A DNA stretch of 32,000 nt, from positions 138,218-170,217 of the forward strand of contig CAWBJO010000009.1 of assembly GCA_963789175.1 (NCBI GenBank), given 5' to 3'. The notes under the pieces are model-generated. The model saw only the letters and a program-made list of their open reading frames with translations. It was not told the DNA's origin and did not search any database. The translations under genes were made by a program, and so were the position numbers. Shown one piece after another: positions 1 to 32,000 of the stretch (positions within the stretch are counted from its first letter, which is position 1; the number at the start of each line of letters is the position of its first letter). This DNA is from an uncultured Alphaproteobacteria bacterium. Lineage in GTDB: Bacteria > Pseudomonadota > Alphaproteobacteria > Rhizobiales > Aestuariivirgaceae.

Positions 1-21
1 AGCGCACCGCAGACCTGACGC

Positions 22-156
22 TCATTCGCGGTCGCCACCGCGCCCGCCCTTGCGAAACCAACCGGCACCGGCGGCTCCCAAAAGGAAGGCACCGATGCCG
101 ACGATGACGACGATCCACAGGAGGTTGTCAACGATGAGCCGCGGAATGTTCTCCAT
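22..156 (-). CDS. small hydrophobic protein, 44 aa (hypothetical, one predicted TM helix)
   Basis: Hand-translated ORF below the track length cut-off. ATG at 156-154, TGA at 24-22. Sequence MENIPRLIVDNLLWIVVIVGIGAFLLGAAGAGWFRKGGRGGDRE has a hydrophobic core then a basic tail. No family recognised. Confidence 0.3.
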   Translation of the reverse strand: MENIPRLIVDNLLWIVVIVGIGAFLLGAAGAGWFRKGGRGGDRE

Positions 157-173
157 CCCGCGATTCTAGGCGG

Positions 174-204
174 CCGCCCCGGGGTCTGTCGACCCTCGGG
201 GCGG
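174..204 (-). terminator. GC-rich hairpin downstream of the Gly-rich protein gene (terminator-like, no U tract)
   Basis: CCGCCCCGGGGTC (174-186) pairs with GACCC-T-CGGGGCGG (191-204). That gives a 13-bp stem with one bulged T and a 4-nt loop TGTC. It lies 21 nt after the stop at 225-227. No T run follows on either strand. Confidence 0.35.
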
Positions 205-224
205 ACGTCATTCACGCAGCCACG

Positions 225-761
225 CTAGAGCGAGGCGAGAGCGCTGCACAGCGCGACGATGTCGCTTCCGAACTTGCCGGGCGACGACATCACGGTCGTG
301 CACTTCTTCTGGAGAAGCTTCTGCTCGGCGGGCGACAGCTCGCCGAAGGCGCTGGCGACACCGCCGGGGGTGTGCCAGTGGCCGCCGCCGAGCAGGCCGC
401 CGGTGCCGATGGAGGTGCCGCCGGTCTGTCCGAGCGAGCCGACCGTCATGTTGCCGAGTGCGCCCTGTCCGCCGCCGAGGCTCAGCGTGCCCGTGCCGGT
501 CGATCCTCCGAAGCTGCCGAGATTGATGGTGCCGGTCGAGCGATTGCCGCTGCGGCTGATGTTGAAGTTGCCGGTCGAGCCCCCGCCAGTGCCGGCGTTG
601 CCGGAGACGGAATTTTGGTCACCGCCATTCGAGCCGCCGATGCCGATCGAGTTGCCGCCGATGTTGGTGCCGAGGCTCTGGGCGCCGGCCGGGAGGGCGA
701 AGGTCATGGCCGCCAGGCCCAGCACGCCGGCGACGACGATTGTCTCAAATTGCCGCTTCAT
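225..761 (-). CDS. secreted glycine/serine/threonine-rich repeat protein with Cys-containing C-terminal domain (hypothetical)
   Basis: ATG at 761-759 preceded by AGGAGAG. The N-terminal signal peptide MKRQFETIVVAGVLGLAAMTFALPAGAQS has an AGA-Q cleavage motif. A roughly 100-aa run of degenerate G-x-G/GGSTG repeats follows, then a non-repetitive tail with 2 Cys. Confidence 0.7.
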   Translation of the reverse strand: MKRQFETIVVAGVLGLAAMTFALPAGAQSLGTNIGGNSIGIGGSNGGDQNSVSGNAGTGGGSTGNFNISRSGNRSTGTINLGSFGGSTGTGTLSLGGGQGALGNMTVGSLGQTGGTSIGTGGLLGGGHWHTPGGVASAFGELSPAEQKLLQKKCTTVMSSPGKFGSDIVALCSALASL

Positions 762-940
762 GTCACTCTCCTAGAGTTGAACTTGTGCCCATTCTAACTC
801 ATGGTGCGGTGCATCTCACCGGAATGCATTCACCCGCCGCACACTTGCGGCGTGATTAAGCACCGGTTGCCGGATCGCTCAAATTTGTCGGAAGATTGAA
901 TGAAAATTCGAGGCTCGGTTTATCGTCAGCGTACTGACGA

Positions 941-1804
941 TCACGCGGGCACGGCGAGCCTCGCGTCGAGCCAGTCGAACAGCCTGTCGAAACCGCCGAA
1001 TGGATAGATGTGCGGCGCGGCGATGCGCAGCTCCGGCGCCTCGGCCGACAGGCGGGCGAGACCGGCGATGAAGTCGTCGGGCGCCGAAACGGTCAGCAGC
1101 TTCGAGACGTTGAGCGCCTGGCGGCGGATGAAGCGCGCCGAGTTGCCGACGCCGCACATGAGGGCGTATTTTGCGAGCGTCTTGATGGTCGCCGGTCCCG
1201 GCACGCCGACATGGATGGGAAGGTCGATGCCGGACGCCTTGAGCTCCTTCGCCCAGCGCGCCACCGGCTCCACCTCGAAGAGGAACTGCGTGGCGATATG
1301 GGCGGTGAGGCCGTGGGCGGCGGCGGCGGCCTGCTTGTCCCTGAGGGCGGTCAGCAGCATGGCCTCGCCGTGGCGGCGCACGATGTCGGGATTGCCTTCG
1401 GGATGGCCGGCAAGTCCGATGCGCCGGACGCCGTTCGCTTCGAAGAGGCCGGTCTCGATGAGGCCGAGGGCGGCGTCGTAAATGCCGAGCGGCTCCGATG
1501 CGCCGCCGCCGAGCACCAGCATGTGACTGACCTCAGCGCCCGACGCGAAGCGGCCGAGGCGATCGGCGAGGTCGTCGCGGTCTCGGATGAAGCGGGCGGG
1601 AACGTGCGGCACCGGCTCGAGCCCATGGGCGCGCACGGCGGCGGCGGCGGCGATCTGGCCGTCGCGGTCGGCGGGATCGATGAGGGCGATGAAGACCTTG
1701 GTGCCCGGCTTGAGCCTAGCGGCAATCAGGGGGAGCTTGTCGACCTGACGCGCCGTGATCTCGATCGACAGGCGGCTTAGGAAGTCGGAGATCTGGTCGG
1801 CCAT
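941..1804 (-). CDS. methylenetetrahydrofolate reductase family protein (MetF-like)
   Basis: 287 aa, ATG at 1804. Recognised from overall MTHFR-like pattern: SIEITARQ...VFIALID, MLVLGGG, GLAGHPEGNPDI (compare the AYPE-HPE motif of MetF). Assignment is by eye only. Confidence 0.6.
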   Translation of the reverse strand: MADQISDFLSRLSIEITARQVDKLPLIAARLKPGTKVFIALIDPADRDGQIAAAAAVRAHGLEPVPHVPARFIRDRDDLADRLGRFASGAEVSHMLVLGGGASEPLGIYDAALGLIETGLFEANGVRRIGLAGHPEGNPDIVRRHGEAMLLTALRDKQAAAAAHGLTAHIATQFLFEVEPVARWAKELKASGIDLPIHVGVPGPATIKTLAKYALMCGVGNSARFIRRQALNVSKLLTVSAPDDFIAGLARLSAEAPELRIAAPHIYPFGGFDRLFDWLDARLAVPA

Positions 1805-1999
1805 CGGGAACCCTGAATCGCGCCTGTCGGCTCATCGCCACATTGCCTCGCCGGGCGCGCGCCCAAGCGATATTTTCCGACAGGCGAAGCACGGATACGA
1901 CCTGCCCCTTGCAAAAATGTCGTTTCTGGTGTCTCAAATGACGCTTGCGTGCGGGGACGGCCCGACGCCCAAAACCCGAAGAGGACGGCTCACTTTCCC

Positions 2000-2995
2000 A
2001 TGTTCGGCGAGAAGCCCCGCGTGCTGCCGCAGCATTTTGCCTTCATCATGCTGCCCGAATTCACCATGATGCCGGTCACCTCGGCGATCGAGCCCCTGCG
2101 CATCGCCAACCGGCTGTCGGAAAAAGAGCTTTACGCCTGGTCCATGCACTCGCTGGACGGCCGGCCGGTCGCCGCGTCGAACGGCATCCTGGCCATGGTG
2201 AACGGGGATCTCGACGCGGTCGACGAGCACGCCACGGTCGTGGTTTGCGGCGGCCTCAACGTCCACCACCATGCCGACAAGCGGGTGCTGGCGTGGCTGC
2301 GCAAGGTGGCCCGGCGGGGCCGCGACGTCGGCGCGGTGTGCACGGGCGCCCACATCCTGGCCGAAGCGGGCGTGCTCGACGGCTATTCGTGCACCATCCA
2401 CTGGGAAAACCTGCCTGGATTCACCGAGGCCTTCCCCGAGATCCGGGTGACGGGCAGCCTGTTCGAGATCGACAAGGACCGGTTCTCGAGCGCCGGGGGG
2501 ACGACCGCGCTGGACATGATGCTCGCCCTCATCGCCAGCCAGCACGGGGCCGACCTTGCGGCGAGCGTCGCCGAGGCCATCCTGCACTCGCCCATCCGCC
2601 ATCACAGCGAGCATCAGCGCATGTCGCTGCCGGCCCGGATCGGGGCGCGGCATCCGAAGCTCGTCGGAATCATCGAAGAGATGGAGAACAATCTCGAGGA
2701 GCCTCTGTCGCCGAGCCTGCTGGCCAAGCGGGCCGGGCTGTCGACCCGCCAGCTCGAGCGGCTGTTCCGCCGCTATCTCGACCGGTCGCCGAAACGCTAT
2801 TACCTTGAGCTCAGGTTGAAAAAAGCACGCTCTCTTTTGCTGCAGACCGACATGTCGGTGATCAACGTCGCGCTCGCCTGCGGCTTCTCCTCGCCGTCGC
2901 ACTTTTCGAAATGCTACCGGGCTTTCTACGGCCGCACGCCCTATCGCGAGCGCGGCGTTCCCGTCCTCGAAACGCCGGCCAACATATCGATCTGA
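2000..2995 (+). CDS. GlxA-family transcriptional regulator (DJ-1/PfpI-like domain + AraC-type HTH)
   Basis: N-terminal DJ-1/PfpI-like region (FAFIMLPEFTMMPVTSAIEPLRIAN, VVVCGG, VCTGAHILAEAG). C-terminal AraC HTH (LAKRAGLSTRQLERLFRR, ACGFSSPSHFSKCYRAFYGRTP). Start moved to the internal ATG at 2000 (MFGEKPRV) because the upstream 17 codons are Arg/Pro-rich and look non-coding. Confidence 0.85.
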   Translation: MFGEKPRVLPQHFAFIMLPEFTMMPVTSAIEPLRIANRLSEKELYAWSMHSLDGRPVAASNGILAMVNGDLDAVDEHATVVVCGGLNVHHHADKRVLAWLRKVARRGRDVGAVCTGAHILAEAGVLDGYSCTIHWENLPGFTEAFPEIRVTGSLFEIDKDRFSSAGGTTALDMMLALIASQHGADLAASVAEAILHSPIRHHSEHQRMSLPARIGARHPKLVGIIEEMENNLEEPLSPSLLAKRAGLSTRQLERLFRRYLDRSPKRYYLELRLKKARSLLLQTDMSVINVALACGFSSPSHFSKCYRAFYGRTPYRERGVPVLETPANISI

Positions 2996-3013
2996 ACGGG
3001 TTCGACTCGTGAA

Positions 3014-3047
3014 AGCGGGGACGGACCGTCGACGATCCGTCCCCGCT
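3014..3047. terminator. perfect 12-bp inverted repeat between convergent genes (bidirectional terminator candidate)
   Basis: AGCGGGGACGGA (3014-3025), 10-nt loop, TCCGTCCCCGCT (3036-3047). It lies 19 nt after the regulator stop codon. The minus-strand version is followed by TTTCAC. Confidence 0.5.
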
Positions 3048-3310
3048 GACAGGATGCGCATCCGCGACCGGGGGCAATATGCAGACGGCACCCCATCAAT
3101 TGGGTTGGGCAGCGAAAATGGATGACGGTCCCGGTTCCCGATGCTGCGATCGCAACTTACTTTCCTATAAATCAAGTGCGTCCGAAAAGTAACAAAAGTT
3201 TTTGTTAGTTGGCGATGGTTTTCGAACATCACCGTCAACGTTCCGCCAACGCCGACAACCGGCCGCACGCGCCACGCACTGCAACCGCATGCTAGCCAAG
3301 GTCGTGAGCG

Positions 3311-4690
3311 TCAGGCCGGAACGGCCGGCAGCGTGAGCACGGCGCGCAGGCCGCCGTAGCGCGAGGCGTCGAGACGGATTTGGCCGTTGTACATGGACGC
3401 GGTCTCGGAGACGATGGACAGGCCGAGGCCGGAGCCCGGCTTCGTCTCGTCGAGGCGGCGGCCGCGCTTCAGCGCCTCGCCGCGCCGGCCTTCCGGCAGG
3501 CCCGGACCGTCGTCCTCGACCGCAAGCTCGAGCCAGCTTCGCCCCTGGGCGTCCTCGTGCTTCAGGTACTCCGCCTTCACGGCGATGCGGCGCTTCGCCC
3601 ATTTGCAGGCGTTGTCGAGGAGATTGCCGACCATCTCCTCCAGATCCTGCTTCTCGCCGCGGAACTTGAGCGACTCCGGGCAATCGACGGTGACCTCGAT
3701 GCCCTTCTCGGTGTGGATGCGGACGAGCGTGCGGCTGATGGCGTCGACGACGCTGCGGACATCGGAGATGGCGCCCAGGCTCTGGGCGCGGGCGGCGCGA
3801 CGGGCCCGGTCGAGATAGAGACTGACCTGGTCGCGCATGATGTCGGTCTGCTCCTTGATCTTGTCGGAGAGCCCGCCCTTGTGACGGGCGGCCTCGTTGT
3901 TGAGGACGCTCAAGGGAGTCTTCAGGGCGTGGGCAAGGTTGCCGACCTGGGTGCGGGCGCGCTCGACGATCTCGGTGTTGGCCTGGATCATGAGATTGAG
4001 CTCGCGGGCGATCGGCTCGACCTCCTCGGGATAGTCGCCGCGGATGCGGTCGCTGTCGCCCTGGCGGACCGAGTTGAGCTCGCTGCGCAGGAGCTGGAGG
4101 GGGCGGAGGCCGTAGCGCACCTGGACGATGACCGAGCCTAGGAAGCCCAGACCTAGGATGCTGAGGACGAGCACGAGGGCATTCGTGTAAGCCCAGATCT
4201 CGCCCTTCAGCTCGTCGAAATTGCCGGCGACGAGGACCGAGTACTCGGTGTTGCTGCCTTCGAAGCGGTAGCGCTGCTCGATGCCGCGCAGCTGGGTGGC
4301 GTTGGCGTCGAGGAGGTAGAAGCTGGCGACGCCCTCGCTGTCGCGCGCCGCGAGCTCGACGGGGCTCGGCGCGAGTTTCTGGTCGAGAAGCGAGGCGGAG
4401 GCAAGCGTCGGCGGCTGACCGACCGGCGCCACCTGCCAGTACCATCCCGACAGCGGCAGACCGAAACGCGTATCGGCGAGCGCATTGGGAAGCGTAAGGG
4501 TACGGCCATCGTCGGCGACCTCGACGTTCGACAGGACGCCGTCGAGGATCGCGTAGAGGCGCTCGTCGAAATTGCGTTCGACGGCCGACTTGAAGAGGTC
4601 GGCGAGGAGGACGCCGGCGGCGACGAAGAGGATGATGCTGATGATGGCGGCGGACGCCGCGAGGCGGAAGGCGAGCGAGTTAGACCGCAT
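3311..4690 (-). CDS. sensor histidine kinase (two TM segments, HAMP, HisKA, HATPase_c); FeuQ-like
   Basis: H-box AHALKTPLSVL, N-box LLDNACKWA, G1 DDGPGLPE, G2 GSGLGLSIV. N-terminal TM AASAAIISIILFVAAGVLLADL and second TM NALVLVLSILGLGFLGSVIV. The start overlaps the response-regulator stop by 11 nt. Confidence 0.9.
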   Translation of the reverse strand: MRSNSLAFRLAASAAIISIILFVAAGVLLADLFKSAVERNFDERLYAILDGVLSNVEVADDGRTLTLPNALADTRFGLPLSGWYWQVAPVGQPPTLASASLLDQKLAPSPVELAARDSEGVASFYLLDANATQLRGIEQRYRFEGSNTEYSVLVAGNFDELKGEIWAYTNALVLVLSILGLGFLGSVIVQVRYGLRPLQLLRSELNSVRQGDSDRIRGDYPEEVEPIARELNLMIQANTEIVERARTQVGNLAHALKTPLSVLNNEAARHKGGLSDKIKEQTDIMRDQVSLYLDRARRAARAQSLGAISDVRSVVDAISRTLVRIHTEKGIEVTVDCPESLKFRGEKQDLEEMVGNLLDNACKWAKRRIAVKAEYLKHEDAQGRSWLELAVEDDGPGLPEGRRGEALKRGRRLDETKPGSGLGLSIVSETASMYNGQIRLDASRYGGLRAVLTLPAVPA

Positions 4691-5351
4691 CGTCCGGCTC
4701 TGAGATGCAATAGCCCAGGCCGCGGATGGTCCTCAACAGGTCGACGCCGAGCTTCTTGCGGAGCCGGCCGACGAATACCTCGATGGTGTTCGAGTCGCGG
4801 TCGAAATCCTGGTCGTAGAGATGCTCGACAAGCTCGGTGCGCGACACGACGCGGCCCTTGTGCAGCATGAGATAGCTCAGGAGCCGGAACTCGAGGGAGG
4901 TGAGCTTGACGGCCTTGCCGTCGACCGTGACGCGGGCGCTCTTGGTGTCGAGCATGAGCGGTCCGCAGACGAACTCGCTCGAAGCCTGGCCGGCGCTGCG
5001 GCGCACGAGGGCGCGGATGCGGGCCAGGACTTCCTCCATGTGGAAGGGCTTGGAGACGTAGTCGTCGGCGCCAGCGTCGAAGCCCGCCACCTTGTCGCTC
5101 CAGCGATCGCGGGCGGTAAGGATGAGGACCGGGGTCTTGCGCCCGGCGCGCCGCCATTTCTCGAGAACGCTGACGCCGTCCATGACGGGAAGGCCGATGT
5201 CGAGAACGATGGCATCGTACGGCTCGGTGTCGCCGAGATAGTGGCCTTCCTCGCCGTCCTTGGCCGTGTCGACCGCATAACCGGCGTCGGTGAATGCGGT
5301 CACCAGCTGCCGGTTCAGGTCCGGGTCATCCTCAACCACCAACAGTCGCAT
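4680..5351 (-). CDS. OmpR-family response regulator (receiver + winged-helix); FeuP-like
   Basis: MRLLVVEDD...AIVLDIGLPVMDG (phospho-acceptor Asp), LILTARD, KPF. C-terminal trans_reg_C pattern LTSLEFRLLSYLM...TIEVFVGRLRKKL...IRGLGY. It resembles rhizobial FeuP from memory, so the symbol is left blank. Confidence 0.9.
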   Translation of the reverse strand: MRLLVVEDDPDLNRQLVTAFTDAGYAVDTAKDGEEGHYLGDTEPYDAIVLDIGLPVMDGVSVLEKWRRAGRKTPVLILTARDRWSDKVAGFDAGADDYVSKPFHMEEVLARIRALVRRSAGQASSEFVCGPLMLDTKSARVTVDGKAVKLTSLEFRLLSYLMLHKGRVVSRTELVEHLYDQDFDRDSNTIEVFVGRLRKKLGVDLLRTIRGLGYCISEPDDAV

Positions 5352-5391
5352 GCCGAACCCCTCTCATCTTCGCGGACGAAGCGTATGCCCT

Positions 5392-5877
5392 TCACTCACC
5401 CAGGACCTGGGCGGTGCGCGCATCGACGAGGACGCGGATCACCCGCCCGTCGACGCGCATCTTCACAGCATACATGGGGTTGGGGCCCTTCAAAAGCTTG
5501 ACGCCGAGAGCACGGCCGCCGGGCATATAGCTCAGTGCCTGGGTCAGCGCCTCGGTCGGACCGATGAGTCCGCCGCCGCCGCCATAGACGGGCGGCGGAT
5601 ATTCCTCTTCTTCGCCGAACGGCGGAGGTTCATAAGGCGGAGGCGGACGGATGCGCTGGCGCTTCTTGCGCTTGAGGACCTGGCCGCCCCAGAAGCCCTC
5701 GTCGCCCTGTGCATAAACACCGCCGCCGGGATCGATGCTGATCTCCCTGCCCTGCCCCTTCTTGCCGTTCGAGCAGACGCCGCCCGCACACGGGCCGGCA
5801 ATCACCTCGGCGCCCGCAAGCGAGGCGCCGAAGAGGATAGCCACCACGGCAGAGAGGATTACATTCTTATTCATCAT
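5392..5877 (-). CDS. periplasmic PepSY-domain protein with Pro-rich linker (FeuN-like position upstream of the two-component pair)
   Basis: Start set at the tandem ATG ATG (5877/5874), giving signal peptide MMNKNVILSAVVAILFGASLAGAEV. Pro/Glu-rich middle PPPPYEPPPFGEEEEYPPPVYGGGGG. PepSY-like C-terminus ALGVKLLKGPNPMYAVKMRVDGRVIRVLVDARTAQVLG. Confidence 0.7.
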   Translation of the reverse strand: MMNKNVILSAVVAILFGASLAGAEVIAGPCAGGVCSNGKKGQGREISIDPGGGVYAQGDEGFWGGQVLKRKKRQRIRPPPPYEPPPFGEEEEYPPPVYGGGGGLIGPTEALTQALSYMPGGRALGVKLLKGPNPMYAVKMRVDGRVIRVLVDARTAQVLGE

Positions 5878-5937
5878 ACGATCTCGAAGCGAGCCAAACT
5901 TATGAAAAAGCACATGAACGAAGCATGAATGTCAGAT

Positions 5938-6408
5938 TCAGCGGCGGGCGCGCGACTTGCTTCGACGGGGGCGCCCTTCGTTCCGCGCCCACAGGCGCCC
6001 CGCGATCTTCTCGACGCTACGGCCGCCGATATAGCCGCCGAGACCGATCGCGAGCAGGTTCCACACGGCATCCGGCAGCAGCGCAAGACGCGGCTCGAAG
6101 TCGAGCCTTCGGCCGGTAACCATCTCAGTACATGGGATCACGAAACCGAAAAGCAACAGGAAAGCCATGAGGAGGAACATGAGGGCCGGGCGCCAGCTGC
6201 GCGTCAGCCGGCTCTCGGCGATCTCAGCCAGGACGATGTCGCGCCGCCCCCGGACGAGCGTGCGACGATCCTGGCGCGAGCGAGGCGAGGCGGGGGCGAC
6301 GATCCGCCGCCCGCCTTTCAGGTTCAAGAGAACGCGTGCAAGGTTTGCGAGCCGGCCCGACGCCGCACCCGCCAGACGCGTGAACAGGAAGGCGAGGATC
6401 GCCGACAT
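5938..6408 (-). CDS. GTA-type holin (GTA_holin_3TM-like), 156 aa
   Basis: Internal ATG at 6408-6406 overlaps the lysozyme stop (TGATG). Three hydrophobic segments: MSAILAFLFTRLAGAA, WRPALMFLLMAFLLLFGFVIP, VWNLLAIGLGGYIGG. There is a highly basic C-terminal tail. The AE...SWRPA motif before the central TM matches my memory of the 3TM GTA holin family. The 49 codons upstream in the track ORF are Arg-rich and lie inside the lysozyme gene. Confidence 0.65.
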   Translation of the reverse strand: MSAILAFLFTRLAGAASGRLANLARVLLNLKGGRRIVAPASPRSRQDRRTLVRGRRDIVLAEIAESRLTRSWRPALMFLLMAFLLLFGFVIPCTEMVTGRRLDFEPRLALLPDAVWNLLAIGLGGYIGGRSVEKIAGRLWARNEGRPRRSKSRARR

Positions 6409-7127
6409 CAGATGCCCTCGCGCGCCGACTTGATGCACCGTTCGCGGATGATCCACACCGCCGCGACGACGACGACGGCGGCCGCCAGGCGGGGAAGGCT
6501 GGCGGCCACGTCGGGTCCGATCCACGCGCCGATCTCCTCCGATGCGGATGCGCAAGCCGCGACGGTCGCCGAAACCATCGCGGCGATGTTGGTGGTGCTG
6601 CGGCCGAAACTCTTCCCCGCGAGCGGCGCGACCGGGCGAAGGGCGACTTCGGGCTCGACTTCGCGCACCGGTTCGGCTTCACCGACCGGCTCCATGAACA
6701 GGGCAGCCTCGGCGGCGCGGCGGCGCACGAGACCGGGAAGGACGGTGCCGCCGGCGTTCACCCACAACGCAAGGCGGCGCGGGACGGAGGCGAACGCGCC
6801 GCGATTGACGGCGGCGAGCACGGACGATTTGCGGAAGGCGGGAAGCCCGACATTGTAGGCGAACGACACCAGCGCCGAGAACTGATTGTCGTTGAGCGTC
6901 GCGCGCAACGACGTGCGGACGCCGGCGGCGAAGCGCGCCAGGTCGCGCACCAGAATGCGGCGGGCCTCGGCGCGCGTGACCCGCATGCCGGCCGCCACCG
7001 CCGGCGGCCCCGCCCTGCCCGTATGTCCGTACCCTACGGTCAACACACCGACCGGATCGCGGTATGCCGCGGCACGGAAGCCCTCGAACTCGCAGACGAG
7101 CTTCACGCCTCGACCATTCATATTCAT
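6408..7127 (-). CDS. GH24 phage-type lysozyme (endolysin) with C-terminal hydrophobic anchor
   Basis: EFEGFRAAAYRDPVGVLTVGYGHT gives the Glu-x8-Asp-x5-Thr spacing of T4-lysozyme-type GH24. NQFSALVSFAYNVG is also typical. Start chosen at ATG 7127 (AAAGGA 9 nt upstream). The track start at 7160 is a TTG overlapping the upstream stop and remains possible. Confidence 0.85.
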   Translation of the reverse strand: MNMNGRGVKLVCEFEGFRAAAYRDPVGVLTVGYGHTGRAGPPAVAAGMRVTRAEARRILVRDLARFAAGVRTSLRATLNDNQFSALVSFAYNVGLPAFRKSSVLAAVNRGAFASVPRRLALWVNAGGTVLPGLVRRRAAEAALFMEPVGEAEPVREVEPEVALRPVAPLAGKSFGRSTTNIAAMVSATVAACASASEEIGAWIGPDVAASLPRLAAAVVVVAAVWIIRERCIKSAREGI

Positions 7128-7156
7128 CCCAGTCATTCCTTTCGTTTGATAGAGCG

Positions 7157-7399
7157 TCAACGAGACGCGAAAATATCGATCGCCTGACCGGCGAGGCCGC
7201 CGAGCGACGCGGAAACGGCGATGAGCACGGCAAGCAGGCGCGATCCGCCGCGCAAGGAAACGAGCGCGTCGCGGATGTCGCGCACGTCGGCGCGCAGCAC
7301 CCGCATCTCCTCCTCGACGGCCAGCAGCCCGACGCGCAGCTCACCGACTTCGCGGTCGATGGAAGCCTTGACGCTCCGGCTGGTCATGCGCGGGCTCAT
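7157..7399 (-). CDS. 80-aa coiled-coil protein with C-terminal TM helix (unknown; lysis or tail-fibre accessory candidate)
   Basis: ATG 7399-7397 overlaps the DUF2793 stop (ATGA). Heptad-like charged region IDREVGELRVGLLAVEEEMRVLRADVRDIRDALVSL, then TM LLAVLIAVSASLGGLAGQAI. No family recognised. Confidence 0.5.
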   Translation of the reverse strand: MSPRMTSRSVKASIDREVGELRVGLLAVEEEMRVLRADVRDIRDALVSLRGGSRLLAVLIAVSASLGGLAGQAIDIFASR

Positions 7400-8736
7400 G
7401 GAGCGAGCCGCTCACCGGCGCGGCACGCCATGCAGCCGACGGAAACACCGCGCCCGGACATGCCTTCGCTCTTCGCGATATCGGCGCCGAAAGCCATCGA
7501 TACGGCACCGGCGAGGGAACGCCGGCCGCCATCCATCTGCCAGCTTCGTCCGTCAGCGGAATAAAAGAAGTCGGCATGCAACCCGTCGGGGCCGATAAAG
7601 ACGCCGAGCCACACCGGCTCGGTGCCGACGACGAGCGAGCCCGATTCCTTGACCACACCGGCCGCGGAGGCCGTGCAGCGCCGCCATGTGGAGGCGAGGT
7701 TCGAATCGTACTCCCACCACGCACCGTTTGCGGGCGAGGAGGAAAGGCCGGCATCGTGCAGGCCGGCCCGGGCAATGAAGCGATCGGGCCAGGCCGACAG
7801 CGTCTCCACGGCGAGGCGCGTCAGGAACAGCACGGCGCCGGATCCCAGCTCCAGCGTGCCGACGGCGCTTCCCAAGCGCGCGGCACCCGCCGCCGTCGTA
7901 CCGGTGAGAACCCTCCAAGCCTGGCCGCCGGTTTCGACACCGGCGTCCGCTCCGCTTTGCGACGCAGCGAGCAGGCCGTGCGACAGCGTGTCGGCGAAGA
8001 CGTCGAACGATGCGCGGAAGCGCCCGCAGGACACATCGACCCAGCACCCGTCCGTCGCATCGTAGGCGAGAGCGATGGTATCGCCCGGCATGAGGACACG
8101 CGGCAGCCGATCGGCGAAGCGGAAGCGGTTGCCGGACGACGAGGCCTCGGACTGGTGAACGAGGATCAGGAGGTTGCCGCCGGCATCCGCCGTCGCGTTG
8201 GTCAGGAGCGCGAGCCGGGTCGGCGCACCGCCCGCAAGACCCGTGACGATGAGGGGAGCGGGCGGCGCGAAGCGGATGTGGGTCGCACGCGAAGGATGGT
8301 CCCCGTTCCATCCCGGCCAATCGAAGTCGTTCCAGGTTCCGGAGGGATCGCAGGTGACCGCGTTGCCCAGTTCGCAGGAGGAATGGAGCGGCGTGGTGCG
8401 GTGCGCCTCCTCCCAGCCGATCGCCGTGCGGATGAGATCGCGCCGCTCGTCGGCGATCCAGGCGCGCCAGCCGTCGCGCGGCGTGAGGAAGGACCAAGCG
8501 CCGTCGGCACGAGCGGCGATCGTGCCGTCACGGCCAGCCCAGTCGCCGCCGGCGCCGGCGGGAACGAGGTAGCGCTCGCCATCGACCGGTGCGGGCGGCG
8601 GCATCGCCGTCGTGCGCGACATGCAGGCGAGGTGAACGAGGGCGTCGAGGCGCAGAAGCGACTCGTTGAGCGTCACGTGCTTCTGCGCCTGGCTGGCGGC
8701 GAGAAAAGGAAGTGCGAGGTTCGGGGTTTCAGACAT
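7396..8736 (-). CDS. DUF2793-domain tail-fibre-like protein, 446 aa
   Basis: Internal ATG at 8736-8734. N-terminus MSETPNLALPFLAASQAQKHVTLNESLLRLDALV...PPPAPVDGERYLVPAGAGGDWAGRDGTIAA..GAWSF..PRDGWRAW is the DUF2793 signature as I remember it. The start overlaps the g15 stop (ATGTCTGA). The 113 upstream codons in the track ORF lie inside g15 in another frame. Confidence 0.8.
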   Translation of the reverse strand: MSETPNLALPFLAASQAQKHVTLNESLLRLDALVHLACMSRTTAMPPPAPVDGERYLVPAGAGGDWAGRDGTIAARADGAWSFLTPRDGWRAWIADERRDLIRTAIGWEEAHRTTPLHSSCELGNAVTCDPSGTWNDFDWPGWNGDHPSRATHIRFAPPAPLIVTGLAGGAPTRLALLTNATADAGGNLLILVHQSEASSSGNRFRFADRLPRVLMPGDTIALAYDATDGCWVDVSCGRFRASFDVFADTLSHGLLAASQSGADAGVETGGQAWRVLTGTTAAGAARLGSAVGTLELGSGAVLFLTRLAVETLSAWPDRFIARAGLHDAGLSSSPANGAWWEYDSNLASTWRRCTASAAGVVKESGSLVVGTEPVWLGVFIGPDGLHADFFYSADGRSWQMDGGRRSLAGAVSMAFGADIAKSEGMSGRGVSVGCMACRAGERLAP

Positions 8737-11700
8737 GCAGGAGGCTTTCGGTCGAGGCGCCGCGGCCATAGGTGGAACTGATCTGGGCGATGCGAACGGC
8801 AAAGGCCGGCTGCAGCGCGCCGAAATCGGCAAGCTCGTCGGCACGCGCATAAACGTATGACGGCGCGTCGACGGCCGCGGCGCGCACCACGACGCCTCCC
8901 GAGAGGATGTCGAGCGCGTAGCGTTCGGCCGGTTCGTCGAGCGGCACGTCGGCGAGCGCCCAGCTGTCGCCGCCATAGCGGGCCTGGCGCGTCCACGCGA
9001 TCTCGGTGTCGCCGTCGGGGCGGCGCCGGGCGCGCGGATGGCAGGGTGCCAGGGGCCGCGCCGCCTTTGCCGCAACGGTGGCCGTCGTCTCGACGTAGGT
9101 CGACTCGCCAGGGCCGTGGCTGCGCGGACCGATGCGCCAGGTGACGGCGAGGCCGGCGTCGGCCGTCTTGAGCGGCAGCTGCAGCAGGCTCGAATCGAGA
9201 AGGACGAAATCCGTGCCCGCCGGCCGCAGGTTCAACATCTCCGGCGCCGAGCCGTGCTGGCCGCGCAACAGTCCCGACAGGCGGTAGGTCGACGGCGCGA
9301 CGAGCTCGGCGACCTCGAACTGAATCACCTCGAAGCCCGTCTCTTCATTTCCGACAGCGGCGAGGTTGGCGCCGGCGAGCAGGCTTTCACGGTCGACGGA
9401 CTGCAAGCCGCCGCGGTCGATGACGACGATCAGCTCGTTCGTCGCATCCCGCCGCCACAACGGTCCCGCCGCGAGGCCGTCCAGCGTCGCACCCAATACG
9501 GACGGCTTGCCGATCGTTCCGGCCAGGACGTATTCGGCTCCCATGCGGCGATAGACGGCAAGGCCGGAGCCCCACGGATCGGCGTCGGCGGCGACCCAGA
9601 GATTCAGGGGCTGATCCGATGCCGCCCAGGGAAGCTCCATCAGGACGGCACGCGGCGCGCCGAAGACGGGCAGGCCGGCAACGGCCGGGGCACGCCGCGC
9701 CGCCGTGGAGGCCGCGGGCGCGGCCGCGACGCTCTCGGAGGCTGTGACGGCGAGCGCCGCACCGGCGGCGATCTCGTCGATGCGCAAGGCCGAAGTGCGG
9801 CCGTCATGGAGAAGCCGCACCGCATCGCCCGGCTCGAGACTGAGGAAGCTCGGCGGCAAGGCGAAAGTCGCGGTCTCACGGCTCGTCCATGCGTCGTGGA
9901 GGACAGCGTCGGCGGCGCGCTGGGCAATCGACTGCGGCAGGATGGCGGGAAGATCGATGAGCGCATCGACGCGGCCGCTCGCGGATTGCCGCCGCGCCTC
10001 GACGACGGCAGTGCGGTAGTCGCGCGCCGTCTCGCGGTAGGCGAGCTTGATGGCGGTGGGGAGGTCGCCGGCCTGGGAGCGCTTGAGCGAGAAGAGCGGC
10101 TTGTCGGCCGCCCGTTCGACGAGATCGCCCGGCGCGACGACGACGCCGGTGGCATCGCGGCGATGGATGAATCGCAAGGTGCCCCCCTGCTCGACGGCGT
10201 CGAAGGCGAAGGACCGCATCAGCGGTTCGAGCGCCGCGCGAGCCGACATCACGCCGTCGATCACGTAGCCGTCGATCACGCCTTCGAGCCCGTCCGTGTC
10301 GAAGGTGGAAAATCCGTATCGCTCGAGAATGCCGGCCACCAGCTCGGCCAGGGGTGCGGAGCCGAGACGGCCGTTCAGCCAATGTCCCGTTTCGTAGTTG
10401 TCGCCGTCCGACCACACGGACGTGAGCGCCGGAAAGGCGGGATGGGGCCGAGCGTCCCAAGCCCACAGGAAGATGCGCGCCGGATCGACCATGGATCCAC
10501 CGTATACGGTGGAAACCGGATTGGCGGGCGATGCGGCGCGCCAGTGACGGATCAACGCCTCGAGGTGGCGGCGCTGCATGAAATCGTCGCGCGCACCCGA
10601 TGAGCCGTAAGGCACGGCGCTCTCGGCCGACTTCGGATCGACGAAGACATTGGGCCCGTTGGCGCCCTTGTCGACGGCCGGGCAGCCGGCCTCGGCGAAC
10701 CAGATGGGTTTCGACTGCGGCACCCAGGGCGTCGGGGCGACCGCACCGGCGATGCGTTCGGCGTGCACGTTGCTCCACCAGCCGCGCAGGTCCTTGGCGC
10801 GATGGACCCACTCGGCGATCGGGGTGCGCAGCTGCGCAGCCCGGTCGGCATCCGAGGCGTAATACCAGTCGTAGTATTCGCTGCCTTCGACATTGGCATC
10901 GAGATAGGCGCGCGCATAGGGCGAAGCATGGCCGGCCAGGCGGTCGAGATGGGTTTCGCCGTCGCGCCAGTCGGCAAGCGGGAAATAGTTGTCGATGGCG
11001 ACGAAGTCGGTATCGGGCGAGGCCCAGACGCGGTCGAGCGGAAAGCGGATGTCGCCCGCACCGTCATCCGGCAAATAGGCTCCGTATTCGCTCCAGTCGG
11101 CGGCATAGGAAATCTTGGCGTTCGGGAGGATGGCGCGAACCTCGCCGGCGAGCGCGACCAGCGCATCGGCGGCCGGAAATCCGCCCGCGCCGTCGCGAAG
11201 ACGCGTCAGGCCGCGGAACTCGCTGCCGAGGAGGAAGGCGTCGACGCCGCCCGCCTCGGCGCACAGGCGCGCATAGTGGTGGATCATGCGCCGCAGACCC
11301 CAGCTCGCCGCGGTTCCGAAGAATGCCGCCACGCCGGCGGCGACGTCGCTTGCGGGCGGCGACGATATGCGTCCGCGCCAGGGAAAGGCGGGCTGCCCGG
11401 ATGCGCCGGTCACTGGATCGGGAAGCGTGTTGCCCGGCGGTATGTCCATGAGAATGAAGGGGTAAAACATCACCGCGAGGCCGCGCGCCTTGAGATCGCG
11501 GATGGCGCGGATGACGGAAGCATCCGACGGCGTGCCGCCGAAGTTCGCACCCGTAGCGCCTTGCGAGATGAGATGCGCCTCGCCGCGGTCGAGGCCGGCG
11601 ACCGACCAGGCATCGGGCTTCGTCGATTTCTGTCGGACTTCGACACCGGGCTTGATGGCGCAATGGCCGCATCGCAAATCGTCGCCGAACCAAGCGACGG

Positions 11701-12517
11701 TGAGCGCCGCCGCCTCGATCGCCGGCGCCATGTCCTGGAGCTGGTCGAGCGAGACCGTCCAATCGGCGACGCCCGCCCCGGTGTGGACGTTCTCCGCCTC
11801 GGTCGCCGCCCGGCCGATGCGCCGCGTCACGATCTCGGTGTCGTAGCCGAACTCGGTCGCCCCGGGGATGATGTCGACGGCACGGATCATGGTTTCCAGC
11901 GCAGCGGTGCGGCGCGTCACCTCGAAGGAGAGCTGCGGCAGCCGGTTGCCGTAGGCGGCGAGCGGCATGCGCTCGAACACGATGTAGGCAAGACCGCGAT
12001 AGGCGGGTGCGGCGTCGGCGCCCTCCTTGGCGAGAATCAGGCCGTCGGGCATCTGGTCCTCGTCGCCGCGGTAAAAGCGCCAGGTGAGGGTGTCGAGGGT
12101 GATCTCCTTGCCATCCGCCCAGACGCGGCCGATGGAAGAGACGGGACCCTCGCAAAGCCCGACGGCGAAGTTCGCGTAGTAGGAATAAGTGGTCGCCGCG
12201 TCCGAGCCGGCGTCGGTTCCCTTCGCGCCGGTGCCGGCGCTGCGCGTCGCCTCCTCCTCGAAGTCGGTCGCCCAGATCACCTGGCCAGCGATGCGGGCCC
12301 TGCCCCACACGACCGGGATCGAAGCACCCTCGCTCGAGCCCATGACGGTGAGATCGTCGAGGCGCGGTCCCTTCGTCGTGCGGCCCTTCCCGAACAGGCG
12401 CGCGTCGGCAAGGCTGCCGATGAGGCCGCCGGCGGCACGACCGAGGATGCCGCCGAGCGGTCCACCCAGCATGCCGCCGACCGCGGACCCGACATATTGA
12501 AGCGCGACGGTCGCCAT
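8729..12517 (-). CDS. GTA host-specificity / baseplate megatron protein (RcGTA g15 homologue), 1262 aa
   Basis: N-terminal glycine-zipper segment. A central glycoside-hydrolase-like TIM-barrel region is typical of GTA g15 (WFGDDLRCGHC..IKPGVE, VIRAIRDLKARGLAVMFYPFILMDI, FLLGSEFRGLT, WFAEAGCPAVDKGANGPN). Long C-terminal phage-tail domain. Size and position after the NlpC/P60 gene both fit. Confidence 0.9.
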   Translation of the reverse strand: MATVALQYVGSAVGGMLGGPLGGILGRAAGGLIGSLADARLFGKGRTTKGPRLDDLTVMGSSEGASIPVVWGRARIAGQVIWATDFEEEATRSAGTGAKGTDAGSDAATTYSYYANFAVGLCEGPVSSIGRVWADGKEITLDTLTWRFYRGDEDQMPDGLILAKEGADAAPAYRGLAYIVFERMPLAAYGNRLPQLSFEVTRRTAALETMIRAVDIIPGATEFGYDTEIVTRRIGRAATEAENVHTGAGVADWTVSLDQLQDMAPAIEAAALTVAWFGDDLRCGHCAIKPGVEVRQKSTKPDAWSVAGLDRGEAHLISQGATGANFGGTPSDASVIRAIRDLKARGLAVMFYPFILMDIPPGNTLPDPVTGASGQPAFPWRGRISSPPASDVAAGVAAFFGTAASWGLRRMIHHYARLCAEAGGVDAFLLGSEFRGLTRLRDGAGGFPAADALVALAGEVRAILPNAKISYAADWSEYGAYLPDDGAGDIRFPLDRVWASPDTDFVAIDNYFPLADWRDGETHLDRLAGHASPYARAYLDANVEGSEYYDWYYASDADRAAQLRTPIAEWVHRAKDLRGWWSNVHAERIAGAVAPTPWVPQSKPIWFAEAGCPAVDKGANGPNVFVDPKSAESAVPYGSSGARDDFMQRRHLEALIRHWRAASPANPVSTVYGGSMVDPARIFLWAWDARPHPAFPALTSVWSDGDNYETGHWLNGRLGSAPLAELVAGILERYGFSTFDTDGLEGVIDGYVIDGVMSARAALEPLMRSFAFDAVEQGGTLRFIHRRDATGVVVAPGDLVERAADKPLFSLKRSQAGDLPTAIKLAYRETARDYRTAVVEARRQSASGRVDALIDLPAILPQSIAQRAADAVLHDAWTSRETATFALPPSFLSLEPGDAVRLLHDGRTSALRIDEIAAGAALAVTASESVAAAPAASTAARRAPAVAGLPVFGAPRAVLMELPWAASDQPLNLWVAADADPWGSGLAVYRRMGAEYVLAGTIGKPSVLGATLDGLAAGPLWRRDATNELIVVIDRGGLQSVDRESLLAGANLAAVGNEETGFEVIQFEVAELVAPSTYRLSGLLRGQHGSAPEMLNLRPAGTDFVLLDSSLLQLPLKTADAGLAVTWRIGPRSHGPGESTYVETTATVAAKAARPLAPCHPRARRRPDGDTEIAWTRQARYGGDSWALADVPLDEPAERYALDILSGGVVVRAAAVDAPSYVYARADELADFGALQPAFAVRIAQISSTYGRGASTESLLHV

Positions 12518-12961
12518 TCATCCGGCCTTGAAGCGGTAGACGTATGCCAGGCGGCGGCGCCACCACGCCGCGAGCGGGATCTCGCAGACGGCGGCACCAC
12601 TCTGGGCGTGGATCATAGTGCGATCGCTCGCCGCGATGCCGGCGTGGCGGGCCGGAAAGCTCGAGCGCCACCGGAAGAGCAGCACCTCCCCGCCGAAGAG
12701 GCTTCGGTGATCGACCGGAACCAGGTGGCGCGCGGCCGCATCGGCGAGAAGCTCGAAGCCGCCTGATTCCGCCCAGGTCGCCGCGTAGGGCGGCGGGTTT
12801 TCCGGCTCGGCGCCGAAGAGGTCGCGATAGACGCCGCGCACGAGACCGAGGCAATCGGCGCCGACGCCGCGAACCGATGCCTGGTGGCGATAGGGCGTGC
12901 CGATCCAGGCCCGCGCGGCGGCGACGACCCGCCGGGAGAGCTCGCGCTCGCTATCGTGCAT
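12518..12961 (-). CDS. NlpC/P60 cell-wall peptidase (RcGTA g14 homologue)
   Basis: WIGTPYRHQASVRGVGADCLGLVRGVY contains the catalytic Cys. A downstream His lies in RHAGIAASDRTMIHAQ. ATG at 12961 overlaps g13 by 11 nt. Its stop abuts the g15 ATG (TGAATG). Confidence 0.85.
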   Translation of the reverse strand: MHDSERELSRRVVAAARAWIGTPYRHQASVRGVGADCLGLVRGVYRDLFGAEPENPPPYAATWAESGGFELLADAAARHLVPVDHRSLFGGEVLLFRWRSSFPARHAGIAASDRTMIHAQSGAAVCEIPLAAWWRRRLAYVYRFKAG

Positions 12962-13820
12962 CGTTCCCCGTCGCGTAGGAGAGCACGAAATCGTTGCCGG
13001 GCATGTGCGGGAAGCCGCGAAAATTTGCGGCGTTGGCAAACTTGGCGCGGCAGGTCGAGAACTGCTTGTCGCATCCGGCGACGACCGTGAAGCCGTCGCC
13101 CGGCACGATCAGCGCCATCGCCGGTTGCCAGAGTTCGAAGACGTCGCGGTCCTGATCGCGGCGATGGGTGAGGATCTCGACGCCGGCGCCGGCGTTGGCG
13201 CCATCGATCCAAGTCAGCCGGCCGCGTGCGAACCAGCCGTCGGCGAACGCGCCGAGGCCGTCGGCCGCGAACCGCGATGGCGAAGCGACCATCGATACCG
13301 TCCCGCCGCCGCAGAACGCCGGAGCGGCGACAGCGACGCCGCAACGCGCATCGCCGAGCTCGGCATCGCAGCCATACTGATAGAGCCGGCCTTGCGGGCG
13401 CGACAGCGCGTGGGCCAGACCGCGCACCTCGGCGACGAACGCCGCACCATCGCGCGCGATCTCGCCGATGGTGCCGGTGCGCATCAGCAGGCGCTGATCG
13501 AGGTCGCGCCAGTTGACGAGCCAGACCTCGAGTGTGGCGTCGTCGAAGCGGCCCGCCGCGAGATCGGAGTCCGACAGGCGGTCGGAGCGCAGGGCGCCGG
13601 CGATCTCGAGATTGTCGACGCCGAGGCCGAGCGAGGCCTGCATCTCGCTTGCCGTGAAGCCCGCCGAGGCCTCGTAGCGTAGACCGTCGACCACCAGGTC
13701 GCGGTCGTGATCGGTGAAGCCGAGAACGCGGCCCGTCGCATCGGAGAGCTTCCAACACCAGCAGAGGGTGGTGGCGCCGCCGTCGAGATGCTCCTGGAGC
13801 CCCGCAGGTAGTACCCTCAT
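12951..13820 (-). CDS. DUF2163 + phage BR0599 domain protein, tail hub (RcGTA g13 homologue)
   Basis: LQEHLDGGATTLCWCWKL...GFTDHDRDL and C-terminal CDKQFSTCRAKFANAANFRGFPHMPG signatures. ATGA overlap with g12. Confidence 0.8.
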   Translation of the reverse strand: MRVLPAGLQEHLDGGATTLCWCWKLSDATGRVLGFTDHDRDLVVDGLRYEASAGFTASEMQASLGLGVDNLEIAGALRSDRLSDSDLAAGRFDDATLEVWLVNWRDLDQRLLMRTGTIGEIARDGAAFVAEVRGLAHALSRPQGRLYQYGCDAELGDARCGVAVAAPAFCGGGTVSMVASPSRFAADGLGAFADGWFARGRLTWIDGANAGAGVEILTHRRDQDRDVFELWQPAMALIVPGDGFTVVAGCDKQFSTCRAKFANAANFRGFPHMPGNDFVLSYATGNDAR

Positions 13821-14461
13821 ACGCGCAGCTCGACGATCGGAATGTCGGGGACCTCGCCGGCGCCGAAGCCGACGAGGCCGATCTCGAGGAAGTCGGTATC
13901 GAAGCGCACCGGCGTGTCGAACTCGAAGCCGGCCGTAACCGCCTGACCCGCGGCCGGAACGGAACTCGGAAAGAAGGTCACGAGGCCGGTTGCCGCATCG
14001 AGCACGTAGTGCTCATCCGCGGTCCTGCGAACCCCCGCGACGGCGACGACTACGGTCTCGCTCAGCGGCTTGCGGACCGGGCGGACATAGGCCGACGGTC
14101 CGACGCCATAGATCTTGCGCAGCTCGAAGGCCGCGGTCGCGCCGTCGCCCATGCCGAGCTCCTGATCGGCGTCGGAAACGGAGCGGCCCGACCGGCAGGA
14201 CCTGAAGTCGGCATGGTCGCGCCAGCGAAAACCATAGAGGCGGCCGCGGCGTTCCTCGAAGAAGGCGACGACGGCATGGATGTCGTCGAGAGACCGCACG
14301 CCGTAGCCGGCATTGTAACGTCGCCTCGCATGGGCCCAGCGCGAGTTGCGCTCCTCGAAACCCGAGCCAAGCGCGACGATCTCGGTGCGGCGTTCCGGTC
14401 CACCGCGGGCACCGCGCGAGATGGCGGACGGGAAGCGCACCTCGTGAAAGGCGGGACTCAT
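13817..14461 (-). CDS. DUF2460 distal tail protein (RcGTA g12 homologue)
   Basis: FHEVRFPSAISRGARGGPERRTEIVALGSGFEERNSRWAHARRRY matches the DUF2460/TIGR02217 pattern. ATGA overlap with g11. Confidence 0.8.
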   Translation of the reverse strand: MSPAFHEVRFPSAISRGARGGPERRTEIVALGSGFEERNSRWAHARRRYNAGYGVRSLDDIHAVVAFFEERRGRLYGFRWRDHADFRSCRSGRSVSDADQELGMGDGATAAFELRKIYGVGPSAYVRPVRKPLSETVVVAVAGVRRTADEHYVLDAATGLVTFFPSSVPAAGQAVTAGFEFDTPVRFDTDFLEIGLVGFGAGEVPDIPIVELRV

Positions 14462-15045
14462 CGGTTGCGTTGCCCCCGCTCGACGGCGCGAGCGAGCGCG
14501 GCGGCGATCTGCTGCTCGGAGCGACGGAAGCTCTCGGCATCGCTTGTCGTGATGTTCATGGTGACGGATACCGACGATGCGGCACCGGCCCGCACGCCGA
14601 GTTTGCCGTCGCTCGAGCGTGCCAGCGGCAGGATGGCCTCGGCTCCCTTCTCGCCCATGAGTCCCATGCCGGAATTCAGCGGAAACAATGTGGGGCCGTT
14701 GACGATGCCGCCCGACGCGAAGGCACGGATGCGTCCGGCGCTCACCACATTGCCTTTTGCATTGGCGAGGACGGCACCGAGAGCGCCGCCGAACAGATTG
14801 CCGGCGGCGTCGGACAGCGGCCGCAGGGCGGCCGCGAGAGCACGACTGCCAAGGCTCTGCACGAGCGATCGCAGGACGCCCGACAATTTGCGCCCGTCGG
14901 CCGCCGCGGCAAGGAAGGCGCCGCTCATGGCGGCGCCGAAGTTTTCGCCCAGCCGCGTCAGACCGGCGAGATCGCGGCTCAGCCCGTCAGTCGGGATTTT
15001 GGAGAACGCATGCTCGGTATCGGGCATCGATCTAGCCTCGGCCAT
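14458..15045 (-). CDS. short tail tape measure protein (RcGTA g11 homologue), 195 aa
   Basis: Position between chaperones and distal tail protein. Ala/Gly/Leu-rich helical sequence FGAAMSGAFLAAAADGRKLSGVLRSLVQSLGSRALAAALRPL is typical of GTA tape measures. ATG 15045 overlaps g10.1 by 14 nt. An alternative ATG lies at 15027. Confidence 0.75.
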   Translation of the reverse strand: MAEARSMPDTEHAFSKIPTDGLSRDLAGLTRLGENFGAAMSGAFLAAAADGRKLSGVLRSLVQSLGSRALAAALRPLSDAAGNLFGGALGAVLANAKGNVVSAGRIRAFASGGIVNGPTLFPLNSGMGLMGEKGAEAILPLARSSDGKLGVRAGAASSVSVTMNITTSDAESFRRSEQQIAAALARAVERGQRNR

Positions 15046-15226
15046 CGGGGAAACGCATCATCAGGGCTTCGAGCGCCGTGCGTTCGAGACGGGCGGCCGG
15101 AGCGTGGCAGTAGGCCGACAGCGCGGCCTCGAGCTCGCGCGGCGTCATGGCCCAGAAATCGCGGGGCGGCAGGCGCAGGAGGCCGAGACCGAGCTGCATC
15201 ACACGGCGCCAGGGAAATGCCGGCAC
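15032..15226 (-). CDS. rcc01693-family tail assembly chaperone (RcGTA g10.1 homologue), 64 aa
   Basis: FPWRRVMQLGLGLLRLPPRDFWAMTPRELEAAL matches the conserved FPW...GLG.L.L.P..FW.MTPREL pattern. GTG at 15226 lies 2 nt after the g10 stop, with an alternative ATG at 15199. The frame is -1 relative to g10 and stays open through all of g10. Confidence 0.65.
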   Translation of the reverse strand: MPAFPWRRVMQLGLGLLRLPPRDFWAMTPRELEAALSAYCHAPAARLERTALEALMMRFPDGRG

Positions 15227-15228
15227 GG

Positions 15229-15558
15229 TCACTCGCGTCCCGGCTCCGGCGCGAACGTCGCGGTCAGGAGGCGCATGACGATCTCGACGTAACCCGGGGC
15301 GCCGCGCGGCGATACGAGGCGTGCGACCTCGTCGTCGCCAACGTCGTTGCCGCCACCCCGCAGGCCGGCGCCGAGCACGCGGATGGCGTCGCGGGCACCG
15401 ATGCGCCCTGATTCGAACTTCTCGGCAAGAGCGAGGATGTCGGCGCCGCCGAAGGCCGATTCGAGCTCGGCCAGGGCCCCGAGCGTCAGACACAGGCGCC
15501 ATGTGCGGCCGCCGAGCTCGGCCGCGATCTCGCCGCGATGCAGGTTCGCCACCGTCAC
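15229..15558 (-). CDS. GTA-family tail assembly chaperone (RcGTA g10 homologue)
   Basis: HRGEIAAELGGRTWRLCLTLGALAELESAFGGADILALAEKFESGRIGARDAIRVLGAGLRGGG is the conserved GTA g10 pattern. GTG start overlaps the g9 stop (GTGA). Confidence 0.7.
   Translation of the reverse strand: MTVANLHRGEIAAELGGRTWRLCLTLGALAELESAFGGADILALAEKFESGRIGARDAIRVLGAGLRGGGNDVGDDEVARLVSPRGAPGYVEIVMRLLTATFAPEPGRE
15292..15298 (-). other. candidate -1 slippery heptamer C-CCG-GGT in g10 (formal X-XXY-YYZ pattern)
   Basis: On the minus strand g10 reads GCC CCG GGT. A -1 slip would enter the g10.1 frame, which has no stop from here to 15032. G/C-only heptamers are atypical, hence the low confidence. Confidence 0.2.
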
Positions 15559-15968
15559 AGGACCTCGAAGGTGAGCTCACCGGCGGATTCGAGCGCCAAC
15601 TCGAAGGTGATTTCGCCATCATGGGACGCCGCGTATTCGAGGGCGGCAACCTGGAACGGACCGGTGATGCGTCCGAAATCGGGGACCACCACCTGCCAGT
15701 CGCGAATGGCGCCCGAGAAGAACACGTCGCGCACGGCGGCATCCGACTGCGCATCGCAGAAGACGCCGGCACCGCGGATGCTCGCCTGGCGCACGCCGGC
15801 GCCCTCGAGCAGCGTCCGCCAAGCGCCGGCCGATTCCTGGTGCGTGGCGTCGACCGTCTGGGCATTGAGGGCAAGGCCATGGGTGCGAAGACCCCCGACG
15901 GTCGCGAAGGCGCCGCCCGGCTCGGCGGCCAACTTCAACAACAGGTCGCGGCCGCGTTGTGCCGTCAT
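15555..15968 (-). CDS. major tail (tube) protein (RcGTA g9 homologue), 137 aa
   Basis: Internal ATG at 15968 (ATGA overlap with g8). The sequence LLLKLAAEPGGAFATVGGLRTHGLALNAQTVDATHQESAGAWRTLLEGAGVRQASIRGAGVF...EITFELALESAGELTF matches the GTA/TP901-1-type major tail pattern. Confidence 0.8.
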   Translation of the reverse strand: MTAQRGRDLLLKLAAEPGGAFATVGGLRTHGLALNAQTVDATHQESAGAWRTLLEGAGVRQASIRGAGVFCDAQSDAAVRDVFFSGAIRDWQVVVPDFGRITGPFQVAALEYAASHDGEITFELALESAGELTFEVL

Positions 15969-16393
15969 GTCTCCTCCCTCGGATCCTGGGTCACGATGCG
16001 CAGACGCATGAGACCGTGATAGCGTTCGTTCTCCAGCTCGTGGACCACCGTCCAGAAGACCGGCCGCACCGTGACGACGCGATGCGGCTCGGCATCGAGG
16101 CCGTCGGTCGCGAGCAGCGCGTCGATCGCCGCGATGGCGTCGAGCGCGAGCTTGCGGCCGTGTCCGGCGGTCCACACGTGCAGGACCGCCATGTGCTCGT
16201 GACCACGGCTCGTCTGGGTGCTCCAGTCGCGCGTCTCGACTTCGCCCACCATCGCGAATGGAAGCGGGCCGTCGGCCGGAACGTTGTCGTAGACGCGGCC
16301 GGCCAGGATGGCGGCGACGCCGGGATCGCCGAGCAGCCGGCGGCGCAGCGCCGTCTGGACGGCAAGCGTCGCGTTCACAAGCGTCGCGTTCAT
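15965..16393 (-). CDS. DUF3168 tail terminator protein (RcGTA g8 homologue), 142 aa
   Basis: Internal ATG at 16393 (ATGA overlap with g7). LRRRLLGDPGVAAILAGRVYDNVPADGPLPFAMVGEVETRDWST...HEHMAVLHVWT fits the DUF3168 pattern. Confidence 0.75.
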   Translation of the reverse strand: MNATLVNATLAVQTALRRRLLGDPGVAAILAGRVYDNVPADGPLPFAMVGEVETRDWSTQTSRGHEHMAVLHVWTAGHGRKLALDAIAAIDALLATDGLDAEPHRVVTVRPVFWTVVHELENERYHGLMRLRIVTQDPREET

Positions 16394-16713
16394 GGGCCGA
16401 CGACCTCGCTGCAGTAGCAGATGGACCATCGCCGCCGCGCCGTGCCGGGAAACACGGCGACGATGTCGAACACCCGTCCCGACGCCGCAAAGCGCATGGC
16501 GGGCGCGAGGTCGGCGCGGTAGCGCAGGCGGACGCGATGGGTGAGCCTGGAGCGCATCGCCGCCGCGACGGGACTTTCGCCGCCCGACATCGCCTCGACG
16601 TTCGCCCAGACGGAGTCGCGCAGCCGCCAGGCCACCTCGCGCCCGCCAGAGTCGTTCCACACGGACTCCGGCGCCTCGAGCGCCAGGCGCTGGTTCAAGT
16701 CGGCGATCCTCAT
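16390..16713 (-). CDS. head-tail stopper / head-closure protein (SPP1 gp16-like; RcGTA g7 homologue), 107 aa
   Basis: Internal ATG at 16713 (ATGA overlap with g6). LTHRVRLRYRADLAPAMRFAASGRVFDIVAV...RRRWSICYCSE matches the conserved C-terminal pattern of this family. Confidence 0.75.
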   Translation of the reverse strand: MRIADLNQRLALEAPESVWNDSGGREVAWRLRDSVWANVEAMSGGESPVAAAMRSRLTHRVRLRYRADLAPAMRFAASGRVFDIVAVFPGTARRRWSICYCSEVVGP

Positions 16714-17267
16714 GCCAAGCGGACCGGCAGATAGGAGGAGACGAGCGAGGCCACGTGCGGTCCCGCCGCCGCTTCGCGGTTCTCGTACCAGGCGGCGACG
16801 AGCGCGCACACGGCATGGCGCAGGGTCGGCGGCACGTCGACCGGTGCGGAGCCGAAGCCGGCCCGGAAGGTCACCTCGATACCGCCACGCTCACGTCCCG
16901 GCCGCGGCCACATGCGATCGCGGCGCCTGACCAGCTCCGCCGGACGCTGCGCGTTGTCGAGATAGTAGTGGGCAGGATCGACGCGTTGGCCTTCGTCGTC
17001 CTCGCCCCACACCATGAGCTCGAGGATGCCGGCGACCGGCCAGCGCGGCAGCGCAACGGATGCAACTGCCGGCCAGGCGTCGAGCGACAGCCGCCATGTC
17101 TGGTCGATGAGGGCGAGGCCGGTGAGGAGCTCGACCTGCTCGCGGGCGGAAGCCACGAGCGAAGCGACGAGCTCGTCCTCATGGTCGCCATCGAGCCTCA
17201 GCCACGCCTTCGCATCGGCAAGCGTCACGGGTTCCGCCGCCGGCGGACCGGTCAGGATCAAAGTCAT
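16710..17267 (-). CDS. gp6-like head-tail connector / adaptor (RcGTA g6 homologue)
   Basis: EPVTLADAKAWLRLDGDHEDELVASLVASAREQVELLTGLALIDQTWRLSLDAWP is the classical phage gp6-like connector N-terminus. ATG 17267 with GGAAGA upstream. Confidence 0.8.
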   Translation of the reverse strand: MTLILTGPPAAEPVTLADAKAWLRLDGDHEDELVASLVASAREQVELLTGLALIDQTWRLSLDAWPAVASVALPRWPVAGILELMVWGEDDEGQRVDPAHYYLDNAQRPAELVRRRDRMWPRPGRERGGIEVTFRAGFGSAPVDVPPTLRHAVCALVAAWYENREAAAGPHVASLVSSYLPVRLA

Positions 17268-17283
17268 GTCGATGGTCTTCCGA

Positions 17284-18537
17284 TCAGGCGGCGATCTTCA
17301 GAAGCTTCGCGGCTTCGAAGTTCTGCACGCCGCCGCCGACGCGCTTCGTCGTGTAGAAGAGCACGTAGGGCTTGGCGGAATAGGGATCGCGGAGGATGCG
17401 CACGCCGAGACGGTCGACGATGAGATAAAAGCTGCGGAAGTCGCCGAAGGCCAGCGGAAACGCATCGGGCGCGATGGACGGCATGGCTTCGGCTTCGACG
17501 ATGGGAAAGCCGAGGAGCGATGCCGGCGCGCCGGCCGCGGCGGCCGGCTGCCAGAGATAGTCGCCGTCGGCATTCTTGATCTTGCGGATCTCGTTCTGGG
17601 TGCGGCGGTTCATGACAAAGCTGGCGCCCTGGCGGTAGCCCGCCTTCACCGCATATATGATGTTGAGAAGGACATCGGCCGGCGCGGCGGGTGCGAAACC
17701 CGCGGCGGCGCCGGTCGCCACGTAACCGACGTTGCTCCAGGTCCAGCCGCCGTCGGCAGTCTTCGGATAGTTGAGGAAGCCGCGCGGGCGCGCCACGCCG
17801 TCACCATTGACGAAGGCCTCGGTCTCCTGCTCGGCGAAGGCCGCCTGCACCTCTTCGGCAATCCAGCGGTCGATGTCGACGGCCGCGTCGTCGAGGAGCG
17901 TCTGGGTGGCGGCAGGCATGGCGTAGATCTCCATGGCCGGAAACTGAAGCTCGGCGAGCGACGGGCCGGCGGTCTCCGGCCTGGCGGCCGTCTCGCCCAC
18001 CCAACCGGTGGCTGCGCCGGCGATGGCGAAAGGCTTCTTGTAGACGGCGGCGGAGATGTGGCGGACGGTCGCGACCGCGCGCAGCGGCGAAGCCTGGCGC
18101 AGGAGCCGGCCGATCTCCGTCTCGGTCTCTTCGGGAACGAGGTAGCCGCCGTCGGGGCCCGAACCGGAGGTGAGGCTCTTCGCCTCGAGATCGACCAGGC
18201 CCGTCGCCTCGCCCCGGCGCATATAAAGCGCGAAGGCCTGCTTGTGCTCGCTCACCTCGCAAGAGCCATGCGGCGAGCCGCGGTCGAGCGGCGGGCGGCG
18301 GCCCTTGATGGCGAGCTCGTCGAGCCGGGACTTGTGCTCGGCGACGGCGCGGTTCAGCCGCTCCACCTTTTCCTCGGTCACGACGTCGGCGGTCATGCGA
18401 CGCTCGATCTCCTGAAGCCGGCGGTCGTTCGCCTCCTTGAAAGCCTCGAAGCTGTGCATGAAGCCGCCATAGGCCGCGTCGATCTCGGCATGGTCCGGCA
18501 CGACCTTGGTTTCGAGCGGCAGGTTCAATTCTTTCAT
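17284..18537 (-). CDS. HK97-fold major capsid protein with N-terminal delta/scaffold domain (RcGTA g5 homologue), 417 aa
   Basis: Internal ATG at 18537 (ATGA overlap with the protease stop). Coiled-coil N-terminal region FKEANDRRLQEIERRM...VERLNRAVAEHKSRLDEL. GPDGGYLVPEE motif and C-terminal FYTTKRVGGGV are typical of HK97-family capsids. Confidence 0.9.
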   Translation of the reverse strand: MKELNLPLETKVVPDHAEIDAAYGGFMHSFEAFKEANDRRLQEIERRMTADVVTEEKVERLNRAVAEHKSRLDELAIKGRRPPLDRGSPHGSCEVSEHKQAFALYMRRGEATGLVDLEAKSLTSGSGPDGGYLVPEETETEIGRLLRQASPLRAVATVRHISAAVYKKPFAIAGAATGWVGETAARPETAGPSLAELQFPAMEIYAMPAATQTLLDDAAVDIDRWIAEEVQAAFAEQETEAFVNGDGVARPRGFLNYPKTADGGWTWSNVGYVATGAAAGFAPAAPADVLLNIIYAVKAGYRQGASFVMNRRTQNEIRKIKNADGDYLWQPAAAAGAPASLLGFPIVEAEAMPSIAPDAFPLAFGDFRSFYLIVDRLGVRILRDPYSAKPYVLFYTTKRVGGGVQNFEAAKLLKIAA

Positions 18538-18992
18538 CTTTTCCTCGCTTTGCTGAAGACGTCGTCGGGGCCGGGACGGAGCACGGGCCGGGCGACCCGG
18601 GCAGAGCCCTGCATGGGGAAGGTCACGAGCGAGATTTCCCAGAGGTCGATGCTCGCAAGCTCGCGGATGCCGGCTGTGCGGCGGTGGTTGGCGGCCAGGG
18701 TTCGAAATCCGATGGACAGTCCGTCGACGGCGCCGTCGCAGAGCAGCGCGGCGATGTCGCGAACGCGGGCCGACCCCAGGGACAGGCGCCCCTCGGCGAA
18801 CAGGCCGCGCGCATCCTCGACGAGCCGCGTCCACACGCCGATCGGCTCGCCATGATCGTGCTGGAACAGCATGCGCACGTCGGCCGCAGGCCGCCGGCGG
18901 AGGCATGCCGCAAAGGCGCCGGGCAGCACGAGGTCGCCGACGCCGTCGACGATGCCGAACCGGCTCGCATATCCGCAAATGGACAGAGTCAC
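18534..18992 (-). CDS. HK97-family prohead protease (RcGTA g4 homologue), 152 aa
   Basis: GTG at 18992-18990, 5 nt after the portal TAG. ICGYASRFGIVDGVGDLVLPGAF, MLFQHD..PIGVW, DGLSIGF and LWEISLVTFP are the S78 protease motifs. The rest of the 544-aa track ORF overlaps the portal gene in another frame and is not coding. Confidence 0.85.
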   Translation of the reverse strand: MTLSICGYASRFGIVDGVGDLVLPGAFAACLRRRPAADVRMLFQHDHGEPIGVWTRLVEDARGLFAEGRLSLGSARVRDIAALLCDGAVDGLSIGFRTLAANHRRTAGIRELASIDLWEISLVTFPMQGSARVARPVLRPGPDDVFSKARKR

Positions 18993-18997
18993 CGAAC

Positions 18998-20209
18998 CTA
19001 CAGCCGGTCGCCGCCCGGAACCGGCGCGTAGCCGATCGCCTGGCGCTTCTCGTTCAAGGTCAGGAAGCTCGCCTTCTCGACGCGGCTCCACAGCGCTTCG
19101 CGCTCGGTCGACAATGCCTCGATACCGTCCATATCCGGCGCGAGGACGAGTCCGGACCCGAATGCCGGGCCGAGCCAGCGCGCCATCGCCCGCGCGGTGC
19201 GGTTGACGAGCGGGAGGATCGTCTGCCGCCAGAAGGTGCGGTTGGCCTCGGCATAGTTCGCGTAGGTGTTGTCGCCGGGAATGCCGAGCAGCATGGGCGG
19301 CACGCCGAAAGCGAGGGCGATGTCGCGCGCGGCGGCATGCTTGGCCTCGATGTGCTCCATGTCCTTGGGACTCAGAGCCATCTCCTTCCAGTCGAGGCCG
19401 CCTTCGAGGAGGAGCGGCCGGCCGGCGTTGACGGCGCCCTGGTAGGTTTGCTCGAGCTCGCGCTTCAACCGTGCGAACTGGCCCTCGCTCAGGTTCTCGC
19501 TGCCCGGCGGTCCGCGATAGACGAGCGCGCCGGAGGGCCTGGCGCTGTTGTCCAACAGCGCCTTGTTCCAGGCCGCCGCCTCGTTGTGGATGTCGACACT
19601 CGCGGCGGCGGGCGCGAAGGGCGAAAGACCGTAATGATCGCTGACGGGATCGAAGAGCCGCAGGTGAAGGATGGGCTCGACGTCGTTCGACGCGTCCTGC
19701 CGGTAGCGCACGACTCGACCGGAGACCGAATATTCGTAGGCGTCCGGCCAGCCGTCCGGCCCCGGCACGACCTTCATCCGATCGGAGCGGAGCACGTGCA
19801 GCTCGCGGACCGTGCCTTTCACCGCGACCGCCTCGGCATAGGCGTTGCCGGTGACGAGCAGCTGCCCATAGAGAGCCTCGCTCCAGCTCTGGCCGTCGGC
19901 ATGGGCGTTCGGGCAGCCGATGAGGTCGAGCAGCGGATGGGCGCCATGCTCTCGCCGCCCCTCGAAGAGCAGCCAGGGAACGGACGCCGCGGCTTCGGCG
20001 ATCATGCGCACGCAACGATAGCCCACCGGATTGGCGGCGAAGCCCTCGCGCGCGAAGGCGGTCGCGTTGCGGGCCGACCAGCGCGGCCGGCGGCGGGCCT
20101 CGAGCGCGACGAGCGGCACCGGCATTCCGTTCTTCGTCTCGACGCGCGGAACGGCGGACGAAAGCCAACCCTTCATGCGCGACACGACTGCCATCATTCC
20201 AAGCTCCAT
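18998..20209 (-). CDS. HK97-family portal protein (RcGTA g3 homologue), 403 aa
   Basis: Start ATG 20209 is preceded by CCGGAGGGCCTG and overlaps the TerL stop (TGATG). An alternative ATG lies at 20176 (MKGWL). YRCVRMIAEAAASVPW, LLVTGNAY, NEAAAWNKALLDN and FGVPPMLLGIPGDNTYANY are typical portal blocks. Confidence 0.9.
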   Translation of the reverse strand: MELGMMAVVSRMKGWLSSAVPRVETKNGMPVPLVALEARRRPRWSARNATAFAREGFAANPVGYRCVRMIAEAAASVPWLLFEGRREHGAHPLLDLIGCPNAHADGQSWSEALYGQLLVTGNAYAEAVAVKGTVRELHVLRSDRMKVVPGPDGWPDAYEYSVSGRVVRYRQDASNDVEPILHLRLFDPVSDHYGLSPFAPAAASVDIHNEAAAWNKALLDNSARPSGALVYRGPPGSENLSEGQFARLKRELEQTYQGAVNAGRPLLLEGGLDWKEMALSPKDMEHIEAKHAAARDIALAFGVPPMLLGIPGDNTYANYAEANRTFWRQTILPLVNRTARAMARWLGPAFGSGLVLAPDMDGIEALSTEREALWSRVEKASFLTLNEKRQAIGYAPVPGGDRL

Positions 20210-21534
20210 CAGGCCCTCCGGATGCGCGGGTCGCCGGACTGACGCAACAGCATCAGCTCGGTGAGCGCCCACACAAGGGCGTCGAGGCGGTCCGGGCTGG
20301 CGCCGCCGGCGGCATCGGAACCGAAGGCGCACATCTCGTCCTCGAGGCGGGGGAAGCTGCCGACATGCGAGATGCGGTGCTGCTCATAGAGCGTGGCGAC
20401 GGGCTCGGCGCGCAGATGCTTGCCGCGACTGGCGCGCACGGCGCGCACCGGCAGCGCGGCATCTACAGTGCGCAGCACGTTCGCCACCAGGTCGCCGCCC
20501 TGGTTGACCTCGGCGACGACGAGGTTGGCATCGAGGTCGTGATAGAGCTTCACCGCGGCGCGCGCCCAGGTGAGCGGCGCCACGCCCTGCATGGTGCGGT
20601 CGGCGAGAACATAGCCGCGGCCATCCTCGCCGAGTCCGGCGGCGACGATGCCGCAGGCGTCGGCATCCTCCCCTGCCGTCACCGGCGGATCGATGGCGAC
20701 GACGATGCGCTGAAGCTCCGGGTGCTCGGCGACGCGCGTCGCGTCGATGACGGCGCGGGAGAAGAGCGCATTCGGATTGTCGTCGAGCACCTCGCCGTCG
20801 AGCTCCTGGCGGCCGAGGCGCGAGCCGCCATAGAGCGCGTTGAGGTCGGCAAGGAAGGTCGGGGCGAGATTGTCGGCATTGTCGAAGGTGCGGCTGCGCG
20901 TGACGTGCACGGAGGAATCGGCGAGAAGCTTGCGGATAAGCGGAATGGGACGCGGCGTCGTGGTCACGACCTGGCGGGGACGGCGGCCGAGCCGCAATCC
21001 AAACTGCAGCATGTCCCAGGTCTCGTTCGGATATCGCCACTTGGCGAGCTCGTCGCACCAGGCGAGATGGAACTGGGGTCCGCGCAGGAGCTCGGGCCGT
21101 TCGGCGGAAAAGAGCTGCGCCACGGAGCCGTTGGGAAACACCATCTCGCGGCGCGACGGGAAGTAGCGCGGCCGCTCGCGGTCGGCATGGACGGCGAGCA
21201 GCCCGGAGTTGCCTTCGATCATCACCGCCCTGCCCTCATGCAGGCTCGGAGCCACGAGCGCCACGCGCAGCTCGTGCCCGGCATAGCGCATGGCATAGCG
21301 AACCCACTCGGCGCCGGTGCGGGTCTTGCCGGCGCCGCGGCCGCCGAGCAGAAGCCAGACGCGCCAGTCGGCATGCGGCGCGAGCTGGTCTTCGCGAGCC
21401 CAGAGCGGCCAGTCATTGATCATCCACTCCCGGGCCGGCGGCGGCTGCGCCATCAGCCTGTCGATCGCCTCCCCGGCGAGGCCGCTCTCGGCACACAGAC
21501 GCAACAGCGTCTTCAAGTTTCGCCCTGAGGGCAT
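20209..21534 (-). CDS. terminase large subunit (RcGTA g2 homologue)
   Basis: Walker A WLLLGGRGAGKTRTGAEW, CDELAKW (Walker B-like), and a C-terminal nuclease region IDPPVTAGEDADACGIV...VAEVNQGGD. Start set at ATG 21534 (GAGAGGACG upstream). An alternative ATG 21423 (GGGAGTGG upstream) would shorten it by 37 aa. Confidence 0.9.
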   Translation of the reverse strand: MPSGRNLKTLLRLCAESGLAGEAIDRLMAQPPPAREWMINDWPLWAREDQLAPHADWRVWLLLGGRGAGKTRTGAEWVRYAMRYAGHELRVALVAPSLHEGRAVMIEGNSGLLAVHADRERPRYFPSRREMVFPNGSVAQLFSAERPELLRGPQFHLAWCDELAKWRYPNETWDMLQFGLRLGRRPRQVVTTTPRPIPLIRKLLADSSVHVTRSRTFDNADNLAPTFLADLNALYGGSRLGRQELDGEVLDDNPNALFSRAVIDATRVAEHPELQRIVVAIDPPVTAGEDADACGIVAAGLGEDGRGYVLADRTMQGVAPLTWARAAVKLYHDLDANLVVAEVNQGGDLVANVLRTVDAALPVRAVRASRGKHLRAEPVATLYEQHRISHVGSFPRLEDEMCAFGSDAAGGASPDRLDALVWALTELMLLRQSGDPRIRRA

Positions 21535-21811
21535 CGTCCTCTCGCTGCTGATCGGATCCCGACAGGCGCGTCTTGGGCGGCAGGGACGGACCGAACTGCC
21601 GATCAACCATGCGCGAGAGCGCCGTCAGGCTGCGCAAATAGCGGTCATAGACGTCGGGATCGTAGTGGTCGGGAAGCTTCGGCAGGAAATCGACTAATTT
21701 CCGGGCGAGATGGCGCAGGCAGGGGCGGATGTTCTCAGCCGGGTGGTCGTCGATCGACAACGCGATTTCGCCGTCCGGCAAGGCGCCGTCCGCGCGTTCA
21801 GGGTCTGACAT
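21413..21811 (-). CDS. candidate GTA g1 / small-terminase-position protein, 132 aa (no family recognised)
   Basis: First gene of the operon. The true ATG is at 21811 (the track start at 21814 is a TTG). The first roughly 90 aa have a natural composition (DHPAENIRPCLRHLARKLVDFLPKLPDHYDPDVYDRYLRSL). The last roughly 40 aa overlap TerL and are Arg/Gly/Ala-rich. Confidence 0.45.
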   Translation of the reverse strand: MSDPERADGALPDGEIALSIDDHPAENIRPCLRHLARKLVDFLPKLPDHYDPDVYDRYLRSLTALSRMVDRQFGPSLPPKTRLSGSDQQREDDALRAKLEDAVASVCRERPRRGGDRQADGAAAAGPGVDDQ

Positions 21812-21854
21812 CAAGGGGTTTTTCCGTCGTGCCCCAATTCAGGAGCATGCCTGA

Positions 21855-21883
21855 AACCTATCCGGACACCGTCACGCTGTCAA
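21855..21883 (-). promoter_or_regulatory. sigma70-like promoter candidate for the GTA operon: TTGACA-N17-TAGGTT
   Basis: Minus strand reads TTGACA (21883-21878), a 17-nt spacer, then TAGGTT (21860-21855), 43 nt upstream of the g1 ATG. It lies in the only AT-richer gap between ycgN and g1. Confidence 0.35.
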
Positions 21884-21886
21884 GGA

Positions 21887-22387
21887 TTATTTTGCTAATG
21901 TCTTCTTTTTATTCTTAGGCCGGGACGGATCCGGCGCCGGCTTGGGCAGTCGCCAGCGCAGGGTCCACAGCTCGTCATCGCTGTAGCCCTCCTCGGAGCG
22001 GGTGCGACCGGAGACCGACACCCCCGCTTCCGCGACCGTCGCGAAGGTTCCGGAGACCAGCGGATGCCACCAGGGGAGGTCGCCGCCGCCGGCCAGGATG
22101 CGGTAGGCGCAACTCGACGGCAACCAGTCGAGATCGGCGACGTTACCTGCCGTCAACTGGACGCAATCGGGAACCCGGGTCGTCCGGTTGGCATAGTCGG
22201 TGCACCGGCAGGCGTCGCCGTCGAGGAGCTTGCAGGCCGCGGAGGTGAAATGAATGCGTCCCGTCTCCTCCTCCTCGAATTTGACGAGGCAGCAGCGCCC
22301 GCAGCCGTCGCACAGCGACTCCCATTCCGCCTCGGTCATCTGCCAGAGGCGCTTTCGCTTCCAGAACGGGGTGTCGTCGTTCACCAT
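21887..22387 (-). CDS. ycgN: YcgN-family (UPF0260) cysteine-cluster protein
   Basis: [36 protein letters not shown]...[10 protein letters not shown]...CRCTDY...VPDCVQL is the characteristic YcgN pattern. A Lys-rich tail follows. Confidence 0.85.
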
Positions 22388-22590
22388 GATTCACGCCTTT
22401 CGCTCCGCCGGCGGCATGGGGTACACTAGCAAACATGTCCGCGAGCGGACAGTTTCACGGGGCCCACGGGGAGCGGCCGAGTGGCGCGGTTTTGCCAAAT
22501 TTTGCGGCTAGTCGTGCGATTCCCCTGCGGCAGCCGGCCCCACGGGGCAGTCTACAGAAAGGTCCGCCAGGGGAGCCATAGGGAAACTCG

Positions 22591-24840
22591 GTGAACAAGC
22601 TTCCGATCAGAAATCCCGTCTATCGCTTCTTCGTCGAGCTCGATTCCCTCGTCAGCTCTACCGTCTTCGAGGTCTCCGACTGGCTCAGGCGGGCCGGGAT
22701 GGTCTATTCGAACTTCGTCTACCGGTTCCGCATCCGCGGCATCCGACGGATCTTCGTCGACATCGTCGACGACGGCGCGAGCTTCGCCATGTTCGCGGGG
22801 CTGGGGCTCCTGATGTACGCCCTGCCCCCGTTCAGCGGCACCGGCGACATCTGGAACCGAGGGCGCGAATACGCGGTAACCTTCACCGACCAGTCCGGCG
22901 AGATCATCGGCCGGCGCGGCATCCGGCAGGACGACGCCATCCCGCTCGAGGAGATCCCACCGAACGTCATCAACGCCGTACTCGCCACCGAGGATGCGCG
23001 CTTCTACCAGCATTTCGGCGTCGACGTGCAGGGTACGCTGCGCGCGCTCATCGAGAACGCGCGCGCCAACGACGTCAGGCAAGGCGGCTCGTCGATCACC
23101 CAGCAGCTCGCCAAGAACCTGTTCCTGACGCCGGAGCGGACGCTCAGGCGCAAGATCAACGAAGCATTCCTGGCGATGTGGATCGAGGCGCGGCTCACCA
23201 AGGAAGAGATCCTCAAGATGTACCTCGACCGCTCCTATCTCGGGGGCGGGACCTACGGCGTCGAGGCGGCGGCGCAGTTCTATTTCGGCAAGTCGATCCG
23301 CGACGTGTCCCTTTCCGAAGCTGCGGTGCTGGCCGGCCTGTTCAAGGCGCCGTCGCGCTATGCGCCGCACGCCAACAACGCCGAGGCGCTGGCGCGCGCC
23401 AACGTCGTGCTCTACCGCATGCTCGATGTCGGCTTCATCAGCCACGGCGAGCTCATCGCCGCCCGCCGCGACACGCCGCACGTGGTCAGCCAGAGCCTGT
23501 ACTACAGCCCCGACTATTTCCTCGACTACGCCTACAAGCAGACGCTCGCCCTCATCGAGGCCCAGGGCCTGCAGAGCGAGTATGTCATCGAGGTGAAGTC
23601 GACGGCCGACCTCAGGATGCAGCAGGCGGCGCAGCGCATCATCAACGAGGAGATCGAGAACGAGGCGCCGGCCTACAACGCCGCCCAGGCGGCGCTGGTC
23701 AGCATGGAGCTCGACGGCGCCGTCAAGGCGATCGTCGGCGGCCACCACTACGAGGACAGTCAGTTCAACCGCGCCACCGACGCCCTGCGCCAGCCCGGCT
23801 CGTCGTTCAAGCCGTTCGTCTACCTGGCGGCGCTGATGCACGGCTACTCGCCGGATACGGTGGTCTACGACCAGCCGGTGAGCGTCGGGAACTGGGCGCC
23901 GCGCAACTACACCGGCAGGTACGTCGGGCGGACGACCCTGACGGCGGCCCTCACCCATTCGTACAACTCGGTGCCGGTGCAGATCATGAAGGACATCGGC
24001 CGGCAGAACATCATCCAGACGGCGAAGGCCTCCGGGTTGCAGTCCCACCTGCTCGCCGTCCCGTCGCTGCCGCTCGGCACCAACGAGGTGACGCTCATCG
24101 ACCTGACGACCGCCTACGTGACGTTCGCGGACGGCGGCAAGCCGGTCAAGCCGTACACGGTGCTGGAGATTCGGCGGCCGAACGGCGACCTGCTGTACAG
24201 TCGCGAGCGCAACATGCCGATCCTCCAGCAGACGCTACCGGCCGACAAGATCGCGGAGCTCAACGCCATGATGAGCACCGTCGTGCTCAACGGCACGGGT
24301 CGCAAGGCCTTCCTCGGCTTCACGCCGCAGGCGGGCAAGACCGGCACCAACTCGAACTATCGCGACGCATGGTTCGTCGGCTACACGGGCAACTACGTCA
24401 CCGGCGTCTGGTTCGGGAACGACGACTTCAGCGAGATGAAGAAGATGACGGGTGGAACGCTGCCCGCCGTGACATGGTCAAAGTACATGATGGAAGCCTC
24501 GATCGGAAAGACGGCGGCCGCCCTCCCCGGGCTGCCGGTCGACGAGAGCCACATTCTCTATGCGCAGGAGCACCCGCCCGGCTCGATGCAGATCCAGGTC
24601 GGCGCACCGGGCACGGCCCCGACGGCGCCGGGCGGAGCGTCGATCGCGGCGACCGACCTCGGCGAGACGGGAGCCGACGACGTCAACGTCATCACGCCGC
24701 CAGGGCGCTCGGCCGATGCCGTGGTGCAGGTCCTGCAGGACATGTTCGGGTTCTTCGGAAAGAAGCAGAACATCGAGAGCAGCCAGCCGACCAAGAAGAA
24801 GAAATCCGAGAATCTCGGAGCGCCGTCAAAGAATCGCTGA
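22591..24840 (+). CDS. class A penicillin-binding protein (PBP1A family; transglycosylase + transpeptidase)
   Basis: GT51 motifs EDARFYQHFGVD, GGSSITQQLAKN, RKINEAFLA. Transpeptidase motifs SSFKP (SxxK), SYN (SxN), KTGT. GTG start at 22591, so the N-terminal boundary is uncertain. Confidence 0.9.
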   Translation: MNKLPIRNPVYRFFVELDSLVSSTVFEVSDWLRRAGMVYSNFVYRFRIRGIRRIFVDIVDDGASFAMFAGLGLLMYALPPFSGTGDIWNRGREYAVTFTDQSGEIIGRRGIRQDDAIPLEEIPPNVINAVLATEDARFYQHFGVDVQGTLRALIENARANDVRQGGSSITQQLAKNLFLTPERTLRRKINEAFLAMWIEARLTKEEILKMYLDRSYLGGGTYGVEAAAQFYFGKSIRDVSLSEAAVLAGLFKAPSRYAPHANNAEALARANVVLYRMLDVGFISHGELIAARRDTPHVVSQSLYYSPDYFLDYAYKQTLALIEAQGLQSEYVIEVKSTADLRMQQAAQRIINEEIENEAPAYNAAQAALVSMELDGAVKAIVGGHHYEDSQFNRATDALRQPGSSFKPFVYLAALMHGYSPDTVVYDQPVSVGNWAPRNYTGRYVGRTTLTAALTHSYNSVPVQIMKDIGRQNIIQTAKASGLQSHLLAVPSLPLGTNEVTLIDLTTAYVTFADGGKPVKPYTVLEIRRPNGDLLYSRERNMPILQQTLPADKIAELNAMMSTVVLNGTGRKAFLGFTPQAGKTGTNSNYRDAWFVGYTGNYVTGVWFGNDDFSEMKKMTGGTLPAVTWSKYMMEASIGKTAAALPGLPVDESHILYAQEHPPGSMQIQVGAPGTAPTAPGGASIAATDLGETGADDVNVITPPGRSADAVVQVLQDMFGFFGKKQNIESSQPTKKKKSENLGAPSKNR

Positions 24841-24859
24841 GACATGCAGGGGGCTTGAA

Positions 24860-25435
24860 TTGAAGAGCAGAATCCGCAGCATCATCGCGGTACCGCTGTT
24901 CCTCATCGCCGGGATCGGCACCGGGCTGGCGACGGCGACGCAGGTCATCGAAGGAAACATGGGATCGTTCGCGGCCAACAGCGGCGCCTGGCGCACGTGG
25001 CCAGCGGCGGGCAGCCCCAACATCGACCCCTACACGCGCGGACACTTCCTGGCCCACGGCCGGCTGCCGATGAGCACCTTCGAGGCGATCGAATTCCTCG
25101 CCACGTCCGACAGCGAGGGCCGCGGTCTCGATGCGTCTTGCAAATACACGATCGCGGGGCCGATGGCGGCGGCGCGCTGGTGGAGGCTCACGGCACGCCA
25201 GAGCGAACGCGTCGAGGACGGCGAGGACGCCGCCATCCTGTCGCAGACGGCGATGATGGAACCGAACAACCAGGTGCGGGTGGCGGCGTCGACGGAGCCG
25301 CAGCCGGGGAACTGGCTGAAGATCAGGGATTCACTTCCGCTAGAGCTCAGCCTCACGCTGTTTTCGCCTTCCAACAGCGTGAAGGGCGCCAACGCGGCCG
25401 TGCTGCTGCCGAAGATCGTCCGGGAGTCGTGCTGA
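24860..25435 (+). CDS. DUF1214-like membrane-anchored protein, 191 aa
   Basis: TTG at 24860 with AGGGGG 6 nt upstream. N-terminal TM IIAVPLFLIAGIGTGLATA. WRTWPAAGSPNIDPYTRGHF...ARWWRLTA resembles DUF1214 as I remember it. The upstream part of the 291-aa track ORF lies inside the PBP gene out of frame. Confidence 0.65.
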   Translation: MKSRIRSIIAVPLFLIAGIGTGLATATQVIEGNMGSFAANSGAWRTWPAAGSPNIDPYTRGHFLAHGRLPMSTFEAIEFLATSDSEGRGLDASCKYTIAGPMAAARWWRLTARQSERVEDGEDAAILSQTAMMEPNNQVRVAASTEPQPGNWLKIRDSLPLELSLTLFSPSNSVKGANAAVLLPKIVRESC

Positions 25436-25986
25436 TGGTACGGCAGCGGTTCTTCTGGATCATCGCCGTCGTCCTGCTCGCGGTCATCGTGCACCTCGCC
25501 TACGTGCTGTTCGTGCCGGGGGTGGAGATGAACCGGTTGCTCAAGTCGGCAAGCGCCGCCGGCGGCGTCAACCGTTTCTCGGTCCTGCCCGAGGATACGG
25601 CGATCGGCGTGTTCGGCCAGCAGGCCCAGGCCTTCGTGCAGGGGATCTGCGTCCTCGACCTCAAGGCCGGACCGGTCGTGATGACGGTGGAGACGCCGCA
25701 GAGCTACTGGATGGTCAACGTATATTCGCGGAGCGGCGACAACATCTACTCGCTGAACGATCGCCAGGTTGCGGAGGTGCCGTTCACCATTCATGTCGAG
25801 CAGAAGAAGCCGGCGCTCTTCACCTTCGCTAGCGAAGAGGCGCAGCCGGAAGATGCGGCGTTCAAGGTTTCGACGGGAGACTCGAAGGGATTGTTCGTCG
25901 TGCGGGTCTTCGTCCAGGACCCCGCCTATCGGAAGCGCATCACCCGCATCCTCGAGCGCTCGACCTGCCGGTCGTCGAGCACCTGA
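25435..25986 (+). CDS. DUF1254-like membrane-anchored protein, 183 aa
   Basis: ATG 25435 overlaps the upstream stop (TGATG). N-terminal TM FFWIIAVVLLAVIVHLAYVLFV. It is the usual partner of the DUF1214 protein in alphaproteobacteria. Family call is from memory. Confidence 0.6.
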   Translation: MVRQRFFWIIAVVLLAVIVHLAYVLFVPGVEMNRLLKSASAAGGVNRFSVLPEDTAIGVFGQQAQAFVQGICVLDLKAGPVVMTVETPQSYWMVNVYSRSGDNIYSLNDRQVAEVPFTIHVEQKKPALFTFASEEAQPEDAAFKVSTGDSKGLFVVRVFVQDPAYRKRITRILERSTCRSSST

Positions 25987-25989
25987 GGG

Positions 25990-26187
25990 CTAGCGCTCTT
26001 CGATGTCGATCGCCTGCGACAGCGAGAACGGCGACAGCTTGGTGATGGGCTTGGTGCGGTCGGAGAGATTGTACTCGCGACGCTCGATGCGAACACCCGG
26101 GAAGATGAAAATCTCGGCTGGCCCATGCCTGTCGCGCTTCGACTTCGCCATCACGCGCGCCTGCGGAAATTCGAGGATCTTCGTCAT
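25990..26187 (-). CDS. small conserved-looking hypothetical protein, 65 aa
   Basis: ATG 26187 with GGAG 6 nt upstream. Balanced composition: MTKILEFPQARVMAKSKRDRHGPAEIFIFPGVRIERREYNLSDRTKPITKLSPFSLSQAIDIEER. No family recognised. Confidence 0.55.
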   Translation of the reverse strand: MTKILEFPQARVMAKSKRDRHGPAEIFIFPGVRIERREYNLSDRTKPITKLSPFSLSQAIDIEER

Positions 26188-26308
26188 GCCGTGCTCCGCA
26201 CGTTGATGTTCGTTACGGACGCCTCACGAGCAAACTTCGTCTTATTGCCTTCAATTAAGCGGCCTTATAGTTAACAAAGGGCTAAGGCATTCTGGCGTCG
26301 AACCAAAA

Positions 26309-26650
26309 TTATACCGACGTGACTCGGAGCAGTCCGTGGCCGTTGCGATCCTCGACTTCAAGAATCCAAATGTCGGGATCGATCTTGCGGATGCGCGCGA
26401 GATATTCGTCGGCATCCCGCTCCGGCACCGGCTCGCTTCCCATGAGCGCCAGCCAGCGGCGCTCGCCCGCATCGTCGTAGGACGGACCGGGCGGAGCGCC
26501 GTAGAGCGTCACACGGCCATCGAGGCGGTTGACCTTGACGAAGACGGTGCCGGCTTCCTCGGCGCCGCGCCGCACGAGCACCGCAAAGAGGCCGGCGGCG
26601 TTGCAGCGCCTCAGATAGGCTTCACACCAGATGGCGGCCTTGACGCTCAT
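26309..26650 (-). CDS. DUF1491-family protein
   Basis: MSVKAAIWCEAYLRRCNAAGLFAVLVRRGAEEAGTVFVKVNRLDG...WILEVEDRNG matches the DUF1491 pattern as remembered. Confidence 0.7.
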   Translation of the reverse strand: MSVKAAIWCEAYLRRCNAAGLFAVLVRRGAEEAGTVFVKVNRLDGRVTLYGAPPGPSYDDAGERRWLALMGSEPVPERDADEYLARIRKIDPDIWILEVEDRNGHGLLRVTSV

Positions 26651-26687
26651 CGACGGACACGTTCCCGAGACTTCCCGGCGACTTCGT

Positions 26688-27344
26688 TCAATGCAGCCGC
26701 GAGACGCCGCTCACTTCCCGCAGCTCGTCGACGAGATCCTGCGACAGCTCGCCCGTTTCAGGCAATCCCCGGTCGCGCTCGAACTGACGGATGGCCTCGC
26801 GGGTCGCGGTGCCCAAGAAACCGTCGATGGCGCCCGGACGGTAGCCGAGCTCGGAGAGCCCGGTCTGGACCATGCGGACGCGATCGTCGACGGCAGGATC
26901 CGATTTCGACACGCTCTCGGTGACCTCGCTGGCGGCAAGGACCTGGCGGGTGAAGCGAATGTGGTCGAGGAGCTTCTGATCGGCGGCGCCGGTGGCGCGC
27001 AGGCCGTTGTCGCGCTGATAGCGGGCGATCGCCTTGCGGGTCGACTGGCCGTCGATGCCGTCGGCGGGACCTTCATAGATCCCGAGCCCCTTGAGTTCCT
27101 TCTGCACGGCGGCGGTGAAGCCCTTAGCGTTCCCGGGCTTCGCTAGGGTGCTGCCGCCCTTGTCGGCGGAGCTGATCTCGATGAACTTTTCGGTAAGGTC
27201 CGGGAGCCTGCCCGTTCCGCGGCCGGCCTCCTGGCGGAAACCGGCATTGTAAAAGATCGCCATGGCCATGACGGCGATGAAGACACCCGACAGAATTCCG
27301 CCCGGGCCCAGCGTCGTCGGCTCCTCCTCGAATTCCTCGCTCAT
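26688..27344 (-). CDS. membrane-anchored protein with two peptidoglycan-binding (PG_binding_1) domains
   Basis: Start at ATG 27344 (GAGGGG upstream). TM ILSGVFIAVMAMAIFY. Two repeats of the L..LG.Y.G..DG..G..T..AI..FQRD.GL..TG pattern (LKGLGIYEGPADGIDGQSTRKAIARYQRDNGLRATG and LSELGYRPGAIDGFLGTATREAIRQFERDRGLPETG). Confidence 0.8.
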   Translation of the reverse strand: MSEEFEEEPTTLGPGGILSGVFIAVMAMAIFYNAGFRQEAGRGTGRLPDLTEKFIEISSADKGGSTLAKPGNAKGFTAAVQKELKGLGIYEGPADGIDGQSTRKAIARYQRDNGLRATGAADQKLLDHIRFTRQVLAASEVTESVSKSDPAVDDRVRMVQTGLSELGYRPGAIDGFLGTATREAIRQFERDRGLPETGELSQDLVDELREVSGVSRLH

Positions 27345-27552
27345 CGAAACCCCTCGCCTCGCCACAACTTGCAACGGCGATGATTAACGGGCCGTTTCCA
27401 GGAGGCGGCGCTAACCTTTCGTTAAGGAGGAGCGACGCGGGCACCCGCGCAAGCGTGCCGCAGACGAAATTTAAATCAATTTTCCCGATGCTCATTAGCC
27501 AGTTCTCTAATGGTCCGGGGCTAGAGATGGACCGTTCGGAGGAATTGGACCC

Positions 27553-27951
27553 ATGGGTATCGTAAGACCGGCGATCCTGATCCTAGCAGCGACGATGCTT
27601 CTGCCGTCGCCGCCGGAGAAGCCGCGCCAGCAGCTGGCGACGGACGATCCGTCAACGCTCGAGGTCGTCGGGTCGACGTTCCGGGCGATCGGCGACATCG
27701 GCTCGTTCTGCGCCCGGCAGGGACAGGTGTGCGCCACCGCCGGCCACCTGCTCGAGCGCATGGAAGCCAAGGCGCGCTACAACTTCCTCCTTCTCTACGA
27801 CTGGGCCCACTCGGACCCGGCGCGCGGCGGCGACGTGCCGCTGCGCTACGAGGCGAACGCCGACCCGGTGCTCACGGGCAGCGCAGGGAAGCTCTCCGAG
27901 GAGGACGGGTCGCGGAGCACGCTCACCCCCCAGGACCTGATCCTGCCCTAA
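27553..27951 (+). CDS. secreted hypothetical protein (DUF5330-like)
   Basis: ATG 27553 with GGAGGA 9 nt upstream. Signal/anchor MGIVRPAILILAATMLLPSPP. A conserved-looking Cys pair lies in GSFCARQGQVCATAG. Family name is from memory only. Confidence 0.6.
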   Translation: MGIVRPAILILAATMLLPSPPEKPRQQLATDDPSTLEVVGSTFRAIGDIGSFCARQGQVCATAGHLLERMEAKARYNFLLLYDWAHSDPARGGDVPLRYEANADPVLTGSAGKLSEEDGSRSTLTPQDLILP

Positions 27952-28024
27952 CCGCCCCTTTGCAAGCCGCCGCCCCAGTGCGTACATAGGTCGGTGCGGG
28001 CGAGCCCTCCGGCTTGGTTCCCGC

Positions 28025-28483
28025 ATGATGGAGACGCATGTGGCCCTTCCCACCCTGGAAGAGATCGAGCAGGACTTCGCGGTCCTCGACGACTGGGAAG
28101 ACAAGTTCAAGTACGTGATCGAGCTCGGCAGCCGTCTGCCGCCGCTTCCGGACGCCTATCGCACCGCCGCCTACAAGGTTCAGGGCTGCGCGAGCCAGGT
28201 GTGGCTGCACTCGACCGTCGCCACGCGGCGCGGCGCGGAGCCGGTGCTGACCTTCGAGGGCGACAGCGACGCGCTGATCGTCCGTGGGCTGATCGCCATC
28301 GCGCTTGCCGCCTATTCGGGCCGCGGCGCCGGGCATATCCTCGATTTCGACCTCGCCGCGCGGCTCGACCGCCTGCAGCTCACCCAATATCTGTCGCCGC
28401 AGCGCTCGAACGGATTCCGCTCCATGGTGGCGCGCATCAAGGGTGACGCGCGCGCCGCGCTCGACGCCGCCCCGGCCGCCTAG
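28025..28483 (+). CDS. sufE: SufE-family cysteine desulfuration (sulfur acceptor) protein
   Basis: LDDWEDKFKYVIELG..LP..P......YKVQGCASQVWL...FEGDSDALIVRGL..I, with the conserved acceptor Cys in VQGCASQVW and SPQRSNGFRSMV near the C-terminus. Confidence 0.85.
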   Translation: MMETHVALPTLEEIEQDFAVLDDWEDKFKYVIELGSRLPPLPDAYRTAAYKVQGCASQVWLHSTVATRRGAEPVLTFEGDSDALIVRGLIAIALAAYSGRGAGHILDFDLAARLDRLQLTQYLSPQRSNGFRSMVARIKGDARAALDAAPAA

Positions 28484-29334
28484 GTCGGCCGGGATGCAGA
28501 AGCGATGGCGGGTTTGAAGCCCGTCCTGCCCCAGCTGCGCAGGGCGCCGGCACCCGACCGGACGTCGCCGCCGAGAAGGCCGTAGCAGCGGGCGAGGCTG
28601 GACAGGGCGAGCTGCAGCACCACCTTGCCGGACCGGCGCGGCAGGCCGAGCACGCGCTCCGCCGCCTCGATGCCGGTCCCAAGGCAGCAGACCTCGATCA
28701 GGATGCGCGACAATTCGGGACCTACCCCGGCGAGCGCCCGGCGATAGCGCTGGCGAGCGGCAAGCGCCTGCTCGCTCGGCGTCAGCGGCGAACCGCCTGC
28801 GGCCGGAGCCTCGGCCAGCGAGACGTCCCAGTTGGTGGTCAAGCGGGGGCTAAGGTTGGAGCGGACGAAGTCGGCATGGAGCTTGAGGCCGGCGCGATAC
28901 TGGACATCGGTGATAAGGCTTCGCCCCTGCCGATCCTTGCGCGTGTGCAGCCAGGCGAGCGGCGATTCCGCGGCATCGACCGCGACCCGAGCGGTGCCGC
29001 CCAGGGAATCGACGAGCCGGCGGGTGACGACGTGCTGGTGCTGCCGGCGAAACGCATCGCCGTGCCCGTCGGCCGCGGCGAGCCGGCGGCGGCCGGACGG
29101 CGTCAGCGTCCAGCGCCCATCGGCAGCGCGATCGAGAAAGCCGGCGGCGTGCAGGTGGGCGATCAGTCCGGGCGCCACACGTATGCGGGCGCCCGCCGCC
29201 GGGCCGGTACCTGCGGCGTCGTCCGCTGCCAACCGGCAGCCCTCCGCTGTTTCGACGAGGGCGTTTCCCGGAAGCTCGAGGCGCCGCATCAGCGCGATGA
29301 TCCGTCGTTCCGTCTCTTTCATCGTGCCACGCAT
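28480..29334 (-). CDS. hypothetical protein (DUF6456-like), 284 aa
   Basis: Long ORF with plausible composition. Start chosen at ATG 29334 (AGGAGGAGG 8 nt upstream); the track start at 29343 is a GTG too close to the SD. The C-terminal region AGLKLHADF...LTTNWD resembles DUF6456 as remembered. Its 3' end overlaps the sufE stop by 4 nt (convergent). Confidence 0.55.
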   Translation of the reverse strand: MRGTMKETERRIIALMRRLELPGNALVETAEGCRLAADDAAGTGPAAGARIRVAPGLIAHLHAAGFLDRAADGRWTLTPSGRRRLAAADGHGDAFRRQHQHVVTRRLVDSLGGTARVAVDAAESPLAWLHTRKDRQGRSLITDVQYRAGLKLHADFVRSNLSPRLTTNWDVSLAEAPAAGGSPLTPSEQALAARQRYRRALAGVGPELSRILIEVCCLGTGIEAAERVLGLPRRSGKVVLQLALSSLARCYGLLGGDVRSGAGALRSWGRTGFKPAIASASRPT

Positions 29335-29457
29335 GCCCCCCACCTCCTCCTAAGACTTTAATCAATCTACTGTGATTTAATGCCTAGAGAGGGAAGAGTC
29401 AATCCGTCGTGCCCGAAATAGCGGTGGAGAATTAGGCGGGGCCGAGAATTAGCGGCG

Positions 29458-29997
29458 TCAGGCGACGGCGCTGGGGCGCGACATGGTCGCTGCATCGGCC
29501 GGAAAACCGAGTTCCATCGATTCCGGCACGTTGAGGGCCGACACGAAGGTGTCGTGGCACAGGATCATGCGGCCCGGGACGCCATCCTGCGACAGCGGCA
29601 GGCGAAGCCAGAACTGCACGAGATGGTCCTTGTTGACGCGAGGCCCGCGAACGGCACCCTGGGCCGGGCGACCGGTGGTACGCACATGGTCGTAGACGGC
29701 CGACCAGTAGGATTCCCTGCCGTTGACGTCGATCTCGTCGAGGAACAGGCCGGTCGTCTCGCGCTCGTAGATGTCGCGCAGGCGGGTGCCGGCGAGGCGC
29801 ACACGCAGGCGTTCGTCGCCGACGCGCTCGAGAAGGCTGATGAAGGGAAGGAGGCGATGGAAATCCGCCGGGTCGATGTCCCGCCGGTCGGGCATCGGGC
29901 GGCTGCCTGCCAGTCGAAGCCAGTAGTCGTACAGCTGCCGTTGTTCGGCGATGGTCAGCTGGGCCCTGAAGGCCCCGTGCGTTGGCTCCGTTATCAA
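29458..29997 (-). CDS. PAS-domain protein (PAS_5 / DUF1457 type)
   Basis: LYDYWLRLAGSRPMPDRRDIDPADFHRLLPFISLLE...LRVRLAGTRLRDIY is the conserved N-terminal pattern of this alphaproteobacterial PAS family. The only available start is the TTG at 29997, so the boundary is uncertain. Confidence 0.7.
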   Translation of the reverse strand: MITEPTHGAFRAQLTIAEQRQLYDYWLRLAGSRPMPDRRDIDPADFHRLLPFISLLERVGDERLRVRLAGTRLRDIYERETTGLFLDEIDVNGRESYWSAVYDHVRTTGRPAQGAVRGPRVNKDHLVQFWLRLPLSQDGVPGRMILCHDTFVSALNVPESMELGFPADAATMSRPSAVA

Positions 29998-30125
29998 GTT
30001 TCGACCGTCCCCGAATCGTTCTATCTATCGCCTTGAGGCGTTATGAATCGCCTCACCGTCAGGCGCAATAGCCGGTGCCGTCGAAAGCGCCCTCAGGAAA
30101 AACATTTGGCGGCTGTTGCAGAAAT

Positions 30126-30539
30126 TCAACCGCGCCCGCGCCGCTGGCCGAGACCGATCTTCTTGGCAAGTACCGAGCGCGCCTCGGCATATTTCGGAGC
30201 GACCATCGGATAATCGGCCGGCAATCCCCATTTTTCGCGGTATCGCTCGGGCGAGAGGTTGTAGTGCGTGCGAAGGTGGCGCTTGAGGGACTTGAACTTC
30301 TTTCCGTCCTCCAGGCAGACGATGTAGTCGCCGTGAACTGAACGCTTGACCGGAACGGCGGGCTTCTGGTCGCCCTTCTCCGATTCGCGGCCGGGGGGCT
30401 GGCCGTGCGCAATGGCCGACAAGGCCCGATGGACCTTGGCGATGAGGTCGGCGAGGTCGTCGGATGCGACGGTGTTGTTGCGGACATAGGCGGCAACGAT
30501 CTCGGCAGTCAACGCCACCACGTCGGATTTTTCGGTCAT
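30126..30539 (-). CDS. mucR: MucR/Ros-family zinc-finger transcriptional regulator, 137 aa
   Basis: Internal ATG 30539 (MTEKSD). [13 protein letters not shown] and [52 protein letters not shown] are near-invariant in Ros/MucR. Confidence 0.9.
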
Positions 30540-30780
30540 GCTGCCCGCACTCCCTTGCACGCGGAAATTCCGAGTCGACTTAAGCCGACCGGTTCGCGAA
30601 ATCAATCCTTTCCGAAGATCAGCGCCAGTATTTGCGAGTTGCGGGCAAGCTGATCGGCTTGGCGTGAGGGAGGATAAACTATAGTTCCCGTCACTCTAAA
30701 CGGCGACGAGCATGCGATGACTAGGCGCAGACTTCCGCCAGTGCCGAACGGACGCGGAGCTGGCGCCGGAAACGCCGCCG

Positions 30781-31896
30781 TCAGCGGGCAAGCTCCGCAT
30801 AGGGCCCGGTGCCGGAGACGGCCCAGTCCCAATAGGTCAAGAGAACCCGCGCCTTGTTGAACGACAGGGAGTCGAAGAGATTCTGGAGCTCCTCGCTGCT
30901 GCATTCGAGATGCACCCTGCCGGACGAGGACCGCAGGATCTCCAGGACCTCGGCGAAGCGGGCGCGCTGCAGGCCGAGGGCCTTGAAGGCGATGGCGAGC
31001 GGATCGCCATGCTTGTCGGCGATGATGCGGGACGCGGTGCCGGGATCGATGCCGGCCAGTTCGGAAAGCTCGGCGGCGGGATCCGCGCCGGTATCGTCGA
31101 TGAGGCTCGCGATGAACGCCTCGATCTTGTGGCGCGGCGGAAAGCGCATAGCCATGGTTTCGGGCTCGCTCTCGCCCCCCACCGACTTGGTGATCCGCAG
31201 GATGCGTTCGAGCGTCAGGCTGTCGGCAAGGAAGCGCGACAGGACGTAGCGACGAAGCTCCGCCGGCAGCACCCAGAAGAGCTCGAAGGCCACCGGGGCG
31301 GGAAGGTCCGAGCGGGTGGCGAGCGGCGCCTGCAGCGAGGCATAGGCGCGCGCCAGCTCGTTCAGGCGGAAGAACGCCGTATGGGACAGCTCGGCGCCGG
31401 GATTGCGCACCAGCGTCAGCACGGTCGAGGGCTCGCGCGTGGCGATGAGGGCATCGCAGAGAGCCGGAGAGAGGGCGCGGCGGCGCGCGATGACGCGGAT
31501 GTTCTGAATGTGGCCTTCCGCTATGACGCCGATCAGGTCCTGGTCGCCGATGCTGTTGCACTTCTCGAGAAGCGGACCGGCCACCTCGATGCGCGGGTCG
31601 CGGATCAGGCGCGTGACGATGCGGGCCGGCGGCTGATCGGTGATGCTCAGGCGCTCGGCGATGGTGACGAGGATCTTCAGCGGCAGCCGATGCAGCAAAT
31701 GGAGCAGCGTATCCGACGCGAGGGCGCGCTCCTGCGGCTGCACCGAGTGGCTGGTGAGCGACATGATGTCGAGGAGCGACTGGGCGATCTGGCCCGCCTG
31801 GTCGCTTGGCAGTTCGGGTTGGGAGAGCGCGGCACGGGCGGCGGGAAGGTCGGCCGCGATCTCCGGAATGACGGCGTAGACGGCCGCCGCGTCCAC
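30781..31896 (-). CDS. DUF2336-domain protein (5' end may lie beyond the window)
   Basis: Helical-repeat sequence with RLIRDPRIEVAGPLL, LVRNPGAELS and SRFLADS blocks, reminiscent of DUF2336. The GTG at 31896 is the first start in frame. However, the frame stays open with coding-like sequence (PEFKFWEQDPAEDIESEEK) up to position 32000. Confidence 0.65.
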   Translation of the reverse strand: MDAAAVYAVIPEIAADLPAARAALSQPELPSDQAGQIAQSLLDIMSLTSHSVQPQERALASDTLLHLLHRLPLKILVTIAERLSITDQPPARIVTRLIRDPRIEVAGPLLEKCNSIGDQDLIGVIAEGHIQNIRVIARRRALSPALCDALIATREPSTVLTLVRNPGAELSHTAFFRLNELARAYASLQAPLATRSDLPAPVAFELFWVLPAELRRYVLSRFLADSLTLERILRITKSVGGESEPETMAMRFPPRHKIEAFIASLIDDTGADPAAELSELAGIDPGTASRIIADKHGDPLAIAFKALGLQRARFAEVLEILRSSSGRVHLECSSEELQNLFDSLSFNKARVLLTYWDWAVSGTGPYAELAR

Positions 31897-32000
31897 CTTC
31901 TCCTCGCTCTCGATGTCTTCGGCCGGATCCTGCTCCCAGAATTTGAATTCGGGCGGGCGCGCCAGGCCGGCGGTTTCGTCCTCGCCGTCGGGCCTGGCCA

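Follow-up and report, generated by a model that had tools for sequence, protein, structure and literature searches.

Tail-fibre and lysis genes follow g15 of an RcGTA-like cluster in a phage-like order that is common in related bacteria

In Rhodobacter capsulatus, the gene transfer agent (GTA) fibre gene rcc00171 and the endolysin/holin genes rcc00555/rcc00556 lie at loci separate from the head-tail cluster, whereas in the DNA analyzed here the corresponding genes are contiguous with it. This DNA, a 32-kb stretch of contig CAWBJO010000009.1 from an uncultured alphaproteobacterium, is referred to as the window. Does such a locus depart from the GTA paradigm, with lysis hard-wired to structural gene expression in a self-contained cassette, as a first-pass annotation of the window had proposed? 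Here, we conclude that the layout is an ordinary, ancestral phage-like arrangement that is common in related bacteria and has already been reported. The features on which the argument rests are the following, with the type of evidence in brackets.

3311-4690, minus strand, histidine kinase (Pfam)
4680-5351, minus strand, OmpR-type response regulator (Pfam)
5392-5877, minus strand, PepSY-domain secreted protein (Pfam)
5938-6408, minus strand, GTA-type holin, 156 aa (Pfam, PHROG)
6408-7127, minus strand, GH24 endolysin, 239 aa from the ATG at 7127, with an ORF that reaches a TTG at 7160 (Pfam, PHROG, PDB)
7157-7399, minus strand, orf80, 80 aa, N-terminal coiled-coil helix and C-terminal transmembrane segment at residues ~52-74 (conserved homologues)
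7396-8736, minus strand, DUF2793 tail-fibre protein, 446 aa (Pfam, PHROG, PDB)
8729-12517, minus strand, g15, host-specificity/baseplate megatron protein, 1262 aa (Pfam)
12518-21814, minus strand, RcGTA-like head-tail cluster, g1 (tentative) to g14 (Pfam)
21413-21814, minus strand, g1 candidate, 133-aa ORF upstream of the terminase gene (position)
28480-29343, minus strand, gafA homologue, presumed activator of the cluster (Pfam DUF6456, 142 bits)

The head-tail cluster encodes terminase, portal, capsid, connector, tail completion protein, GTA-gp10, TAC, a tentatively assigned tape measure protein, DUF2460, hub protein and NlpC/P60. Homologues of g2 to g15 are collinear on the minus strand from 21606 to 8729, and all Pfam matches exceed their cut-offs; g1 is called from its position because the 133-aa ORF has no Pfam match. 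The ORF that occupies the place of the tape measure has only 195 aa, and RcGTA-like clusters likewise have a short tape-measure gene. g15 contains the domains GTA_TIM (429 bits), Phage-tail_3 (149 bits) and Rcc01698_C (94 bits) and has 7964 homologues, the nearest of which are 52-57% identical with the sole exception of a metagenome match at 98%.

Pfam and PHROGs agree with the identities proposed at first pass for the four genes after g15 (tail fibre, small membrane protein, lysozyme and holin). These genes have a GC content of 0.68-0.71 and a GC3 of 0.82-0.85, like the GTA cluster. Because this GC3 is that of GTA genes and homologues of orf80 are conserved, we regard the four as real genes rather than chance ORFs in high-GC DNA. 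The fibre protein has an N-terminal DUF2793 domain well above the curated Pfam cut-off (100.7 bits versus 27), as the initial assignment required; it is matched by PHROG tail-fibre families over residues 1-113 only and by chain 8gtc_S of the PDB over residues 4-124 (E 1e-16), and its C-terminal 330 residues have no match in Pfam or PHROG. From these matches, residues ~1-113 are predicted to form a conserved attachment domain, and the C-terminal remainder is predicted to be lineage-specific. That DUF2793 is part of RcGTA has been proven (PMC5026251).

The lysozyme matches Phage_lysozyme at 142.8 bits (cut-off 22.3), endolysin phrog_7 at E 1e-54 and, by sequence, solved GH24 lysozymes in the PDB down to E 6e-28; the catalytic Glu/Asp/Thr (E..D..T) motif EFEG...RDPVG...TVGYGHT can be read in CEFEGFRAAAYRDPVGVLTVGYGHT. 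Its catalytic domain comprises residues 1-150. [quoted passage not shown] While the GH24 assignment stands, the length of 250 aa given previously does not: it derives from the TTG-initiated ORF, and the likely start is the ATG at 7127, which has AAAGGA 9 nt upstream and yields 239 aa, as in public gene calls. With this start, the lysozyme gene has its own ribosome-binding site (RBS) and lies ~30 nt from orf80. The last ORF had been placed in the GTA holin family, and it does match GTA_holin_3TM (PF11351) above the gathering threshold (35.3 bits versus 24.8), the match covering just profile positions 43-123 of 123; it also matches holin phrog_3427 (E 1e-14). The "3TM" label rests on family membership and not on the protein's own sequence, since only a single segment is strong by Kyte-Doolittle analysis (75-93, 2.66), the other two (3-21, 1.31; 109-127, 1.35) being weak. 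A tblastn search of 50,697 phage records returned no match to this holin. No lipobox ORF (o- or u-spanin) of ≥25 aa is present on the minus strand between 5800 and 7600, in line with the earlier remark that an Rz/Rz1-type spanin pair was not seen.

All three overlapping junctions described at first pass were read directly. The g15 stop (TGA, 8731-8729) and the DUF2793 start (ATG, 8736-8734) lie in an 8-nt overlap, ATGTCTGA; the DUF2793 stop (7398-7396) and the orf80 start (ATG, 7399-7397) form an ATGA overlap; and the lysozyme stop (6410-6408) and the holin start (ATG, 6408-6406) share 1 nt in TGATG. Altogether, the genes from g1 to the holin span ~15.9 kb (21811 to 5938). Terminator-like sites in the block number 5, against 4.0 ± 2.0 in shuffled sequences, which is not above chance; the sequence 3' of the holin gene has no terminator structure (z = 0.58), and consensus scans from g15 to the lysis genes gave nothing above chance. 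Thus, for the proposed transcription unit of ~16 kb, the common strand, the tight junctions, the span and the lack of a terminator signal all hold, and from this layout we infer co-transcription; a single late transcription unit from g1 to the holin is plausible. An internal promoter may nevertheless exist, with the 30-nt gap before the lysozyme gene and the interior of the DUF2793 gene as candidate sites. In some other lineages at least (Kaistia, L042), gaps of 184-226 nt before the hydrolase gene argue for independent expression. As only 60 nt, without a terminator, separate the holin gene from the PepSY, response regulator and kinase genes, the 3' end of the unit is not fixed. Phage late operons, as in lambda, ordinarily co-transcribe lysis and structural genes. 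Co-transcription here would therefore be the usual late-operon layout, and the idea of lysis being hard-wired as a special design falls away.

The presumed activator gene is located upstream of the cluster, ~6.7 kb from its start and beyond intervening host genes. DUF6456 corresponds to GafA, and the mucR/sufE synteny at this gene agrees with the published account (PMC9638019, PMC9765227); metagenomes scanned with this GafA homologue yielded one distant locus. Because this GafA-type activator is encoded outside the operon, to call the element a self-contained cassette is an overstatement. Within the window, we identified no genes for head spikes. At the other end, the PepSY, response regulator and kinase genes (3311-5877) are conserved host genes that end the GTA-associated block, and the same response regulator-kinase pair flanks 41 of 80 surveyed loci. 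The ORFs scanned in the 32-kb window include no gene for an integrase, a repressor or replication. The lack of integrase and replication genes among these ORFs, together with the conserved host flanks, points to a GTA rather than a prophage.

To what extent is the arrangement particular to this genome? The survey comprised 80 species-representative g15 loci; the codon-usage gene caller used failed to call the lysozyme and holin genes of the window itself and may miss genes elsewhere, so that all hydrolase and holin counts are lower bounds. DUF2793 lies directly 3' of g15 at 54 of the 80 loci, among them all nine Rhodobacterales-type loci with the c9 flank; the 8-nt overlap of the window recurs at 11 of the 54. 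Among 41 Hyphomicrobiales-type loci, at least 25 have a gene for a peptidoglycan hydrolase in the interval from g15 to the PepSY/response regulator/kinase flank. The hydrolases in this slot are non-homologous across lineages (GH24, GH108, CHAP+GH108, CHAP+PG_binding_1 and Amidase_2). The block including orf80 recurs in the nearest relatives (L003, L005 and L047) and on metagenome contigs (L083, L084 and L085), where it is flanked by AraC, MTHFR and response regulator-kinase genes, with PepSY-response regulator-kinase in L085; it is kept with the same flanks across relatives that have diverged to ~50% identity in g15. The holin motifs WRP and GGYIGGRSxEK are common to the window, L003 and L047. 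A first holin HMM provides independent evidence for holins in the survey (E 3e-5 to 5e-3), while E-values from a second HMM are circular for the c20 sequences, which it included and then recovered; the L046 holin scores 24.4 bits in Pfam, just under the cut-off of 24.8.

The published record points in the same direction. Large clusters of Rhizobiales and Rhodobacterales have homologues of rcc00171 and rcc00555 at their 3' end (Shakya et al. 2017, PMC5721377), and in Methylobacterium nodulans the clusters LC1-LC5 have tail-fibre and endolysin homologues beside the head-tail genes (2024 AEM paper, PMC11409702); in the passages of these two papers cited here, the order is that of the window (head-tail cluster, tail fibre, endolysin) and an ancestral single-locus organization is already proposed. 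Those passages rest on homology to rcc00555 and do not describe the version with GH24, orf80 and a recognizable 3TM holin. Given the survey counts and this published adjacency, the layout is largely the documented norm for the clade, and the claim of novelty is not sustained. Nor is g15 followed by DUF2793 a notable departure from the GTA paradigm, as this is the majority order and is also found in phages: in RcSaxon, vB_DshS-R4C, vB_PmaS-R3 and RcZahn (Cronusvirus-type or related siphophages), homologues of g12-g15 are directly followed by DUF2793. In the solved assembly 8gtc, a DUF2793 protein is present as 9 chains. The siphophage proteins resemble the window fibre over the N-terminal ~110 residues only and, unlike in the window, replication and regulation genes rather than a lysis cassette follow the fibre gene within the 6 kb inspected in the Rhodobacterales siphophages. 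RcGTA itself shares with the window the head-tail families through g15, DUF2793, GTA_holin_3TM and a GafA-type regulator (DUF6456). The window differs by the predicted C-terminal membrane anchor of its endolysin, for which we state GH24 for the window enzyme alone, and by the additional 80-aa membrane protein before the lysozyme.

The endolysin and orf80 are the two points at which the window may add something new. The combination of a C-terminal TMD with cationic residues is also present in the GH24 enzymes of L003, L042 and L062 and the GH108 enzyme of L046, and such a predicted anchor is almost universal in the endolysins of this slot, a point that is possibly new. In M4Lys of phage BSPM4 (PMC7143992) and LysAP of Acidovorax phage AP1 (PMC8879335), the C-terminal TMD is needed for lysis. 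These two enzymes and the Enc34 endolysin share the architecture of the window enzyme, i.e., a catalytic domain at an N-terminus that lacks a signal, then one C-terminal TMD and a cationic cluster, and LysAP likewise has a holin partner and no spanin; however, their catalytic domains differ from or are unrelated to that of the window enzyme, and the likeness is one of architecture and not of homology between anchor sequences. The 80-aa gene had been described as an orphan, and the orf80 of the window has no match in Pfam or PHROG. Its family has 31 representatives among 1.84 billion proteins, and a separate search gave 149 clusters. Homologues occupy the equivalent position in L003, L005 and L047, lie directly upstream of a peptidoglycan hydrolase gene in L083, L084, L085 and L087 and close by in L089, and also occur in prophage-like contexts. 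Since additional genes separate DUF2793 from orf80 in L005, L047 and L083, orf80 is linked to the lysozyme gene rather than to the fibre gene. Among 26 family members, Pfam matches are mostly to coiled-coil families; eight weakly match the "hemolysin" phrog_1193 (best E 2.9e-4), which we take to be XhlA, and two weakly match a holin/anti-holin PHROG. We rejected an i-spanin because of the C-terminal transmembrane segment and the absence of an o-spanin partner between 5800 and 7600. orf80 belongs to a small unannotated family adjoining wall hydrolases, which is possibly new.

We consider it likely that the window holds the 3' end of an RcGTA-like late operon, known here from its genes, that keeps the ancestral siphophage order of head, tail, baseplate (g12-g15), tail fibre and lysis cassette. 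We suggest that transcription would begin upstream of g1, probably activated by the GafA homologue, and read past g15 into the four genes, and that the stop/start overlaps would couple translation of g15 with the fibre, of the fibre with orf80 and of the lysozyme with the holin. The N-terminal ~110 residues of the DUF2793 protein would dock on the baseplate, and its variable C-terminal part would bind the recipient cell. The C-terminal anchor would hold the GH24 muramidase at the inner membrane until the membrane is permeabilized or depolarized, at a defined moment, by the 3TM-family holin, on which orf80, as a tail-anchored coiled-coil protein, might have a modulating effect; the enzyme would then reach the murein, the producer would lyse and particles would be released. 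In Caulobacter crescentus, the GTA core, an RcGTA-like cluster as in the window, is one long transcription unit under a GafA-type factor, with activation and anti-termination by GafYZ (PMC11150451). However, Caulobacter has no holin-endolysin genes and lyses by the CARD-NLR-like LypABC system (PMC13236601), in contrast to the classical cassette in cis of the window. GTA lysis is, therefore, not always accomplished by a holin-endolysin pair.

The Caulobacter case lends some weight to a reading in which the four genes are mere neighbours of the GTA, separately expressed as a prophage remnant or as a wall-remodelling or secretion module, as does the observation that holin/endolysin-like pairs also serve non-lytic secretion, e.g., in the type 10 secretion system (PMC10109510). 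The 8-nt overlap between g15 and the fibre gene and the conserved gene order make such independence unlikely, DUF2793 is established in RcGTA, and the holin belongs to a family named for GTA release; we regard this reading as very improbable. That the element in its entirety is a prophage, whether defective or intact, in which a linked lysis module would be expected, we reject as barely credible: the lack of integrase, repressor and replication genes among the ORFs scanned, a chromosomal position and response regulator-kinase flank common to dozens of Hyphomicrobiales species, the presence of gafA and the short ORF at the tape-measure position weigh against it, even though the gene order is phage-like and, in the cited passages of PMC11409702, large clusters of M. 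nodulans that adjoin homologues of rcc00171 and rcc00555 are associated with prophages.

A third possibility concerns only orf80, lysozyme and holin, which could have been inserted later from a prophage, as exchangeable cargo and perhaps with a promoter of their own, into a slot of variable content that lies after the fibre gene and before the host flank. The composition of the cassette is indistinguishable from that of the GTA cluster, the block and its flanks have persisted in diverged relatives, and the junctions are tight and free of terminators; yet the varied hydrolases of the slot, the genes intervening before orf80 in three loci, the prophage-like settings of some orf80 homologues and the gap and separate RBS before the lysozyme gene speak for an insertion. 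We therefore view insertion as possible, although doubtful. It is compatible with a late operon in ancestral order because the slot could be ancestral and its contents replaced.

Beyond the late-operon reading of the window, we tentatively propose that most Hyphomicrobiales GTAs, unlike RcGTA, could encode their release machinery in cis. Downstream of g15 and the fibre gene, the slot would hold interchangeable, non-homologous hydrolases of one design, with a C-terminal transmembrane anchor and a W-R-x-R-type cationic tail, the anchor being sometimes detached as a separate ~70-aa two-TM protein. In the clade of the window, the slot would hold an anchored GH24 enzyme, a 3TM holin and, as a new lysis component, a tail-anchored coiled-coil protein of ~70-80 aa of the orf80 family. 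If so, the orf80 family might act, e.g., as holin partner, as antiholin or as a factor that frees the anchored endolysin.

The window adds a further well-preserved case, from a Hyphomicrobiales-like lineage with sparse sampling, in favour of the published origin of RcGTA-like elements from a single phage-like locus, and it supports the published argument that the scattered GTA "genome" of R. capsulatus is a derived state. Annotation of Hyphomicrobiales GTAs should run beyond g15 to the PepSY/response regulator/kinase flank, thereby capturing fibre and lysis genes. How GTA producers lyse has recently been reopened as a question by LypABC in Caulobacter; for producers outside the Rhodobacterales, testable leads come from a single slot whose anchored endolysins belong to several enzyme families and from the small conserved membrane protein beside them.

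The genes concerned all lie on the minus strand of the window, whose GC content is high (65-72%). On the basis of Pfam matches, an RcGTA-like head-tail cluster spans ~21811 down to 8729 on this strand and, as the first-pass annotation had claimed, four more genes continue from its last structural gene, g15, on the same strand; their coordinates and junctions were confirmed. Cluster and block comprise the following features.

20209-21606, minus, terminase (Pfam)
18998-20332, minus, portal (Pfam)
17284-18978, minus, capsid (Pfam)
minus, connector, tail completion protein, GTA-gp10 and tail assembly chaperone (Pfam)
minus, DUF2460 protein (g12), hub protein (g13) and NlpC/P60 protein (g14) (Pfam)
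8729-12517, minus, g15, 1262 aa, with Pfam domains GTA_TIM, Phage-tail_3 and Rcc01698_C
7396-8736, minus, DUF2793 tail-fibre gene, 446 aa (Pfam DUF2793)
7157-7399, minus, orf80, an 80-aa ORF
likely ATG 7127 to end 6408, minus, GH24 lysozyme, 239 aa (Pfam Phage_lysozyme)
5938-6408, minus, holin, 156 aa (Pfam GTA_holin_3TM)

The DUF2793 ATG (8736-8734) falls within the final g15 codons, the g15 stop being at 8731-8729 (ATGTCTGA); the orf80 start overlaps the DUF2793 stop as ATGA, and the holin start overlaps the lysozyme stop as TGATG. The proposed family assignments were borne out, each exceeding the curated Pfam cut-off (DUF2793, 100.7 bits; Phage_lysozyme, 142.8 bits; GTA_holin_3TM, 35.3 bits). 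Independently, PHROGs classify the lysozyme as an endolysin, the holin gene as a holin and the DUF2793 protein as tail-fibre-like over its first ~113 residues. The holin match is limited to the C-terminal two-thirds of the Pfam profile, and by simple hydropathy one hydrophobic segment is strong and two are weak. While the lysozyme does belong to GH24, the 250 aa first assigned to it are likely 239 aa: ATG 7127, with AAAGGA 9 nt upstream, is the most likely start, and public gene calls have the same 239-aa form. Given this start, ~30 nt separate orf80 from the lysozyme gene.

The four genes resemble the GTA cluster in composition (GC 0.68-0.71, GC3 0.82-0.85), and the GC of the flanking genes is a little lower. 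A consensus terminator scan of 8 kb returned 5 sites, none convincing, compared to 4.0 ± 2.0 in shuffled sequence, and the 60-nt spacer 3' of the holin folds no better than its shuffles (z = 0.58). As judged from sequence, the junctions, composition and terminator scans make it plausible that the four genes are co-transcribed with the GTA cluster; the operon would most likely begin upstream of g1 and extend through the holin gene. Lysis had been presented as specially hard-wired to the structural genes; however, lysis genes that share a late transcript with structural genes are standard phage design, as in lambda-type late operons, with the holin setting the timing. The spanin pair was again missing, in that minus-strand ORFs between 5800 and 7600 contain no lipobox.

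How common is this arrangement? From a g15 alignment, the 80 best species-representative loci were taken, 10 kb on each side was fetched, and the downstream regions were analysed by phmmer, custom HMMs, clustering and a simple gene caller. These loci, mostly from Hyphomicrobiales with Rhodobacterales and a few others, represent the g15 proteins nearest the query and not a random sample. In 54 of the 80, a DUF2793 gene starts at most a few hundred bases past the g15 stop; among loci whose downstream sequence reaches 1 kb, this is roughly three-quarters. The 8-nt ATGNNTGA overlap of the window recurs identically in 11 loci, and gaps of ≤40 nt separate the two genes in most others. DUF2793 follows g15 in all nine loci with a Rhodobacterales-type flank and, therefore, R. 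capsulatus is the exception for this adjacency even inside its own order.

The exact block, orf80 included, recurs in the three closest genome relatives (L003, L047 and L005, whose contig ends within the block) and in three metagenome contigs (L083, L084 and L085). The order in the latter is g15, DUF2793, orf80, Phage_lysozyme, GTA_holin_3TM, a response regulator-histidine kinase pair, AraC and MTHFR, with PepSY in L085; in the window, an MTHFR-like gene lies at 941-1804. A GTA_holin_3TM-like gene lies 3' of the hydrolase in at least L003, L047, L041, L046, L053, L059 and L065 (L046 scores 24.4 bits in Pfam, just below the 24.8 cut-off). In two of the metagenome contigs, both from a related lineage, DUF2793-orf80-lysozyme-holin is intact and g15 is not: the latter is split into four ORFs in L084 (402-4326), and in L085 (3-3900) it lacks its N-terminal part and adjoins a portal fragment. 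This reflects either GTA decay with retention of the fibre and lysis module or an assembly or frameshift error.

Beyond the holin lies a conserved host flank.

5392-5877, minus, small PepSY protein
4680-5351, minus, OmpR-type response regulator
3311-4690, minus, histidine kinase, HAMP_PhoQ-type

The same flank occurs in 41 of the 80 loci: a response regulator of OmpR type next to a histidine kinase of ~460 aa, in most cases with the small PepSY protein ahead of them. It is where the GTA-associated block ends. Across Hyphomicrobiales, the three genes are conserved same-strand neighbours of the 3' end of the GTA cluster. In the window only 60 nt without a terminator separate them from the holin, so read-through of the GTA operon into the two-component system is possible.

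When phage genomes were searched by tblastn, only the first ~100 residues of the DUF2793 protein matched, directly after GTA_TIM/g15-like genes of Rhodobacter, Dinoroseobacter, Paracoccus and other phages, and the solved assembly 8gtc has nine chains of a DUF2793 protein annotated 'ribonuclease III'. Distal fibre domains differ between close relatives (pectate-lyase-like beta-helix in L083, SO2946-like_C in L084 and L085). Going by the phage matches and 8gtc, the g15-then-fibre order is an ancestral phage feature, as is the modular build of the fibre, in which the N-terminal domain is conserved and would dock onto the baseplate and the distal part varies. In phage RDJLphi1, a DUF2793 gene immediately follows the g12-g15 homologues, and the RcGTA 'genome' comprises five loci (Hynes et al. 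2016, PMC5026251). Shakya, Soucy and Zhaxybayeva 2017 (PMC5721377), who examined 66 alphaproteobacterial genomes, reported tail-fibre and endolysin homologues beside head-tail clusters and concluded from this that the GTA genome was formerly a single locus, and a 2024 paper (PMC11409702) has homologues of rcc00171 and rcc00555 (the R. capsulatus tail fibre and endolysin) adjoining head-tail clusters in Methylobacterium nodulans. Thus, given the survey and these reports, the arrangement largely loses the novelty first claimed for it, as that claim had itself allowed.

At least 25 of the 41 flank-sharing loci encode a recognisable peptidoglycan hydrolase in the interval from g15 to the response regulator-kinase flank (GH108, 14; CHAP+GH108, 5; GH24, 3; CHAP, 2; Amidase_2+SH3, 1), and at least five more loci without a visible flank also have one; a recognisable one follows g15 in none of the nine Rhodobacterales-type loci. 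The five CHAP+GH108 fusions, directly 3' of g15, are from Hyphomicrobium-type genomes. In different Hyphomicrobiales, the slot from g15/DUF2793 to the PepSY-response regulator-kinase flank holds non-homologous hydrolases (GH24, GH108, CHAP+GH108, CHAP+PG_binding_1 and Amidase_2+SH3), nearly all with a transmembrane (TM) segment at the C-terminal end. A two-TM module of ~70 aa either forms the C-terminal end of GH108 and CHAP-GH108 proteins, is encoded by its own ORF immediately 3' of the hydrolase, or occurs alone immediately 3' of g15.

Hydrolase slot, 0-6 kb after g15: L004, L006-L008, L011, L012, L014, L015, L019, L025, L027, L034, L041, L042, L044-L046, L053, L054, L059, L060, L062, L065, L068, L074, L076
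Two-TM module: L042 17085-17465; L076 3997-4224 after g15; L054 and L068 ~2200-2470 after g15; L056 22-234 after g15; L013

The slot contents look like non-orthologous replacement in which a membrane-anchored design is kept, and the module suggests a holin-like unit that can be either part of the endolysin or detached from it. The GH24 enzyme of the window has the Glu/Asp/Thr motif, lacks an N-terminal signal and SAR segment, and ends in a C-terminal TM domain (TMD; 209-227) followed by RERCIKSAREGI; a TMD with a W-R-x-R-type cationic tail recurs in GH24 of L003, L042 and L062 and in GH108 of L046. It shares this design with M4Lys and LysAP, experimentally studied endolysins whose C-terminal TMD is needed for lysis. 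We infer that the enzyme would be membrane-tethered and released or activated upon holin triggering. In several Rhodobacterales-type clusters (L018, L020, L024, L026, L031, L035 and L040), the GH24 lysozyme of the window is matched at E 1e-9 to 1e-13 by an ORF at the tape-measure (g11) position, which lies ~5.5-6.6 kb ahead of the g15 stop. The ORF at this position in the window (14458-15045) has no Pfam match.

The orf80 protein combines a coiled-coil helix and the conserved motif RGGW with a TM segment at the C-terminus, and matches no Pfam family. Its family (68-80 aa; consensus ERExGxLxAR...DVREIRDAL...RGGW, then the TM segment) is small, with 31 representatives at 50% identity in 1.84 billion proteins and 149 clusters at 90%.

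7157-7399, minus, orf80 of the window
L083 6001-6216; L084 6001-6234; L087 5001-5219; L089 3815-4030, orf80 homologues

Homologues lie directly upstream of the hydrolase in GTA blocks and in L087 (SleB-type Hydrolase_2), and near a lysozyme in the prophage-like contig L089. PHROGs matches within the family, to 'hemolysin' and holin/anti-holin groups, are weak and at most suggestive. We regard orf80 as a putative lysis-cassette accessory membrane protein.

Upstream of the cluster lie a gafA homologue and its neighbours.

30126-30605, minus, mucR
29458-29997, minus, PAS_5 protein
28480-29343, minus, gafA homologue (DUF6456, 142 bits)
28025-28483, plus, sufE
26688-27344, minus, PG_binding_1/PG_binding_2 repeat protein
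22591-24840, plus, class A penicillin-binding protein

The mucR/sufE synteny is as published for Hyphomicrobiales gafA (PMC9638019). In a distant relative (L090), mucR-gafA-sufE-PG_binding-DUF1491 is kept and GTA genes are absent from the next 5 kb. In the window, gafA lies only ~6.7 kb upstream of the cluster start, so most known parts of the GTA 'genome' fall within ~24 kb. The PG_binding repeat protein and penicillin-binding protein between gafA and the cluster are probably ordinary host cell-wall genes. Because host genes intervene, the putative GafA-type activator is nearby, yet outside the cassette, and describing the latter as self-contained was an overstatement.

Altogether, the original observation and annotation are sound, and the arrangement is a common, already published ancestral state, not a new architecture. 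Three side findings are modestly new as leads: a single slot filled by exchangeable anchored hydrolases, orf80 with its family, and a gafA gene close to the cluster.

Follow-up and report, generated by a model that had tools for sequence, protein, structure and literature searches.

The gene transfer agent of Rhodobacter capsulatus (RcGTA) is encoded by genes g1-g15 (rcc01682-rcc01698), which are inherited vertically as part of the chromosome. Its function is proven, whereas that of the cluster described here, located in a window of 32,000 nucleotides (the whole stretch of DNA that was analysed), is predicted from its genes. The two clusters share the same gene order and chromosomal vertical inheritance, as well as a short tape measure, a small helical g1 that lacks a DNA-binding domain (PMC6854486) and a GafA-type activator gene in the genome. 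Unlike RcGTA, the cluster of the window has no g3.5, carries a DUF2793 fibre gene and an endolysin/holin pair joined in cis to the operon, and lies only 6.7 kb from its GafA-like gene, which is of the shorter Hyphomicrobiales type. Protein identities between the two are too low for similarity at the level of blastn.

RcGTA-like clusters are common in the order of the host, and the GTA-Hunter study lists them in 155 of 300 Rhizobiales summary-table entries (52%; Kogay et al. 2019, PMC6821227). The cluster of the window is of the same kind, nests among them in the trees of both the large terminase (TerL) and the capsid and shares their chromosomal slot; in many clusters of this order g1 has an additional HTH-like domain at its N-terminus, which the short form in the window lacks. 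In the literature we found no RcGTA-type cluster of the Hyphomicrobiales with demonstrated transducing particles. The gene transfer agent of Caulobacter crescentus (CcGTA) is described as being activated by a split GafA-type factor and produced lytically in stationary phase (PMC11150451, PMC9632790). The GafYZ-controlled CcGTA differs from the window in gene order and cluster organisation, and the DnaA-like partner of the GafY type, which is usual in the order of the host, was not found in this genome. Caulobacter vibrioides, whose GTA production is proven, is also picked up by the GTA_megatron model in the control set. BaGTA of Bartonella is likewise a GTA of the Hyphomicrobiales but is portrayed as having been domesticated independently from other phages and as being coupled to run-off replication (bioRxiv 10.1101/2024.11.20.624540), and none of the head-tail genes of the window belong to it.

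True phages with an RcGTA-like structural module also exist. Siphovirus MW202777 and Desulfofustis phage LS06-2018-MD02 follow the order of the window from terminase to megatron, and the TerL of such phages also carries the Pro and Cys pair seen in the window. They differ in several respects: their genomes, of 45-46 kb, include non-structural genes and extra head genes, their tape measure has about 700 aa and their small terminase, of 190 aa, is unrelated to g1. They fall outside the TerL and capsid clades of the window.

Gene content of the head-tail operon

Pfam and NCBIfam profiles identify a complete RcGTA-type head-tail operon on the minus strand at 8729-21811, running in RcGTA order from a small-terminase candidate to a host-specificity protein of 1262 aa, as the initial annotation had described. 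Its features, beginning with a putative promoter, are:

21855..21883, minus: TTGACA-N17-TAGGTT, 5' of g1, candidate promoter (sequence inspection)
21413..21811, minus: g1, candidate small terminase, 132 aa, short form (position and helical architecture)
20209..21534, minus: g2, large terminase TerL, 441 aa, alternative start 21423 (Terminase_6N and Terminase_6C)
18998..20209, minus: g3, portal, 403 aa (Phage_portal, E 7e-86; best PDB match RcGTA portal Rcc01684, E 4e-126)
18534..18992, minus: g4, HK97-type prohead protease, 152 aa, GTG start (Peptidase_S78, E 1e-27)
17284..18537, minus: g5, HK97-type major capsid protein, 417 aa (Phage_capsid, E 1e-91; best PDB match RcGTA Rcc01687, E 5e-94)
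16710..17267, minus: g6, head-tail adaptor, 185 aa (TIGR02215, E 8e-52, full length)
16390..16713, minus: g7, head completion (stopper) protein, 107 aa (Phage_HCP, E 3e-22)
15965..16393, minus: g8, tail completion (terminator) protein, 142 aa (Tail_completion_gp17, E 8e-27)
15555..15968, minus: g9, tail tube protein, 137 aa (Phage_tail_2, E 1e-41; best and only PDB match RcGTA Rcc01691, E 4e-44)
15229..15558, minus: g10, tail assembly chaperone, 109 aa (Phage_TAC_11 (GTA-gp10), E 1e-26)
15032..15232, minus: g10.1, rcc01693-family chaperone, 66 aa (Phage_TAC_6, E 5e-20; TIGR02216, 71 bits, above the cut-off of 56)
14458..15045, minus: g11, short tape measure protein, 195 aa (NF058675 RcGTA_tape, E 5e-50)
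13817..14461, minus: g12, distal tail protein, 214 aa (DUF2460, E 4e-80; best PDB match RcGTA Rcc01695, E 1e-74)
12951..13820, minus: g13, baseplate hub, 289 aa (TIGR02218, E 1e-89; best PDB match RcGTA hub, E 5e-69)
12518..12961, minus: g14, NlpC/P60 cell-wall peptidase, 147 aa (TIGR02219, E 4e-55)
8729..12517, minus: g15, megatron baseplate/host-specificity protein, 1262 aa (NF048004 GTA_megatron, 1637 bits against a cut-off of 800)

The operon thus holds 16 genes and not the 17 counted initially: the portal stop at 18998 and the GTG start of the protease at 18992 leave no g3.5, a homologue of which was found nowhere in the genome and which is likewise missing from several relatives. The reading frames are intact as first reported, with the profiles covered nearly end to end and the homology of the protease to its relatives beginning exactly at the GTG. 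The earlier figure of at least ten start/stop overlaps also holds, as 12 of the 15 junctions overlap, eight of them by the four nucleotides of ATGA or GTGA and the others by 1, 11, 14 and 122 nt; of the remaining three, one abuts and two leave gaps of 5 and 16 nt. The 16-gene block is a single translationally coupled operon, present in one copy in the genome.

The g1 product matches no Pfam, NCBIfam or PHROG family. Iterative profile searches link it to the ORFs upstream of TerL in relatives, and its AF2 model (mean pLDDT 70) consists of three helices (residues 25-45, 52-73 and 85-109) with no helix-turn-helix, which agrees with the published helical architecture of RcGTA gp1 (PMC6854486). A fold search with the model gave no significant match, and profile comparison with the RcGTA-like phages revealed no similarity to their small terminase, so that its candidate role is assigned by position and helical architecture. 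Equivalents of the putative promoter, in the form TTGACA-N17-TAnnnT, occur 5' of g1 in six relatives (G001, G039, G026, L010, L013 and L022); the candidate is not listed by a generic promoter scan because of its weak -10 hexamer.

The motifs of TerL are intact and comprise the Walker A (GGRGAGKT at 64), the Walker B (LAWCDE at 157), TTT at 191 and the nuclease Asp in AIDPP at 280. Residues 1-37 can be aligned in many relatives, which favours the long form of the protein and hence the 122-nt overlap with g1; a start at 21423 would reduce this overlap to 11 nt. Pro284 and Cys294 form the GTA-signature pair, two TerL residues having been reported to separate GTA from viral TerLs (PMC7947584). The g4 protease keeps the His in FQHDH and the Ser in GLSIGF, and g5 is the sole HK97-type capsid gene of the genome.

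At 195 aa the tape measure is shorter than that of the nearest true phages (about 700 aa). It scores 170 bits with NF058675, below the curated cut-off of 220 bits, and its similarity to phage tape-measure profiles, which run to 900-1900 positions, is confined to the C-terminal 100-130 of them. The megatron contains the GTA_TIM, Phage-tail_3 and Rcc01698_C domains and in the PDB it matches the RcGTA megatron best (E 9e-266). For all six proteins tested (capsid, portal, tail tube, distal tail, hub and megatron) the RcGTA particle (6TBA, 6TB9, 6TEH) is the best PDB match, far above any phage. Chains of the phage tail entry 8GTC, which we take to be roseophage R4C, are second best for the megatron, hub, distal tail and fibre anchor.

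Fibre, lysis and activator genes

While the boundaries first drawn for the cluster, 8729 to 21811, fit its core, the low-coordinate edge was set too tight, as the coupled series continues past g15 with four more genes, ending at about 5938. Another gene, on the other side, lies upstream of g1:

7396..8736, minus: DUF2793 tail-fibre gene, 446 aa, overlapping the g15 stop by 8 nt (DUF2793, E 4e-29; PHROG tail-fibre families)
7157..7399, minus: 80-aa ORF, ATGA-coupled
6408..7160, minus: GH24 endolysin, up to 250 aa (Phage_lysozyme, E 9e-42; PHROG endolysin, E 9e-56)
5938..6555, minus: holin-like ORF, start uncertain (PHROG 3427 holin, E 2e-14)
28480..29343, minus: GafA-type activator candidate, 287 aa, upstream of g1 (DUF6456, E 1.5e-41)

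The DUF2793 gene follows g15 in most relatives, and the N-terminal 120 aa of its product match chain S of 8GTC (E 1e-16). The 80-aa ORF has no Pfam, NCBIfam or PHROG family and is conserved after DUF2793 in two relatives (G001 and G024). The endolysin is conserved in G001 and scores 159 bits with the BaGTA BgtA model, which is below the cut-off of 315. Homology of the holin-like ORF, also present in G001 and G019, spans residues 99-186 of a 205-aa frame.

GafA homologues are described as being annotated as DUF6456 and as lying between mucR and sufE in Hyphomicrobiales (PMC9638019, PMC9765227), and the window shows exactly this synteny around its DUF6456 gene, which is linked to the cluster in four relatives as well (G001, G008, G039 and G026). 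The genome encodes a CtrA orthologue that is 85% identical to a Caulobacter CtrA sequence, and no CtrA box was found near g1 or gafA. Homologues of ComEC and DprA are also present.

Chromosomal setting and phylogeny

The cluster is flanked on one side by a ycgN-like CxxCxxCC protein and a class A PBP and on the other by an OmpR-type regulator and a histidine kinase, just as the initial annotation had it. The slot between PBP1A/ycgN and the response regulator/kinase is occupied in at least ten genomes of the same family and of other genera and families, and G001 keeps the gene order of the whole 32 kb. No integrase, repressor, replication or methylase domain was found in any flanking ORF, and repeat searches gave only chance-level direct repeats at the flanks, in line with the lack of such genes and of flanking repeats noted at the outset; there is no tRNA at the cluster. 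Nor does an integrase/att pair lie just outside the window, a possibility that had been raised: the 731-kb contig of the cluster is free of tyrosine recombinases, and the five of the genome are all on other contigs. The GC content of the cluster is 69.4% compared to 64.2% for the genome (99.7th percentile), with the excess in codon positions 1 and 2 and not 3; raised GC in these two positions has been reported for GTAs (PMC7360931).

In the TerL tree the window belongs to a clade of 13 chromosomal clusters (support 97) whose family-labelled members are all from one family, inside a clade of 45 rows without any phage. In the capsid tree it belongs to a clade of 33 chromosomal clusters (support 98) that excludes all seven phage capsids, two of which come from true phages with the whole RcGTA-like structural module. 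Both clades track taxonomy and exclude the sampled phages, and the grouping with temperate phages that would have spoken against a GTA is not seen. The top "phage" matches in the databases are bacterial contigs with the same flanks and not phages.

Of 41 relatives, 30 carry a TerL homologue, as do 67 of 201 genomes of the class, nearly always in one copy per genome and without internal stops. TerL is missing from 9 of the 25 genomes of the family, and the loss of the cluster from about a third of the family's genera indicates that it is dispensable. The orthologues are intact across genera and families at 35-60% protein divergence. Comparison with orthologous clusters, as had been proposed, gave dN/dS values below 1 for every gene (0.12-0.68), similar to those of the flanking PBP1A and kinase genes, although dS is saturated and the values are rough. 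Among named relatives, those nearest to the host are MAGs labelled Aestuariivirgaceae, Parvibaculaceae or Hyphomicrobiales. Its genus is otherwise unrepresented in the genome collection, and the nearest homologues are just 54-69% identical in TerL and capsid.

Interpretation and proposed mechanism

The region is very probably a domesticated and vertically inherited RcGTA-type gene transfer agent in a Hyphomicrobiales chromosome. The original view of a maintained GTA rather than a decaying prophage is borne out by the fixed slot, the intact genes, the dN/dS values below 1, the short tape measure, the phage-free trees, the TerL Pro/Cys pair, the GC signature of codon positions 1 and 2 and the GafA-type gene in the window. 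The cluster is an ordinary example of a well-known kind that occurs in about half of the related soil and water bacteria. By its gene content, the operon encodes everything needed for a small siphovirus-like particle, namely packaging proteins (the g1 candidate and g2), a head (portal, protease and HK97-fold capsid), a neck (g6-g8), a short tail (g9-g11) whose length would be set by the 195-aa tape measure and a baseplate (g12-g15), along with the DUF2793 fibre and the endolysin/holin pair.

That true phages with the same order of structural modules exist, and that TerL is 51-54% identical to theirs, near the 54-60% shared with family-level GTA homologues, could suggest a functional or recently defective temperate prophage or phage satellite that still mobilises itself. 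However, replication, lysogeny, integrase and att features are absent from the window and the contig, the slot is fixed across families, the TerL and capsid trees exclude phages, the tape measure is truncated and the element, at about 16 kb, is smaller than the related phages (45 kb), which makes this reading extremely improbable. A silent relic of a phage would also be inherited vertically, forming no working particles in this lineage and remaining intact as too little time has passed for decay. In favour of this, g3.5 is absent, g1 is highly diverged and the loss of TerL within the family marks the cluster as dispensable, yet the 16 genes as well as the fibre and lysis genes are intact here, their orthologues have stayed intact over considerable divergence, dN/dS is below 1 throughout, TerL and the protease keep their catalytic residues and the GC signature of the first two codon positions implies that the proteins are still under selection; a relic of this kind is very unlikely.

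The particle might instead be selected for a role other than gene exchange, such as killing, biofilm remodelling or the release of DNA for repair or nutrition. The benefit of GTAs is debated, with Caulobacter GTAs described as aiding stationary-phase survival and DNA repair (PMC9632790) and the RcGTA tailspike as degrading biofilm (bioRxiv 10.64898/2026.07.19.739414), and the cluster does contain a peptidase, a TIM-barrel hydrolase-like megatron domain and a lysis cassette. It has nevertheless conserved a complete packaging machine (the ATPase and nuclease motifs of TerL, the portal and g1) that a DNA-free killing particle would not need, and uptake genes are present in the genome; a role of this sort is very unlikely.

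As a domesticated gene transfer agent the cluster would operate in steps of activation, packaging, lysis and transfer that are modelled on the studied relatives RcGTA and CcGTA. In a small minority of cells in stationary phase, the nearby GafA-type activator, acting downstream of a CtrA relay, would turn on the putative g1 promoter. Under the guidance of a small terminase without a specific DNA-binding domain, TerL would then fill the heads with random host DNA by a headful mechanism, in pieces that are probably shorter than the 13-16 kb cluster itself. Unable to move itself, the element would persist only through vertical descent and host-level selection. Lysis of the producer cell would be brought about by the holin and endolysin linked to the cluster, and the particles released may inject their DNA into sister cells for uptake and recombination, functions for which the ComEC and DprA homologues of the genome are candidates.

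Gene content and boundaries of the cluster

The head-tail cluster is located on contig C9 (731 kb) of a 3.81 Mb source genome assembled into 10 contigs, in a window with a GC content of about 65-70%. Its ORFs form a tight row on the minus strand from 21811 down to 8729 and follow the gene order of RcGTA, the gene transfer agent (GTA) of Rhodobacter capsulatus. Pfam and NCBIfam searches assigned a family to 15 of the 16 genes, the exception being the first ORF, g1.

Genes of the cluster with an assigned family (Pfam/NCBIfam)
Head genes, minus strand: TerL, HK97-type portal, prohead protease, HK97-fold capsid
Neck and tube, minus strand: adaptor, head-completion protein, tail-completion protein, TP901-1-type tail tube
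Chaperones and tape, minus strand: GTA-gp10, rcc01693 family, 195-aa tape measure
Baseplate, minus strand: Rcc01695-family distal tail protein, hub, NlpC/P60 peptidase, 1262-aa megatron

The megatron (g15) is full length, contains no stops and scores 1637 bits against NF048004, for which the curated equivalog cut-off is 800. The RcGTA particle (PDB 6TBA, 6TB9, 6TEH) is the best PDB match for the capsid, portal, tail tube, distal tail protein, hub and megatron, with E-values for these six proteins of 4e-44 to 9e-266 that are far ahead of any phage. The Walker A, Walker B, coupling and nuclease motifs of TerL are all retained, as are the catalytic His and Ser of the protease. The cluster is single-copy and carries the only HK97-type capsid gene of the genome.

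Against phage tape-measure profiles the tape measure of the cluster aligns with the C-terminal end alone, and its score with the RcGTA_tape model, 170 bits, falls under the 220-bit cut-off. The siphovirus MW202777 and the Desulfofustis phage both encode a RcGTA-type structural module through to a megatron homologue, but their genomes are 45-46 kb long and their tape measures about 700 aa, compared to 195 aa in the window. By its length the tape measure appears to be drastically shortened, predicting a short tail as in RcGTA-type GTAs.

Seventeen genes were counted in the initial annotation, a number that is here reduced to sixteen. The portal gene stops at 18998 and the protease gene starts with a GTG at 18992, with no g3.5 between them, and homology of the protease with its relatives begins exactly at this GTG, five bases past the portal stop. 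A g3.5 homologue was not found anywhere in the source genome and is also absent from several relatives. A 115-aa ORF at 18623-18970 was considered as the seventeenth gene and rejected, being contained within the protease gene in a different frame and having no support of any kind. The proposed translational coupling of at least ten junctions holds, with 12 of the 15 junctions overlapping. The genes and the order of the unit delimited as 8729-21811 likewise stand, but its lower boundary was drawn too tightly, since coupled genes run on below 8729. The gene for a DUF2793 protein overlaps the end of g15 by 8 nt and is followed by an 80-aa ORF, a GH24 endolysin gene and a holin-like ORF, each coupled to the preceding gene. 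Over its N-terminal 120 residues the DUF2793 protein is matched by a chain labelled 'Ribonuclease III' in the phage tail structure 8GTC as well as by PHROG tail-fibre families.

Gene transfer agent or prophage

Every computational test applied supports the reading of the cluster as a RcGTA-type GTA, a call that rests on phylogeny, synteny, signature residues and composition. The rival reading is that of a temperate tailed prophage, which would be marked by an integrase with att sites, by modules for immunity and replication and by an insertion site that varies among strains, none of which was observed for this cluster. The domains of the flanking ORFs include no integrase, repressor, replication or methylase gene and the flanks contain only chance-level direct repeats, in line with the first description, and no tRNA near the cluster was found in the window. 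An integrase/att pair just outside the window is not seen either: the whole 731-kb contig is free of tyrosine recombinases, and a search confined to this recombinase type placed all five members of the genome on other contigs. In lacking integrase, replication, lysogeny-control and att features, and in being too small for a phage genome, the element has the properties of RcGTA-type clusters.

A grouping of TerL or capsid with bona fide temperate phages, which would overturn the GTA call, is not seen in trees of 72 TerL and 41 capsid rows built from quick searches with SH-aLRT support only. The window TerL falls into a clade of 13 chromosomal clusters (support 97), in which all family-labelled rows belong to the family of the window and which is nested in a 45-row clade (support 84) that is also without any phage. 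The window capsid is a member of a 33-row clade (support 98) and all seven phages lie outside it. The top 'phage' database matches might be taken as a sign of phage origin, a notion that was rejected since both of them, MW091529 and MW462191, are contigs of bacterial DNA flanked as in the window. Filed as 'Bacteriophage sp.', MW091529.1 (locus L056) and MW462191.1 (L057) contain a GTA cluster between chromosomal flanks (PBP, two-component system, ccm genes) and group with Phyllobacterium in both trees; the comparison set thus exposes two mislabelled 'phage' GenBank records. The capsid of L025, a locus of Methylocystis silviterrae, is only 45% identical and groups with the capsid of a 43-kb myovirus outside the GTA clade, so that L025 is probably a prophage.

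Two residues of the TerL nuclease domain, ten positions apart, are Pro and Cys in GTAs (Pro 282 and Cys 292 in RcGTA) and mostly Ala and Thr in viruses (Esterman et al., PMC7947584). The window TerL has Pro284 and Cys294, a correspondence to the RcGTA numbering that is deduced from spacing and context rather than from an alignment with RcGTA. Among the chromosomal TerL rows Pro is present in 44 of 63 and Cys in 46 of 63, and the pair occurs in all order-level clusters, while the sampled phages mostly have Ala and Thr. About 17 chromosomal TerLs from other orders of the class (among loci L076-L094) carry the 'viral' Ala and Thr and are placed near phages in the tree; they may represent prophages or a different GTA lineage.

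GTA regions are richer in GC than their genomes owing to codon positions 1 and 2 (Kogay et al., PMC7360931). The cluster has a GC content of 69.4% compared to 64.2% for the genome, placing it at the 99.7th percentile of 13-kb windows. The excess amounts to about one SD per position at GC1 (0.713 versus 0.665) and GC2 (0.521 versus 0.469) and is absent at GC3 (0.845 versus 0.850). The carbon content of the side chains, at the 37th percentile, is reduced only a little. The dN/dS ratios, determined pairwise against two family members, are between 0.12 and 0.68 for all genes and comparable to those of the flanking PBP1A and kinase, in keeping with the maintained cluster initially proposed, although dS is saturated (the nearest relatives are 55-67% identical) and the ratios are therefore rough upper bounds only.

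Chromosomal slot

Synteny was assessed by mapping every window protein onto 40-kb regions around the TerL homologue in nine genomes of the same family and other families of the order, together with the named loci from the capsid search. A recurrent slot is found across families, consisting of a class A PBP, ycgN, the cluster, DUF2793, a response regulator and a kinase. The gene order of the entire 32-kb window is kept in a relative of a different genus (G001), including the lysis genes and mucR, PAS_5, DUF6456 and sufE. A single chromosomal slot across such divergence argues for vertical inheritance, and the cluster is, judging from the fixed slot in related genera and from gene trees that track taxonomy, vertically inherited. 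In another genome of the family (G024:C64, loci L038 and L039) the interval between ycgN and TerL, occupied in the window by the candidate promoter and g1 alone, contains about 6.8 kb of additional DNA. In the family of the window nearly the complete GTA gene set, comprising the activator candidate, the structural operon, the fibre and the lysis genes, is kept together in a syntenic block about 24 kb long; on a tentative reading this arrangement may resemble the layout of the ancestral prophage more than the dispersed loci of RcGTA do.

A GafA-type activator candidate and uptake genes

GafA, the direct activator of RcGTA-type clusters, has homologues that are annotated as DUF6456, and in Hyphomicrobiales gafA lies between mucR and sufE, according to two reports (PMC9638019, PMC9765227). 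The DUF6456 gene of the window has this published synteny and its product is thus a GafA-type activator candidate.

The gafA-like gene and accompanying genes
28480-29343, minus strand: GafA-type DUF6456 gene, 287 aa, E 1.5e-41, between mucR and sufE
29458-29997, minus strand: accompanying gene
30126-30605, minus strand: accompanying gene

By family and position the genome would therefore encode a GafA-type direct activator. The gene is located 6.7 kb from g1, a linkage that recurs in four relatives (G001, G008, G039, G026). The N-terminal 120 residues of its product have no family match, and no solved structure was found for either this protein or its PAS_5 neighbour. A DnaA-like GafY-type partner is usual in the order, but a genome-wide search returned only DnaA itself; the partner gene is present in G026 and G039, and a PAS_5-domain gene takes its position in the window. 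In a genome of another order of the class (G184:C35, locus L067) a GafA-like DUF6456 coding region lies directly upstream of g1-TerL, and the activator of that lineage is directly attached to the GTA operon.

A candidate promoter element, TTGACA-N17-TAGGTT, is located upstream of g1 and has counterparts in relatives. Upstream of g1 (21823-21834), and again upstream of the gafA-like gene (29403-29414), lies the 12-mer GGGCACGACGGA, with the minus strand as the gene strand, and on the gafA side it abuts a promoter-like element, TTGACT-N17-TAAATC. The genome contains only four copies of GGGCACGACGGA, of which the other two are, judging from context, apparently inside coding sequence, and a word of this length common to both upstream regions arose in 2 of 300 shuffles (about 1 in 150). 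Four relatives share no word between the g1 and gafA upstream regions, and because it is not conserved there GGGCACGACGGA is not claimed as a shared operator or GafA box; its presence at both genes may be due to chance.

No CtrA box (TTAA-N7-TTAA, at most one mismatch) was found near g1 or gafA in the window. The only near-matches in the window, with one mismatch each, are at 26271-26285 and 27411-27425, near genes for a PG-binding and a DUF5330 protein. A CtrA orthologue is present (85% identical to a Caulobacter CtrA sequence), as are homologues of ComEC and DprA. These are common genes and their presence does not discriminate.

Occurrence and significance

RcGTA-type clusters occur widely in Alphaproteobacteria, with about half of the Hyphomicrobiales sampled carrying one, so that the present cluster is a further example rather than a new concept. 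Such agents are characterised by particles that carry random pieces of host DNA shorter than the cluster and deliver markers to recipients; for the window these particles would be a prediction. TerL homologues were detected in 30 of 41 relatives and, across the class, in 67 of 201 genomes, and a published table lists RcGTA-like clusters in 52% of Rhizobiales entries (Kogay et al., PMC6821227). A literature search yielded no RcGTA-type cluster of Hyphomicrobiales reported as making working particles. No such cluster from this order is known to be functional. The modest value of the window lies in a clean, compact and fully intact example from a poorly sampled lineage, in the only representative of its genus. 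With the tail fibre, the lysis genes and the GafA-type activator candidate all linked to the structural operon it would, if the organism is culturable, be a convenient test case for GTA function in Hyphomicrobiales.

The g1 gene and its overlap with TerL

The g1 protein has no match in Pfam, NCBIfam or PHROG. An iterative profile search recruits ORFs upstream of TerL in relatives, and all of these have in common a helical core together with the motif 'DDalRaELarRL' at the C-terminus. The AlphaFold model, built with an alignment of the recruited ORFs, has three helices and no HTH at a mean pLDDT of 70. Alignment of the g1 family with the small terminase (TerS) of RcGTA-like phages by hhalign gave a probability of 0.2%, and a Foldseek comparison of the AF2 model with the PDB returned nothing below E = 1. 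Without a family, profile or fold match to known TerS, the description of g1 as a recognisable small terminase was dropped. GTA-type small terminases comprise a coiled-coil core and a C-terminal helix and have no N-terminal DNA-binding domain, the lack of which in RcGTA gp1 is the proposed reason for random packaging (PMC6854486). The modelled three-helix architecture of g1 is that described for RcGTA gp1, and from this, its position and the iterative profile link it can be reasoned that g1 is a candidate small terminase.

In many Hyphomicrobiales clusters g1 is longer and includes a conserved N-terminal HTH-like domain (motif DWxxIRxxY ... W-P-R) with weak matches to HTH_7 and Terminase_5. 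The short form without this domain is found in the window, in loci L001, L004, L005 and L016, and in G008.

Examples of relatives' g1 ORFs with the long form
L009:5893-6480
L014:4768-5295
L010:5844-6323
L012:3657-4343

A tentative and rather doubtful interpretation is that the long g1 is a DNA-recognising TerS that may still package with some sequence preference, that the short form of the window and several clusters of the same family has lost the HTH-like domain, completing random packaging in this lineage, and that the linked block is nearer to the ancestral layout. If true, these clusters would provide a natural series to test whether loss of the TerS DNA-binding domain makes a GTA. The dimorphism bears on the idea of GTA small terminases without a DNA-binding domain, and specialists might follow it up.

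The first 37 residues of TerL align in many relatives and its start is probably at 21534, which would result in a 122-nt overlap with g1 (21413-21534). The overlap recurs in relatives, where the end of g1 falls 47-137 nt into the TerL alignment, and over the 122 nt in the window both frames are apparently conserved.
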